Below are positions 1-64,000 of a stretch of 64,000 nt of DNA, one piece after another. A model generated the notes under the pieces. That model had not been told where the DNA came from. It did no database searches and saw only the letters and a list, made by a program, of their open reading frames with translations. The translations under genes were made by a program, and so were the position numbers. This stretch comes from Tubiluchus corallicola (taxonomy: Eukaryota; Animalia; Priapulida), in NCBI GenBank assembly GCA_030141605.1, contig JAQGDQ010000090.1, positions 310,001 through 374,000 on the forward strand. The letters are read 5' to 3'. The number at the start of each line of letters is the position of its first letter. The first letter of the stretch is position 1.

Positions 1-693
1 ATGACTGAATTCTAGAAATTTAAATTATTTTGTTCATTATTAAAAATTGTTTGCATGAACAACCGAGTTAGTATGATCGCACAAAAAATTATAATCTAAT
101 TACTGAATCAATCTCGTACAAAATGTCAAGTCAACCTAGTTCTCAAACTTTTAAATCTAGTTTTAAATCAAAACCCGCTGATTAAAAGTAACTGTTTAGT
201 AAAAGCCAGAATGAGTAGAGCGTCTAACATCGGCGTCATCAACACGAATGACACGCAAGAAACATTACAGGCGAAGAGATTGTTATAAATTAAACATGGC
301 TGAAGACAAAGAAGTGAACATTGCTGAAACTGAATATACTGTCGAACATAAAAGCGGTAGCAGCCATGCGGTTATTGATGCTGACGCGCCACACACGGAA
401 GAATCTGATCAAGATCATACAAGACTCTAGAAAAGTTTGTTGTTATGTGTATTGTCCGCATTGATATTAGTTTTATTCACGATATTTGTTATCTGTTACT
501 TTGCAATTGCCTTACATTTGAATAAAAGAGCGGGGAGGTTGATAATAAGTGTCTTCCTAATATATTGCTAACGGCATTCACTCTTGCAAGAAAAACTGAC
601 AAAAACAAAATATATGGTCGAAAGGTAAAAATCTAAATAGATGATATATTGATTCATCTTTTGAAATTTGCTAAAAAGAAATAGGCGCATGAT

Positions 694-1089
694 CAGGGCC
701 ACCGGGATTACGAGCTTTTCGGGCCACCAGGTTAATAAAATTATGGACTTCCTCAGAAGTAACCACCCTCTAATTTGCTCGCACCCGTCTCGAATATTTG
801 TATTTGCGACATATTTTAGTAATATTTGCATAGCTGGGGCCCCTATATTTCATATAAAGGGCTTCAAAAGGGGGGTCTTATGTCAAATAAAGGGCCTTAA
901 GGGCTCCTCGTCTCAAACAAAAGGCCTCAAACAGAGATTCTTAATCTCAAAAGAGGAGCCACTTTAAAATTGGATTTTCAGACTTCCAGGCCTCCTTTCT
1001 TGAAGTGACCAATGCAAAGTATGCCCCCTCACAAGCCCGAGGAACCCCAGGCTGCAGCCTATACTAGCTTATAAGGTAATCCGTCCCTG
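694..1089. mobile_element. Possible degenerate hAT-type MITE
   Basis: Ends cagggcc..ggatta / taatccgtccctg are imperfect inverted repeats, and the interior is rich in gggcc motifs. The TSD is weak. Confidence 0.35.
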
Positions 1090-2547
1090 CGTAGAATCAT
1101 CGTTGTGCAAGCATGGCTAAAAAGTGAAGAACAGCAAAAGTTAAAAACTTCCATAAACAAACTTCTAAAATCTTGAATTCTTTATGTTGGTAAACATATC
1201 TTAACTCCTAGCAATAAGCCTATGCAACAATTAACAATAATCCATTTTAATATCATTAAACGATACATAAACGAAGCCTTATATGCACACAATATATATG
1301 TGCGCATAATTTGCCTTTTTTTTGTTAAATGTTCATAAATTATTGAAGTTTCGAAAATGTTCAAGAAATGAGATGCAAAATGAGTTACTAAAAAGAATAC
1401 TTTGCATCACAATGAAAACCCAAGTTACTCAAAATGAGTGTGTTGGGAATCACACTACATACCTAAGTTAGTGATACTGTAAACCCTTGTTGCTCAAATC
1501 TTGTATCCAAGAAATGTGTGTCATGATACTAATTCAGTGTTCTGAGTTTGGGTTACGCAGTTTTTAGTTTGAACAATTCGCCCACTGAGATTTACAATCG
1601 GCATCAAAGTAGTCAAAATGAGCAAACTTATTTAAGAGCAAGACTTCGATTTCGAAACTTCAAAAGTCCAAGTTGCACTCAGATCAAGTACGGCAAATGT
1701 AGATCTACTCATTGTCCGCAGCACACTAATTTACATGTTATATACATTGATTATTAACTTGCGTAAAAATTACATAATCATATTGTGTAGTATATGTATA
1801 ACTGTTTAAGTAAGTATATTACTCAAAGCAAAGCTTTATTGGAAAATTACATTACAAAGTTTGCAAATATCTTTTCAAAAAATTAGTCTAGATTTTACCT
1901 TTTTAGATATCCTTAGGCCTTGTCTTTTCCACAACTGGAGATGCTCTTCAGATTTTTGCCTCTAATTTCGCGAGTACGTAGTTCTTTCTCTGCATGACAG
2001 TTTTAGCAGTTGTTCATTTCACCTACATAATTGCTTTTGGTTTCAAACCGGTCAACATTCCGGAGGGGTTTGCCTGTGGCTTGCTCGCTGGTGGCTTTTT
2101 AATCTTCATGTTGCCACGTTTAAAAGGAGTGATGTACCAGCAGTTCTGATCTACGCTATTGTGATTTCTTGTGTGGTTTGTCGGACTATCGCTAGATCGG
2201 AGTTTTTGCAATTAAAATGGAGTTGGCGGAGAATAGCTGCAGCTTCAACTTCTTTGTCTCCGATTTCAGCATTGCTTTGAACAAGCATGTTGTGCTTATA
2301 CCAGGTTTGGATTATCTCATAATGAGCACATTATTATGCAAGACAACTGCTAATAACGCTTTCTATTCTGGATCCTTACTTGTGACATCATCTTTAAATT
2401 GTGATCATGTGAAATTATGAATTTGATTAATGTAAAAAATCTTTGAAGGTGCAACGTGCTTCACTACGATATTACAGATACCATTATAGATGTAGAGTAC
2501 AACACTTCTCTATTTTTCTTGGTTTCGAAACGTCAACAGTTCAGTTC

Positions 2548-2624
2548 CACCACCACCACCACCACCACCACCACCACCACCACCACCACCACCACCACCA
2601 CCACAATCACTATCATATCATCGC

Positions 2625-2717
<93 letters not shown>

Positions 2718-2718
2718 T

Positions 2719-2759
<41 letters not shown>

Positions 2760-2760
2760 A
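2548..2760. repeat. Compound (CAC)n/(CAT)n microsatellite
   Basis: Directly visible trinucleotide runs. Confidence 0.97.
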
Positions 2761-4691
2761 GTCACGCCTATATGACACACAAGTAGCAACACATTTATTT
2801 ACTTATTTGTAATTATAAGGAAACTAATTCTGAATTATAGCAACAAGGAAACTAACGCAAGTTACAGAGACGCTATCAACTGAGTAAGACGCCCTTCAAA
2901 CAGCAGTGCTAGTAAAGCACCTTACGAACTTGAAATCAATCTTTATGCACTTAGGAGCTTAAATGAAAATAGCTACCGCGAGAGTCGCCCCAAAACAACA
3001 GACAGCCGGGCCAGGTTGCAGATGTTTGTCAATTAAATTTTCATATGTTCATATTCACTTGCCTGTAGCAAGGATTCCAGATTCAATTACTTACTTTACT
3101 CGTACAGTATTACCCTCTATATGTATTCCACTTAATGTAAATTGATACCAATGGCATAAGTTTACATTCCCTTCAAGTCTGCCAACTTGTCAAACGAATG
3201 TGATGCAGAGGAATCCATTTAGGGCCATGCTAATTATAACATCTGATAGAGATTTTGCTTTTACGTGTACTGGAATAAAGAGCAAAACTGGTATAATAGC
3301 GTTGTCTCATACTAATTTTCATTGAATGAAGTTATTTTAGCGTATTCTTGCACTTTTTATTTTGGTTGTAAACTTAGACCTCTGGACGGTTGCTATCAAA
3401 TTGCTAGAGAACTTGTCTGGAATACGAAGCCTTGGATTACTTGTTTACAATTTTTTTCTACCACTTACCTGAATATATGTCATTTAGTTCGCCTTTTATT
3501 GTTTTGATTGCGAGTATGATAGTCATTTAAAACACAATATATCGTATCGTTACTATAGAATCTGTCTTACCGTAAAAATTTAGAATACGTATTACCTGTA
3601 TTAACTCTGACGCGTAACAGTATAAAAACTGCCTGAAAATTTATTATTTGAACGACAACAAAAATAACATCACGGCGAAATAAACAGGTTTTTAGAGTTT
3701 AACACTAATCAGTGCTTATAGTGAACATTATTAAATTTTTGCTGTACATGTTTAGTCTGTAGACCTACAGACTATACAATTATTATTAAGAATAACCACA
3801 GCTGTTTTAAAGTTTAGGGCAAAGTTCAAATGTTTTATTTTAAAATTAATTAAACTCAACAAGGTTCTTCTCCATGCGGAGCGATTTCTTGTATCTTATT
3901 GGCTTCACATACCCCTGTTAGTTGCTTAAATTACCGGTAGATGGCAAAAGTTGCATGTAAACGCTTGTAGCGGCCTTAGCGCTGTTTGTATACAATCTAT
4001 GGCTGCCATTGATTACTGGCGAAGAAAGAAGTGTTCTGACTTATGAGACTTGTTGTGTAGTTTTTCCAGCGTGTAGATTTGTACAACATTTACTAATAAT
4101 TCTGCGCACATTATTATTGGAGGTAGTAGACTTGTAAATATTGTTTGCGTATTATCATTAGTATTCTTTGCGAAATTGTTCGCGTTACGATTAATTCAGA
4201 GCCGTAAAGTGCCGCTTGTTAGACAAAGAACGATATCTGCTGTTTATATTATATTAATATTGACAAGTTTCTAGTGTTATCTGTGTGTAATTTTGAAACA
4301 TTGAGACATGCTGTATTCTCGGTTGTTATCTTGTGCGTGTTATATGCAGCCAGTGTGTGAGTGAACGAACTCTGGACTGGATAAAGCTGACAGCAACTTG
4401 GCTTCTACAGTGGATGTTTGCTTGATTTTTTTTCAATCGATAACGATGAGTGGCTGAGCTTATCTGTATTATACTGTACCAGGTTATCTGTTGTGTTCAT
4501 AACAACTTAAAACATAATAAAAAGTGTCATAAAGCAAAAATACGTAGTATAAATAAGTGTGTGCTGTTTGTCAATGAACTACATCTGAAATCAAATAACC
4601 AATATTATTGCCTGTGTTTTGACGACTGTAAAGTCGAGCTAAAATTCACTGCTGGATATATTGGTGCATACTAGGCGTGGAATAAATAATT

Positions 4692-4743
4692 ATGTCTGGA
4701 ATATTCTTCATAACTGGAGTTATGATCCTCAGTAATTTTGCAG
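4692..4743 (+). CDS. Dscam: Putative first coding exon, signal peptide MSGIFFITGVMILSNFA
   Basis: ATG plus 17 mostly hydrophobic codons ending GCA G|gtgcgt (phase 1). Joins in frame to the acceptor at 19091 to give ...NFAEITVSSDASHMGPSF. Implies a 14.3-kb first intron. Confidence 0.7.
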
Positions 4744-7700
4744 GTGCGTATGAAATTAATTAATCAAATCCTAATTTGAAAAATTGACATTAATTAGGCA
4801 TATCAGCATTTCTTTAACAAGGCAATGAAAAATCACTTAACAGTTTCTCTAGTGCTCAGTCTAGTGGACTTTTACCTGAGGTTCTGCATAATAGTTATTG
4901 TGTATATTATACCTGGTATTTTCTGCACGGAAATATGTACACTAAACTATAGACATGTACATCTTGTTATATGTGATTTACCTGCTATGTGTTATTTGTG
5001 CAGAAATGGTAAATTAAATTATTATACTGCTGACAGTGCTGTTGCATCTTTAAGCTCTCAGCACATATATACGTTACTGTACATGTACCTGCGAAAAAGA
5101 GACTGCGTTCAAGTGACTGTGTTTGTATTGTACTTGATAAAAAGTAATACTTATAAATTATCCATAGCCTAATCAGATTAACAGTCAACAACATTTACTT
5201 TTCAATTTTGCATTACACGTACAGTTTTATAATCTTACCAATTAATTAATTTTGTGTATTAGCGCTTTGTTGTACAGTAAATGTGAAACCTTGAATATGA
5301 TATTAACGATTAAAGCTGTGGAACATCTCAAGTGATTTACGAAAATACTTAACCTTCTGTAGGTTCGTCTGACGCAGCTGTTTGGTATGTTATCTCGATA
5401 GTCATTGCAAACACATGTCCAAATCCTTTTTGTATTTCTGCTGCTGGCGTTTGCCCGATACGAAAGCATGTTGCTTGACCTGAGTTATAAAAATGAAAAA
5501 GAGGTAATTCTGGAGAGAAAATGCTGAAAATTTAATGTATGATCCTCGTTCCGTCTGGATTAAAACTGGCATTTGAAATACATGTGCCAGCAAAACAATT
5601 CATTTTCAAATTATGTCAGCTGCGCGGACTAAACTAAAATTTGTGAAATATAAGTCTACGCCAAAATTCCAAATCACGTATTATATTAATTAGAAAATTA
5701 ATTAAATAAAAACTAATTACTTGTTAAGTTGCTAGCTAGTTATTTTATTAGCCTTTTGTACAAATTAATTTTATACAGTGCTGTTATGAGCCTGACTAGC
5801 ATTCCATTGAAAGTTGCTTATGTTTTGATTTTGGCCTGTAAAAATATCATTGAAATGCTTATTGTGTCGGTATCATATAAACATGATCTTGAAATCAACT
5901 ATACAGCAGTAACTGTACATTACTAACAGCTTATTGTTCAACGAATTTACTAGGCTGTTGGGGCGCTTATAGCGGTACCTAAATCTTGATCATTCACCAC
6001 GCACAGGTACTGCGTCTGGATTTCTCCTCGCAGCAGGTGCAATAATGTAAGACCATCTGCTGCTTTGTTTGACTTCGTGCGGCCTTTAAATGCACAGGTG
6101 ATGCCAATCTTAAACTTATAGCAGAAATTGCACCTGTTTATCGCACAATTTTCAACTCTAAACCGGTCCACGAACAAGGCTGTTTTTGCTGATGATTACA
6201 TTGTGATTGTGCCTTGCTTTTGAGAATAAGAAATTGTCGATGGCTGACGAAGAGTTCTGTAATATCTGCCCGTACGCTAAGCGTCTGTAATTATGCTCAA
6301 ATGGGGCGTCTTTTCCGGTCTTTAATGCTAAATGTTCATAGCTGACATTTTAACCAAGCTACAGCATCTCAGCTTATTAGACAGCTAATCTTGCAATCAA
6401 TTGTTTGAACTTGTACCTAATGTTCCTGCTACTCTCCTAATATAAATCTTATAAGCTCCTTTTACAGGTTTAAAGTGCTGTAGATTTTTCTTATATTTTT
6501 CGTTTGTGGTATTGATACTGTCAGTAACTCTTGTGGCCTGAAGATCAGGCTTATAATCTGATGGTTCCTGATGCAAATAGAAGCTTAGCTCTTTTAAAGT
6601 ACATGATTTTCTGTATATAAAGAGTTGCCTCAGTAACTGTACTATTGTCGTTTATTGCGGTGATTGCAGAAGTTTTCATAGGCTTTGACAAGTTTTGAGC
6701 ACAATGCCCTTGGCAAGAGTGACGCAGCTGGTGTTGTGCTTTCATGAATGAGCGACTTAGCTTTACTATAGTATATACGCAAATAATTATAGTCCCTACA
6801 CGCGCATCTGTTATATTGTTTAGCTGCAGCAGACTGCAGTTTGCGGTGACGCTTCTTTTTAACCTTGTCAGGTGAAAGTGGTGCGTCTGTCCGTGTTTTT
6901 GTACGATTTGCAAAACAATTTAGAAGCTCAGTGTAAACAGAGTCTCGCTTTCTTAGTTTTTCTGTGCGTTTATCAAAGGTCCGATTAAATTCACGGTTTA
7001 TCAGTTTTTTGAATCACTAAGTTGGTGTTGATAAGAATGGAGAGCTGCTTAAAACTGATTTGTAGATTTATAGATAAGATTATGGCTTGCGATTATGTAT
7101 GTTTACAACCTGAAATAAAAGAATAAATAAATACTGTAAAACTAATTCACCCGTTCATGTGCATAAACTGCGTGTTATTGTCTAGATCCACCAACCTTAT
7201 TATTTTAAAAACCACGTTTAAATATGGAAAAAATTAAGCCTTCAAAAGTTTTTACTCGCAAATACAATAAACTTTGCGATTGAATAGCTTGATTTTTCGA
7301 TGGCGACAGATCCATGCATCTTCTCTTGTGATGGGTGCCGAGTAGCCTAGGTCAATTATGTCCATAACCTCAGAGATCGGAGTCATTTTTAGTGACTGAC
7401 AAACAAATATGCATTAAGCTTAAAAAGTCTGCATTTAGGCAGGTTCTGATTTAACAGGTGTTTTGTTGACCAATGTATGACCTTAGTATAAAAAAACAAA
7501 CATAACTGAAACATTGCAACGTGTCACAGTCTGAGATGGAAGGAGTTTATAATTCCCCACACATTTTAAATATCATAACCTCAACCCTAGCCTTAATCCG
7601 CTTCAGGAACTAATTTCTTGTGTGTGAGGAAGTTTCGCCTTTGAGTTCAAGAAGACTTTAAAATGTCATATTTTTGTACTGTATGTTACACGTCGTTTTG

Positions 7701-10700
7701 AAGTACAGTCTATGTCGGGTAAGTTACAAGCAAAGACGTTGAGTTCGGAGTCACCCCAAAATATGCGAGAATTATGGCATAGTCGCCCAACGCAACGGGC
7801 TCCTTGAAAAATGTGGCAACCTTTGGAATAATAACTTAATTTAGCGTCAAGAGGACGTGTTGACTTTTCTACGCTATGAAGTGACTCTTTCACGCTATGA
7901 ACTTTGAAGAGAGTGAAGTTGTCCACTCAATTTTAACTGGTTGACTTATTTTAATTTACTTTGGCGTAATCACTTTGATCTCCCTTTCTGCACATGACTG
8001 TCCATGTGCAAGAGCTTATTGCAATGCTTCCTGAATAAGGAATGCACAGATTTCCTATACACCTAGTGTGGGGAAAGCGAGTTAGTATTAATTAGCAGTT
8101 TAGATGCATTATAAATACCGTATAAGTTTTTTTAAAGACATTCAGGAAGTTCATTGACTAGTTTTCAATACAGTGGCATTGTGGAGAAAAACGTGCTACC
8201 TTTCAGAGCAAGACATTTATTCTCAAACTAAGAAATACTTGGCTCCCAATCTAAGAGAAAAAACGCTTGATGGAACTTCAGTCAGAAGACACACTTCGGA
8301 CTGGAAAAGAGTATATTGTGTACATAATTATGCGATATAGAGTGCAGTTGTACACGAGTTAGTTGCTCTTCTAAACTCTGTGCATCAGCAGTTATCAAAC
8401 CACAAAGGGAAGTTGAACATTGCTATACTCTTTTTTCTTTTGATGACATTTAATAATGCTCCAGTAATCTTCTCAACAACATATTTGAAAATACAGTCAG
8501 TTGCTTTTTATGAATCATGAAATAAGGATTTCTTTTTACATTTGTTTGCAATTAATAAGAAATTTAAACTTATAGATTGTTTTAGTAATTCTACTGTAAA
8601 AGAAGAATGCTGAACAAAATTATAACAATCTAAAACATGATGAAAATGATGATCGCTTTGGTAATTCGGAAATTTTGTTAATTTCTGTACTATTAAGTTT
8701 AATTACTTGACGCTTAGTTTTGCACTGTTTTCTGTGTTTTTGCTAGGGCCTTAGTAGCCGCCTGACCCATGTTTGTCTAATAAGCTTTAGTTAACTGTTT
8801 CGATAGCATCATACCTGCCAGCACCATAATGAGGTTCACTTGCTAAATATGCTTTCTAGTTTGTTCTTCAACCAATTTCCTGCAATTTACTGTGAAATGC
8901 CCTCAATTATTGGATTTTCCCTGTCTGCATTTAGTTTCAAGCATTTGAAAGACCCAACATGCACAATGGGTAAACAGAGAACTTGTAGGTCTACTCACTT
9001 AAAAACTGTGCGTGGCGTGTAAGTGGCATGGCGTCTTTGGCACATGTTTTGCGTGGGAACGCATTCATTTCATGCTGCGCTTTGACTCTAAATTCTCTTA
9101 CTCATGCGCTGTTTATGTTTTGCGAAGCTGCTACAAATTTTGCCGCGAGATTTTCCTTCTGGAGCAATGTTGAGAGACACTTCTTAGAGCTATAACGGAC
9201 TTAAGCTCTGTTTTCACGAAGTTGTCACAACTTTGTAAATCTGTTGTAATTACGGTAACTTTATTACCGCAAATGCTGTAACAGCACCGTTCATAAGTTC
9301 CGTTACAAGAAGTTTAGCTGATACTGTGTCTTTGCGCAAATAACTTGTGGCTTTCTGTAGCGGGTTTGGAGCCTGCTAGCTTGCTGTTACTGCAGTGCAT
9401 CATGGTCTTCCCTTTCTCCTGTATTTCTGAGTTCGATTATGATGTGTGGTCTTTTGCAATCCCATGTTGAAGTTATTTCAGCTTTAGTTAATCACAACAG
9501 CAATTAAGTGAAAAAAGAACGTGAAATTTGTAATTACTTGGCGCTACTGATTAGCTCCATATCTAAGACGTTTCTTCGTGAAATTGTTAAGTTCAACTTT
9601 GACGTAAATCTGTTATCCATGTTATCGGGCTTGTTTGCTTTAAGGATCAAGAAATCTTTATTTTAAAATATTTGTTAGTTAACCGTATTCTGCAATTCTA
9701 TTGTAAAAAAATTAGGTCGGTTTTGAAGTTGAAATGCACATTTGTAGGTTAAAATGGATACACTTGTAGCTCGATTAATATCCGAACTAGACCTTTCCGC
9801 CAGCCACCCATAGGCTTCGTATGTTACTGACCTGCAGAAATTGACATTTGTAGTTGTACTTGCACGCAGCCTGAAGCTTCAGTTTTTGTTTTTTTTGCAA
9901 TTTCTATCAAATTTAGGTAACAGTTGCTATCGTGTTATCATCGCAGGATTATTTTGATATCTCTAGATTTCTCAGATGTGGTTTCCATCAGTTTCCGTCT
10001 ACCCTACTCATTTAATATAATATATAATTTACGGATAGGATATGATGACCAGCTGATCATGTGTGGCGAAAGTAATAACAGCTGTTCGGTGAATCGTCTA
10101 TAATGAACCAAGAAATCTTGCTGGATGTTCACGGTTTCAACAGAATGAGATCGTGAAGCACACTAAGTGGAATGTTCGCACATTGTTGATCATTGATGGG
10201 CATACGCTACCGAGAGCTGCACACGCATCAATTAAATTTAGCGAGTATATGGATTAATGATTGTGCGCATATTAATTGCATTTATGCAATGGTATCATTG
10301 AATAGGATTTTATATGCAGACGAAGACTGTGTCTGAAAAATCACTTGCCACCTAGTTAGTTAAGAAGACGTGAAAAGCAAATTGTACGTAAATTCATTGC
10401 CTCGGGCGTATATAGATTGTCTAACTCTAAAACCCTTATCCTCGCTATCTGCCATACAATACACACATGCTTACGCTAAATTTTTCGTCCTGACTTCAAA
10501 TAGTGGGGGAAGAGTAAATACGAGGCTCACGTCACGTCATGCGTGTTCAATGGAGCCGCCGTGTATGCATACTGTCTAGTCTAAATGGCTTGGATTTTGA
10601 TAGCTAAATTGGTGCAATTTAACCAATGCGCGTAAAATTTCAGTCTTTTCACTTTTCAGAAAGAAAAATGTTGTCATCTTCTGATATACATGCTGCTGTT

Positions 10701-13700
10701 ATAGCGTTGCTAACACGTACATGTGTGTAAATTATACTAACATGTATCATTGTATGTTTGCCACTTTTTTGTAATTAATGCAGCTTTGAACGAAAGAACA
10801 TTGGTCGATCATTGGGTCTACGGCATTTATAAATGGCAGTAATTTGGGCCATCTGTAATCTATTTTGACGAAAACTGAAAGTTGAGCAATAAACATCAAA
10901 TTTCGAAGTAACACAAAGAATTTGAGTAGATGTTGTGGGAGTATAATAGTAACTTTGTAAGAATTGATGCAGCGCTTACTGCCCATGAATTCTTGTTATT
11001 CAAGTCTTTCTAGTGACCAGGGGTTACAGAGCCATGATATAGATCTTCAGTCTTGGCAACCAATAATTTACACAGCTGCCAGGAACTTTCTTTATTGACA
11101 AACTTCTACAGATGAAAATATCAGCAGGTGCACATCCTTTGTACTCCTAGGATGACCAGGTTTTTCCTCACGCCTGATGAGTTCCTGCGCAACTACCTTA
11201 ACTTGTGAACAAAAGTAAATAGACCGGTTAATCACCGTAGTTACAATTGAGCGAGCTTAGAATTTCAATTAAGATTAATTCCTGCACCCGTGTGTCCGCA
11301 TTTATATAAGCATTTAAGAGTCATAAATCTTCGTGTCATGTTCTTATGCATTCTATGAGGTCCTGGTCCATACTTCATACAATCGAAGTTTTTTCTAGAC
11401 GTTATTATAAATCTTTGCGGTAAACCCCATCTGTGTAAAGAAGTGAACGCCTTGTTATTCATTTATGTGGGGACTAGATACCACACAGGGACTTAGTACT
11501 GTACATAGCTCTAGAGGCAGTTTGGCTTGAAATTGGATCCTGATGGGGATGCCGTATAACCAATGTTAGGCTATAAATTCAGCAGTTTATGCTTTTACGA
11601 TGCGATTTTGATGTTTGGTGTCATTTTGTTTATATCGCTTTTCTGTTGACAAGTTGTTCAGACTTCACTTGTAAGGCCTGTGAAGTATATAAGGAACATT
11701 AAATGAAATGCTGACATAGACAGTCCGTTGTCATGCATTCGTTACTTCTACATTTTTCCGACTTTGCTATTATTGTTTGTTTATTAACTTGCCGTTGTTG
11801 TGTTCCTTTTGCGTTTTCAGAAATTCTCCTTGAAAAGACTTACGCGACTTTCGTTAGAGCGGGCCTTCTTTAAAGAATTGCTACTGTACGAGTCCAACTA
11901 CAAAGTTGTCTTGCGTTTTTCCAGAGAAATTCGTATTCTCTTTTTCCATCAATATGGGGCCTCCGCATTCCTAGCCAAAACTGGAAACTGGAAACGGGGT
12001 CGTTGGGTCACTGTTTTCCGATATGATATAGACTATTACTGATTAATTGATTATTATACATTTGTAACTAATTTTGTCCATACTCGTCATCTTAGTATTC
12101 TCCTAATTTCTGTAAATATGTAAGTTTTGTAAAAAAAATCGATTTCGCAATTTTGTTAATTTCCAGTAATTTTGTAATATTGTAGCTCTTTTCATAATAT
12201 TAGTTGTAGATGACGCTATTGCCAATATTCTGTCAGTCGCGTACGTTGTATGTGAGTGACTGGTATGCTGCCTCCGGTACGCATTATACATTTCTTATAC
12301 ATGTGCAATTTATTTTTACTTTGTATAGTTAAGTTTTCAATTGGCAAATAAAGATGTTATCTATCTGTCTAGCACACCCATTGATTAGCAGGCAAAAGTG
12401 AAATAACACTGATCAATGTATGAACTAAAATGTTCCAATGAGAATATATTTCATTTGCTAAAATAGTGGCAGGGCTTTTGTTACTGTGTAAGCTATCACT
12501 GTGTGTGCCAATGAATACTTTAAAAACTTTGGCACTTGAAGAGCTCATTTCCAAAGTGCTAAGTTAACAGAGAAAATGTTGTCATCGTACATACAGCCTG
12601 TCACTATTATTTTATTTGCCGTTTTGTATTTTGTTTGTAGTTTTGTCACTACAGTTACTGTGCCACTCTGCTTCAGCAGTATGAAATGCAGCATATTCAA
12701 GTGATACATTGTGTATATTGTTCACACATTTAGATGTTCTCGCAATTGCTTAAAAGCTAGTACTGCAGAGCACAGGTAAAACTGGATTATTTTGGGTCGC
12801 CATTGTCAGGCACGGGTCACTGCGTTGCTGGTGGGTTAGGTTGGGTTTCGAACATAATATCCGTGGGTGCACTGGGTCATAGGTCAGGTGTGGTAGCACT
12901 CCTCTTTGAGTTTGAGCTGAGCAGCGAGCTTATGAATAAACAATGACACAGTCGAACTGTCGAAGAAACTTGACGCAGCTCCATGCTGCATTTTTTATTT
13001 TGTAAACTGCAGCACTTCGTGTGTTTCATCCTGACTCGTTTCCTTTTATGCGTTAGGTCAGGATTTTGAGCTTGTGCTAAGGTCAGGCTTTTGAGCTTGT
13101 TCTAACTCTAAAGTCAAGTTTTTAAGCTTGTTCTAACTCTAAAGTCAGGTTTTTGAGCTTGTTCTAACTCTAAGGTCAGGTTTCTGAGCTTGTTCTAACT
13201 CTAAGGTCAGGTTTTTGAGCTTGTTCTAACTTTAAGATCAGGTTTTTGAGCTTGTTCTAACTCTAAAGTCAGGTTGTTCTAGCTTTAAGGTCAGGTTTTT
13301 GAGCTTGTTCTAACTCTAAGGTCAGGTTTTTGAGCTTGTTCTAACTCTAAGGTCAGGTTTTTGAGCTTGTTCTAACTCTAAGGTCAGGATTTTGAGCTTG
13401 TTCTAACTCTAAGGTCAGGCTTTTGAGCTTGTTCTAACTCTAAAGTCAGGTTTTTGAGCTTGTTCTAACTCTAAAGTCAGGTTGTTCTAACTCTAAGGTC
13501 AGGTTTTTGAGCTTGTTCTAACTCTAAAGTCAGGTTTTTGAGCTTGTTCTAACTCTAAGGTCAGGTTTTTGAGCTTGTGCTAACTCTAAGGTCAGGTTTT
13601 TGAGCTTGTTCTAACTCTAAGGTCAGGTTTTTGAGCTTGTGCTGTTAAAGACTTAAAATACGCAAAAAAACAGAAATCAGAAGTGCCACCTAGGTATATC

Positions 13701-16700
13701 TTGCTATCAAGGTCATGATTTCGACCCTAAAGTTTTTATTCTGTGCAGTGGTGAGTGACCAGTTTGATGGTTAACCTTCGTCGTCGCTATTCAGTAACAT
13801 CAGTATCTAACTGACAATGGTCGACTTCTGGCGCGTGTAGACGGCTCATTTGTCCAGAGAAGTGTGTTATATCACTAACATCTCTCGACGATCTTATGTG
13901 GACATTAGGATTCATCGATTCGGAAATGTTGATCGGTTGATAGCGTTTGCGTAATGGTCTTGAGAACACAACGTTGGTAAATTTCACCGCACACGTGGCG
14001 TCCACATATCTACTGAGGAAATAAACAAGGGATTCCCTACAGCACCCGCACGGTCGCTGTATTGATGCTGCTGTACCGCCAGGGCATGCGTGTGCTGTAG
14101 ATGCGTGGATTCATGGTTGTCACAGGCGTTCAATGGAATTGTAATGACCGTATAAAGTGAATTGGGACGTTTAAATCACACTGTTATATTAGTTATAGTA
14201 TGCCATGTAAAGGGAGTAGAACTTAACCCAGATATATGTACATAATGTTGCTTCATAAATGTAATGAAAATAAGTGTATTAGGAAGACTTGTACCCGCAC
14301 ATCATATCGTGTGTTTAAGTCTACGTCGAAATTTGCATGGGCGATTACTTGTTTCCATACAGAATACGAAAAACATTGCGTTCTGGTAATTGATATAGTT
14401 TGAGTGTAAATTCACTAATGATGGGTAGGGTTATTTGGGTTGATGTCATTTCATCTGTTAATTGTCCTTGTTCTGTTGTGACAGACCGGGTTTTAGGTCA
14501 GTGAACAGATTAACAACATTAACATTATTTACCAGTTTGGGCCTAATAATGTTTTCTTCGAATGTCACATTCATTTCAAAATAAATAAAAGCATGATCAT
14601 GCCCTCTATTGCGCTTGCATTTATATTCATTTTCCTCGGGCTCTTACTTGTGGAATCCTTTGCCAGAATATTGTTTCCCTGAGTACTGTATCCTCATCCG
14701 CTCCAAGAGGATCGCAGACACGTGCCGTTTATCACTAACAAGTTTGTTACAAGAATTTCATTTTTATTGAAGTCCTTTTACTTTGAGCACGACCCAACTT
14801 GTTGCGATTTACTTTAAAAATACATAAAAATTGAGCTGTATCTATGTTTTGTGTGCATTTACTTCATAATGTTATACAAAGTACGGCGGCTGAATTTGTA
14901 TAGCTAAAAATATAACCTGCGTCAGCCATGGGCAATATGCCAATACGAACGGGCACATTAAATTATGGAAGCCCATGTGCGTTACACGACACATTATGAC
15001 TGATAACAAGGACATGAGCCCAGACAGGCGCAGTGAATATTACGTTAATATTACGTATAACATACTGTATGACAAGCAGTTATAGTCAGTCAGTCATAAC
15101 TCTTGAAGCCATCTGTTAGCATTCAGTATACGTCAAGCGTTTAGTTGTTTACATTGACACCTCGTCACACTTCAGTCTACAGCAGAGACACAATCGAGGA
15201 AGCTGAACAAAGAGCTTTTGACAAGTTAAAGTAATTAATTGGAAAAACTTCATGGAATCTGATAGCTGCTAAGGGCTGTGTACCTTTTGCCTACATATTC
15301 AGATTAAATGTTTTTAGAACCCAATTATTTATTGTGAGAATCTATATAATTTTGATAATTAGGACTTAATGAGCGAATCCGTATTCCAGCGGGAAAATCG
15401 TTGACATATTTGCACTGATAGGTGATTAGTCGAGTTATTTTTGTTCTACAAGTGATCCTAATGTGATGTATCATGTGATACATGTTAACATTAAAAAGTA
15501 GTTCTGATCAGTATTTAATTTTAGTAGCACGGCGAGTAATATAGGAATTTCCTATGAAGGTGAATGATAATTATGTTAGTAATTGCATGCTTGTTTGTGA
15601 CAAAGTTATGTTTTTTTATAATTTTGTTGAAATTATATTTTCCATTTGGCTCAAAGTATGCGTTGAAGCCTGGAGCAAAGTGGCCTCGTGGGCGCAGGCA
15701 GCGCAATGGTGCCAACGCTTATTTCAATTTGAGTCAATTTTAATCTTTCCGTTAGACCGTGGGTTAACTTAGTTGCTAGGTATGCAATTGCGAGTGAACT
15801 TAGAGAGTATACAAATTTATAGTGTTCTGCTAAGACGTTAACGATTTTTTTTATTTTAATCGTTTTGAAAATCATTATGAAATCCAAAACCAACTTCAGG
15901 AAAGTTTGGAAATTTTTATCATGTTTGGTTAAAAACTAAATACTACCTGTGAAAAGCGCATTGTGATTTTGTCATCGTTTTGACAGTAGCTGCGTTAAAC
16001 TTGTCTATATTGCAAACAATAAAATTTCTAAACGATTGAAACATTTTTCTCACTCGTACATTCGCTTTGTTTTGAACATTACTCGAACAAGCATATTATT
16101 CCTAGCCTCCTTTCCGTCAGTGTTTGGAAGCTGCAGCCGTTAGAGCTCCTCGAGCAGTTTCTGTTTTTACAAAACACTGCAATAAACACAGTTGTACTCT
16201 CTTGGGGGAAAAAACTAACATCTGACACCACCAGCTGGCTGGAACCGAGGATAAAGAAAAAAAGAACTGTGGAAGATTGAACATTGTCCAGAAAGTCTTG
16301 CATTGATATTTGATCGATTACCAAAGTCAATTTACTTTCTGGTCACTGTCTTGGTCGATCAAAACATTGTTCTTTGCTTGTAACTGAGAACTTGAATCGA
16401 TTTATGTTACTCGCATGCAACAGCTACAGTAGTGAGCGATGTGTAATTATTGTACAGCACCTATAAAGAACTTCTCCCACGCTTAGAATAAAAAATTCAA
16501 TACAGAGAGTTTGTCAATTGTTAAGTTGTTTAGGGGATATGATTGAAATGTAACAGACATAACAGAATTTTGCAACTTCCAGTTTATCGCGTTATGGAAA
16601 AAACATACATTAATGCAGTTGACCTCTATGCCAACTGCAGATCATTATTCAATGACCGGGCCTGCTGGTAGGAGGTGTTACGACCGGAATCCTGTTATCA

Positions 16701-19700
16701 GGAATAATGCTGTTAAGTTGAGGCACTAAAGTGCTAACCGTATTCAGATATGAGTATATTCACCATTATCGAGGTAAATGGAATCAATATCGTGTGAAAC
16801 TATCTAAGGCGACAGTAGAACCTGCAAGTCACACATCTGTTTACTGGTTAGTCTCAACATTGATTAACTTCACTTGTGAAGTACACCCATTTTGACTACA
16901 CGTTCATTCACCTCGTCCTTAGACCACGCAATTTAAAATGTGATGAGACGTTTTATATTTTTATTTACATGTCGATTTAGAAATGCTTTGAGAAGAGGTA
17001 GTTTTGTAGAGAAAAATTTAGTATTTATTTTTATAAACAGAAATGAAAACTCCGCGGTTATAGTGAACAATATGCTCCAGACATTAGTTCTTCAGAGGAT
17101 ACACCCACTTTGTCATTTAGCTTACTAATGGGTTACCATACTAGGAATGTTGAAAAATTTTCACTATGCATAAAGGAAATAGCAGTTTTGTTGTGGTAGA
17201 TGAAAATTAGACCAGCAAGTCAGCAGCCTATGATGGATGTTTGTAATATATAATCTTCTTGGTTAACATGCTCATTTTCTGTGTGCAGCTTTCAGAGTGA
17301 ATGAATCATTCTTGCCCCTGGGTAGGTGATCAATATCCCATGAGCGCTATGTTAATTTTTACAATGTCAGGCAGGTTTCGAGCTGCATTCAGCTTTCATT
17401 ATTATGATGTTGGCAAGGCGCTACTGGCCCAGATACAATGTTATATAGCCCACCTATATAATACCATGTGAGAAAGTGAGACATCTTAAACTATGTTACT
17501 GTAATTCTCCTGTTTTTTGTTTTTTTCATTTTGGGTGAGTAGAATGGCTAGTTGGCCACAGCGTGTGCTTGGTGATTGAAGTTAAGCAGTGGTGCACGGG
17601 GTCTTATCGTAGAGAATTATCTTTGTTAGTTAACTAGATTCCTGTCCTGCCACGGTCATCGACATAATAAATAAGCCCTATCGTTAAGTTCTGAATTCCG
17701 GCTTATTACAGTTTGCTGTATAGTTTCAGTTACCGGAATAAAAATTTGAATGGAATTGAATTACAATATGAAAGTGGTGCACCTTCTTTTTAAATATTAT
17801 TTTCAAAGTTACTATTGTCATCTTTTGCAGAGATTTTAAGCTTTTAAATTCTACTCTTGTCGTCTTAGCCATTCTGCTGTACTGTGTTTGTACACATTAG
17901 TAAGACCAGCCAGTCAACCAGCCTAGCCTGCTGCATTCTTTGTGTTTGTAGTTTTTGACTCTAAAGTTTACTAAAGCAGGTTGGCGGATGACCAGAATTC
18001 CTAAGAGGCACTACGTATACTTAAATCTTGGATTAGTAAATTGCCTTTGATCATTGCTTCGATATTTTGTTTCAGTTCTTTATGGGCTAAAATAGGAGGT
18101 AAAATAATTGAAAATGACAATGCAAAGTTTGTAGTACTGCAATAATCATTAAATTAGTAATCTGGATAGTTAGTAACCTGCAGAAAGTCAAGCAATGTAT
18201 TCGGCCTTTAAGGCCCTTAAAAATTGCTAACACACCACAGACAATGTCTGTGTAGGAATAGCAGTTGTGCAATTTGGTAATGAGCGCTCATAATGCTGGA
18301 TTACCACGATTATAAGTTAGATTCCGGTCCCGCCACAATCATGTACTTTGAGTAGGCCGTGCCACTGAATGCTGAGTTCCTGTTTGAAAAATCAGTATAA
18401 AGTGCTTTATTGAGTGTATTCCACAATCTGGTGCAAAATTCTGCAAATAGTGTGATGGGTTTCTCCTAGCTGAGCGAACCGTTGAACTCTATTTTTGTTG
18501 TCTTTAAAATGAATGAATAAGCGGATCAGTATCAGCTACAGTGTTTGAAAATGCCTACAGTAGTAAAGTAGTAACCTCGTTTGTTTTACTAGCATCGTTC
18601 TCATCCCACGCTTCAACGCTTGATCATTATATTGACTTGCTGAAATGACAGCCAAACAAGATTTTGTTGATTTGGTTCAAGTAGTCGGCATTCAACGTAG
18701 ATCTAGACACGAGTAGAGTTTTGCCATGAGTTCATGATGATTTCAACTGTGAACGTGCGTTTTGTTTGAGTTTATTGTAACCAACATTCGTTTCTAAAGA
18801 TTACAACAACTCCTAATTTGGTTTTATAACTTTCATATGAGGTCAGGTTCAGGGGTTCTAAAAATGAACATTGGCAAGAAATGGAACACCAGTCACTGCA
18901 CAGACTTAGAAATAAATGTTAGCCTAAAATTCTGTAATGCATTTTTTTGTTTTGCAGTACAACATATTTCGAGTATTACACGTTATTGTATCTTAACGTT
19001 CAAATGCTGAAAAATGAAAAATAGGTGGTCATAATGTTGATGAATTAGATACTTAGATGAAATGATATTATAACTATCTGTCTATTTTTAGAGATCACAG
19101 TATCCTCTGATGCATCTCACATGGGACCGTCGTTTTTGGAGGAACCTCCTTCGTCTGTGACATTTTCCAATGACACCGGTGTCTTCATACACTGCACAGC
19201 TTCCAGTGCTCCTCCACCCGTGATTACCTGGCAGAGCAGAGGTGGAAAGGTGGTAAAAGACATCACAAATTTCTTGAGGGTGTTCAACAATGGAACACTG
19301 TATTTATTGCCGTTCAATGCGAAGTTGTACAGTGCAGATATTCATTCAACGGTCTACACTTGCTTTGCTAAGAATAGTGCTGGAATCATCAGAAGCAGAG
19401 ATGTTACAGTCCATGCAGGTAAACTGTGAAGTTTAAGAAGTTTAACTGTTTAGGCAATAGGCTTTACTGTTTAGGTGTAGGGACACAGTTACTACGTGAA
19501 ACTAAAACAACCCTGGTGTAAACAGTTTTTGTTCATTCGTCTAAAACTTCTCAAGCCCCCATTCCTCATAAATGTTCTTAAGACTTCTTTTCACATTAAG
19601 TGCCCTAGCTTACCTTCGTTAATTTGCTGCCATCACTTAGACTAGGTCTGAACCCAAGATGGCATGTGAACACTCTTTAATTTTTTTATGTCAATTCTAC

Positions 19701-22700
19701 CTTCAGGATTTAATATAGTGATGGAATTGTTTGTGCATTGTACTTTACCAGAGTTACATACTGTTTTATATTCTATATAATATTTCCCCCTTTTGTCTCT
19801 GTATTCAGTCATGATGATTTTAGCATACTTAAATGACGTTTCATGCACGTCACGAACAGATTGAAAGTTCTGTGAATTGGACAGCCAGTGCCAAAGTTTT
19901 ATAGTAACACGTGCTAGCAGCCTTGATGAATGATGAAAAATGATTTCCTCCCCAGGCTTATAATTTAAGAAGGGACCCAGGCGGATTACTTTAGATCCTT
20001 TCTTAAATTAAGTTGAGGAAGGGAAGGGTTATCGTGGAAGTCCACTTTGTATCAAGCTAGGGATAGTTTAAATAATTCCACTGCAGATTTTGGATACCTC
20101 TAGACTTAAACACTATCCCTGCTTTTCACAGGTGTGTTGCTCATACTATTGTAGGACCTACGTGTACAATAAAAATTGTGGCACACACAATGAATTAAAG
20201 TTGTTTTTTAGTTTGCGTCATCTGCATTTGCCCTTTTCAATTTTTATTCTTTATAATTAATGCACATTATTGCAAATTACATGTACAATATATTTTGTTA
20301 AAAATCAGTACTAAATACTTATTTTTGTGTTATCATTAGACAGAACCTATATTTTAGTGAGACATTCTGGTTTTCATTGTTATTGTTGTCACAATTAGTG
20401 TTGTTTTCACTGCCGTTGTCCTTGTTATTATGTAGTGATTAAGTTCTAAATGTTTGTCTGACGTATTTACTCACTGCATGATATATGAATTTCATACTTT
20501 GATTCACATGGTTAAGTTTAACACATTCCGCTTATTAATCTCGCCCATTAAGTAATTACGAAAACTTCAATGGCACAAAATTTCATTTGGTATTTTCAAT
20601 AGAACAGCTGTAATTTGGTTCGCATTAATTTAAATCTGTAATAATTTAAAAATTTTCCAATTTGCAATTTCAGTCACCAGGCAGCAGTATGAGATTAATG
20701 TCAATGACAAAGACGTATTGAAAGGAAATACAGCTGTACTAAATTGTGATATACCGACTTTTGTTAGACCATATTTGGAAATTGACTTTTGGGAACAGGA
20801 TGGACGTCGTATATTCCCAGGTAATGAATTTGGAACGTAAAAAATGATTAATTAGTGTAAAGGTAAAAGGAGTTACGGTGAAATGAAGTTTAAACGGTTA
20901 CCTTTGTTTGTGACTTGATCAAAATGGCTTACTGGTTTTGTTCTGTTCAAAGTGGTAAATTTAACAAATTTGTGTGTAAAAAGTTGTAATTACTCTGGGT
21001 ATAGTAATAACAAATTAAAAAAAATATTAACAATAAATCTTCGTACTTATCCTAATTAATTGTCAAATAAATAAGTGAACAAGCTAAGTGTGTATCGAGA
21101 TTTGCTTTTGGTTTAGGCTTTAGAAAAATGAGATGTTAAATTTGTGGCTTTCAGCTAGAAGTGATCGAAATAACTGCAACAAGAAAGATCTTCTAAAAAA
21201 TGAAAAGTATGCTGTGCTTATACAGCCTGCAAGAAAGTAAAATCGTGTCGCCAACATTCACTGCAAAAAGCTCCATTTTAAGTAATTAAATCTTTTCAGC
21301 TTATTGTTGCTGATTCAAACACTTTTCAATGTTAATACTGTAGTTAAATCTAACTTAATTATTTTTATTGAATTTTCGTGCAGAAGAAAAATGGTTGGCA
21401 GGCAGTTTCATAGGTTAAGATTACAAATGCCGCTTTACCAGTCATTCTTTGAATTCATATCTCCCGAGTGTTTTGATAAAGGACAATAAGTCTCTAGATA
21501 AACTCCTGTAGATCGGCTTAAACGAATTCCAGAAGATAATCAGGATATTAAATAGGCATCATACATTAACAGACAAGTTCTCTGAGTTTATGTTTCAGCA
21601 TTTTTGATTGTAACATAACAGTATAATAGATGTATCAGACTGCCTTAAGTAATCTATATGTTGTTATAAAAGTATTATTGTTCATCATAAGACACCGCAC
21701 CTTAGGGCATATGAAGCGATTACTGAGACAATTTTTGTGTTGTACATACTTTTTAATGTTAAACTTTGACCACATGACTCAACAACGATATTTAAAAAGG
21801 GCCAATTTGTTTGAATCTCTTTCAAGTTTTTCCTGTGTGGTATTGTCATGAATACCTGCTTCAGCATGATCTATAAATCCAATATTAATGCTTAGTGGGC
21901 TGGTTTTTGGGTGTGCAACTGCTGTAATAGATATAGCCTCTGGACATTAAATCTTAAAAGCGAATTTGACAGTCATGCAAGCTCATAATTTATTATCATT
22001 TTTATACCAGCTGTACAAGTTTATTTTCTCATTTACAATGTCGTTTTAGCAATTAAAACACTTAATTCAGCAGTAATTCTAAAATGAATGATGACAAGTT
22101 TGGAAGCAAATCTGTCACACAACTCCGCATTGTGCGATTGTTATTACCATAGTTTACCATTTGTTATGCTCTTATTGATTTGCTTTAACATTTTACAAAA
22201 GAGGTGCAATTATCGAACTGTCAAAATCTAACGGCGATCATTTGTCTTTCTTGCATTACAGGTGAGAAGTTTAGCATTTTTCCGTCAGGTGAGCTGCACA
22301 TCAGAAATGTCACAGAAGAGGACGCGAGGAGCTCTTACAAGTGTGTGACAAGGAACAAGGTTACTGGCGTGCGGGTAGCTAGTAAACGTGTGGGACGGAT
22401 GAAGTTGACAAGTAAGTTTAAAACTCTGTGGGTATATCGTCGCGTGTTTTTCTGTCACTATCACTACCTGGATAAACTGATAAAGCTAAAAATTACGTTA
22501 AAGTAAGACATTTCTTTCAGGAATTGACATTTTTCTTGACGTATTTGCTTTTTCTTGACCTTATCAATAATTTTTTGCAGACGTTGTGAGTTTACGTCCA
22601 ACAATCGTTGATGTTTTGTCACGCATAGTCGTCAAAGAAGGAGATTCTATAGAGCTTCCTTGCTATACACAGGCAGTACCTCTTCCATCCTATCGCTGGT

Positions 22701-25700
22701 ATCGTCACGGCGGGGTAGGATTGAATCCTGTGCAGCTATCCAGAAGAGTCCGTCAGTTGTCCGGCAGCCTGTATATTGATAGTGTCAGGCTGGAAGACGC
22801 AGGAAATTATGTGTGCGAAGTTGAGAATTGGTTAGGTTCTTCCAGAGCAACTACCGAGCTTTCCGTTTCGGGTAAGAGACAACATGAGATAGCATTGGTA
22901 GGCCCAGGAAGCAGTGTGCTTTTTGACCTAGTTTTGACTATGGTAACACATGAATGTAACACTAGCTGCCATATGTATCTTGTTTTCGAAATTTCATAAA
23001 TGCCGTAACTAGGTGTTATAGTTTATAAACAAGCAAGACTAAGTTAATTTAATACATCGTAAAAAAAGTAAAATTTCTTTCATTAAACTTTCTGCCTGGA
23101 AGAGTCAAAATTGAAATAGAAATTTGGTTGCCAGTGCAAAATTTCTTCCTTTTCGTGTAACATTTGAGTACAGTTCCTGTTATTTAAATTGAATCTGTAA
23201 TTATCGTTTAAATCCTCATAAATTCTCATATTTGCATGAATGATTTTTTTAAAAAAAATTTTTATGTTGATGGCAATTTGGAATTTTAATCTGCACGTAA
23301 TTGTATTTGTTGTAATAACATTGACCTGCAACAGTTTCATTACAGAATATTTTGAAAACATTCTGCTTTTTCTAGGTTTAAACTAGTAACAAACATTTTG
23401 CATATTATCAAATTAAAATTCTTTTTTTTTCAGTGCCTTTAAGTGTACGAGTTACTCCATCATCTCAAATCATAGATAGCGGCAATGAGGCCTCCATGAA
23501 TTGCACCGCTGTTGGATATCCCGTGCCAAAGATTTCCTGGTATAAGAATGGGGAGCTGCTGGGGTCCGATGTTGCTACAACAAACCAAGGACTGAGCACT
23601 GTACGCATTACGAACCTCATGCAGGAGGACCGGGGCATGTATCAGTGCTTTGCCTCAAATGATGAAGAGACTGTGAATGGGGAAGCTCAGATTGAGCTTG
23701 GAAGTACGTACATTTTACAGACATAATTATTTTGTGTTGTGTTGGCTGTGCAGTAGGCCTCTATATAAGCAGCAAAACATCAAATCAAATAAATTTATTA
23801 AAATGATGAATTTGTTTATAGCAGTTAAGTGAAAGATAGCAACCAGATTACAGTGTTCCCTCGCTACTTCGCAGTTCGTTTATTGCGCACTCTCTGTTTC
23901 GCGGGTTTTTGTGGTACTCCATCTAAAGTATTTTTGCACATGCGTAGTACGTATTGTACAGTAATGTACAGATTTGATGAATTTTGCATAAAATATAAAT
24001 CATAAATAATTACCATTTACAGTAAATAGTGTATTTATTCGGCGGATGAATACACACCAAAAACGAAATGTTGTACTTGCGCCTGCTTGAGATGCTACTT
24101 GCCGACTTGAGATTGTACACAACATACGATTGGTTGATTGATGGAATGTAAAATAATGTATAACTACTAAAATAAGTATAGCGTCCCTACTTCACGGAAA
24201 TTCACTTATCGTGGGTGGGCCTGGAACAGAACACCCGCAATAAGCGAGGAAACATTGTTTTATAAAATAGTTTTCATACGCATAAGGTTAATATGACAAA
24301 TATGAGTGTTTGACATCAGGCTAGAGTATATCTTATAGATTGTCCAAATATGTAACTTGTATTAATAAGGGCATTCAAAATGCAAGTCTAATGGTCATTT
24401 TATTGCAATTGATCATTAAAAATAAGGAAATTAGCTTTCACTAATGACAAAATGAAGCCACTGCAATTATTGAATTTTTGAAACTAACTTGGCTGAAATG
24501 AAGGAAATGTGAAGAACGTTGGGGGTGAGCTTGGATTTGAACCAGGAGATTTTTTGGATTGCAAGAAATGCCATTACAAGTAAATCACACAGCTTCTTGT
24601 AATTTTAATTCAGTCCTAAGAGCTCGTCAACCAAACATCCTAACAGCTCGCCAAATTTCCATGTTTTCTTCTTTTACCTCATATATGATTTCAAAAATTT
24701 AATGATTATGGGTTATTTCTATCACTAACCGATAATTAAGATTGTAAATAACTTTGTTTTATTAATTTAGGCAGATGTTGGTGAAGTAGCACCAACATCA
24801 GCTGTTCTGTGTTGAACGTTTTGTGAAATTCTGCAACTGTAACTGTAATGTTTTATTACTATAGTCAGATTAATTTATCCATTTGAATTTCCTGTTGCTT
24901 TGCTAATAATAATTCAAATCCATTATTTATTTTCAGGTGCTGCACCAACGATAATCACTGGTTCTGAAAATATGAACTCAAACATAGGCATGGGTGCTTC
25001 ACTGAGTTGTGTGGTAACAGGTAATCCTACGCCTGAGATGGTCTGGTTCCTAGACGACGAAGAGGTTGCTGTTGGTGGTTCAGCTAGAAGAATCACAACA
25101 GTGGTCACTGAGACTAATTATGTGACAAGCTCTTTAAATGTGACCAGTGCCAGGATTGAGGACGGTGGCCAGTATAGATGTCTTGCAAAGAACATGCATG
25201 GAGAGGCAGAGAAGACGATGCGCTTGAATGTGAATGGTGAGAGAAGCTTTTCTTGCTTTTGTTGCTTTTCTTGTAAATTAAATAATAATCTTTTATTAGT
25301 TGTAAAACGTATGTCAGCCATTTTGCTTTAAATGTCTATTCACATTACTTGTACTCTTTGTCTGTTTCATATAGAAAATTACGTGACTAGAAAAAAAATT
25401 GAAAGAAATAAATTCCTGTTTATACCACTTCAGTTATTGCTATTTTTGGAAATTAAGCAGAATTATGACATTTCGACATTATAAAAGTTATCAAAAATTT
25501 AAGTTATCACTAAAGTTATCACTAATTATAATCATTGTCATGATGACATCATTACTGATTACTGTCGTGAGAGAGTTAATTTTAATTCACCATAAATCGG
25601 GAACTGTATAGGCCTCACTATATTTTGGGGTATTTGAAGTGGCCGTTGCCGCTACCTTTTAAGCATTTGAATTTCTTTTGGAAGCCCCAAACTTATGTTT

Positions 25701-28700
25701 GAAAAATGTCAGTTTCTGTTCTTATTTGTTAATCATATTTTAGGTCCTCCGTATATTCGACCATTCAAAAACTTGACAATCGCTGTTGGGAAGAACGCAA
25801 CGATCAAGTGTCATGTTAGCGGTTATCCGATTGCTTCCGTTTGGTGGAAAAAAGGTAAACAAAGATGTTTTTTTGAGAACCATTTTATGTGTTGCATATT
25901 TTTAAACATTTACATTTCTTGAATTTGTATCAGTTTATCATGTAAACATTTCATGAGCATTAGTCTCAGCTGATGATATATTCAATTTCTGTTGTGCATA
26001 TTTTGTGTGATGTTTATTCTTTAGTTTACCAAATTCTGACGTCTTTTTAGGAAATCGAAGACTTCCGGCTAAGCCTCATCAGCAGGTGATAGATGGTGGC
26101 AGGACTCTAGTGATTGACAATGCGCAGAAAAATCGTGACAATGGCGAGTATACATGTTTTGCTAGAAGTCCATCTGGAGATACAACTCAGAGGAGCATCA
26201 ACGTTGATGTCAAAGGTACCATTTAAGATCCTGTTGTTCATTAATTTTGACAATGTTGACTTTGATTTATGAGATACAAAAGGAATGCCAGATTCATTTA
26301 TCTGTTCACCTTGATTTTTGATTAAACCAGGTTTTTGAAATGTAATTTTACATATACATGATTTTTTAGTGTTGACACTCATGGAAAGTGCTCCATGTGT
26401 CATTCATTGCTAGATTATAAATTATAACGTTATCATTTTTTATAACATTTACTGAACTGTCTTTGAAGTGAAATTATAGAATTCGGGTATTTTAATCACA
26501 TATATTTGGATGAAAGGCCTTGGTATCATATGGCTGACTTTGAAACCAGCAAATGTTTTGCTGTGTAGGGTGGGTGGAGTGCATCTAGCCTTCTTTTACT
26601 GTTCCTAATTCTGTTATAAACAATCAAACCAAATCACCATCAAAGTACCATATGTCCAGTGTTTTAAGTGAAGTTTTTAGCTATTACTAGTCTCCAAATT
26701 TTGAAATAATCAGTAGAGTTTAAATGAAAATGCAAAAATATATTTCATTTCTGAAGCATAGTGATGCCTGTTGATCGATGCCATTCAGAAAGTTTACACT
26801 TTCCATCACTTTCTTCCTTAAACATAAAAATACATTATAAATTTAATTTTAACAAATTGTCTAATAATGTTAAATAGTTGTATCAGAAACTACTGTGTAC
26901 TAATTTTTGTATGTAATAATCTTTTTATTAGCATAGTTTTTATGTGTTTAAATGACTATAGAATAAATAATTTTTCTTCATGCATACCATACGTACTATT
27001 TCAACAAGTTCCCGGGTTTTGTTTTCAATGGAATATCTTCCATTGCAGTGCCACCCTCACTTAGCGCATTTCAGTTCCCCCGTTTGGTACTGGGAAAACG
27101 TGCTGGTGCTGTATGTATCGTGGATAGCGGAGACCCACCAATATATTTTCGGTGAGCCCTAAACTACTGGTCTCCCTGTGTTTTTTTGTACTGATATTGT
27201 GGTAAATTTCTTTCAGTTGCGCCATCCTTAGGGGACTTCATGTTTCCTAAAATTAAGGCAGGACAACGGGCTGCTGCAGTTTGCTTTGTTAATGAGGGTG
27301 ACCCACCTATAAACTTTCGGTGAGAACTCGCACATTGTTGTACTAATTTGTCACATTTTGCTTTGCAGTTCCACCCTCTATCGGCCGGTTTGAATTTGAA
27401 AAAATGAGAGTAGGTGCAAGAGCTGCTGCGGTGTGCTTTGTCAATTATGGTGATCCACCAATCATATTTCGGTGAGAATGTGACCTTAAAGTATTAACCT
27501 GAAATGTTTCATTTCAGTGCCACCATCTTTGGGACAGTTTAGTTTTGAAAGGATGCGTGTGGGTGACAGAGCAGCTGCAGTGTGCTTTGTGAACAGAGGT
27601 GACCCGCCCCTTTGGTTTCGGTGAGAAATATTGATATATTTGTTTTGCTGATTAATGGCATTTACTCATTTTAGCATCCCCGTCGGTCGGCCCTTTCGAG
27701 TTCCCTCAGATGCCGATCGGAAGCAGAGTTGCAGCCGTATGTTTCGTTGACAAGGGTGACCCACCGATTACATTTCGGTGAGAATTTCTCTTCTGCCCAC
27801 TTCTTAATTTGAGTTGTCAAGAATGCCTGATCTGAAGTGGTTTGTGCAGTTGCTTGGTGTAGTGGTTGCAAGTATTGTGTATGATCCCCCATTTCATGTG
27901 GTGCTTGTGCTTGGCTTTATAAAGAATTTTTTTATCTTATTTAGGAGAAGTAGCAGTGACGTTCTGTTTCATGCTGCCTTTAATGCAGTCTGTTTCGGAG
28001 CAGACAGACAATGTGTCATATCAAATGCTTTTGGATGATTTACACATTCATTTCTTTCAGTTCCGCCATCTATTGTACCATTTGAGTTTCCAAAGCTCGG
28101 ATTTGGAGAAAGGGCTGGAGCGGTGTGTTTAGTGAATCTTGGCGATCCGCCCATTACCTTTGGGTGAGGATTATTTTGAAAACTGATAGCTTATGTTTTT
28201 CAGTGCCACCAAAACTGAGGCCATTTTACTTTGATCGACTGAATGTTGGAGAAAGAGGCGGTGCTGTTTGTATTGTGAGCTTGGGTGACCCACCTATCAC
28301 TTTCCGGTGAGGATTTTAGCACTACGCAATGCTATTCTTCTGTGTGCGTGTGTGTGTGTGCGTGCGTGCGCTTGTTTGTGTATGTGTATATACACGTATA
28401 TGCACTTCCAGTTTTTCCAGTTTTTCCTTTTCTTGGTAATTAAAGTACACGAGGAATTTATTTTTTAGGTATCGAAAATTTACAACTGATGGAAACGTGC
28501 TTGCATGCGTCCATTCCTTGTTTTCTAGCATTGTTCGACACTTGTCATTAAATTGTATTGTCTTGTCTGCATTTTCAGTTGTCCCAGCTTTGCGTCCTTT
28601 TGCTTTCACAAGAGTTCAGGTTGGATCCAGGTCAGGAGTTGTTTGTATTGTAGAATTGGGCGATCCACCGATAAAGTTCCGGTGAGAAACTGTTAGCTGA

Positions 28701-31700
28701 ACAGAGCTGCTACTTTTAGTATTTAGTTAGCACGTGTGAATTGTGTACATGTTATGTGTCAGAACTGTGTGGCTCAGGAGCAGATTAATTCCGGAATGAG
28801 TACCTGCGGAGAACAGATCACCTATCTTTATTGCTAATTAATCTGCATTATTACTTTTTCATCATTTTCCAGGATTGAAGTTCGAGGATTTTACACATTT
28901 TGTTTGTAAAGCTCATTAATGCAGTGTGCTTTTAATTACAGAGGCACCAATGCTGACACTGTCATTCAGCTTTCCACGAGTGAGGTTACACAAACGAGCT
29001 GCTGCAGTTTGCCTTGTAACTGGTGGTGATCCGCCTATAACATTTCGGTGAGAAACTCTGCTAGGTGATTTAGACTAACAGTAAAACATGCTTTTCAGCG
29101 ATTCCCATTCTGCATCCATTTGAATTTCCGAAATTGATTCTTGGCGCCAGAGCTGGTGTTGTGTGTATTGTCGTGTTTGGCGATCCGCCCATAAAATTTC
29201 GGTGAGTTGGTTTAATATCGAAACCATGAATGTGATTTGATGTGAAGTGGATGTTTTTTGAATGTGTAATATTTGCCCAGTGTATTTGCAGCATTTCAGT
29301 ACTAATCTTTGCAGTTCACTTTTTTTCAGCAGTTACTCTTTTCATTGGTACTTTTGCTACAGTTTGTGTGATACCATTTTCAGAACCGCTGATGCTAACA
29401 CCCTTCTCATTTCCTCGAGTGAGGTTACACAAGCGAGCAGCCGCGGTCTGTCTAGTGACTGGCGGAGATCCGCCCATAACGTTCTGTGTAGGACAATAAC
29501 ATATTTTACAGAATGTGACAGTGTGTGCTGTAATTTTTCAGCTGCACCCAGAATAGTTCCATTTGACTTGCCAAGAACAGCAGCGGGCGATAGAGGTGGC
29601 ACTGTGTGCATTGTGAACAGTGGTGACCCACCAATTACATTTCGGTGAGAATGCTCTAACTAACTAACATTGATTTTGGAGTGTTTGTTGGAGTGCTTCC
29701 TTTTCTTGAGCGCTTATTTACGCATTTGCACTTTCTTTTTGTTTCTAGTTGGACTTTCAACAGTTTCATTTAAAAAGCTCATCAAAAACAACTAGATGTT
29801 TTTAGCAGGAATAACATCGAAAGTTGCTTATGGTAAGCCTTCTGTCCTTGTTCTGTAATGGACCCTGACAGCTTAGGCTACTATCATTATAAATTTCAAA
29901 TGTTTTACTTCAGCACCACCAGGACTGCTGCCGTTTGAGTTTCAAAGAGTTAATGCCGGAGACAGAGTTGGCACAGTGTGCATTGTTTTCAGTGGAGATC
30001 CTCCAATATCATTTCGGTGAGGAGTTGCTCAGAATTTCTGTTTTACCATTTTGCAGCTTCTCCGTTGATTGATACCTTTGCATTTTCAAGACGTAAGATT
30101 GGAGAGAGAGCATTTGTGGTATGCGGAGTGACAAATGGTGATCCGCCCATAACATTTCGGTGAGAGTTTGGTTTTAAACTCTTGTTTTGCATTTTTACAG
30201 CTTCTCCGGTGATTGATTCATTTGAGTTTTCGCAACTTAAAGTTGGGGAGAGAGCATTTGTTGTGTGTGGGGTGAAGAATGGTGACCCGCCAATAGCATT
30301 TCGGTGAGAACCTACTTTCTCAGTATTAATACCATTGATGAATCTTTTCAGCTCCGCCCACAATTGATGAATTTAGTTTTACACGGCGAACAATTGGTGA
30401 GCGAGCAGGCGTTGTGTGTATAGTGACAAGTGGTGACCCTCCTATCAGCTTTCGGTAGGCTTGCTATTATTGTGTTCTGTTGTGTTTGTGGAAAGTAGTG
30501 TTTCCATTCCTTGAACAGCCCTCTTTCATCTCCTTTTAGGTTCTTGGAAGTACAGCAGTAATTTGTACTTGATGGAGAACTGGAGTATCTGCAAAAGTTT
30601 CTTTACAATTTTATTTATTAGTAGAGACAGTACTCACTGACATGTTTTAATTCCAGTGCCTCCGGTTCTGGATAGCTTTGAATTCCCTCAAAGGACTCTT
30701 GGCGAAAGGGCATTTGTCGTTTGTGGTGTAGCCAAAGGTGATTCCCCAATAACATTTCGGTGAGCTGCGATATTATTGTAGCATTCCTAGGTGGGCTGCA
30801 TTGATGTATGTTTGTTAGTGCAGGTAACTTTTCTTTACTTTCAGTTCCCCCGTCTTTGGATCCGTTTGATTTTGCACAAAAAGTTGTCGGTGATAGGGCA
30901 GCCGTCGTTTGCTATGTAAACAGGGGTGACCCACCGATTCAGTTTCGGTGAGCACTGTTTTCCCATCTAACTTCTTTCTTGTGCCACCAAAACAGTGTGC
31001 ATTTTTTTCAGAACCACCGGTAGTAGACAAGTTTGTGTTTCCAAGAAGACGAGTGGGCAGCCGTGCTTTTGTTGTGTGTGGTGTAGAAAAGGGTGACCCG
31101 CCGATACAATTTCGGTGAGCTCCAGTTTAATGTTAGAGCTGGTGTGACTGTGATGATGCCTCTCCTTACTTTTTTCTAGTCCCGCCTGTACTGGAACCAT
31201 TTGACTTTCTCAGGAGGACTGTCGGTGACAGAGCTGCAGTCGTCTGTTTTGTGAACAAGGGAGATCAACCGATAACATTTCGGTGAGCTCCATACGATGA
31301 ACTCTTTTTCATGCAATTTGACATTTTTATTCATAGAGTCACCCACGTTGGACGCATTTCAATTTCCAAGGCGAAAAATTGGCCAACGTGCATTCGTAGT
31401 GTGTGGAGTGGCGAGTGGTGACCCTCCGATATCATTTCGGTGAGACATTTATGGTCAGTTTTGCCACATGCACTAACCATTGGTTTCTTACAGCAGGTGA
31501 CACATCTTGCGAGAAATTGCAAGCTGTACGAAATATTTAAATGAATAATGCTTATTTTACAGCCCCTCCTGTTTTGGACTCATTTGAGTTTGCAAGGAAA
31601 CGGATTGGTTCTAGAGCAGCAGCGGTGTGTTATGTAGACATTGGTGATCCACCTATTAAATTTCGGTGAGGCATTATGAACTATGTGAACATTAATTACC

Positions 31701-34700
31701 TTAAGCAGAATCTCTGTTGTAATTTTTCAGTGGCACCAAATTTGGCACCATTTCAGTTTCTACGTGTGAAGGTTGGCAAAAGATCTTTTACCGTGTGTGG
31801 TGTGGACAGCGGTGATCCACCTATTCATTTTCGGTGAGGACAAAAAAGTTTAAAGAGCATATCTGCATTAATAACATTATTCTGTTTACAGCTCCTCCTT
31901 TGGTCGACCCATTTCAATTTCTTAGGCGTCGCATTGGAGAAAGAGCTGCTACGGTTTGCTTTGTCAGTAACGGAGACCCGCCAATTACATTTCGGTGAGA
32001 CTTACTGCTTGCTATAAGCAATATTTGGGTGAAAACTGGAACTATTTTCCTTTCAGAGCCTCCAAATCTAAACCCATTTGATTTTCCGAGACTCAAGATC
32101 GGGAAAAGGGCATTCGCTGTGTGCGGAGTTGACAGCGGTGATCCCCCGATAGCATTTCGGTGAGAGTTGATTTGATATTTGAACAGAATCTAAATTCAAA
32201 TAATTATTTCTTGTTTGTTTCAGTTGCAATATTGAATGCGTGTTCTCTTTTTTGGCTTGCAGTAGAAAGTGTCAAAACTGTTGACAGCTTTGGAGTGTTT
32301 TATGTGTGTACTACCTTTCCTGTTTTGTGAATGTCATTAAAATAATTATGGCTTGTGTTTTAGATGTGGTGTCGACAGAAGCTGTCTGGCTAAGTGAATA
32401 CCTTTACATTTTCTGTCCTCAAACACCCATGTCAGTATCAAGTACTGATTAATGGTAGTATTTGCACTTTGTTACAGTTGCTCCCGTGTTAGAACCATTT
32501 AGCTTTCCAAGATCTGATGTCGGGTCTAGAGCTTTTGCTGTCTGTGGAGTTGACAGAGGTGATCCGCCATTAGTGTTTAGGTAATTTTTTTGCTCTGAAA
32601 TCATGTTTTTTCACTCTGCATCATTTCAGTTCCTCCTGCTCTTGGATCATTTTCATTTCTAAAGTTGAAGATTGGAGAAAGGGCCTTCACCGTGTGTGGA
32701 GTTACCAAGGGGGACCCACCAATATCTTTTCGGTGAGATTAATTGATCTGTGTCATTAACTAATGTTTTCATTTCAGATCTGAGAACTCGAGTTTATTTT
32801 TTGCCGGTTGGTGGATTTTACATCATGTGGAGTGCTGAGCGTTTGCACCCCCCACTCCCCATTTCTGCTTATTATTTTGAATTAAGTGACGAATAAAATT
32901 ATTTCAGCTGCTCCATCCTTAAGCCCATTCGAATTTCCTAAGCTGAAGGTTCATCAGAGAGCATTTACTGTATGTGGAGTGCTGAGTGGTGATCCACCCA
33001 TTTCTTTTCGGTGAGCTTTTTTGCAAGAAATGCTAATAGGCTTTATAGCTTAGTCATGTCTCACGATGCGTTGTGCGTTTCAGAAACACCATTCATTCGC
33101 CCATTCGAATTTGGAAAGCTGAAAGTGCATCAGAGAGCATTTGCCACGTGTGGAGTAATAAGCGATGATCCTCCTGTTTCTTTTCGGTGAGCGGCTTTGC
33201 GAGCTGTATTTCAGTTAGCCATATTAACATTCTTCATTATTTCAGAATCACCCTCCCTTCGCCCCTTTGAGTTTGGAAAATTGAAAATTCACCAGAGGGC
33301 ATTTGCAGTATGTGGTGTGTTGAGTGGTGATCCGCCGATAATCTTTCGGTGAGCCTTTTAGTGCTTTCTTAGTCTTTTGTTATTGATTTAAATTTGTTTA
33401 TTTCAGAAACTCCTGTTCTTCGACCATTTGAATTCGGAAGTTTGACAGTTTATGAAAGAGCCTTTGCCGTCTGTGGAGTTTTACGTGGAGACCCACCGAT
33501 CACATTTCGGTGGGTGTCTTGTTCATTTGTCTAATTCGTTCTTTGCATTTCAGCACCACCTTCCTTGTTGCCCTTTGAACTGCCTAGAATTAGAGCTGGT
33601 CAGAGGACATTTGCTGTTTGTGGTGTCCATGATGGGGATCCACCAATAACTTTTCGGTGAGGTCCTTAATGTGACATAGCAAAATTAACAAAGGTGTTCA
33701 TTTCAGACTCTCCGTTGTTGGTGCCGTTTTCATTTCCAAAGGTGGAGAGCGGCCGGCGAGCTTTCGCTGTTTGCGGTGTTGAAAGAGGGGATCCACCGAT
33801 AAGCTTTCGGTGAGATCCGGCTTGATTTATCGATTTTTGTCTTCTTTCAGTGCCATCCGTCCTCTGCCCTTTTTTGTGTGCTAGTGTGTGTGTGTGTGTG
33901 CAGATTAGTGTGAATGAAGAGTTTGTTTAATTTGTTGTGCCTAATTTATCAAACTAGTTAAGTTTAGCAACAGTGAATTGACATTCTTATCTGAGCATGG
34001 ATATGTAGCTGCTAATGTCAATTTAATTTATTGTAAAAAATCTTTTCACTAAGACTAACAAACAATCATGCTATTGTCATTTCATGTTGTTAAACTTCAC
34101 TGCTTATTGATTTGTGGATTTTGCATTGATGAATTTGTGTAAATGTTTATTTTCTTGGCTATGTAACCCAGAAAACACTAATTTTTAGTAGCGATTTGTC
34201 TTATGAAACGGAAGAAACAATATTAATTTTGCTCCGTTTGTCATTAATGAATGTCAATTTGATTTCCAAGAGTGGAAGTCTATTTTAATTAGCCAGTATT
34301 GTAATTAATACCATAATAGTAAAACTGGATCCTTAGTATTTTCTGGGTACTATAAAATGTGCAAGCAGCTGTCATTATAAATTCATTATTTCCTTTATTA
34401 AATGTAAACATCTTTGTCGATACTTACACAGTTCTACGAAACTGTAACAAAAATATCAGTTTTTCTATATGCTCTCATTTGTGAACTTCCTTGCTGAAGT
34501 TGAGTTTATAATGAAATCTGTCTGTTTTTTAGAGTGTTTGTAAGCGTTATGCACATCTGAATTTTAACTATTGGTAAGCGTTATGCAACTGACTTTAAGC
34601 ACAAAACCAGATTTAATGCTAACATTCACAAATGAGGTGAACAGTTGGTTATTTAGGTGTGTTTCTGTGCTTGCTTTCATTTGTTGTTCGGGGATGCATG

Positions 34701-37700
34701 TGTAGTATGCCCAAAATTCGCTCCAGGTCAGTATTTTATTCCACCGAGTAGTGTACTGTGTACTTGTTTACCAGGCAAATTTCGTTTAGAATTTCTTATG
34801 ATGAAGCCACATTTTTCACCTCAGCCAACTACACCTGCATTGCCGAGAACCTTGCTGCCACTGCCAGTTGCACTTTGGTTGGGACTGGCTGATGTTGGCG
34901 GGGCTGTTGTGCATTTCTTCAGCTGGTTGAAAGACGGCCATCCTGTTTCGCCAAGTCTTGGTGTTTGAATTGTTGTCCCCGTAGAATTTGCCTCTGCACT
35001 TCAAGTGTGAGCTCACACCACAGTGGCATCTACATATGTACCGGCAAAATTTTTGTGATTTTGTGAAAGTTTTGACAAATTTGGCATGGCTCTCAAATTT
35101 CATATCATATTTTGTACCTCTTACCCTTTGTAGGTAGTTCTAATGACAGTAAGTTTAAAGCATTAAGAACGATAACTAATATGGCACATTATATTAAAAA
35201 GTATACTATGTAAAAGGTATGGAATTAAAAGACATTATCTAAAAGGTGTGGCTGTAAAAGTCATATTTGTTCTATCACAGGTAAGCTACGATACATTACT
35301 CCTGAATTAAAAAAGAAGAAATTGCATCCATCTGCACCTCTAGTTGATGCATTCATTGCATTGTGCAGATAAGAATAGTCCTTTTTTCCTAACTAATAAA
35401 AGTGTAACGATCCTATACAAGCCTTACTTATGCTGAAATCACTTTACATATAAATTATGTGGTTGCAGGCAGCAGCTATACATGCATTTCCTAAAAGAAC
35501 AAGAAACATTTGATCCCTTTCTGATTGGTGACAAACTGCTTCCTTTTTGGCAGATGGCTGAAAGATGATTTATCAATAATTGCTAACTTTGGCCCGTACA
35601 TTGTTCCCGACAAGTTCTCGTCAACGTTGGTGATTCCTGTTGTAGAATCACAGCATGCTGGAAACTACACTTGCATTGCTGAAAACCATGTGGGCACTGC
35701 TGCCTATGGAACTGTCCTCGAAGTTGATGGTAAGCAAACAGCAAAACCGTAATGTCACCACAGGATGGCTGTTTTCAAATGGCTTTCGCTTCGTTTATTT
35801 ATTGTAAACTTATTTCTTAAGCTGGTTCAAAGACCACCATGAGTTAAGTGTGACTGTGGGAAGGGAAATTATGGAGAATCGTGTTGCTTCAGCTTTAACC
35901 ATAATGTCAGTGAAATCCATGGACAGTGGAAACTACACCTGCGCAGCTAAAAATGAAGTTGGTCAAGCTTCGTATTCGGCTTCGTTAATTGTAGATGGTG
36001 AGAAACTTTTTGCTTTCATTATGTGGAGGTGGAAACTGTCATTAACTTGGCCTTCTTAGGTACAACAGGATGGCTGATTTCAATCAAATAGCTGGTTGCC
36101 TTTTGTAATTGCTTATTCGAACATTTTAAGCTGGCTTAAGAATGGTAGAGAACTAACCGTCACTCCTGGAAGGCAAATCATGGAAAATCTTGTTGCATCA
36201 ACTTTGACTATAATGTCTGTGAACTCGCTTGACACAGGCAATTACACTTGCCAAGCTGAAAATGAAGTTGGTCAGACATCTTACTCTGCAGCGCTGATTG
36301 TTAATGGTGAGGTTTACTAATTTTTTGCTGTTTTACAAATAGCTAAGGAATGTTTGTGAGTTTGTGGCCCTGATTGGGCATACCTTGGCAAAACAGGATG
36401 GACGTCAGGATCTGGTAAAAACTCAAGTTATTAAATAAACACAATTTCTTGTTTGTAAGATGGTTGAAAGATGGTAAGCCTCTTCCTAAACGTGTTGCTG
36501 GTGAAGTGATGGAAGGAAGGTTCGCTTCAACTCTAGTTATACCAAGAGTGAATGCTTCCCACAGTGGTAACTATGCTTCAGAATTTGGCAGGCTCTGCGA
36601 GCTATTCTGCAAAGCTTATTATCGACAGTAAGTAAAGCTGTATACTTGCGTTTGTTAGCACAGGTTCTAGGAGCAGAAATGTAAATTTTGGCAAAGAATT
36701 ACCATTCTTTGAACACCTGCCATTTTTAAGTCTTATAACAGAGGTAGTCACTGTTGTCATTTTGACCATATGCCAATCTAGCACCTGGAATATGTAATGC
36801 AGGAACCATGAGGCGATTTTTAGAAGTGCCAATAAATTATTAAGAATCTCAAAGTCAAGGTAAGTTTAATGGCATTTAGAATCCGTTCACGCAGAATAGA
36901 CTTGGTCACAGGATGGCATCTTATTTTGTAAAATCGTTAAGTCATAAATGCAAATTTCACGTAGTTGGCTCAAAGACGGAATGGCTATTCCCAAAAATCT
37001 GAAGGTGAAGGAATTTTTCGGAGATGGAGTGGCTTCGACGCTGGTCATTCAGAATGTCAATGCTAACCACGCTGGGCACTACATGTGCATTGCTGAGAAT
37101 AATGTAGCAGCTGCAATGTTCATGGCTGAACTGATAGTAGACGGTAAGCTTGCTTTTGTTAAAAAACTTCCTTACATGTTAATGAGTGAGAAAACACCAA
37201 GAGTGGCAACAGGAGGCCACTTTGGCATCTTCCTTGAAGAAATGTTTGGAGTTGTGCTAAGTATTTTTGTTATTATTATTATTATTTAGTTGGCTGAAGG
37301 ATGAAAAAGTCATTCCTACGAATTTACAAGTAGAACACTATATGAATGGCGGTGTCGCATCTGCACTTGTTGTACAGAGTGTGAAAGTTATCCACACTGG
37401 AAATTACACCTGTGTTGCCGAAAATGCAGTTGGAACCATGAAATATACTGCAAGCCTCGTAGTTGATGGTAAATATTTCAAAATGGAATGAAAATTTGGC
37501 AAATAGGATGGTCGCATTCGTATTCTAATACAAGCAGTAGGGTCTGTAAAGTCTTTTGTATCTGGTGTTTTAGTTGGTTAAAAGATGGTAGTACCATAAA
37601 TGACAGTCTGAAGGTGGAGCGTTACGTGGAGAGTGGAGTAGCGTCCACACTTGTAATACGGAGAGTAAAGGCCAGTCACTCCGGAAATTACACTTGCATT

Positions 37701-40700
37701 GCTAAGAATGCTGTTGCAATGGCCAGATTTGTAGCTGAACTTGTCGTTAATGGTGAGTTTAAATGCTTATCAGCAAACATCAAGATTTGGTGTGCAGAAT
37801 GCAAGTGTGGCACCAAACTCATTTAAACTGGCATAAAATGCTTATTCTTTGTTTGCGTAGCTGGTTTAAGGATGGCTTTCCAATTCCCGATAACTTGGAA
37901 GCTGGCCAGCATGGCGGGGATGGTGTCGCCTCTATGCTTGTGATTCAGAGTGTGACACGGGAACATTCTGGCAACTACACATGTTCTGCTAAAAATGTCG
38001 TGTCTGAGGCTAGTTACACTGCTGAATTAATTGTGAATGGTAAGGTTTTAATTATATTTGCAATCATTACCAAACCTTGGCGAATAGGATTACCTCTGGA
38101 AAAACTCCAGCAGTCATTCTGAGCAAGTCATAATCCAGCCACAATAATTTACTTGCTTAGATGGTTGAAAGATGGATTTGCAATGCCTGATGCATTAAAA
38201 GTGGTACACCATGTTGAACAAGGGGTAGCTTCAATGCTTGTCATTCAGAGCGTAACGCGGGAACATTCCGGAAACTATACATGCACTGCAAAAAATGCTG
38301 CTGCAACGAGTAGTTATACGGCGGAGTTAATAGTCAATGGTATGTTTTTTTAAGTTGTTCATTTTCCAAGCACCAGAACTTGGCAAACAGGGGTGTGCTA
38401 GTGGCGAGCTGTTGTAGTTAAAATATGTCATTTACTTAGATGGTACAAAGATGGCAGTGTAATACCTGCTCATTTAAAAGTGGGGCAGCATACTGTGGAA
38501 GGAGTAGCATCAAATCTTGTGATTCAAAGTGTGGTGGGTGAACACACTGGAAATTATACGTGCACTGCTGAGAATGATGTATCATTTGCTAGTTATACTG
38601 CAGAATTGATAGTAAACGGTGAGTTGGTTTTTATGTTTTATCGATACCAGTTCTTGGCAAACAGGATTATGCTGGCCGTTGAATAAACTTCTTGGACAAA
38701 TTGATTTATAAATTCTTGTTTGCTCATTAGATGGTTCAAAGATGGATCTGTAATACCAGATATGTTAAAGGTGGGACGACATACAGAAGAAGGGGTGGCC
38801 TCCACTCTTGTAATTCAAAGTGTAACACAGAAACACTCAGGAAATTATACGTGTTTTGCTAAAAATGCTGTGTCAGCGGTTAATTATACTGCTGAGTTAA
38901 TAGTGAATGGTAAGTCCTTTTCAGTGCCTCATCTACATCTTTTTATCAGTTCGAGTAACTTCTTTTCATTGAAGTTCTTGGAAAACAGGATGGAATGACT
39001 GTCTGCTGCTTGACCAGCTGAAAGTTGTTTATTTTTGAGCTTCGTTGACAGCCATCTTTTTATAGCTGGTTAAAAGATGGAGATGCTATTCGGTTTGATC
39101 CAGATCAGGATATAGAAGTAGTTCCTAGTCGTTATGCTTCAACACTTGTAGTGCCGGAAGTAGCTAGTCATCACACGGGAAATTATACATGCATTGCCCA
39201 AAACAAGGCTGGCATCGCTACATATACTGCAGAATTGATTGTCGATGGTATGTCATTTGGTGGTATGAGCTCATACAGCTGTGTAGGTCTTCTCTTTCAA
39301 CTTGTGCTGAATGTAGATTCAGTGAGGTGATTATTGCTGTGTTTAACAATTCTAGTTGGCAAAAGGATAGTGTGCCAATACCATTGAACTTTGGCATTGA
39401 ACATCAGGCATTTCCAAATGGGTTCGCTTCTACCTTAGTTATTCCTTTTGTCAAAGAACATCATGTTGGGAATTATACTTGTATTGCTGAAAACAGTGCG
39501 GGGAACACCCGATTTACAGCTCTTCTCAAGGTTGACGGTAAGCTTTTAAATAAGTGTTGAGGCAAAGTCTACGTAGACAACTTAAAAACTCTTAAACCGA
39601 TGACCTACTTGTGATTTTTATGAGTACTGTGGTGTTGTTAGCTGGCTGAAAGATGGTGCTACTGTTGAAAATGGCACGGGAATACATCACGAGGTTGTTT
39701 CCTATGGATTTGCCTCAACATTGGTTATTCCTCGAGTGCAGGCGCGTCACCGTGGTGACTACATGTGCATTGCAGAGAATGCTGCCGGAATTGCTTTGTT
39801 CCAAGCATCTTTAATTGTAAATGGTAGGAAAGTAAAGTACTGTTTTTAGCATAGAATCGCTTGTCACATTTTTTGATATAGATCTGTGTACCAGTGCATT
39901 TGATGCTTTTATTGCAGTGATTAGTTTCCATGAAATTATGATTTTGCTTCACCATTCCAAAAGCAGGTAGCTGTTATGTACAAATTATACTTTCATCTAA
40001 GAGCACTGCAGATTCATTTTAGTCCACCACTGGCTAGATTAGTGTTTAAAGGTCCGGTGTTTGAAGGTATGCCAAATGAGTTGCACTTACCTTTGGTGTG
40101 AGTTGATGCTTGGTCCTTAGTTCTTTAAAACACCTTATCGACACACAAACCTCAAAGCTTGGCGATATGACTATTTTTCAAACGATCATACAGTGAATTA
40201 TATGAAAACACTTTGGCAGATGGCTTAAAAATTCAAATGCGGTGCCATTAGAGAAAGGTATTGAGGTGTACACGGGTGGTGGCTTTGCTTCAACTTTAGT
40301 GATTCCTGTTGTTACGGCTGCTCACAGTGGAAACTACACTTGTATCGCAGAGAATGGTGCCTCCTACACCAATTATACGGCAACTCTCACTGTTGATGGT
40401 AAGCCATATGGAAGACTTGCTTGGCAATGGTTTTTGTGACATAGTGATCAGTTTCATTCCAATCTTTGACTTATTTCTGTACTTCTATACTATAATTCTT
40501 TGACTATATTAAGAGAAACATTGCTTAGACAAAAAATGCCATTTATAAGTGCAGAATTTGTCTTCTGGTTTTTAGGATTAGTTTAGGCCCACAGGCTTGC
40601 AGTTGTTAGTGCCAATGCTTCTTAGAACTCAGACCCAAATGCTTGTTGAAAGTCGACATGCTCCTTTTGTCACCAATTCATTTCTGCTAAGTATTTTTCT

Positions 40701-43700
40701 ATAATTGCTTGTGGCTTCTTGAAAGGGCGAGTATCGAAAAGGTAAGTGACATATGTTGAGATTAGTTACAATTGCAAATGTTAGTCAAGTACACCTCTGT
40801 CACAGTGGACATGGACTGTGTGTGAGCTGATATTTGGATCTTCTTTGCCTTTTGTATATGGCGTCTTGAAATCACTCGCTGACAAAGATTCATTCAGATA
40901 TGTGTGCATTTCTTAATATTCCTGAGAAAAATTTTCGGTAATTTTCGTAGTTGGTTTAAGAACTCAATCGAAGTACAGACAAGCAGAGATATTGAAGTCT
41001 ACAAGGACGGGGGATTTGCATCTACACTCGTGATACCTGTTGTTGCAGTACGACATACTGGCAATTATACTTGTGTAGCTGAGAATGATGTATCTCACAC
41101 CAATTACACTGCAACACTTACAGTTGATGGTAAGCTATGTAAAATTTACCATTTATCATGGCCTCCCTCTTCTGCCATGTAATGTTGAATAGTTTTGCAA
41201 AATATGAGAAACAAAACAAAATGCCAGTGGGTGTTAGTTTTTGCTACGTTGATTGTCGATTATTTATGATACAGTACTTCTAGCTTCCAATCATTGTTTA
41301 AGGTAAGCTGTGTGAGCACACACTCAGAAAGCTGCTTTAACTTTTATGGTCACATCATGTTTGCCTTCATTGGGCTCGCAGTCTTTCAGCCATCTTTCGA
41401 AGAACTTCAAAAGCCTTATTAAATGCATTCAGGTTTTAAAGTACGTTCTTGTAATAGTTGGAAAAAGGACGGTGCAACACTTCTGACCGAAAACATTGAT
41501 GGTGTTTACATTGATGACCTGCGGGAATTCGCTTCGACACTAGTAATACCCAAAGTTAAACGAGTGCATGCTGGAAATTACAGCTGCATTGCCAAGAATC
41601 CAGCTGGACATGCCTCTTTTGTTTCTCAGCTAGCAGTGGATGGTAAGAATCTTTAATTCAGCACCAGGACTTGCAGAATACAAAAGCAGGATGGCCCTTT
41701 GAAAAATTTCACATTTGACGACGTTGTATTTCGCCAATGTTGTATTGTAGATGGTTAAAGGATGGCATGGAGTTGAGACCAAATTCAGATCTGGAGATTT
41801 CTCCTACACGTTATGCATCCACGCTTATTATTGCTAGCGTTAGACCTCTTCATGCTGGCAATTACACTTGCATAGCTCGAAATTCTGCCTTTGCAACTAG
41901 TTTCACGTCCACACTAATCGTCGATGGTAAGTTGTTCTTAGGCTCATGTGTAGTTGCCACTGTGTGGTGGATGGTCGAAACTTTCCTTTCCAGCTTTAAC
42001 ATTTGCTTCCTACCATAACTCATGCTGTTGTTACTAGTTGGTTCAAAGATGAAATGCATTTGACAAATGTGCAGTCACACTAATCGTTGATGGTAAGTTG
42101 TTCTTAGGCTCATGTGTAGTTGCCACTGTGTGGTGGATGGTCGAAACTTTCCTTTCCAGCTTTAAGATTTGCTTCCTACCATAACTCATGCTGTTGTTAC
42201 TAGTTGGTTCAAAGATGAAATGCATTTGACAAAAGTGCAGTCACACGTTGAAATAACTTCAACAAGGTTTGCTTCGATGTTAGTCATTCCTCGAGTGACG
42301 GCCAACGACAGTGCAATCTATACGTGTGTAGCATCCAACTCTGCATCCAATGCTTCGTTTTCCAGTCACCTTGCTGTTGACGGTACGTGTTTGATGATTA
42401 TGTCGATCATGTCGATTATGTCGATCATGTTATCGCTCGATTAGAAAACCAGATGCAAATTTTCTTTGTTGTTTGGTTTGTTTCAATGCTTGCAAGCGGC
42501 CAGTGTGTCCGTGGTGTCCAGTGCTTATTTGCAAAGACTAATTTTGTTAGCACTTAATTAATTACTGAGTTCGAGCTGTCATAATATTTCTGGAGAGGTT
42601 ATTTACTTGGATATGGCGATGCTGGTTACTACACGGATTTCTATATTTTCCAGTTTGCTTTAAGATGTCCACTAGGGGTGAGCATTCTCTAACGGAAAGT
42701 GAATTCGAATCTAATCGAATTCGAATCGAGATAAAAAGATTTTCGAACAAGTTTTTGAACCACCTGTAAAAATTTGTCTTACAAAGATCATGCATATTAC
42801 TCGATTATGTTCTACAGTACAACCACCAATAACTTGTTTAAAAACTGTGCACAGAGATCACAGCTAAATAATGCTAACTCCATGATGTTGCTATCGTTTT
42901 AATGATAAAGAACGTATGTGATTGAAGTGCTGAATTATTCGAATCTGTAGTTTTAGGTTCAAACTAAAAAACTTTCAAATCGAATTCGTACGTTCAATGC
43001 TCACCCCTAACGTTCACGTAGTTATGTAATGAGTTTGTCACAGTAGTCTGTTGTCTGTCATGAACAGATAAACTAGATTCCTTGCACACGTCATAAAAAG
43101 AGCTTTTCCTTGGCTTAGACTTATCAACATCATTCTGTACTTTTTTGTAAACATTCTGTAAGCATTTTCCACTATATAAGCAAGCAGTAAAATTTTCAGA
43201 GCCTTGTGCTTAGTTGAAGTGACGTCTTTTGGTCTTTTAATATCATTTGATACCACTATGTGTGGTGTGAGCTCTGCACTTCGCACAGTCCTTCCACTCT
43301 GTCATCTTCTCATACTGAGAAACTTTCCAAATTTTCATTATTGTTACTAGTTGGTTAAAAGATGGATCTGAAATCAGTTCCGATTCAGGCGTGCTGCTGC
43401 TTGTTCCGAATAAAGCAGCTTCGATGATAGTCATTGAGACTGTAAAACCAGATCACCATGGCAACTACACATGCATTGCTGAAAATGATGTGGCAATGAC
43501 TAGTTATACTAGTCAGCTTTTTGTTAATGGTATGTATAAATGGCAGAAAATTCAGCTGCTCCAGTGGTATATTTCTTGCATTGTACTGAGAAAACATATT
43601 GAATTTCAGTTGGTTAAAAGAACGTAAATTCATTGCTCCTAACTTGCGTGTAGAAGTTGTAAAACATAAAGCCGCATCTATGCTTGTTATTGGTTCTGTT

Positions 43701-46700
43701 ACTTCAAGCCACAGTGGAACGTACACTTGCCTTGCCTCTAATGCAGCAGGTCATGCCAGTCTGTCTGCTGAGTTAGTGGTGGATGGTATGTATTCATCAT
43801 CAACCTGCACCACATGTTTTCTTTATCATGTTTCTGCCATATTTCACCCAGCTGAATCATATTTTTGTGATTTTTGGCAACTAGTCTCAATAGTTTGATT
43901 TTTACCATGCAGTTGGACTAAAGATGGCAGATCGGTACCATCTCACTTGGGTGTGGAAATGTTTACTCCAAGTGAAGTTGCGTCAATGATCGTCATCAAG
44001 TCGGTTAGCGCCAATCATTCCGGTTCTTACTCTTGCACGGCTGAAAATGCAGCTGGTAAAATAAGCTTTAGTGCTGCCCTTATTGTGAATGGTAAGTTAC
44101 ATTCTTTGTTAACATTCAAACTAAATCCCTCCAGCAAGGTTTTCGTCTTTCATGCAGGTATATCAAAACATGTAGGTCCATAATCAACCTTGCCGTTAAG
44201 ATGATTTAATTTGTAAGAGTAGTGCAACTCAAGAATCAGTTGTTAAGTAACAGCTCTAGCCCAAGACTTGGTGAAATAATTCGTGGCATCTAGCTGATTG
44301 GTGAAGTACCAGAAGTTGTTGTTTTACCATCGTTTTGCTGTAACAAGTCTATTACGTAGGTGGCTGAAAGATAGGCAACATATTCCACTTAACTTGAATG
44401 TAGAGATTCACAACTCCAGCGTTGTAGCTTCTATGATAGTTATACAAAGCGTTTCGTCTTTTCATGCTGGGAATTATACATGCATTGCAGAGAATTCTGC
44501 TTCTCATACAGAATATACATCACAACTTCTAGTTGATGGTAAGCAGCATTATGCTGTCATTTGCAAGACATTTGTTATTACCTTTTTATTGATATTTGAT
44601 TATCAAACACCTTTGCCCGATTGCTTTAAGTTTGACTGCAATAATGAGGATTCAGATAGCATGTGTATCATTTATTTTCATCAAAAATGGAAAAGGTGAG
44701 TCGTTTATTTTTTTCATTTTTGTTTGCAATAAAGAAACAGACATTTGTAAACCTAGTAAAACTAGAGGTAAAGCAAATTTTCTTTTATACCTTGCAAGTC
44801 TAATTTTCCAAGACTTGGCAGACGGATGGTCATTTTTCCTTGAATGCCTTATGGCTGTTATCTATGTGTGTTTGTCTCTTGATAGCTGGCTTAAAGATGG
44901 CAAACCCATCGTTGATGACAAGTCAATCGAAAGTGTAGAAACTGACGTTTCGTCGATGTTGCTAGTACGGCGAGTGCGTCCTTATCATAGCGGCATTTAT
45001 ACATGTGTGGCCAGCAATAATGCCGCAGATACCAACTTTTCTGCTGAACTTGAAGTTGATGGTAAATTGCCTTCAGAAATTAGTCTCGACACTCATTTCA
45101 GCACTTTCTATAATAATAAGTCACATGGTTAGTGAGGTGGGAATGTGCTTGGATGCTGATCTTTTTACTGTGAGCCTTAAGGGCGCTTAGAACTTGATAG
45201 CATTCAGTTTCCTGTGTTTCTTAATTGCTGGAGTTGCCTTGGTAGGTTGATCCGTTAGAGTTATGTTGGCTGTTTCATCAGTTAAGATTGAATTATGTGT
45301 TCACGTTTTTGATTTCATTTGGTGATACAGTAATTTCTTGACTCATTTAGAAATCTTAATTTTTTGACAGTTTAGTTGTCTTTGAGTGTTTTGCAAAGTA
45401 GACAAATTAGTGACATGTATGGATTTTAAAACAAGCTACAATACAGTTTTGAAAGCATCTCTGACTTGAAGATTTGTGCTCCAAGACTTTGCAGGCCATT
45501 GGTAATTCTTTCCATGAATCCGCTCATTCATTTAATTCTACTGAATTTATCTCTCAATACATGGCTGAAGGCTGGAAACCTTCTTACTTCTAACACCTCT
45601 CATCTGCGCATTTTAAATCGTGAAATAAAACACATTTGATTATCCTGAAAAAGGCTCATTCTCCAAGACTTGGCAGACCACTAGCCATCTATCCTAGAAA
45701 CTTTTCACTTCTGTAATTCTCCTGAATTTATCGCCTAATTGCTGGCTGATAAATGGCAAACTTCCCTTCACCAGCATGTCTGTTGAGCGCATGGAAAGTG
45801 ATGTTTCATCTATGCTGCTAGTACGACAAGTGCGTAATTACCATAGTGGAAATTATACGTGCGTAACAAGCAATGGTGCTGCAGACATTTCACTGCTGAA
45901 CTTATAGTTAATAGTAAGTCTAAATTATGGAATGCATTTGTCAGTTGTGAGGGGAGCTTGGTCGTTTTTCATAGTAATATGGTGAGTAGTATATTGTTAT
46001 TTACAAATTGAAAGACAGTCAGCTTTTCACAAGTAGAAGTCAAAAATTGTAAATCAGTTTACTTATAGCCATTTACCTACCTATTTTTTAAACTTGAAAC
46101 GGGCATGCAACCTTGCAAATTATCTGTCTTTCTTTCAACCAGCAAAGCTTGTTGGCTTTGTCTAGTGTCCCTTTAAAAGTTCTGAACTTTTGCAGCTGGT
46201 ACAAAGATAGTCAACATATAGAAGCTGGTGAAGGCATTAAAATGATTGACGATGAATTTTCTTCAACCCTCGTCATTCGTCATATAACTGCTAGTCATTC
46301 CGGCTTTTATACATGTTCTGCCAGTAATCCCGTGTCTGTGTCTACATTTTCTGCAAGACTAGTTGTCGACGGTATGTTTTCACAATGGAAGTTACATGTG
46401 GTTCACACAAACTTTTTTATGTTCATTGTTTCTACATTTCCTTCATGTATCAAATCATCTAAATACTTATTTTAGAGTTAACAAATCAAATATCTTCTGA
46501 ATCGTTACTAAGTGTTTAGCAGAGGTGTGTAACCGTTTTTTCATCAGCTTACCTTCCTGAACAAAAGTGCACTGCAAAGGCCGTCTTTTAACCAGCTGCT
46601 TTTTCTGCATCTAGAACTTTCCGAAAGGTCATTTACATGTAATTATAGTTGGACCAAAAATGGCAAAGGTTTGGATATGATAAATGTTAAGATAATGGAA

Positions 46701-49700
46701 GATGAATTTGCTTCAACGTTAATCATTCGTGTAGTCAATGCGCAACATGGCGGGAATTACACATGCACGGCTGCCAATGCCGTCGCAGCTGTAAACTACA
46801 CAGCACATCTGACTGTATATGGTAATTATATTTTTAATTTCATTCACAAGACTGTCTTTCAACCAGCGAGTTGTAATCATGACAATTTTTCCACGTATAA
46901 TTCATTATCAACCTTTATAACAGTTGGCTCAAGAATGGCAGTCCTATCTCTTTGGAGGCCGTTATTGAATCAGCAACTGGTTTTGCCTCAACTCTTGTCA
47001 TCGCTTCTGTTAGTTCTCAACATAGTGGCAACTACACTTGCATTGCCGAAAATGCCGGTGGTAGTACAAACTACACTGCAAAATTGAAAGTAGATAGTAA
47101 GATTTTCCAAATTTGTATTTTGGAAGTTAGTGCAATGTATTGTGACATGACATTGCTATGAAAAGTGCTCGTCAGTCAGCTGAAGCTTTGCTTTGTTAGT
47201 TATAAACACTAGCAACAACTGCTGCTCCCAGTTTACCACTTGTGATGCAATCTTTCAACCAGTAAGTCAGCTTACCAATTGTGTTAGCAAAATAATTACC
47301 AAATTATTGACCAAACAAATTTAGCTTTTTACTTAAGTGAATACATAACAAAATTTATTAACAGTTGGTTAAAGGATCATACCACTGTTCCCTTGGATGT
47401 CATTGTTGCATCTGCTACACCATTCACTTCTACTCTTGCCATCAGTGCCGTGAGTCTTAAACACAGTGGCAATTACACCTGTTTTGCTGAAAATGCTGGC
47501 GGTAGCACAAACCACACCGCTGAGTTAAAAGTAGACGGTAAGGAATTTTTGTAAATAACTTAACTTGTTTGTTTTTCCTTACTTTTTGAGCTACATTGGA
47601 TTAGTAATGAGAGTGGATGGCTTAGAGGATTAATATCTTTAATAACGAGGTAGGTTCTGGTCCACTTCATCTTTTAAAGGACTGCTGACAGTCCTTGTCC
47701 TTCAATGTCTTTAGTGGGCAATGCCACTGATGCTAGATTATGCTTTGTAGTGTGTGCTGAACTGTATAAAAAATCATCATGGTACAACAACCATCAAAAC
47801 ATCAAGCACTGGGTGATTGCTTCTTTCAGCCAGCAATTTAACTATTTGTTTGTGCGAAAGTTTTTAGTTAGAATTCACCCAAAACACATTTATTAATAGT
47901 TGGTTGAAGGATAGTGCTTCAGTCGCTGCTGATGTGTTTGTCGTTTCGGCTACACCATTTGCTTCAACTCTAGTCATTCCTGCTGTTAGATTTGAACATA
48001 GTGGAAACTATACCTGCACTGCTGAAAATGCTGGTGGGAGTGCAAGTTACACTGCTAAATTGAAAGTAGATGGTAAGACTTTGCTGTTAGAATTGTAAAC
48101 CGACTTTTTATCATCTAGTACTGATTTGTACAGCCAGGTGCTTGTAATTCCCATGCAGCATCCACTGGAAATATTTATAAATGGCCAGAAGAACAGCCAT
48201 TACTAGAATTCAAATGTAAGGGCAAAGAAACAGCATTTTAGTAGTAAAATGATCAGACCTTGTTGCTAAGCCAGGTATGACAGAATTTCTTACAGTAGTG
48301 GTCCCTTCTCCAAATGCCTTTCAACCACTGAAGAAAAATTTGAAAAGTAACCATGTTAATCATAAATGCCACAGCCAAATTTTAATGTCATAGCTGGCTA
48401 AAGAATAATGGTGCCATTGATGCAGATGCCGTCATTGATCAATTGTCCTCAGGCTTTGCTTCAACACTTGTCATCAAAAGTGTTAGTTCTCTTCATGGTG
48501 GCACTTACAGTTGTATTGCAGAAAATTCTGCCGGTAGTGCGACTTATGGCACTGAGCTGAAAGTTGATGGTAAGTTGCTACACAGGTAACTTCAAGTGGG
48601 GTGGAAAACAGTTTGGTGCCGTCAACTGAGTCATTATCTCACGTAGAAAGTCTTTCAACCAGCACTGTAATTTACTAGCTAGAAAAGAAAGTATAAATTT
48701 AAAATGTTACGTAGTTGGTGGAGAAATAAAGGCGGCATTCCTGCAGATGCTGTTGTTGATACGTCAGCTACGGGTTTTGCATCAATGCTTGTCATCAAGA
48801 TTGCTAGCTTTCATCATAGTGGCAGTTATACTTGTATTGCTGAAAATTCTGCTGGTAGTGCGAGCTATACAGCTGAGCTGCAAGTTGATGGTAAGTTGGA
48901 GTTGCTCCTGTACTCATGAGTAGTAGGGTATTCAAGGAAAGGTGATTTATGTTGGCTCTCGTCTCCTTAACTCAGAAAGTCTTTCAACCAGCACCGTGTA
49001 ACTTAGGTTATCTAAAATACTACTAGAGAACACAAAGCATCAACATTTTTCATAGTTGGCTGAGGAACAATAATACAATTCCTGTGGATGCTGTCGTGGA
49101 AACTTCTGGCACAGGATTTGCATCAACCCTTGTTATCACAACTGTCGATTTTCGACATAGTGGCAATTATACCTGTATTGCTGAGAATGCTGGTGGTAGC
49201 ACATACTACATTGCTGAGCTCTTAGTAGATGGTAAGATATCTTTGCAATTTGAAGGGGCAGTTGAATTAAGGCAGTGGTTTGTCTATGTAGACCTCTCTC
49301 TTCTGTTGTACTTTCAGCTGGATTTTTGTTGGATTTACAGTCAGTGTTGTTAGTATTCAGCAATTTAGTTAGTATCTGAAATATCTTTTCCCAGAAGAAA
49401 ATTGGTTTGCTTTTCTAGGTTATTAAGGCTACCATCTTACCTTTTTTTGCTGCTTTGTTTTGTGTTTCTGGCAGTGGCAGATAGACCCAAAATGCCTTTT
49501 TCCTTGTCTTTTGCAACTGTTCTGTGGAATACTTAACTTTTAGGTGGTTAAAAAATGGCATTCGCGTTGTCTCAAATTCCAATATTAGAGTGTATCTGCA
49601 AGATGATTTTGCATCGACATTTGTCATAAGAGAAGTTCAGCAAAACAACAGTGGCAATTACACATGTATTGCGCAGAACTTAGCTGGAGCTACAGATTAC

Positions 49701-52700
49701 AGTGCATCTTTAATTGTGGATGGTAATTATACACTAACTATTACCATAGTCATACTGTTTATGTAGGTATGTCGTATTAGTTCTCTGCCGTCTTTTCCAG
49801 CTGAAAAAATGACCAGCTTGTACATGTAGTAGTTTAGCCTCACTGTTTAGTTGATAGATATTGTTCTCACTCGCTTAGCTGGCTAAAAGATGAAAATATT
49901 GTTCCATCCAACTTGGAGATTAGAATCTACAGTGAGGATGAGTTTGCTTCTATGTTGGTTATAAGGAAAGTTGGTGCTCAGCACTCGGGCAACTATTCTT
50001 GCATCGCAGAGAATGCAGTTGGAGAAGCAAACTATGTTGCACATCTAATTGTAGATGGTATGTTTGGTTATCTCAGTTTTGCAGTTTTTGTTTATTGCCG
50101 AGATGATCGCATGGGTAAACACATTTCTATTAGCTTGCATTCAATGTTATGTAAGTATGTATCTTTTTACTGGGCATTCTTTTTCCCAGCTGAAGAAATG
50201 GTTGTTTAGTAACTCGCACTCCTGTATTGATGAACGTTCTTGTTCATAGTTGGCTCAAGGGCTACCATAACATCCCCGCAAACCTGGATATTAGAATCAA
50301 CAACGATGAAGGGGTGGCCTCTATGTTGGTTATAAGGAAGGTTAGTGAACAGCACTCGGGCAACTATACATGTATTGCAGAGAATGCAGTTGGAGATGCC
50401 AGCTATGTTGCACAGTTAGTTGTAGATGGTACGTTTGACAACTTGTAAATATTCCGTTTGCCATTTAGGATGGTCACCTTTCTGTCAGCTGAATGTGACA
50501 AATTGTTGCCACGGTGACAGTGATTTATTGTTACATACCGAATGTTCTAACAGTATTCTCAGACACTTTGTTTATAACAAATTAGTTGGACATGGGACGG
50601 CAAATCTCTCGCCAAGGATGTTCATGTTGATGTATCTCCCATAGGGCTTGCATCCACTATCATCATTCCCTATGTAACTTCGCATCATTCTGGGCACTAC
50701 ACATGTATTGCTGAAAATGCAGTGGCAACTGCCACATATACTGCTGTCCTAAAAATTGACGGTAAGACTTTCTATCCCATACAGCTGGATAAAAGATGGC
50801 TTACTGGTTTTCCCCAGCAATTTGATTGAAGTTTCTCCCACCGAATTTGCCTCAACATTGATTATAAAGAGGGTGAATTCTGGCCACAGTGGAAATTATA
50901 CCTGCGAAGCTATTAATGCAGTAGCAGTGGCAAGATTTACAGCAGAACTCATTGTGGATGGTAAGCCTGGTGGTTTAACAACACTGCCATATTGTCGGGA
51001 CACATTTGAACACCAAGACTTCAAAATAAAAATTGCCTGTAAAAGCTAAAAGATGGATAACATTAAAAAACATATTATAGTTGGTTAAAAGATGGAACTG
51101 AGGTTCCTCATGGAGTTGAGCCAGAAATGTCACCCAGTGGCTTTGCGTCGATGCTTATTATACGCACAGTGTCTTCATATCATACTGGCATCTACACGTG
51201 CATAGCCCAGAATCAAGCTGGTAGTGCCAGCTATTCAGCTAGTCTCATTGTTGATGGTACGAGTTACATTTTGTCATTTTTTTGTCTGAATTAGTTGGCT
51301 TGCTAATAACGTGCGAGTAGTGCCGAGTGTTGTTGTTCAAATTGTACCGAGCGAATTCGCATCAACGCTTGTTATACGAAGTGTTGAATCTCATCACAGT
51401 GGTAATTACACTTGCGTTGCTGGTAACTCTGCGGGCTTTGCTATGTTTACTGCAGATTTAATGGTTGATGGTAAGACAGGTTCAAATACGCATGTTGGTT
51501 TTCTAGGCTGTTTTCTACTACGTTAGTTAGGTAATGAAAGTGGTTAATTAACGTAAACTATTGTGTCATTTAAATGCTTTTCTCATTGAAATTTATCTGA
51601 TTTGTTTTTCTTGATGAATTTAAAGGTAGTAACTTAAATGGCAAAGTGAAATTTTCGCATTCTTATTTTCGTGATATCCGTACACTTGTTTATGACATAT
51701 TTTTGAGAGATTATTTAATTCTTTCAGTTCCTCCATCTTGGATTACTGAACCAGAAAATACGTCGGTTGTTCTCGGGTCGGCAACGTACATTGATTGTGA
51801 AGCTGATGGCATGCCCAAACCAACCATCATCTGGCAAAAAGAATCGAGCGAATGTAATTAAAATGAAATTTTTATACTGTGAGAACTAAAGTTGTCATAC
51901 TAATAGTGGCTATTCTGTTTTAATACCAAAAATACTTGATATTTTGTTTGTTGTATGTTGAGATACTTTAAAAGTAAATTTGTAATACACTTTCAGTTAA
52001 AATTTCGTTAAAACTACCTTTCTGCATATGGATTTGATAAGTGGTTCAATAAATACTAATGTTATAGCAAGCATTAATTGGCTGCATGGCTTTACTGCTT
52101 ATTATTAAACGATTTTGCCAGTTTTGATGTTGTAAAATTTATAGAAAGTAGTTGTAATACCAAGTATTTTGAAACCAAAGTTGAGTCAAAATTTTAAAAA
52201 TAGCAAAAAAATAATTGCTAATTTTCAACAGAATAATTGGTGATTGTTTTAAAGTTCACTTTTTGATTTTACAATTAGTATCTTATAGCATCGGCATCAG
52301 ATTTACCTTTTTTTAGATGAGGATTACTTTGTTGACCTGGACCCAGATCACACGCATGTGTTTGAAAATGGAACACTTTTTATCGGCCAAATATCTGAAG
52401 AAGATGTTGGAAAATACATGTGCGAAGTATCGAATGGCGTTTCACCAGACATAAGCAAGCTTATTGGCATAACTGTGCATGGTACGATTCTTTTATAATG
52501 TATAATATATTATATATATATATATATTTATATATATAAAAACAGTGGTTGTGATGAAAAAAGTAACGCCTCTGTTCATGTGACTGATAAATTCATGCTT
52601 TCTGCAGTTCCGGCAAAGCTAGAAGATGGCGAGACAGAAGTTACAGTTGGAGTGGGGGAGAGCGCGACGTTAGAATGCTCCGCAAAAGGCGATGCACCTC

Positions 52701-55700
52701 TCAAAGTGACATGGACAGCTCTAGGGAGAGCAGTGGAAAATGTAAATGATGACAGGTATGTGAATGTGTTATGTAGAAGAAGCAGATCGGTATGTTGCAC
52801 ACAAGATGCTTTACATGGTTGCATTTCTCATGTTAAAACTTTACACGTATGTGCCAGAAATCTTAGTTCACATTTATTTATAATTTTTGTTGCCTTTATT
52901 TTCGTTTATTTTAAACAATACAATATCTACTGTGATTGATACAAACTGTCCTCAAAGTCCACACTTGTTAGAAAGTGACACCAGTAATAGAAAAGGCGAA
53001 ATCAGAACAAAAATTGCGCGGCATGTTGAATTGTCGAGTTTTAACTTTTCAGGAGAACTAATTGTGCTTGACTGCTTTTTCTAAAGTAGTTCATAAAGTA
53101 TCTGTTTCATAAACACACCATTTGTTTTAAAGTATCGTGTTTACAGTGCACACATTGCCATTGCTGTTGTCACTTGTAACTAAAACAATTTAATTTACTT
53201 TTTTAGGATAACAAAGGCCGAGCAAAAGTCTGAAGATGGCATAATCTCTCAACTTACTGTTACCTCAGCTCAACGGTCTGATACTGGAAATTATAGCTGC
53301 ACTGCCTTAAATGAATATGGGCAAGTGACACGGGTGATCTATTTAAAAATTATAGGTACATGTTATTTATCAATCATACTTATAAGTAAATTCCACGTTG
53401 GTGGTTAAACAGTGAGGGATAGCTCAGAGGGTGATGGTATGTGCTCAGCATCTGAAGTTAAGTAGCAGTGCAGCAAATGGATGGAAACTGCCAAGGAAAA
53501 CTGCTTCTGGATGTTTTTGTCTGCCATCTGCACCCTGACATTTACCTCATTGAGGGAGGGTGTATAGTATTGCATATGTCGAACGTGAACGAGATGCCAG
53601 TATCATTTCATTGTCTCTGTTCTTGTCCCTCTTTTTTGTCATTGTGTCCTGATTTGAATGAAGAAGCCTGAATGTAGAGTGCTGAGCACAGAGTGCTAAA
53701 AAATTGCCTTTTGCATGCAATCAAAAATAACCCGATCTTTCAATATTATAATATCTTCCAACATTCCGATCTCCCAATAACCTGAGTTTTATTATAAGAC
53801 TGAAATTTTAGAAATTTTCAACTTTTTTTCCAAAATACATTATGTAGTGTACTTAGCAGCAGTTTAACATACTTCACTGACATGGCTAAGTTGATGCATG
53901 TATATTTTCGAGAAAGAGAATCTTTCATTGAGATTTGGTTTTTAGGTAAACCTGAAGCTCCGGGATCGGCGTCAGTGTCTAGTCATAGTAGTCGATCAGT
54001 TACTCTTTCCTGGACAAAACCAGATGACGGAAACAGTCCAATAACGAAGTACATGGTAGAGTTTAAAAAGGGCAATTTGGGTAAGTATTTTTATGTTTTT
54101 ATTGGGTAGCTGTAACTTGTTCTTTGGCTCTAAAGCAGTGATTATAATTGTAACTAATTTTTCTAATTTTCTAAAAATCTCTGTCAAAGATCTATGAAGT
54201 AAATGTACAGTGCCTCATAATATATATATATATATTATTCTTGGTGTTATGAACCATATTTATTTGTTAATAGAAGTACTTATCCAAATTCAGCAAGCTG
54301 TCTTTGGAAAAATGGTCGTTTGTGGACCTAGGCTACGACCAGCATCAGACATGTGATGATAGCAGTGATGAATGCTGACTGGTAACAGTGCAAAGAAATG
54401 TAGTTCGGAGTTAATACACTTACATCTTTTTTTCTTAGACACCTGGAAAAATGCCGAAAGTGTTGAGTCACCTGCAATCTCTACAGAGATGACCATTCTT
54501 GAATTGAGGCCAGCTCACACGTATCAGCTTCGAGTGCTGGCCGTAAACGTTGTTGGTCAGAGTCCACCCAGTGATGTTCTGACTGTTACCACTGATGAAG
54601 AAGGTATGTTTCGACTTCCAAGGAGGGACAGCATTCCTTTCAGGAATGGATTTGACAGATGCAATGCAAATTATTCGTCTTCAAGTCTAGGGGAGGGGGA
54701 GTGAAGTCTCTAAACATGGAATTTTCAATTTTAAAACATTTGCATTAAAATGTGTAATTATAATAAACTAACTTAGAACAGATGCATTACAAACAAGGAG
54801 GCGAGGTGACAGATATAAAACATCTGGTAGAATGTTCAGAGATACTCTGGAATCTTTATGGGTTATAGCTTCCTGTCCTGGCTAGGCATTTGTCATTATA
54901 ATTTTTGACACTGGAAAACTTTCTGAGTCATGCTTGCTAATTTGAGTTGCTACTTCTTTTTGCAGTACCCGAAGGCCCTCCTTTGGAAATTGAAGTCGAA
55001 CCGACCAGTTCTCAGTCACTTAGAATTAGCTGGCAGGTAAGTGACATTTATTTGTTATGCAATGTGGCACAGTGGATACCGAAATTCAGCATTAAACGAC
55101 AGGGCCTATTACTAGATGTGGATGTTTGCAGTGAGTCACACGGCACGTGGAACATAGCTCAGTATTTTCTCAAAAGCTATTTTCTCTATGATAAGGCACT
55201 GAACCGACAGAGAAATCTTAGATACTGTTGGATATAAATACATCTTCCATCGCCGATGTGAACAATGAGCACGCCTGCAACAGCAATGTTGAAGCTAGTG
55301 ATTACCTGTTCACTGACTGCCAAGACTTTCCAAATTCCAAATTTTGGTCACCAAAGCACACACCAAGACCACCTTGAACTGCATGAGATATTGCTCTTAA
55401 AAGCATGTCTGGTGTTTTAGTTTAATGGGATTTGTGATTATTAAAACTGATTCCGGCTATCAACACTTGCTACATGCATTTGATGCGAGGCCCTGAACAC
55501 GTAGTTACTATGGTTTTCTTCTCACTTGCAGCCGGCATTGCAAGAGCTAAGGAACGGCAAGCTGAAAGGCTACTACGTAGGCTATAGACAGTGCAGCACA
55601 GACGAGTCCTATCTGTATAACAGGGTGTCCTATTCTGGGGAGGACGGGGATGAAATTGAGCTGGATGACCTGAAGAAGTACACTCGCTATTGTATAATAG

Positions 55701-58700
55701 TGTCGGCATTCAATCAAGCTGGTACAGGGCCCGCATCAAAGGAACGATCCGCTCGTACTTTGGAAGACGGTATGTTGATTTGATTTATTTTGTACGTTAC
55801 AGCCACCACTGAGGCAGTTGTGGAATGGGCAACTCAAGGGCTACTATTTGGGCTACAAGGAGTGTAATACATCCGAACCATATGTTCACTTAACCGTACC
55901 GTTTTCCAAGGAGACCGGCGAGGCCCTGCTGTTGAAGTATCTAAAACCTAACATGAGATATTGTTTAGTAATTGAGTCGTTCAATGCGAAGGGTAAAGGG
56001 CCAAAGTCGGATGAATTTTCTGCTAAAACCCTGGAAGATGGTATGTAAATATTATCAGAAATAATGTTGAAATTTCCGTACACTAATGTTTATGTACAAA
56101 ATTGATAATGAATGTCTATAAATTATAATGTAGTGCTTAGGCCTGTAACGTGTACATCGATGTGCACTCGCCATGTGATAATATGAGTCAATGATATTCA
56201 GCAAATTAGTTGACATTTTATTGACAACAACGATGTGAAGTAATTCAAGTTGTAGCTGTAGAGTGTATTGCAAATACCTATCAATCGGTGCTTTTATCAA
56301 GCATTTGACTTGACACGGACTAGCAGCCAAGGTTGAGAATGCACGGTCTTTAATCTGTAGTAGGCTAATTACGTTGATTGAATATAAACTTGAGAGAGAA
56401 ATGGCATTGAGAGAGAAATGGCAAACTTGAAGCAGAAAATGCTCAAGCAACTTTTAAACCTAAAGTATTGATAAAGTATGGACGAGTAAAATAAGAAGTA
56501 GTAAAGTTTTTCTAGTGGCTCACAATGCAAACAATAGTCTACACATTATGCAAGCGATATACAAAAATCAAACACAATGGAGTTATTTTAGCATTTAGCA
56601 ATCCTAAAACTGTTGGTTGATAAATTTATTTAGCATTCATTATCAACTCCTTCATCCAGATTCTACTTGGAAACAGTAAAGTCTGCAAACCCTTAACCCT
56701 TGTGATACGCATCGTATCATGAGGTTAGTATCGTGATATAAATCGTATCGTGACCTAGGTGTATTGTTACAGCCCTTGTAGCACTGTAGTAGGGGTAATG
56801 GCTAGCTATCATTCTTGATACAGATTTCACTGTATTTTATAGTACCAAATGCCCCGCCACAGAAAATCAAGGTGGGTCCTGTAGGATCAACAGTAATAAT
56901 GGTAGAATGGTTGCCACCACCATCTGAAAAGATCAACGGTGTTCTCCGTGGGTATAAAGTTGTGTACAGCAAAGTTGTCACAGACCTGTTTGCTGAAGGT
57001 GAGCATTTGTTTTTCTCTTATTCCTTTATAACTTTTTATTGTAACTGTGTAGTTAAATTGAATAAGCTCATTAAGCTTCATAGGATGGAAATAGGCCCAT
57101 AATACCATGAAAGAATGAAGAAATCCTCAGAGTAGTGTTTTTGGATGACTTTCACTTTGGAATAGTAGTTTTGATAGGCCCCTTTTGAGCGCTGTATTAT
57201 CAAGAATTTTCACAATTAGCATCAGTTTCATACCTATATAAACTGTTTGAACTTTTTGGGGACTAGACTTTTTAAAGCCAAAAGTTTTTAGCCACATTTT
57301 CTTATTCACTTGTAATTTACAGTAATTATAGGAATGAAAACTAGTTTTGTCCATTGTTTAAATTTTATCTGGCTGAAGATATCTCACTTTTTTTGAACAA
57401 ATACACTCTTTGGTGAAGCATCCTGACAAATTTATGGGATATTTTGCTTTCTGTTTGCAGACGATGTTGATCCGATGGTCAAGGAAGAAAAGGGCACAAA
57501 GACGAACATTCATGGTTTACAGATGTACACGAACTATAGTGTGCAAGTATTGGCATTTACTGGTGCAGGAGATGGAATGACGAGCGATCCCATTTATGCC
57601 AGGACATACCAAGATTGTATAACAATATTTTTCATAAAAAATCTTCTTTATTTTTTTCAGTTACAACACATAGCAGTGTTTAAATATCTGTGTTTATTGT
57701 CAGTCATATATGTGCCATTCTTGATATTTTTAAATAAGGTAAGAATAATGAGAGAAAGATAGAGAGACAAGCAAATTTTAAATTTTAGCAGTGTAAGAAA
57801 AGGATCAAGGTATTTAATTTTTCAAATATGTCTTTATATATATATATATTTATATATGTATTTTTGTATTAAGTTATGATTGTTGTAAAGTGAAACTTGC
57901 TTTTTATTACATAATTTATTACATAACATATTTTAGCAGAACTATTTGCACTATTCTTCTCGCCATCTTCTTTATTCTTACTTATTCTTACTATTCTTGT
58001 TTGTATTGCATTAACATTAAAGAGAAAGAAAATTTCTACCTTTGAATCACTAAAAAATTTTCTTTTCCAGTTACATCTGTCTTTCACAAACAAGTGAGAA
58101 ATATGCTAATTAATATAACTTTGTATGAAACCTTTTCTGGACACACTTTAACATTTCCTTTTCTTCCCCTTTACCATAATTTACAATGCAAATTTTCTTT
58201 GTTTACAGTACCAAGCTATCCATCTAAGATTAAAGCAGTGTCTTCCGGTGATAATTCCATTACGATTTCATGGCTTCCACCTTTGCATCCGAATGGAATA
58301 ATTACCAAATACACGGTGTACATGAAATATCCCAATGGAAAACAGGTTAGTCATCATAAGATTCTAAAAATATGTAACTATGTATCCTATTTCTGTTTTC
58401 AAAAAGTCAATATTCACAACTCTTAATTGGCAAGTTTATAATTCTTGTATCCTTAACATACATATGTTTCCTATGCATATGTAAGTCCCTCTGCATTTTT
58501 GTTTTTTTCTACACGTAGCGAAAAACTGATTTGCCAGTTTCCCCACTATGGTACGAGATCAGTGGCGTGAGAAGTGAGAAGGTGTACACATTTTGGATGA
58601 CTGCCTGGACAAGCATTGGTGAAGGTCCCATAACAAACAAAGTTCAAGCATCGGCTACACGTAAAAGTATGCCTCTTCTCTCCTTTTTTGTGCTATGATG

Positions 58701-61700
58701 TCCTTAAGTTTGTCATTTGTAACCAGCCTTTGAAGACAGCAAGGTAGTTTTATTTCAGCCACTGCCAAGGAAATGAACATCTGAGCAATATAGTGATAAA
58801 GTCAATTAATCAATATAATTATAATTGATTTGGGTTTTTGTTTCCAATCACCGATTACTTTTTCAGCTGTCAACGCAAATTGCTTTTATCGCCATTGCTA
58901 TTTTTACTTATTTCTCAGAAGAACACTAAAAATCGCATGATAAAAATAGCTGTTGTTGCAGTGAAATCAAGTAATATGGCACTGCCTTTGTATAGTAACT
59001 TATCGTTCTGGTGGCACAGCTTAGATGTGAATGTTTCTCATAAGTTAGAGCTCGTGATTCTTGTAATCAGAAATGAGTCAGTTTTGTTGGACTGTTTTGT
59101 AAACTTCAATCTGTTCTTTAATGTAATAAATTAATACAATAAAGTCGTTAAACTTATTCCTTACTACCTTTTCTACTAACATTGTAATTAAAACCACTGC
59201 GGTTAAGAAACAAACCTGCTACACTCAAAGTGGTATTTTTTAAAAATGTTGACATTACTATAGTTACTATTTTTTTGTGCCCGAAAGCCGATCACAATCG
59301 ATTATCGAATTGATTTTGTTTCTAATTAGTCGATTACGAAAATGAAACTGATGTCCATCACTACTGGGCAGTATCATTTGCGCATCAGAATTTTGAAAAG
59401 TTTTGTTTCGATAGTAATATCTAAGTTTGTTTTAAAAACTTTTGGTAAGAAACTTCTTTCACTTTTTTTATTGTATGTTTCAGTTCCTGCAAAAATTGTC
59501 AGTATTAGCAGAAAGATAGTTGCTCCCTGGAACACAGATGTGCTGCTGCCTTGTAAAAGTGTAGGAAGTCCAACACCAAGAACGCAGTGGGAGCGCGGGT
59601 ATGTTGTACTTGATTCGCAGCATATTCCTCTGTGTGTATCTTTTTGTTGCGCACCTTTTTTACATATTTTATTCATTGGTTGCAGTGCCATTACTATTTT
59701 CCGTTAGCATTTTACATTATGATACAGTATGATGTTTTGTTTTGTAAAGGGCGGTGCTGGATGATATCAAAAAGGAAGCCACTACAGCATCAATGGAGTA
59801 TCTCAAAAATGGTTCGCTTTTACTAAAATCAGTTCAGCTAACACACGGTGGAAATTACACTTGCAAGAGCTCCAATTTGCATGGCAGGGATCAGATAACA
59901 CACATCGTTGATGTAAAAGGTAATTAATTGTATATGGCATTGATAACAAGTTGTCTAATCCGAAAAAAGCAATTTTTATTATTGAAATAACCGACAAAAA
60001 CTTTATTGCATTACTCCACTTTATTTTCAGCACCTCCTTATCCACCATCAATTTTGGTTGCTCCCGTTACTATGGATGCTGCAAAGGTTACCTGGGACAC
60101 CGAATCAGATGGGGGCAGCAAAATTAAAAGTAAGATGAAAGCATTCTTATATTTTAGACTTGAAAGAGAATTTTTTTATCTAAGATTTTGGTTGATAACT
60201 GATGTTACTTGACTTTTATTCTTTTTAGATGTCTTTGTTAATTACAAGAAAGAATTTGGTGAATGGCAGAAATTGGGCATAGCAATGAGAAATAGCTCTT
60301 TTATGGTGAAAAACTTACTTTGCGGAACAAGTTATGAATTCTCTTTGTCTCTTGGAAACCGAATTGGCATCAGCTCACCTAGCAAAACCGTCAAAATTAA
60401 AATGCCAGGCTCAGGTAATGTTAGAAGGTTTTTTGTGAAAGCAAAAAAGCGGAACCAAACTTTTGTATCATAACACAAAATTGGACAGCACAAAACACAT
60501 GATGTTGAAAGTGTCACTTTTTAGAATGGCTTTCATTGAGTAATATTACCTGAAATGTTGAATTTCCTTAGTTTTATAATGTTGTATGCTTACAGCCTTC
60601 ATTTTATATAGATATCCATCATTGCACAGTTTTTCGTAACATGTCGTGCAAAAAGGACACATCTTCCAGATGATCAGAGTTACAGGCAAACATACTTTGC
60701 GAACCAATCATTACATCATTTGCAAAGTCGCTCATCAGCCCAACTATGAATTTAGAATTTCAATGTCACTGTAACATAGTAATCTAAACATCAGCATCCA
60801 ATAATCTTCATATAACTAAACAATGCACATAGAACCACCATTAGAAAATTAAACTCATTGGAATCTCTTTGGTCCTTGCAATTTACATTTTTAAATTAAT
60901 ATTTAGATTATATTAGAAACATTCTAGTAATTATTACATATAATAAGCTAGGTTTTAGAGACCAGAGCCATTGTCTAAACTTTAAAGAATCATCCTGGTT
61001 TGCTTTAACATGTTGCAAAAGTTTTTAGGGTTATGTGCATTTATGTATTTAATTTAACAGCAAAGGATGCTCATCTGTTACTTTCAAGCAATGGACTGTC
61101 TGTTAACACTTTTTTGTAATTTAAGATTTCAATCAGTTTCTTATGATCATTTTTTATCTTATTTTAGTGCCGGTTGCCCCGTTGCAAGAACGGTTTGTCA
61201 TTATTGATTCTACTAATGTTGAACTCGATCTCTCTGAATGGAAGGATGGTGGCTGTCCTATTAAAAGCTTTGACGTCAGTTATCAAATACCTGGAGAATC
61301 TGCGTGGAAAGCAGTTGCAAATGACGTAGATCCGAACAAGAAATTGCTCAAAATTACCGATTTGCATCCTGGAGACGAATATTTTTTAAGAGTCATTGCT
61401 CACAATGATGCTGGATCGGCTACGGCAACGTATGAATTTGCCACATTGACAGCTGGTAGGTTAAGCTAGTCATTAATCAATGATATACTGTTGTCATACA
61501 GTAGTAATGCTTCTAAGAAATGAAATGCTTAATGAAGTTATTCTGGCATCAATGTACAACAAAGAAAGATCTCTGGGGGTGTGAACTCAGTTTCAGTAAA
61601 ATGTTCAAATTAAACCAAAAGAAGAGCGTAACAAATTTTCCAAACAGTGCATTTTTAAATATTACTGCTGCCTTGTAAATGAATATACGAATTATTTTGC

Positions 61701-64000
61701 TTGAAACTGACTATTATTTGCCATTGTTTAGTAAACTCAATAAGAGAATATTATGTCATGAAAACTGAATATTCTGGTACTTGTACTTCTGATGATTTCG
61801 TTTACCCACTTGTCCGTTAATGTGCAGAAGGCTATCAGCCAGTTGGCCAGGAGATGGAATTTTACGAGGACTGGAGGAATCTTGCTCCAATAGGTGGTGG
61901 CCTCTTGCTGCTCGTTTCACTCATCGTATGTTGTATAATGTTCACCAAGAGGCGGAAGGCTAATCATCAACAGTACAAGTACCAAGGTAAATTAATTTCT
62001 ACTCTATACGATATTTACCCGTGTTTTTAACTTGCTGTTCAGACGGTGTGCCGGTGTATCCTAGGAAGGCCAGCCTACCATTCTATGAAGATTGGAGAAT
62101 GCTTGTGCCTATTGCTGGTGGCTTTATCCTACTAGTTACTATTGTTGTGTGCTGCGTCCTGTTCAGCAAGAAACGCAAGTCGTATCCTCATCAGTTTAAA
62201 TACGAAGGTAATATTGGTATAAACCAGTTTTCTACTGCTTGTAAAACCATAACAAAACATAATGAAACAATCATGACTAAAGCGTTCAATTTTGTTGTCG
62301 AAAACTGACAGTTTTTGCTGTTTTCAGCTGCTAACAACGGCTTTGCAAAAGACACCTCTACTGAAGGATTTCTGCTGTGCGATGTAAACGGGAAGCCAAC
62401 TGTAGATCCGTCTAAGGGCAGCCTTCATCGAACTCCAGACTTGATGCGATCAGTGACGCCAAATGCATCAAGTACAATTTCTTTTTTTGTTTTTACACCT
62501 TACATTTTCTTATATAATTCATATATAACGAACTGCTAGCTACAGCGATGTAGAGCATCAAAAGTTCTTTTGGACTGTGAATTCATTTTCAGTGAAAATT
62601 CTGATTAAATCACAAACATACAATAGAATTTTCCAAAATGTGCATTTTTTAATATTAATGCTGAGCACAAAATTTTGTTTTATTATAGACACATTAAATG
62701 GAACCCCTGTTCAGTTAAGGAACGGAGGAAAAAAGAGGAAGCCCAATCATGATTCCCTGCCAAGAGTACCCGATGACGGTAATCATATTTACGATAATAT
62801 CCCACCTCCGGAACCACCAAAGCGCAGCGATGAAACGCGACTGACACAACCAAATATGGTGACATTTCATCCACCGAATATTTCGCCAAATCACCCACCT
62901 GGAGGGCCAAGTGCAGGTTGGTATTTTGTGACATTCTGGTACTAAAGTTGTCATTTAAATGTCACATGCTTAGTAATTAACACAGCAAGCTAGGCATTTG
63001 TTCATTCGTAAAAACTGGCATAGTAGTTTGTCCTTATGCATGCAATTTGCATGGCTTTTGTCGTTTTCAATGTTTAGTAGCTTAGCAGATACTTATTCAC
63101 TTACTAATTGTTTGTATGTGGTTTGCTATAAAGGATGGAAGAGGCGAAGTGTTCCCGAGAGTGTAATGTCCTATGGCACAGGAGTATCTTCCAACTATGC
63201 CGAGCTGGCCCAGGCATACCGTAACGCTCTTAACTATCCAGATGCCATCTCGGAAGCTGAATCGACGCCGGTTCCAGCAAACTATCTAGCGAATGGTGAC
63301 GTTCTGTCACCTGGTAGCACTGACACTGGCATTCTTAGGTTTACACAGTCGCCTCCGTATCCTGACGAGGAAAGAGAAAGTGCTTGCGTCACTAATCACA
63401 ATCTGCCTCCCATGCCACCTGGTAAGAAGGATGTCACATGATTTTTATAAACTATAGCTATAATGGCATAGAGTTTACTAGTGAAATTGTTGGCTTGCAG
63501 TGATTTAAGTGTTTGCAGTTGTTACCACCATCATCATCATCATCCCACTGCTATTCTGATTGTGACAGCATAGCTCACTTAATAGGCAATCTGTAGTTGG
63601 CTGCTAAATAAATAAAGAAATATAAACTAATTTAATTTTACAGTTTTGTGCTGCAGAAAGTAGACAGTAGAAAGTAGACAGATTTGTTCAGAGATTATTA
63701 GCTTATTTAAAATTCGATCATAAAGCTTTGCACTGCATAATCTAAATTCTCAGTTATTTTTCTTGTTTATTGTTGTTTCTTGACATCAACTTTAGTCACT
63801 TGTATTCAGTTTATTTTATGTGTCAAATTGTTAACTTCTGCAAACATTGTCTCTATAAACAAAAATGATTAGTGTATCTCTCTTTTGTGTGTTTAGGGAG
63901 TCGTCCCGATACAGAGAAATCAGGAATGTCGAGCAGCACACTGACGTCCGCTACTCTGACACCCGATCGCAGTACTCTGACATCCGCCACCCTGACTCCT
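4692..64000 (+). CDS. Dscam: Dscam-family Ig-superfamily receptor (SP, 9 Ig, 4 FNIII, Ig10, 2 FNIII, TM, cytoplasmic tail); multi-exon, 3' end beyond the window
   Basis: Phase-compatible GT-AG exons translate into the canonical Dscam domain order. Recognisable motifs include GPSFLEEPP (Ig1), VLKGNTAVLNCDIP and PSGELHIRNV (Ig2), GPPYIRP...GYPI (Ig6), VPP..PF.F...GDPPI.FRW.KDG (Ig7), VPPSWITEP (Ig8) and WKDGGCPI (FN6). Confidence 0.97.
13054..13643. repeat. 31-bp minisatellite, about 19 copies, in intron 1
   Basis: Unit ctaaggtcaggtttttgagcttgttctaact repeated head-to-tail with a few truncated units and no unique spacers. Confidence 0.95.
19092..19418 (+). CDS. Dscam: Ig1 exon
   Basis: tttttag|...MGPSFLEEPPSSVTFSNDTGVFIHCTAS...YTCFAKNSAGIIRSRDVTVHA G|gtaaac. 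Confidence 0.93.
20674..20820 (+). CDS. Dscam: Ig2 N-terminal exon, single copy (equivalent of the variable exon 4 of insect Dscam1)
   Basis: tttcag|VTRQQYEINVNDKDVLKGNTAVLNCDIPTFVRPYLEIDFWEQDGRRIFP G|gtaatg. Not in the ORF track. Confidence 0.92.
22262..22411 (+). CDS. Dscam: Ig2 C-terminal exon
   Basis: GEKFSIFPSGELHIRNVTEEDARSSYKCVTRNKVTG...KLT A|gtaagt. Confidence 0.92.
22581..22871 (+). CDS. Dscam: Ig3 exon, whole domain, single copy
   Basis: ...ELPCYTQAVPLPSYRWY...DAGNYVCEVENWLGSSRATTELSVS G|gtaag. Confidence 0.93.
23434..23703 (+). CDS. Dscam: Ig4 exon
   Basis: PLSVRVTPSSQIIDSGNEASMNC...DRGMYQCFASND...IELG A|gtacgt. Confidence 0.93.
23851..24257. mobile_element. Tc1/mariner (pogo/Tigger-like) MITE
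   Basis: Imperfect TIRs ta|cagtgttccctcgct ... agcgaggaaacattg starting CAGT after TA. Non-coding. Confidence 0.65.
24937..25236 (+). CDS. Dscam: Ig5 exon
   Basis: ...SLSCVVTGNPTPEMVWFLD...IEDGGQYRCLAKNMHG...LNVN G|gtgaga. Confidence 0.93.
25744..26215 (+). CDS. Dscam: Ig6, two exons (25744-25854, 26051-26215)
   Basis: GPPYIRPFKNLTIAVGKNATIKCHVSGYPIASVWWKK / NRRLP...DNGEYTCFARSPSG...VDVK G|gtacc (phase 1 into array A). Confidence 0.92.
27049..33809 (+). CDS. Dscam: Array A: 33 tandem alternative exons for the Ig7 N-terminal half (103 nt each, one 106 nt; phase 1 to phase 2)
   Basis: Each reads ag|xPP....F.F.....G.R....C.V..GDPPI.F(R)|gt. Coordinates: 27049-27151, 27217-27319, 27369-27471, 27518-27620, 27675-27777, 28061-28163, 28204-28306, 28579-28681, 28942-29047, 29099-29201, 29384-29486 (donor defective), 29542-29644, 29914-30016, 30057-30159, 30201-30303, 30352-30454, 30657-30759, 30845-30947, 31012-31114, 31180-31282, 31337-31439, 31563-31665, 31731-31833, 31892-31994, 32057-32159, 32478-32580, 32630-32732, 32908-33010, 33084-33186, 33246-33348, 33407-33509, 33554-33656, 33707-33809. 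Confidence 0.93.
29384..29486 (+). pseudogene. Array A exon with a lost 5' splice site
   Basis: The reading frame is intact and closely resembles 28942-29047 (RVRLHKRAAAVCLVTGGDPPITF). It ends TTC TG|tgtagg, with no GT in the required phase. Confidence 0.65.
34827..34893 (+). pseudogene. Remnant 3' half of a B-type exon
   Basis: AAC TAC ACC TGC ATT GCC GAG AAC = NYTCIAEN..., followed by a stop. No intact 5' half. Confidence 0.7.
34912..34965 (+). promoter_or_regulatory. Candidate pre-mRNA docking site for array B exon selection
   Basis: catttcttcagctggttgaaagacggccatcctgtttcgccaagtcttggtgtt is the reverse complement of motifs upstream of most B exons. Examples: 36384-36406 (21/23 match); 46579-46598 (20 bp, one G-U); 46854-46867, 48650-48663 and 48979-48992 (14 bp perfect each); 50186-50200 (15 bp perfect). 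Confidence 0.8.
34923..35040 (+). pseudogene. B-type pseudo-exon that hosts the docking site
   Basis: ttcttcag|C WLKDGHPVSPSLGV*IVVPVEFASAL..* has in-frame stops, a decayed HSGIY motif and no donor. Confidence 0.85.
35554..51470 (+). CDS. Dscam: Array B: 38 intact tandem alternative exons for the Ig7 C-terminal half (173-185 nt; phase 2 to phase 1)
   Basis: Each reads ag|N W.KDG...ASTLVI..V...HSGNYTC.AEN.......A.L.V(D/N) G|gt. Coordinates: 35554-35729, 35822-35997, 36131-36306, 36965-37143, 37290-37468, 37574-37752, 37861-38039, 38161-38339, 38440-38618, 38731-38909, 39066-39247, 39356-39537, 39642-39823, 40220-40398, 40951-41129, 41458-41642, 41751-41926, 42204-42382, 43351-43529, 43610-43785, 43913-44091, 44360-44538, 44886-45061, 46196-46371, 46649-46821, 46924-47096, 47365-47537, 47900-48072, 48394-48569, 48715-48890, 49056-49231, 49544-49722, 49879-50057, 50250-50428, 50586-50761, 50785-50960, 51081-51256, 51295-51470. 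Confidence 0.93.
36460..36627 (+). pseudogene. Frameshifted B-type pseudo-exon
   Basis: WLKDGKPLPKRVAG...HSGNY, then an ~8-nt deletion removes the F-strand Cys (168 nt versus 176 nt in neighbours). Confidence 0.8.
41910..42246. repeat. Near-perfect 166-bp tandem duplication inside array B
   Basis: cacac occurs at 41910, 42076 and 42242. The two copies differ by only a few substitutions. Confidence 0.93.
42038..42092 (+). pseudogene. 55-nt chimeric mini-exon created by a local tandem duplication
   Basis: The acceptor and 5' end of exon 42204 are fused to the 3' end and donor of exon 41751. It contains an in-frame TAA. Confidence 0.75.
42673..43009. mobile_element. hAT-like MITE
   Basis: Perfect 14-bp TIR (taggggtgagcatt / aatgctcaccccta), subterminal (t)cgaat repeats, and flanking 8-mers atgtccac/acgttcac (6/8) consistent with a decayed 8-bp TSD. 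Confidence 0.8.
45561..45913 (+). pseudogene. Two decayed B-type pseudo-exons (~45561-45620 truncated; 45742-45913)
   Basis: Both lack the acceptor AG. The second resembles exon 44886 (SDVSSMLLVRQVRNYHSGNYTC) and is frameshifted near its 3' end. Confidence 0.75.
51728..52481 (+). CDS. Dscam: Ig8, two exons (51728-51853, 52317-52481)
   Basis: VPPSWITEPENTSVVLGSATYIDCEADGMPKPTIIW... / ...NGTLFIGQISEEDVGKYMCEVSNGVSPDISKLIGITVH. Confidence 0.9.
52608..53355 (+). CDS. Dscam: Ig9, two exons (52608-52755, 53207-53355)
   Basis: VPAKL...ATLECSAKGDAPLKVTW / ...SQLTVTSAQRSDTGNYSCTALNEYG. Confidence 0.9.
53946..54603 (+). CDS. Dscam: FNIII-1, two exons (53946-54080, 54439-54603)
   Basis: PEAP...SRSVTLSWTKPDDGNSPITKY / ...LRPAHTYQLRVLAVNVVGQSPPS...TDEE. 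Confidence 0.9.
54966..55036 (+). CDS. Dscam: FNIII-2 N-terminal exon
   Basis: VPEGPPLEIEVEPTSSQSLRISWQ|gtaagt (phase 0). Confidence 0.9.
55532..56040 (+). CDS. Dscam: FNIII-2 C-terminal part: two alternative 238-nt exons (55532-55769, 55803-56040)
   Basis: PALQELRNGKLKGYYVGY...RTLED and PPLRQLWNGQLKGYYLGY...KTLED have the same length and phase and are separated by a 33-nt spacer. Confidence 0.88.
56843..58666 (+). CDS. Dscam: FNIII-3 and FNIII-4 exons (56843-56998, 57461-57616, 58209-58345, 58519-58666)
   Basis: VPNAPP...INGVLRGYKVVY / YTNYSVQVLAFTGAGDG / ISWLPPLHPNGIITKYTVY / YTFWMTAWTSIGEGP. Confidence 0.88.
59484..59919 (+). CDS. Dscam: Ig10, two exons (59484-59598, 59750-59919)
   Basis: PAKIVSISRKIVAPWNTDVLLPCKSVGSPTP / NGSLLLKSVQLTHGGNYTCKSSNLHGRDQITH. 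Confidence 0.88.
60031..61455 (+). CDS. Dscam: FNIII-5 and FNIII-6 exons (60031-60129, 60229-60414, 61168-61455)
   Basis: PPYPP...DGGSKI / NLLCGTSYEF...NRIG / WKDGGCPIKSFDVSY...AHNDAGSATATYEFATLT. Confidence 0.9.
61828..62207 (+). CDS. Dscam: Two alternative transmembrane exons (61828-61986, 62043-62207)
   Basis: FYEDWRNLAPIGGGLLLLVSLIVCCIMFTKRRK..YKYQ versus FYEDWRMLVPIAGGFILLVTIVVCCVLFSKKRK..FKYE. Both are phase 1-1, with a 56-nt spacer. Confidence 0.88.
62328..64000 (+). CDS. Dscam: Cytoplasmic-tail exons (62328-62471, 62689-62916, 63134-63421, 63897 to beyond 64000)
   Basis: Phase-1 exons with open frames, containing IYDNIPPPEPPKR and Ser/Thr/Pro-rich segments. Confidence 0.75.

Follow-up and report, generated by a model that had tools for sequence, protein, structure and literature searches.

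The 64-kb stretch of DNA analysed here (the window) holds a full-length gene for the neuronal recognition protein Dscam, with 10 Ig domains, 6 FNIII domains and a transmembrane (TM) segment. Its seventh Ig domain (Ig7) is encoded by two successive arrays of half-domain exons, with 32 intact exons for the first half (A) and 38 for the second (B). We consider it likely that one exon of each array is spliced into a transcript, that the up to 1,216 predicted variants act as self-recognition labels, and that the animal is not an arthropod. With rather less confidence, we lean toward a fuller account in which a non-arthropod evolved a hypervariable Dscam independently: Ig7 would have been split by a new intron and its halves multiplied, a dead copy of a B exon would serve as the docking site through which one B exon is chosen, and more than 1,000 self-binding surfaces would arise from paired half-faces.

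Gene structure and the two Ig7 exon arrays

The gene model is open through nine Ig domains, four FNIII domains, Ig10, two more FNIII domains, one TM segment and a cytoplasmic tail, with AG/GT at every junction from the putative signal-peptide exon to 63421 (Table 1). The first coding exon is signal-peptide-like in sequence. Pfam matches of the gene are I-set, fn3 and FN3_DSCAM-DSCAML_C, the last of these at FN6 (E value 2.5e-26), and ectodomain identity to 35 Dscams is 29-39%. Within the window, tblastn found no second copies of the Ig1-Ig6 exons. Outside the A and B arrays, the only duplicated exons of the gene in the window are a pair for the C part of FN2 and a pair for the TM segment, whose members are separated by introns of 33 and 56 nt, respectively; the shortest constitutive intron of the gene is 99 nt.

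Table 1. Positions of the exons, exon copies and predicted splicing elements of the gene in the window
Feature	Position	Strand	Remarks
First coding exon	4692..4743	+	17 codons, phase 1; sequence; in frame with Ig1; 14.3-kb intron next
Single-copy exons, Ig1-Ig6 block	19092..26215	+	gene model; tblastn
Ig1 exon	19092-19418	+
Ig2 exons	20674-20820, 22262-22411	+
Ig3 exon	22581-22871	+	one exon, 291 nt
Ig4 exon	23434-23703	+
Ig5 exon	24937-25236	+
Ig6 exons	25744-25854, 26051-26215	+	second exon, Ig6C
A array	27049..33809	+	33 exons (32 intact), phase 1->2
A11	29384..29486	+	acceptor and open frame, without in-phase donor
Remnant of B exon 3' part	34779..34890	+	tblastn
Predicted docking site	34921..34965	+	45 nt; acceptor and first 14 codons of dead B exon
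B array	35554..51470	+	38 intact exons, phase 2->1
Predicted selectors	35736..51021	+	one per B intron, 45-103 nt before acceptor
Selector examples	36064-36074, 38983-38993, 44808-44819, 46854-46867, 48650-48663, 48979-48992, 51009-51021	+
Broken B copy	36460..36628	+	frameshift; own selector at 36391-36401
Truncated B copy	42038..42093	+	with stop
Two decayed B copies	45560..45915	+	from ~45561 and ~45742; without AG acceptors
Exons for Ig8, Ig9, FN1-FN4, Ig10, FN5, FN6	51728..61455	+	gene model
Alternative FN2 C-part exons	55532-55769, 55803-56040	+	238 nt each, 49% identical
Alternative TM exons	61828-61986, 62043-62207	+	51% identical
Cytoplasmic exons	62328..64000	+	last one cut by window end, its acceptor not fixed

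Both arrays are flanked by single-copy exons, Ig6C upstream and Ig8N (51728-51853) downstream, and Ig7 is cut by a phase-2 intron, with all A exons lying upstream of the B exons. Each A exon holds the first 34 Ig7 codons, through the B-strand Cys and the GDPP loop, in 103 nt (106 nt in A9). An AG acceptor is found in every A exon and an in-phase GT donor in 32 of the 33; A11, the exception, is probably unusable in splicing. The B exons supply the remainder of Ig7, from the C-strand Trp to the G strand. They measure 173-185 nt, all 2 mod 3, and all 38 are bounded by AG...GT, begin N-TGG (the C-strand Trp) and contain Y-x-C. Mutual protein identity is 36-82% among A exons and 31-73% among B exons, with Ig core residues invariant in both; because divergence of this order is combined with an invariant core, the arrays are not a chance assemblage. 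By sequence, the arrayed domain is assigned to Ig7: the top PDB matches of the A profile are human DSCAM Ig7 (6ZR7, E value 1.4e-8), scorpion-type 7Y6O and fly Ig7 (4WVR), and within fly Ig1-8 (3DMK) the B profile matches best at residues 654-711, which form the seventh domain.

The array region also contains five broken B-type pieces, and the truncated copy among the B copies stems from a 166-nt, 98% identical tandem duplication (41910-42246). These pieces, one broken A exon and a duplication that could be an assembly error would fit a reading in which most of the arrayed copies are dead duplicates or products of misassembly, a single A and a single B doing all the work. We find this very unlikely, since 70 of 71 full-length copies retain the frame and both splice sites despite 31-82% protein identity, and since independent DNA contigs (X1) reach 29 of 30 bins in one of the two stretches and 20 of 30 in the other, their differences from the window amounting to 1-2% and avoiding exons. 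The X1 contigs behave as DNA and represent a second haplotype, carrying most of both arrays. A presumed RNA run with the same species label (X2) matched in only two short pieces, on a repeat, and is uninformative on expression. They differ from the window at 16 of 2,791 exon bases versus 49 of 3,510 intron bases (p=0.0015); the exon differences comprise 10 synonymous changes, 6 replacements and no stop, and none of the 13 listed indels falls in an exon. For the A array alone, the difference was not significant (11/1,672 exon versus 20/1,696 intron bases, p=0.15). Stretches such as 35705-37038 and 45600-46301 have no X1 cover and prove nothing. The X1 contigs gave no sign of DNA rearrangement; one contig, of depth 4, skips 101 nt within B22.

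Frame logic and predicted choice of a B exon

All 1,216 joins of one intact A exon to one B exon are open and distinct, at 93-98 aa. None of the other combinations tested is open, be it A alone (0/32), B alone (0/38), two A exons with B6 (0/496), A1 with two B exons (0/703), two of each (0/5,000 sampled) or all exons in series (0/1); skipping both A and B keeps the frame open. The frame is kept only by one A plus one B, or by neither. Among the 32 intact A exons, 30 have CG as their last two bases, and the junction codon of these therefore encodes Arg whatever the B; over all joins, the junction residue is R in 1,148, G in 38 and S in 30, and never a stop. These 1,216 pairs are a potential, an upper limit predicted from sequence, rather than a count of pairs made. 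The earlier note had claimed 33 first-half and 38 intact second-half exons between Ig6 and Ig8, which we recovered at the same coordinates, and phases of 1->2 and 2->1 by which one A plus one B restores the domain, as the gene model and the open joins bear out. Its estimate of about 1,200 variants becomes 1,216 distinct open joins, and its figure of 4,864 isoforms (32 x 38 x 2 x 2, with the FN2 and TM pairs, both of which are real) holds as a ceiling. One-A-plus-one-B splicing, also claimed there, is supported as far as DNA can test it by the frame, by the exon constraint and by the predicted docking site and selectors.

We also considered two other uses of the copies: in series, giving a chain of successive domains, or as 5' cassettes of the chelicerate type, each driven by a promoter of its own. 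According to passages in PMC4835542, chelicerate sDscam Ig7-homologue arrays look internal until transcripts are read. In the present gene, however, every A precedes every B, and therefore no cassette holds a whole domain; the A-A introns, which are 40-65 nt in 21 of 32 cases, are too small for a promoter and leader exon; and intact in-frame Ig1-Ig6 exons lie upstream. Serial inclusion encounters stops. Both uses are extremely improbable, and together with hidden Ig2 or Ig3 arrays they were rejected on frame stops and tblastn. Under one-A-plus-one-B splicing, neighbouring A exons would mostly be too close to be joined together, and double inclusion would be eliminated because it shifts the frame.

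For the B array, we predict a docking site with competing selectors, as in fly exon 6. The candidate site lies at the start of a dead B exon (34923 to about 35007) with an in-frame stop, and it is reverse-complementary to motifs 45-103 nt upstream of most B exons. It ranked first among 155 windows from the A33-B1 intron (mean duplex -33.0 versus a median of -17.0 kcal/mol) and was also the best 48-nt window of the 64 kb, with strict 9-mer complementarity to 22 of 38 B introns against 12 for the next best, the site having been picked after the motifs were seen and the pairing having been read in one species. Of the 33 complementary stretches in the window, 26 fall within the B array, and 25 of these precede a B-type acceptor by 45-103 nt. 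Pairing with the site averaged -33.8 over 36 B introns and -18.5 over 31 introns elsewhere in the gene (p=2e-9). In 25 of 38 B introns the pairing beat all 100 dinucleotide shuffles, and in 11 (B1, 12, 13, 14, 19, 20, 32, 34, 36, 37 and 38) it did not beat them at p<=0.05. Selectors pair better with the site than with their own exon start in 35 of 36 cases, and in only 21 of 36 does the site outdo the best-pairing start among all the other exons. X1 alleles in four selector regions pair slightly less well in two and equally well in two, and a selector-like stretch still precedes each of the two decayed B copies.

Searches for a downstream dock reached at most 7 of 38 B introns, equal to background; the local fold around the site was no better than shuffles (z 0.60), and Rfam returned 0 matches. 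K-mer scans found no docking site for the A array (at most 11 of 33), and the best candidate, a G-rich stretch at 26552-26585, was rejected because its pairing did not exceed that of shuffles (-22.07 versus -21.82 for synonymous shuffles, 29 of 100 as good). The acceptors of the B exons are weak (TAG in 28 of 38, pyrimidines 0.59); those of the A exons are CAG in 30 of 33 (pyrimidines 0.67), and that of the dead B exon is CAG (0.71). We propose that one selector at a time would pair with the docking site, looping out the B exons upstream of that selector, and that this pairing would cover the strong acceptor of the dead exon and activate the weak acceptor that comes next downstream, as happens at exon 6 of fly Dscam1.

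The A and B choices would be largely independent because there is no A-B tie and the junction codon is neutral. Splicing might instead take one A and one B in a coupled or strongly biased manner, so that only tens to a few hundred pairs are made. Selector strength spans about -15 to -48 kcal/mol, an RNA element linking the two choices could have been missed, and halves of different subfamilies might not fold together. Against such bias, the arrays are fully separated and unequal (32 and 38) and one docking site is shared, any pair is compatible with the junction codon, neither array varies in its core residues, and fly usage, in the portion of PMC12962786 that treats it, is not predicted by pairing strength. 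We therefore judge strong coupling improbable.

Placement of the gene and its host

Because trees put the gene outside 10 arthropod and 11 lophotrochozoan Dscams, its host is likely not an arthropod. The arthropod Dscams, drawn from four subphyla, cluster without the window gene at an SH-aLRT of 99 and with it at 96, which makes the gene sister to the 10 arthropod rows in a tree set without a non-arthropod ecdysozoan, sea spider, arrow worm or gnathiferan. Grouping the gene with pancrustacean Dscam1 was rejected (AU p=0.0008), as was grouping it with lophotrochozoans (p=0.027). The same architecture in an arthropod (e.g., a sea spider or small myriapod), as a deep, fast-changing Dscam paralogue, is a less probable reading that still carries some weight: the gene groups with arthropods against lophotrochozoans and echinoderms, arthropods repeatedly multiply Ig7 exons (parts of PMC4835542 and PMC4244043), the end branch of the gene is the second-longest in the tree, and support for arthropods minus the window gene was only 0.32 in a 36-row FastTree with a very long insect paralogue. 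Besides the support of 99, the best BLAST matches speak against an arthropod host, since ribbon worm, annelid and brachiopod (38.5-39.3%) exceed every arthropod (at most 37.5%). So does Ig7 itself, which starts without the 1-3 residue insertion of 17/17 arthropod rows and has an A-B segment of 21 residues versus 22-24 in 17/17.

The hypervariable Dscam described here is thus probably of independent origin. Ig7, ancestrally a single exon, would have gained an internal intron, after which each of its halves would have multiplied through unequal crossing-over. Relatives with the split layout did not appear in the best 120 of 268 matches to the B alignment, of which 94 carry the B-strand Cys within the same ORF, another 25 begin at a Met that lies upstream of the Trp, and 1 is unclassed. 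A protein search with the Ig1 exon gave 1 match among 187 candidates (36%), and in a representative search using FN6 long proteins with FNIII repeats crowded the results. Metagenome scans confirmed 0 of 186 and 1 of 119 pattern matches, and the one confirmed was discarded as a bacterial replication-gene contig; ESM Atlas yielded generic Ig clusters only.

The Ig7 binding face and known diversified receptors

Passages in PMC4928987 and PMC10154414 describe Ig7 as binding via its ABED face, with the B and E strands at the core, and the latter source also has this face of the sDscam Ig7 homologue making the trans dimer. Judged by homology, each of the two exons encodes part of the known self-binding face, with strands assigned by alignment to solved Ig7 sequences and by general Ig topology. 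In the face that binds the twin molecule, strands A and B would come from the A exon and strands E and D from the B exon; only matching A-B pairs would bind well, providing a self label for neurites (or blood cells). At positions -3/+1 around the B-strand Cys, the 33 A exons carry F/G (15), G/I-or-L (8) or A/F-Y-or-L (10). A symmetric knob-and-hole contact would predict such a pattern, which could, however, reflect packing inside the domain; on supported branches, no more than 2 pairs are independent (sign test p=0.5). A complex prediction for two A halves and two B halves scored 0.33 against a mark of 0.34 and was given no weight in either direction.

Pancrustacean Dscam1 (Drosophila exons 4, 6, 9 and 17) shares with this gene the protein of 10 Ig and 6 FNIII domains and a TM segment, the tandem internal exon arrays and two TM exons. 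The earlier note had proposed a probably independent origin and a layout unlike those of arthropod Dscams, and both claims agree with our comparison, given the rejected common clade. Its comparison was with arthropods only, a group to which the host, going by the trees, probably does not belong. Dscam1 has arrays for the N-halves of Ig2 and Ig3, whereas here there are none and Ig3 is one exon. Fly exon 9 covers all of Ig7 (sections of PMC1397879 and PMC5465998) and pancrustacean Ig7 exons are whole-domain, at 243-312 nt (PMC3364881); here Ig7 is two exons, both arrayed, as 103-nt and 173-185-nt halves. Exon 6 has an upstream docking site and a selector per variant (as set out in part of PMC12962786), an arrangement predicted here for the B array only, where the exon joined upstream of the docked array varies as well and where a dead B exon would provide the docking site. 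The FN2 pair is extra.

Chelicerate sDscam alpha and beta likewise concentrate diversity in the Ig7 homologue, with tens of tandem copies. However, they have lost Ig1-6, Ig10 and FNIII 3, 4 and 6, all present in frame here, and they use 5' cassettes with a leader exon and alternative promoters, in contrast to the internal half-domain exons of this gene. In centipede (Strigamia) Dscams and insect Dscam2, as portrayed in part of PMC4244043, variation is confined to Ig7 and comes from duplicated, mutually exclusive exons of a canonical gene; each such gene has two to five exons for the whole domain, and paralogues are many, running to tens of genes per genome in myriapods, as against 32 x 38 half-domain exons in one gene here. 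We did not find the split-Ig7 double array in the open literature, in keeping with the earlier note. A passage of PMC5775551 regards large Dscam repertoires as found in arthropods alone, and whether arthropod relatives have them is posed openly in a section of PMC5465998. The gene also provides a natural way to ask whether roughly 1,000 labels are what self-avoidance requires in every animal that has a single gene of this kind. Both halves of one recognition domain vary separately, making self-binding modularity testable as a 32 x 38 matrix, and a dead exon copy that retains its splice acceptor would give a rare view of how a docking site originates.

The V-J joining of antibodies and T-cell receptors also makes one Ig domain from a member of an upstream array and a member of a downstream array, and to this extent the analogy drawn in the earlier note stands, as a likeness only. 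The choice predicted here is made in RNA, reversible and without junctional variation. The V-J join lies before the G strand, whereas the cut in this gene falls before the C-strand Trp.

Two arrays of half-domain exons in a Dscam gene

The forward strand of the window carries one gene that, as modeled from its coordinates, has AG/GT at all junctions and an open frame through 4692-63421; its last exon is truncated at the window end, and the acceptor of that exon was left undefined. The domains run in the order Ig1-Ig9, FN1-FN4, Ig10, FN5-FN6, transmembrane (TM) segment, cytoplasmic tail. Pfam Ig or FNIII models match seven of the nine exons scanned (the FN6 exon matches FN3_DSCAM-DSCAML_C, E 2.5e-26), and the scan gave no match for the A exon or for a cytoplasmic exon. 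The ectodomain is 29-39% identical to those of 35 Dscam proteins, and the gene is a canonical Dscam.

Between the single-copy exons Ig6C and Ig8N lie 33 exons for the first half of Ig7 (A1-A33) followed by 38 intact exons for the second half (B1-B38). The earlier note had claimed this arrangement, and the positions and splice sites bear it out, confirming the observation of two half-domain arrays. A exons are 103 nt long, except A9 (106 nt), and B exons 173-185 nt. A11 is without an in-phase donor; the remaining 70 exons have an open frame and both splice sites. No two variants are alike, with pairwise protein identities of 36-82% (mean 55) among A and 31-73% (mean 45) among B exons, while core residues are invariant within each array. 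A profile of the A exons finds human DSCAM Ig7 first, ungapped, then 7Y6O and fly Ig7 (4WVR), and the B profile scores best, among fly Dscam Ig1-8, on the seventh domain.

Searching the window by tblastn with all other exons, we found second copies of the FN2 C-part and TM exons only, in agreement with the FNIII and TM pairs claimed earlier. The TM pair resembles fly exon 17.1/17.2. The FN2 pair makes one FNIII domain variable, and we know of no description of a variable FNIII domain in Dscam.

Features of the Dscam gene and its surroundings (window positions)
Feature	Position	Strand	Remark
(CCA)19 adjoining (ATC)45 microsatellites	2547-2759		upstream of the gene
Minisatellite	13077-13640		intron 1; 31-nt units, ~19 copies
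Ig6C	26051-26215
A1-A11 (starts)	27049, 27217, 27369, 27518, 27675, 28061, 28204, 28579, 28942, 29099, 29384
A12-A22 (starts)	29542, 29914, 30057, 30201, 30352, 30657, 30845, 31012, 31180, 31337, 31563
A23-A33 (starts)	31731, 31892, 32057, 32478, 32630, 32908, 33084, 33246, 33407, 33554, 33707
Predicted docking site	34921-34965
Dead B exon	34923-35007
B1-B13 (starts)	35554, 35822, 36131, 36965, 37290, 37574, 37861, 38161, 38440, 38731, 39066, 39356, 39642
B14-B26 (starts)	40220, 40951, 41458, 41751, 42204, 43351, 43610, 43913, 44360, 44886, 46196, 46649, 46924
B27-B38 (starts)	47365, 47900, 48394, 48715, 49056, 49544, 49879, 50250, 50586, 50785, 51081, 51295
Five broken B pieces	about 34779, 34923, 36460, 42038, 45561/45742
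Broken B copy and B8 (starts)	36429-36480, 38141-38190		share first half of docking site
Tandem duplication	41910-42246		166 nt, 98% identical
High-copy repeat	42670-42970		B18-B19 intron
Stretch skipped in one X1 contig	44430-44532		inside B22
Introns before B36 and B38	50762-50784, 51257-51294		23 and 38 nt; no room for a selector
Ig8N	51728-51853
FN2 C-part exon pair	55532-56040	+	49% identical, 33 nt between
TM exon pair	61828-62207	+	56 nt between

In the tandem duplication the beginning of B18 is fused to the B17 end, and what remains is a 56-nt micro-exon that has both splice sites and contains a stop; either unequal crossing-over took place recently or the assembly is wrong here.

Reading frame and choice of exons

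The earlier note had proposed that one A plus one B restores a full domain. Each of the 1,216 possible joins between the 32 A and 38 B exons is open and gives a distinct Ig7 domain of 93-98 residues, and every tested one-sided or multiple inclusion meets a stop before Ig8 is complete: A alone (0/32 open), B alone (0/38), two A with B6 (0/496), A1 with two B (0/703), and two A with two B (0/5,000 sampled). Serial use of the arrayed exons is likewise rejected, as the concatenation of all A and B exons (0/1) reaches a stop before the same point. Omission of both arrays (26216-51727) joins Ig6 to Ig8 in frame, and an Ig7-less isoform may thus be possible. Apart from skipping both arrays, the frame allows one A plus one B only; within the reach of DNA evidence, the one-A-plus-one-B interpretation is supported. 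In 30 of the 32 intact A exons the split codon is CG followed by any base, which makes the junction residue Arg regardless of the B exon, and no A-B pair gives a stop. Nonsense-mediated decay would clear wrong splice products.

Two motifs are common to the introns preceding B exons, and their reverse complement lies at the predicted docking site. Among the 155 windows of the A33-B1 intron this site ranks first, with a mean duplex energy of -33.0 kcal/mol (median window -17.0). Pairing with it beats all 100 dinucleotide shuffles in 25 of the 38 B introns and reaches p<=0.05 in 27; the other 11 pair no better than shuffles at that threshold. Because the site had been picked with the motifs already known, we scanned the whole 64-kb window, where it came first among 48-nt stretches: 22/38 B introns contain strict 9-mer complements to it. 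The runners-up (12 and 9 B introns) are B-type exon starts that have its first half in common. There are 33 complementary stretches in the 64 kb; the B span, which makes up a quarter of the window, contains 26, and for 25 the acceptor of an intact or broken B exon follows at a distance of 45-103 nt. Mean pairing is -33.8 for 36 B introns, excluding those before B36 and B38, versus -18.5 for 31 other introns of the gene (p=2e-9). Of the selectors, the complementary motifs before B exons, the upstream ones pair mostly with the 3' part of the docking site; for B24-B31 and B33 the 5' part predominates. This layout matches the fly exon 6 model, in which the docking site precedes the cluster and every variant has a selector in front of it (PMC12962786).

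The site spans the acceptor of a B exon and its first codons; the exon, which carries an in-frame stop, matches B21 by tblastn (E 7e-4), and we predict that the B-array docking site was made from this dead exon. The dead exon has a strong acceptor (CAG, pyrimidines 0.71); real B acceptors read TAG in 28/38 and have pyrimidines of 0.59. A possible donor lies ~84 nt on, and inclusion would keep the phase and add a stop; with the docking site unpaired, the dead exon could therefore serve as a poison exon. The starts of the broken B copy at 36429-36480 and of B8 could pair with the downstream selector class as competing or balancing sites.

K-mer scans of the window found no docking site for the A array, and a G-rich candidate paired no better than its synonymous shuffles. 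A-A introns measure 40-65 nt in 21 of 32 cases, compared with 33 and 56 nt in the FN2 and TM pairs and 99 nt for the shortest constitutive intron, and 29/33 A donors read GTGAG. Neighboring A exons would mostly lie too close together to be spliced to each other, and frame shifts would eliminate the remaining double A inclusions.

Lineage, origin of the split, and role of the variants

The best BLAST matches of the gene are from a ribbon worm (39.3%), an annelid (39.2%) and a brachiopod (38.5%), and the best arthropod matches reach 36.9-37.5%. A 36-row FastTree places the gene with arthropods (0.958; arthropods excluding it only 0.32). We then removed 12 rows for being partial, redundant, or very long, or for having doubled domains (Chrysodeixis, P0304, Neodiprion, Diaphorina, two Logan rows, Penaeus, Lottia, two Strigamia, Mercenaria, and Saccostrea). 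With the remaining 24, support for arthropods excluding the gene is 99.9 and including it 96 under LG+G4, or 99 and 96 under a mixture model minus Ig7 columns (short search), in a tree that is rooted on two starfish only, gives the gene a long branch, and is without non-arthropod ecdysozoans, sea spiders, arrow worms, gnathiferans, and chordates. A clade with 11 lophotrochozoans is weakly rejected (p=0.027). A grouping of the gene with four pancrustacean Dscam1 is likewise rejected as a clade (p=0.0008), upholding the origin separate from pancrustacean Dscam1 that had been considered probable. From the first Pro of Ig7 to the B-strand Cys the gene has 21 residues, as do 15/16 lophotrochozoan-clade rows and 1/2 starfish; all 17 arthropod rows have 22-24. 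We consider it fairly likely that the lineage is that of a non-arthropod protostome, probably an ecdysozoan.

In the open full-text literature we found neither a split-Ig7 double array, as the earlier note had supposed, nor a hypervariable Dscam outside arthropods, and no paper on Dscam in priapulids or on Dscam isoform diversity in sea spiders; among the matches listed, the onychophoran Dscam literature contains no such gene by title or start of abstract. Extensive Dscam diversity has been called unique to arthropods (PMC5775551), and whether velvet worms and tardigrades possess a diversified Dscam has been posed as a question (PMC5465998). Other accounts describe 5' cassettes (PMC4835542) and, in 40 centipede genes, two to five Ig7 exons (PMC4244043), and PMC4453065, PMC10084454, and PMC12074976 hold nothing to the contrary. 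The gene lies outside the fly Dscam1 lineage and is no sDscam either, yet it would work like fly Dscam1, with internal arrays and predicted docking-site choice.

Ig7 lies wholly within fly exon 9, with human homologous exons at nearly the same place (PMC1397879), and arthropod Ig7 exons measure 243-312 nt (PMC3364881). Among the best 120 matches to the B profile (ORFs, without DNA context), none begins at the Trp: in 94 the ORF also contains the B-strand Cys, in 25 it opens with a Met located before the Trp, and 1 is unclassifiable. The split is probably a derived state.

Fly Ig7 and the chelicerate homologue form antiparallel dimers via the ABED face, with the B and E strands as core and the residue preceding the B-strand Cys contacting its twin (PMC4928987, PMC10154414). 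Alignment and general Ig topology would put strands A and B on the A exon and C to G on the B exon, so that the two would share the ABED face. The residue before the B-strand Cys is Val in 32/33 A exons, and its outward neighbors are F/G in 15, G/I-or-L in 8, and A/F-Y-or-L in 10. In a two-fold antiparallel contact centered at that Val, position -3 would face the partner's +1, and the matched sizes therefore look like three knob-and-hole classes. Packing within the Ig7 domain would be an alternative reading of the same pattern. The F/G state changes 9 times on the poorly resolved exon tree (8-10 in bootstraps), and supported branches hold only 2 independent -3/+1 pairs (p=0.5). By analogy, neurite self-avoidance is the most likely role of the variants; an immune role is possible.

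A second haplotype

Contigs of the public run X1 continue through introns and differ by ~1-2% from the window, so X1 represents DNA of another haplotype. It covers 29/30 bins over 25700-45690 and 20/30 over 45600-52600. Of 118 differences, 40 of them listed, we used the 31 in three pieces with full or all but full lists (21/22, 4/5, and 6/6), together with all 34 from a second comparison. B exons differ at 5 of 1,119 bases versus 29 of 1,814 in introns (p=0.004), A exons at 11 of 1,672 versus 20 of 1,696 (p=0.15), and the combined contrast gives p=0.0015. The exonic differences comprise 10 synonymous changes, 6 replacements, and no stops, and none of the 13 indels listed is exonic (3 further indels fall outside that listing). 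The arrays are real and constrained. Counting against constraint, one depth-4 X1 contig skips 101 nt inside B22, a putative deletion allele (a possible loss in another individual) or an artefact. The X1 alleles show no compensation in the predicted pairing, which is slightly weaker in 2 of 4 selector regions and unchanged in 2, and the search for a second species with this locus found none. X1 depth rises to ~1,800 in the bin of the high-copy repeat, to which the matches of X2, a second run with the same species label, are confined.

Follow-up and report, generated by a model that had tools for sequence, protein, structure and literature searches.

Introduction

In the exon 6 cluster of pancrustacean Dscam1 splicing is controlled by a docking site/selector system that follows the Graveley model, as set out in extracts of PMC8042237, PMC8791459 and PMC12962786. 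The first exon of the fly cluster, exon 6.1, is independent of the dock (extract of PMC8791459). Independent docking site/selector systems have already been reported, in the chelicerate sDscam genes and as clade-specific docks for exons 4 and 9, and clade-specific docks have been predicted for exon 9 in beetles (PMC8042237). Exons of the exon 9 type encode a whole Ig7 in 243-312 bp (PMC3364881), and in Strigamia each gene carries from two to five whole-Ig7 exons (extract of PMC4244043). In the extracts of PMC10084454, PMC5775551 and PMC4244043 used here only pancrustaceans have a hypervariable Dscam, and chelicerates and centipedes take other routes.

Within a window of 64 kb, the whole stretch of DNA that was analysed, we find a Dscam gene whose array B shares with Dscam1 exon 6 a single upstream dock, selectors in the introns before the variable exons, about 40 half-Ig exons and a first exon that is seemingly dock-independent. 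It differs in that the variable exons encode the C-half of Ig7 and not the N-half of Ig3, the upstream array is followed by the dock with no constitutive exon in between, this dock is a decayed exon of ~130 nt with an intact acceptor and three segments, and no significant LCR-like fold lies by it. In placing the variation on Ig7 of a full-length Dscam the locus resembles the Dscam1 exon 9 cluster and the Ig7 duplications of Strigamia, but here Ig7 is halved at a phase 2 intron with each half arrayed, and Ig2 and Ig3 are invariant. The 5' cassettes of chelicerate sDscam are likewise an independent Ig7-type diversification, with a docking site and selectors that have been tested experimentally (extracts of PMC4835542 and PMC9258826). 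Those genes are shortened, with alternative promoters and a downstream dock, whereas this one is full-length, carries its arrays internally and has the dock upstream of them. Another origin, probably outside the arthropods, again centered on Ig7 and with a different layout, would make Dscam diversification and docking site/selector splicing repeatable solutions.

A full-length Dscam gene with a divided Ig7

The window contains one full-length Dscam gene, in which Ig2 and Ig3 are single-copy and Ig7 is arrayed.

4692-4743, + strand: candidate signal-peptide exon, with a phase 1 donor that fits the Ig1 exon
19092-26215, + strand: single-copy exons of Ig1-Ig6 (Ig2 two exons, Ig3 one, Ig6 two)
27049-33809, + strand: array A, N-half of Ig7 (strands A-B), 33 exons of 103 nt (one 106), phase 1 to phase 2
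35554-51470, + strand: array B, C-half of Ig7 (strands C-G), 42 units of 173-185 nt, phase 2 to phase 1
51728-63421, + strand: exons for Ig8, Ig9, FN1-4, Ig10, FN5-6, the transmembrane segment and the cytoplasmic tail, from the spliced model
55532-56040, + strand: alternative exon pair for the C-half of FN2 (55532-55769 and 55803-56040), both open, with a 33-nt intron between
61828-62207, + strand: alternative transmembrane exon pair (61828-61986 and 62043-62207), with a 56-nt intron between

The Dscam domain order is complete, running Ig1-9, FN1-4, Ig10, FN5-6 and transmembrane segment, that is 10 Ig and 6 FN3 domains. The spliced model comprises 1826 amino acids without a stop and is 34-39% identical to Dscams over 1,200-1,900 amino acids in all 31 compared; the gene may extend beyond the end of the window. 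The best PDB match of Ig1 is Drosophila Dscam (3dmk, E = 1.7e-34), and the exons downstream of the arrays match PF25059 (FN3_DSCAM-DSCAML_C, E = 3.1e-26); no match to PF12355 was found in three tail exons. Single exons at 20674-20820 (Ig2) and 22581-22871 (Ig3) carry no arrays, unlike those of pancrustacean Dscam1, and a repeat search of the window revealed no arrays other than those at 27-34 kb and 35-51 kb. With Ig1-Ig6 present upstream of the arrays, the gene departs from chelicerate sDscam, which has lost Ig1-6 and has 5' cassettes with their own promoters.

In the tree the protein lies outside the 12 sampled arthropod Dscams (support 99/98). Grouping it with two Dscam1-type proteins gave an lnL lower by 26, and this link to Dscam1 is not rejected by the AU test (p = 0.076). 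The tail motif matches spiralians, Saccoglossus and spiders, and not the insect or centipede rows. A non-arthropod animal is the likely source of the gene. The trees do not favor a spiralian origin: a first tree joined the protein to Solemya and Saccoglossus, and on addition of eight spiralians it became the sister of arthropods. The closest matches to Ig1 were fragments of 50-54% identity, and searches for relatives with the tail exon found no match.

The exons of array A align with 6zr7 4-35 and 7y6o 3-36, and those of array B with 3dmk 654-709 and 7y6o 38-95. Introns are short in array A (21 of 32 are ≤65 nt), and exon A11 lacks an in-frame GT. In array B 38 of the 42 units are intact, with B4, B19, B26 and B27 broken, and up to 32 x 38 = 1,216 combinations of Ig7 halves are predicted. 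The B19/B20 region shows a recent local duplication accompanied by a deletion. Flanks resembling recombination signals were not observed.

Diversity might in principle be generated at another level, by deletion or conversion of DNA between units or by trans-splicing of separate transcripts, with RNA pairing serving that process. Pairing does promote trans-splicing in mite sDscam (extract of PMC9258826), and the B19/B20 duplication would fit rearrangement between units. Against this, AG/GT and matching phases are found in 38 of 38 intact units, as cis alternative splicing predicts, and recombination-signal-like flanks were not observed; we consider this explanation very improbable.

The proposed docking site is a decayed exon

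The first-pass annotation had proposed a docking site for array B at 34912-34965, complementary to sequences shortly upstream of most B exons. The reverse complement that it quoted is exact, and each of its 25 cited positions has a match 62-114 nt ahead of the B exon that follows, the longest perfect runs being 6-15 nt. The runs of 12, 13, 13 and 15 bp are given correctly, as are the match of 21/23 at 36384-36406 and that of 20 bp at 46579-46598, which contains one G-U. The site is real, but it runs to about 35040 and corresponds to a decayed exon, B0.

34912-35043, + strand: docking site, decayed B exon B0; matched at 34913-35043 by an nhmmer profile of the 38 intact B exons (E = 5.4e-15)
34912-34939, + strand: dock segment I (acceptor and exon start), with mainly distal selectors, B28-B35 and B37-B39, and also B12, B13, B17 and B23
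34931-34970, + strand: dock segment II, with mainly proximal selectors, B2-B12, and also B15, B18, B24-B27 and B41
34972-35040, + strand: dock segment III, with the mid-array selectors B13-B17 and B19-B21

The acceptor AG of B0 is intact at 34921-34922. The translation reads WLKDGHPVSPSLGV and then meets a stop; against the profile of B exons there is a 7-nt gap, and the 3' end and donor are absent. Rather than plain intron, the dock comprises the acceptor of a decayed B exon and the ~120 nt with which that exon starts. Selectors for segment I include 46131-46143, 46579-46598, 46852-46867, 48650-48663, 48979-48992 and 50178-50200, and those for segment II 35760-35775, 36384-36406, 37774-37792, 44261-44278, 44808-44819 and 51004-51021. 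Segment III, overlooked in the first-pass annotation and identified here after the fact, has selectors at 39260-39276, 39552-39581, 40094-40113, 40820-40838, 41310-41324, 41945-41964 and 42111-42130, and at 43261-43274 a perfect match of 14 bp.

Segments I and II share sequence but I and III are separate, so that B0 could hold two selectors simultaneously if loop geometry allowed it; B13, B15 and B17 use two segments. The selectors of B15 lie in two parts that are antisense-collinear with B0, 40094-40165 against 34948-35020, near one diagonal over 72 nt. Along segments I-II no significant gradient of dock register was found (rho = -0.39, P = 0.052). The broken units B4, B19, B26 and B27 retain selectors. 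No selector for B0 was found for B1, B22, B36, B40 or B42, and in B1 this parallels the dock-independence of fly exon 6.1.

Complementarity exceeds that of control sequences

When every 54-nt window in the 64 kb was scanned, a perfect antisense 9-mer was common to the dock and 25 of the 42 B introns. The runner-up reached 12 B introns and is the acceptor of B4, a homologue of the dock, and the same-strand control peaked at 10. In the 100 nt upstream of exons a perfect dock 9-mer is present for 25/42 B units, 0/30 non-array exons and 0/33 A exons. Duplex energies distinguish 41 B segments from 30 non-array segments (Mann-Whitney P = 2.9e-9; B40 was too short and was left out), and 30 of the 41 pair better with the real dock than with all 30 dinucleotide-shuffled docks, a comparison slightly biased toward the real dock as it was slid in finer steps. 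On these comparisons the complementarity proposed in the first-pass annotation is beyond chance.

B0 was also ranked among 43 homologous stretches, and is the best partner for 27 of 40 introns and among the top three for 36; for B17 it ranks sixth. Some selectors, those of B12, B19, B20, B32 and B35, pair equally well with live exons. All nine 9-mers common to at least four B introns are dock complements (introns of B1 and B20 left out), and the 25 selectors with a seed of at least 9 lie 48-103 nt from their exons. The selectors are paralogous, so that these counts are not independent. Internal mismatches comprise nine wobble and three anti-wobble changes, a G-U bias that is not significant (P = 0.07), and a G-U flank test within the array gave P = 0.79.

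Could the complementarity be a neutral relic of an inverted exon duplication, copied along with the tandem units? The dock is indeed an exon homologue, and the two-part selectors, over 72 nt in B15, are antisense-collinear with it; inversion may be the origin. The persistence of the complementarity is beyond the reach of such an account. At four-fold sites the 38 intact B paralogues are 0.31 identical, compared with 0.29 at random; synonymous sites are saturated, and neutral inheritance would have erased the selectors. Moreover the common intron words are nearly all dock complements, B0-specific sequence fits the selectors better than any live exon in those 27 of 40 introns, and selector spacing is fixed. 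We therefore give this reading scant credence.

Pairing of selectors with the start of their own exon as a hairpin was rejected, the energies being -13.8 kcal/mol with the own exon, -14.4 with other exons and -28.3 with the dock (Wilcoxon P = 0.44, n = 25). A search for a second, downstream dock for B gave no peak besides B0 and the starts of B exons. A search for an LCR-like structure next to the dock found folding no stronger than in shuffled sequence (z = 0.15, 0.29 and -1.09, and -0.25 in another run), and Rfam gave no match within 25000-52000. No dock emerged for array A: k-mer scans covering introns, donors, acceptors and exons showed no outlier, and the highest helix coverage was 6/33 introns, compared with 19/40 at the dock for array B. 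Near 26700 a purine-rich stretch complements the A acceptors, but it only drew level with unrelated windows and was not retained. The donor motif of the A exons had four metagenome matches, which were put down to chance and occur in GC-rich contigs without B exons. Having one docked and one dockless array side by side allows mechanisms of exclusivity to be compared within one transcript.

Proposed mechanism

These sequence features are best explained by competing dock/selector pairing as in Dscam1 exon 6, with a probability of roughly 80%. The first-pass annotation had suggested this mechanism, and the geometry fits, with an upstream dock, partners that overlap in part and would compete, and near-fixed spacing, although it missed the distal segment and the exon origin of the dock. 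In the pre-mRNA B0 would pair with one selector at a time, looping out the intervening B exons and bringing the chosen acceptor to the donor of the upstream A exon; the helices are expected to form and to set exon choice. Double inclusions would be cleared by a repressor or by nonsense-mediated decay, given that an extra B exon shifts the frame. Pairing with segment I may also hide the AG of B0 itself.

That last function could be the whole of it. The helices would then be balancers or masks that hide the B0 acceptor and tune exon frequency, with exclusivity coming from repressor proteins and nonsense-mediated decay. The AG of B0 is intact and followed by an early stop, the segment I selectors span the acceptor, and in fly Ubs6.1 covers the acceptor of exon 6.1 via pairing upstream of distal exons (extract of PMC8791459). 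Array A must be spliced singly even though dockless, and intact B exons all have lengths of 2 mod 3, so that each extra one shifts the frame. However, the selectors of segments II and III do not cover the acceptor, and fly balancers precede a subset of exons, whereas here B0 is in the top three for 36 of 40 introns at a fixed distance from the acceptor. We regard masking as an improbable sole function, and prefer competing pairing.

The proposed fly-like mechanism of exon choice probably arose independently here, judging from the sequence. The convergence proposed in the first-pass annotation is reasonable: it is the C-half of Ig7 that the cluster encodes, instead of the N-half of Ig3, and the dock originated as an exon of array B itself, but the gene is itself a Dscam. 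As to the origin of the dock, the first exon could once have been masked by pairing with an intron element that was then duplicated along with the second exon, after which the first exon would have lost its coding function and stayed as the dock. This is similar to the fly balancer Ubs6.1-Dbs, in which an element at the acceptor of the first exon pairs upstream of later exons (extract of PMC8791459), except that here the main dock is the arm that overlaps the exon, and that exon is dead. It is also similar to the stem-loop duplication model of Ivanov and Pervouchine (PMC6071210), where competing selectors arise when one arm of a stem is duplicated, although that model was published for stem-loops within introns. 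With its dead exon still recognizable, the dock provides a testable account of how docking sites are born.

The outcome would be up to 1,216 variants of Ig7, in which the homophilic ABED face combines strand B from array A with strand E from array B. In the broadest interpretation, for and against which we see the odds as even, a non-arthropod ecdysozoan would have an independent hypervariable Dscam in which Ig7 is cut in two and both halves are arrayed, building one homophilic interface combinatorially (about 1,200 Ig7 forms, and about 4,900 isoforms with the FN2 and transmembrane pairs). The dock would be a fossil first exon recording the birth of competing-pairing systems, and its leftover acceptor may be a decoy hidden or handed over by the chosen selector. 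With the interface split in this way, one can ask if the specificity of Ig7 is modular by strand.

A further remnant lies just upstream of B0.

34825-34870, + strand: second decayed B exon fragment (3' half), nhmmer E = 1.2e-6

Within it 34855-34867 is complementary over 13 bp, without mismatch, to 49468-49480, which lies 63 nt before B36; this is a single match that may be due to chance.

Gene organization

The 64-kb window contains one Dscam gene on the + strand, with exons placed by splice sites and phase giving an open model of 1826 amino acids that spans Ig1 to the tail. The best match of Ig1 is Drosophila Dscam 3dmk (E 1.7e-34), FN6 matches PF25059, and there is one copy each of Ig2 and Ig3. 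Ig7 is split by a phase 2 intron lying before its core tryptophan, and its halves are encoded by arrays A and B, with no constitutive exon in between. In alignments with Dscam chain 7y6o, an A exon covers residues 3-36 and a B exon covers residues 38-95.

Arrays and exon pairs of the Dscam gene
27049-33809, + strand, array A, Ig7 N-half; 33 exons
35554-51470, + strand, array B, Ig7 C-half; 42 units, 38 with AG, GT and an open frame
55532-56040, + strand, pair of FN2 C-half exons; both open, 33-nt intron between
61828-62207, + strand, pair of alternative transmembrane exons, 56 nt apart

The FN2 exons are likely a mutually exclusive pair; no variation in FN2 is reported in the Dscam literature compared. 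The transmembrane pair resembles fly exon 17. By arithmetic, not observation, 32 usable A exons and 38 B exons give a potential 1,216 Ig7 forms, or 4,864 isoforms with the FN2 and transmembrane pairs included. The long intron 5' of Ig1 contains 31-nt tandem repeat units (12985-13732), and CAC and CAT microsatellites lie side by side upstream of the gene (2546-2760).

Array A encodes the B-strand cysteine and array B the STLVI strand, assignments that we take from the I-set fold. The ABED interface of the Ig7 dimers of sDscam and Dscam1 is centred on the B and E strands. Because the interface strands are divided between the arrays, Ig7 specificity would be combinatorial, A x B.

Complementarity between the dock and the B introns

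The first-pass annotation had proposed docking-site/selector RNA pairing for array B, with complements of a dock at 34912-34965 preceding most B exons. That sequence and all 25 matches cited for it are found in the window, and 25 of the 42 B introns contain a perfect antisense 9-mer. When every 54-nt window of the 64 kb was scanned in this way against the 42 introns, the runner-up reached 12 and the same-strand control 10. Within 100 nt upstream of acceptors, perfect dock-complement 9-mers precede 25/42 B exons, 0/30 non-array exons and 0/33 A exons. Dock duplex energies likewise distinguish 41 B segments from 30 controls (P = 2.9e-9), with 21 of the 41 forming a stronger duplex than the strongest control. 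Where the seed is 9 or longer (25 selectors), the selector lies 48-103 nt from its exon.

The dock as a dead exon

The profile of intact B exons matches 34913-35043 (E 5.4e-15), and the dock therefore belongs to a dead exon, B0, the first of the array. B0 reaches a stop after 14 codons, has a 7-nt gap and lacks a donor. Judged from sequence, the dock is the polypyrimidine tract, the AG and the first ~120 nt of B0. The original placement at 34912-34965 stands but misses both the exon origin and a third segment, 34972-35040. This segment, traced via weak minus-strand matches of the B-exon profile and recognised post hoc, is complementary to the introns before B13-B17 and B19-B21; it does not overlap the first segment (34912-34939), so that two selectors might occupy B0 together unless the geometry of the loops prevents this.

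Specificity was tested by pairing each intron with B0 and with the corresponding stretches of the 42 B units; the introns before B40 and B42 were too short to be included. B0 was the best of the 43 stretches for 27 of 40 introns, and among the best three for 36.

The selectors are paralogous, so that their counts are not independent, and we therefore asked whether inheritance alone could preserve them. The 38 intact B exons have a median protein identity of 44%, and at four-fold sites an identity, pooled over all pairs, of 0.31 vs 0.29 for random sequence. All nine of the nine-mers found in at least four B introns are exact dock complements, as are 14 of the 26 found in at least three. Selectors have no preference for their own exon. 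Counting against selection, a G-U bias in the pairing was not significant (9 against 3, P = 0.07; second test, P = 0.79), selectors are still present at broken B units, and live exons pair equally well with a few selectors. A recent local duplication at 41927-42203, which could be an assembly artefact, has left B19 and B20 preceded by almost identical introns; in the 56-nt B19, an exon start is fused to the end of B18.

Proposed splicing of array B

The docking/selector interpretation is supported and extended by these sequence comparisons, and we put at roughly 80% the probability that array B is spliced by competing pairing, in the same mode as Dscam1 exon 6. One selector would pair with B0, the exons between would be looped out, and the acceptor of the chosen B exon would be drawn near the donor of the A exon. 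Exclusion of exons farther downstream would depend on a repressor or on the decay of products with a shifted frame, by analogy with what is established for the fly system.

Five units have no B0 selector (B1, B22, B36, B40 and B42). The introns preceding the intact B40 and B42 are just 23 nt (50762-50784) and 38 nt (51257-51294), and these exons may use the selector of a neighbouring unit. B36, B40 and B42 are the nearest to B0 in DNA alignment, by weak margins. For B36, a 13-bp complement lies upstream of B0 in a second exon fragment, a single match that may be chance. B1, which in lacking a B0 selector parallels fly exon 6.1, has a 17-bp complement including G-U, again a single match that may be chance, between 34690-34706, upstream of the dock, and 35475-35491, 62 nt before the exon. 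This helix would hold the dock within a loop.

Relation to known systems

The gene belongs to neither the Dscam1 nor the sDscam layout. The literature compared comprised parts of PMC5775551, PMC4835542, PMC10084454, PMC8042237, PMC12962786, PMC9013439, PMC10154414, PMC6191721, PMC3364881, PMC4244043, PMC8791459, PMC11802352, PMC4691838, PMC9258826 and PMC6071210. These parts contain no Dscam with half-Ig7 arrays, although some chelicerate gene with a split Ig7 could appear in the supplements of PMC4835542 and PMC5775551. Nor do they describe a hypervariable Dscam outside arthropods or a dead exon as the source of a docking site, most subscription journals lying outside this scope.

The protein has no close relative among the groups compared, with full-length identities of 34-39% to all. 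An IQ-TREE tree under LG+C20, with 22 rows left after 10 of 32 were removed as redundant, groups 12 arthropod Dscams apart from it (99/98) and places it as sister to these arthropods, with eight spiralians and Saccoglossus outside (100/99), on the longest branch (1.3). The sample was without non-arthropod ecdysozoans, crustaceans, sea spiders, millipedes, chordates and cnidarians. Constraining it with two Dscam1-type proteins, Bombus being so counted on our own reading of tree position and PF12355, was 26 log units worse and not rejected (p-AU 0.076). The protein has a tail motif in common with spiralians, Saccoglossus and spiders; the motif is absent from the insect and centipede rows. The protein best fits a non-arthropod ecdysozoan; a divergent arthropod is possible.

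Array A

No dock was detected for array A. Of its 32 introns, 21 do not exceed 65 nt. Outside the arrays 27 of 28 introns are at least 99 nt, the sole exception lying between the two transmembrane exons. With A introns this short and no dock detected, exclusivity in array A likely arises by steric exclusion of neighbours together with decay. Positions 33850-33875, after A33, may be the decayed beginning of a 34th exon, with no match to the A profile. The donors of the array (27049-33809) are strikingly alike, mostly TTTCG/GTGAG (slash at the splice site), and in several A exons Pro-Pro codons immediately 5' of the donor could pair with it, e.g. CACCGA with TCGGTG at 33790-33815.

Follow-up and report, generated by a model that had tools for sequence, protein, structure and literature searches.

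According to the model for exon 6 of Dscam1, as set out in the available parts of two sources, a single docking site lies upstream of the variable exons, a complementary selector precedes each of these exons, the variable acceptors are weak and the pairings compete (PMC6071210, PMC12962786). The dock of the exon 9 cluster is placed downstream of its cluster (accessible text of PMC6071210), and Strigamia has 2-5 whole-Ig7 copies (accessible text of PMC5465998 and PMC4244043). In the same portion of PMC6071210, docks are traced by a stem-loop duplication model that starts from an intronic hairpin. Selectors lying partly within exons (PMC8042237) and intronic elements that pair with exons (PMC12962786) have been described; an exon-derived dock is not reported in the available sections of either paper. 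Neither a dock derived from a dead exon (literature including PMC5775551, PMC1397879, PMC11999971 and PMC10084454, in the parts available) nor split-Ig7 double arrays or exon arrays in a non-arthropod Dscam (available parts of the literature) were found; supplements and subscription papers lay outside the scope of these searches. Docking as a mechanism is already known, and the dock origin and Dscam architecture presented here are apparently undescribed so far.

The window, that is, the whole stretch of DNA analyzed (64,000 nucleotides), contains an animal nerve-wiring gene of the Dscam type in which Ig7 is encoded by two consecutive arrays of half-exons, here called A and B. Positions 34912-35040, in the intron between the arrays, correspond to a dead exon for the C-terminal half of Ig7, and judging from base-pairing potential they likely serve as a dock of the Dscam1 exon 6 type that picks one B exon per transcript. 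As in that system (available parts of PMC6071210 and PMC12962786), there is one upstream dock, with selectors before each exon, weak acceptors and competing pairings. Unlike the exon 6 system as presented in the same parts, the putative dock stems from a dead member of the array itself, lies across a 3' splice site and covers ∼130 nt in sub-sites; the array encodes the C-terminal half of Ig7 instead of the N-terminal half of Ig3; the upstream partner is a 33-exon array and not a constitutive exon; and folding around the last A exon (A33) and the dock gave no locus-control-type fold. The gene and its arrays are as follows.

19091..62210, plus strand: host gene, Dscam-type (tblastn with known Dscams, PDB search, translations)
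27049..33809, plus strand: A array, 33 exons of 103-106 nt each, encoding the N-terminal half of Ig7
35554..51470, plus strand: B array, 42 copies, encoding the C-terminal half of Ig7

Known Dscams align to the exons of the window in collinear order (tblastn). The gene has the layout of the Dscam family (10 Ig domains, six FN3 domains and a transmembrane segment), with Dscams giving the best similarity, and comprises single Ig1-Ig6 exons, the divided Ig7 arrays, an FN2 half-exon present in duplicate and a pair of transmembrane exons. Dscams are the best PDB matches of the Ig1 and A exons, and the A exons match Dscam Ig7 exclusively. As in the Dscam1 exon 9 cluster, which encodes the whole of Ig7, and in Strigamia with its small Ig7 duplications, diversity resides in Ig7 (PMC5465998, PMC4244043, accessible text); unlike in these genes, each half of Ig7 has an exon array of its own, and the Ig2 and Ig3 exons are unduplicated within the window. 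[quoted passage not shown] Unlike the chelicerate sDscam genes, which have a short ectodomain without Ig1-6 and promoter-chosen 5' cassettes, the gene has Ig1-Ig6 exons preceding its arrays.

The best matches of the constitutive exons come equally from arthropod and mollusc Dscams, at identities of about 33-55%. In a quick tree with 35 rows the gene stood on a long branch next to four sequences from molluscs (SH-aLRT 88). A careful tree, its 14 rows taken from that set and from others, placed it outside the rest, with the two outgroups split and the root unstable. The tree set was without deuterostome or other non-arthropod full-length Dscams. In neither tree does the gene fall within an arthropod group, insect and crustacean Dscam1 included, though its branch is long and the root unstable. 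Scanning metagenomes with the A-exon alignment gave 136 pattern matches that reduced to one locus, an unrelated bacterial-type sequence, and an Atlas search returned generic FN3 clusters only.

The two arrays have opposite splice-site profiles. A exons, of which 32 of 33 have a GT donor, combine strong acceptors with weak donors; B exons combine weak acceptors with strong donors (mean acceptor score 1.0 for B versus 10.1 for constitutive exons; mean donor score 3.3 for A versus 11.4 for B). The B copies, 173-185 nt long and identical in phase, form a tandem homologous array like those of docking systems, and an open frame is retained in 38 of the 42 (B4, B19, B26 and B27 are broken). The start of B26 was placed ∼40 nt early, which affects the distances, own-acceptor values and acceptor score for this exon. 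Protein identity of the B exons to one reference exon is about 38-55%. Since, from the sequence, A exons end and B exons start in phase 2, an A-to-B join is in frame and a direct A-to-A or B-to-B join is frameshifted; transcripts with the latter joins would be removed by nonsense-mediated decay (NMD). Free pairing of A with B exons would allow up to 32 x 38 = 1,216 Ig7 combinations.

The A-B intron measures 1.7 kb and holds the dead exon, together with a fragment of a second one.

34923..35043, plus strand: dead B exon (C-terminal half of Ig7; nhmmer, three-frame translation)
34912..34968, plus strand: putative core docking site, consisting of the pyrimidine tract, the AG at 34921-34922, 14 codons and a stop
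34824..34871, plus strand: second dead B exon, 3' fragment (NYTCIAEN...; nhmmer E=3.3e-8)

An nhmmer profile built at nucleotide level from the 38 intact B exons matched 34915-35043 (E=3.8e-16). This homology to live B exons is combined with disabling lesions, namely a stop at 34966, a 7-nt deletion near 35001 and the loss of the last ∼45 nt with the native donor, as befits a pseudo-exon. As described in an earlier, sequence-only reading of this DNA, 34912-34922 reads catttcttcag, exon-like sequence begins at 34923 and the frame WLKDGHPVSPSLGV ends at TGA 34966-34968. That reading also had the frame decay just past the pairing region, which is borne out by the stop at its edge but not by the rest: the same frame runs on as IVVPVEFASAL to about 35001, the site of the first indel; after the 7-nt loss, another frame continues to HSGIYIC. 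In five of six successive segments, the dead exon is about as similar to live exons as these are to one another (identity 0.69 versus 0.66, 0.36 versus 0.36, 0.35 versus 0.37, 0.57 versus 0.61 and 0.54 versus 0.49); its identity falls behind in the last segment alone (0.52 versus 0.69), indicating no sharp decay where the pairing region ends. A frame that stays open for 14 codons is, by itself, weak evidence. Compared with the Ig7 segment of human DSCAM, and likewise with 339 Ig7-type segments of outgroup proteins, these codons come second of 41 in likeness, which suggests an old copy held fixed.

To locate pairing hubs, perfect k-mer complements in the 42 introns upstream of B copies were counted in 50-nt bins over 22000-56000 and compared with 15 shuffles. 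Perfect 9-mer complements to the bin at 34920 occur in 23 of the 42 introns (0.7 on average for this bin in shuffles, and at most 9 for any shuffled bin), and 10-mer complements in 18 (shuffle maximum 5). Second best among the real bins at k=9, with 12 introns, is one that covers the start of a paralogous exon. Duplex tests, run on the 40 introns that were long enough, gave a mean best duplex with the dock of -31.5 kcal/mol versus -20.0 with a shuffled dock, the real dock being better in 36 of 40 (p=1e-9). Helices at or below -24 kcal/mol with the core occur in 21 of 42 B introns, and 34 of 42 reach -16 or lower inside 34912-34965, where chance gives about 2-7 per 10-nt bin. The proposal that a duplicated B exon was recycled as a hub for B selectors is supported by both homology and the hub test. 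Permissive scores, which admit G-U pairs, could not tell the dock from G-rich background; perfect-complement, duplex and helix tests were used instead.

Most selectors lie 45-110 nt before the B acceptor AG. Helices of B1, B14, B16, B21 and B36 fall outside 34912-34965. No selector above chance was found for B22 in a helix scan of its intron; those of B40 and B42 (23 and 38 nt) are too short and hold none, and the preceding exons are without one too. For the A array, the scan of 22000-56000 revealed no dock above shuffles at k=9 or 10, and at k=8 two bins, 45620 and 26700, only reach the shuffle maximum. Rfam gave three matches, all far under the gathering score. No stable fold joins the A donors or A33 to the dock, with local folding z of -1.5 to +0.4. 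The A-B intron region between A33 and the dock contains a few inverted repeats of 11-20 nt.

Pairings overlap on the dock, so selectors would compete for it, and successive blocks of exons favor different parts of it. B2-B11 pair mostly with 34930-34967, B13-B21 add 34980-35038, B28-B35 pair mostly with 34920-34940 and B37-B39 return to 34912-34918. Sub-sites common to neighboring exons are expected from tandem duplication of intron-plus-exon units, and neighboring exon blocks with a common selector type agree with the stem-loop duplication model in the available part of PMC6071210; unlike the intronic hairpin of that model, the fixed arm here would be exonic in origin. The most telling elements are listed below.

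50186..50200, plus strand: B38 selector, a perfect 15/15 complement of 34912-34926, across the dead acceptor
46579..46598, plus strand: B29 selector, the strongest single helix (-41.4 kcal/mol), with 34920-34939
40091..40168, plus strand: B15 two-arm selector, with arms that pair with 35001-35023 and 34945-34967
35000..35023, plus strand: candidate second docking sub-site, for the B13, B15, B16, B17 and B21 introns (-26 to -31.5 kcal/mol)
34980..35038, plus strand: remnants of EFAS and HSGIY coding sequence, complementary to the introns before B14 and B19/B20
34688..34712, plus strand: candidate B1-specific dock or balancer-like element (helix and 25-mer scan)

Three selectors had been singled out as extending into the intronic catttcttcag, and pairing was found for all three: besides the B38 selector, those at 49787-49811 and 48315-48337 also bridge the intronic tract, each helix being interrupted by a single bulge or gap.

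Beyond the core, seven of the 42 introns (B13-B16, B19-B21) form a helix at or below -24 kcal/mol with the distal dead exon, 34972-35041. At this threshold, 41 of 45 control bins have none and four have one, the 15 shuffles have 0-1 and like segments of 13 B exons have 0-3. The two arms of the B15 selector lie on nearly one diagonal of the dead exon (1-nt offset). For the arms of B13, B15, B16, B17 and B21, the dead exon paired better than any live exon; live exons fit the arms of B14 (-31.8 kcal/mol with the dead exon versus -33.1 with the best live exon) and B19 (-36.9 versus -37.3) equally well. Going by these complementarities, the dead-exon dock may be larger than first described, about 130 nt in sub-sites. 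Further upstream, an arm at 49468-49480, 63 nt before B36, complements positions 34855-34867 of the second dead exon (helix -30.3 kcal/mol). The B1 intron pairs at 35475-35491, 62 nt before B1, with 34690-34706 (helix -29.0), within an element that also complements the GNYTC coding motif of many B exons and is the best 25-mer against B exons when the A-B intron is sampled every 12 nt (mean -23.2 against a background of -13.1, sd 2.8). Like the balancers (Ubs/Dbs) of Dscam1 exon 6, this candidate is intronic and complements a motif inside variable exons; unlike them, it lies upstream of the dock instead of between dock and first exon (PMC12962786, available part).

Conservation was evaluated in the diverged sample X5, the relationship of which to the window DNA is undefined, from one contig of depth 5.7 that spans 34812-35137 and differs by 29 substitutions and 6 gap letters. 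Of these substitutions 21 could be positioned, and the other 8 were taken to lie near the contig ends. No positioned substitution falls in 34890-34972, and the longest unchanged run, 83 nt, is unexpected by chance (p=0.005). The predicted contrast between a conserved 34912-34965 and a drifting 34966-35040 was recovered with exactly those boundaries (0/54 versus 6/75 substitutions, Fisher p=0.035, on one low-depth contig). Against the positioned flanks the core stands at 0/54 versus 21/210 (p=0.007, one contig of one sample), placing the dock above intron background. The distal dead exon, with 6/75 positions changed (8%), is near the intron rate (7/91 and 20/193 nearby), which counts against the extended-dock reading. 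Positioned changes avoid 34999-35028, an absence that is not significant alone, and alter the energies of the seven distal helices by between +2.4 and -5.4 kcal/mol. Covariation of dock and selectors is not seen in this one sample, whose positioned pieces lie outside the selectors. Run X6, presumed to be RNA, gave no contig over 33000-38500, a result that carries no information on expression.

Decoy or poison exons are non-coding exon-like elements with splice-site motifs inside a regulated intron. The dead exon resembles them in having such motifs; the property demonstrated here is base-pairing potential alone. Three elements bear on this resemblance.

34889..34893, plus strand: branch-point-like CTGAT (motif scan), about 30-34 nt before the dead acceptor
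35146..35154, plus strand: donor-like ACA/GTAAGT (score 8.3), candidate poison-exon end
35278..35286, plus strand: donor-like CAG/GTAAGC (score 10.2), candidate poison-exon end

Could the dock double as a working poison exon? An unpaired dock would then let the A exon splice to 34923, with exit at 35148 or 35280 and NMD, and a bound selector would block this route. We consider such a dual role possible but on balance unlikely. AG, tract and branch-like motif are intact and unchanged or tolerated in X5, where C>T at 34889 preserves YTRAY. The two donor-like sites, 226 and 358 nt downstream of the dead acceptor, count among the rarest consensus sites in the 24.7 kb of introns sampled (one of two MAGGTRAG and one of seven GTRAGT), and the C>A change of X3 at 35278 keeps MAG/GTRAG; with two such donors downstream, a stop-containing poison exon from 34923 could be formed. 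The pair was, however, spotted post hoc, and the strength of the dead acceptor flips with the scoring model, being stronger than 36 of 42 B acceptors under one and weaker than 35 of 42 under the other. Its conservation is, moreover, already accounted for by selectors such as those of B37 and B38, which pair across it. The sequence-only reading had pairing mask the dead acceptor. This does not hold as a general rule, given that a helix at or below -16 kcal/mol covers both AG bases in just 12 of 42 introns and that the best helices of most proximal selectors (B2-B11), at 34930-34967, leave the AG free. Most likely, the dead acceptor was kept since some selectors pair across it, and not as a required decoy. 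Recursive splicing at the AG/GT at 35281 was set aside, because it would remove the dock before selection and because X3 alters the -3 base.

Another account accepts the dock and changes its history: it would have arisen in a live first B exon that died late, the exon-like distal part reflecting recent death instead of long exaptation. Over about 110 nt the dead exon is indeed as close to live exons as these are to each other, and its distal part evolves near the intron rate in X5. Yet stop and deletion are common to X5, which is about 8-10% different nearby, the selectors of B8, B10, B18 and B41, widely spaced along the array, form helices that reach or cross the stop codon, and five selectors are specific for 35000-35023, just beyond the deletion. 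Late death is therefore an unlikely history.

If selectors were generic antisense elements that mask B-exon starts, their own included, the dead exon would merely be another paralogous target. Live exons do have the WLKDG start in common, a few selectors pair well there (best to -37 kcal/mol), the arms of B14 and B19/B20 find equally good partners in live coding motifs and in the dead exon, and 5 of 40 selectors form an own-start helix at or below -16. The dock duplex nevertheless beats the own exon start for 38 of 40 selectors, other exon starts do no better than a shuffled dock (p=0.49), and pairing falls mostly in 34935-34968, which is divergent in live exons. A related suggestion of the sequence-only reading, that selectors fold onto their own acceptor as a default off state, failed on two counts: the own start was better than other starts in 17 of 40 (p=0.43), and its mean of -12.8 kcal/mol did not differ from the -12.0 of shuffled own starts (p=0.33). 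Own-acceptor hairpins were rejected on these grounds, and the same two comparisons speak against generic masking, to which we give very little credence. Finally, the tandem copies might simply carry along a neutral remnant of an old inverted duplication, in which case the complementarity would play no part in splicing. This reading can be dismissed almost entirely: the arms are collinear with the dead exon as in an inverted copy (B15 on one diagonal) and the broken B4, B26 and B27 retain selectors, but long helices have been kept at a steady distance from the acceptor among B exons ∼38-55% identical and with otherwise unalignable intron sequence, and the core is unchanged in X5.

An exon-derived dock of the Dscam exon 6 type is thus a well supported interpretation of the complementarities in this locus. 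Its effect on splicing is deduced from the precedent of Dscam1 exon 6; complementarity, position and conservation are observed. The core would be occupied by one selector at a time, and the selector-dock helix would loop out the exons between, moving the chosen weak B acceptor near the upstream intron and the A-exon donor in use. As to origin, an early B copy may have lost its coding function and had its sequence fixed by RNA pairing, with intron-plus-exon units that carried an antisense arm of an early B copy being duplicated in tandem.

A broader proposal combines these elements, namely that a non-arthropod lineage independently evolved a hypervariable Dscam with two half-Ig7 arrays and more than 1,000 variants, in which the dead exon acts as a 130-nt multi-site dock and at the same time as a fail-safe poison exon. 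Taken as a whole, we regard this combination as rather improbable.

How docks originate is an open question, and the recognizable dead exon gives this one a traceable origin. With exon blocks using different parts of the dock, both its history and its mechanism become directly testable. With its two half-Ig7 arrays placed one after the other, the host gene appears to represent a separate route to Dscam hypervariability. This route may lie outside arthropods, for which reviews, in their available parts, report no Dscam hypervariability. If true, the same RNA mechanism would have evolved again from different raw material.

Two serial arrays of half-exons encode Ig7 between window positions 27049 and 51470, with 32 intact copies of the N-terminal half (A exons) and 38 of the C-terminal half (B exons), giving up to 1,216 combinations. 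Acceptor triplets are TAG in 29 of the 42 B exons (35554-51470) and CAG in 30 of the 33 A exons.

Certain B copies have unusual introns or broken frames. The introns before B40 (23 nt; 50762-50784) and B42 (38 nt; 51257-51294) are too short to hold a selector, the sequence complementary to the docking site; both exons are among the five live exons closest to the dead B exon predicted to serve as that site. Clear selectors are retained by the broken copies B4, B26, and B27 (36460, 45561, and 45741, respectively). An intron and exon start are duplicated in tandem at 41927-42203, leaving B19 truncated and B20 intact; the selectors are identical, and the duplication is recent.

The following features lie in the A-B intron (forward-strand coordinates):

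33851-33880, strongest acceptor of the intron, 41 nt past the last A donor
34688-34712, intronic element, complementary to the GNYTC coding motif in many B exons and to sequence 62 nt upstream of B1
34824-34871, second dead B exon, 3' fragment
35006-35019, palindrome gtgtgagctcacac within the distal sub-site of the dead B exon
35261-35286, AG|GTAAGC, a site that can be read as an acceptor and also as a strong donor

The reading VPSVLCPFL comes after the strongest acceptor, and together they resemble the beginning of a 34th A exon that is now dead. By its complementarity, the element at 34688-34712 resembles a balancer, that is, an intronic element pairing with a variable exon, as for Dscam1 exon 6. 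Within the second dead B exon, 34855-34867 is the best partner of the sequence 63 nt before B36. As it holds a palindrome, the distal sub-site could also fold on itself. The comparison with sequencing run X3 revealed a C>A substitution at 35278, within the dual AG|GTAAGC site.

Elsewhere in the window, the FN2 half-exon is present in two alternative copies (55532-56040) and the transmembrane exon has two alternatives (61828-62210). The 5' non-coding DNA contains a cca/cat microsatellite (2545-2760) and a tandem repeat with units of about 31 nt (13050-13645).

Ig2 and Ig3 are not duplicated in this Dscam gene. No report of serial Ig7 half-exon arrays combined with single Ig2 and Ig3 was found in the literature searched, and the lineage to which the gene belongs may fall outside the arthropods.
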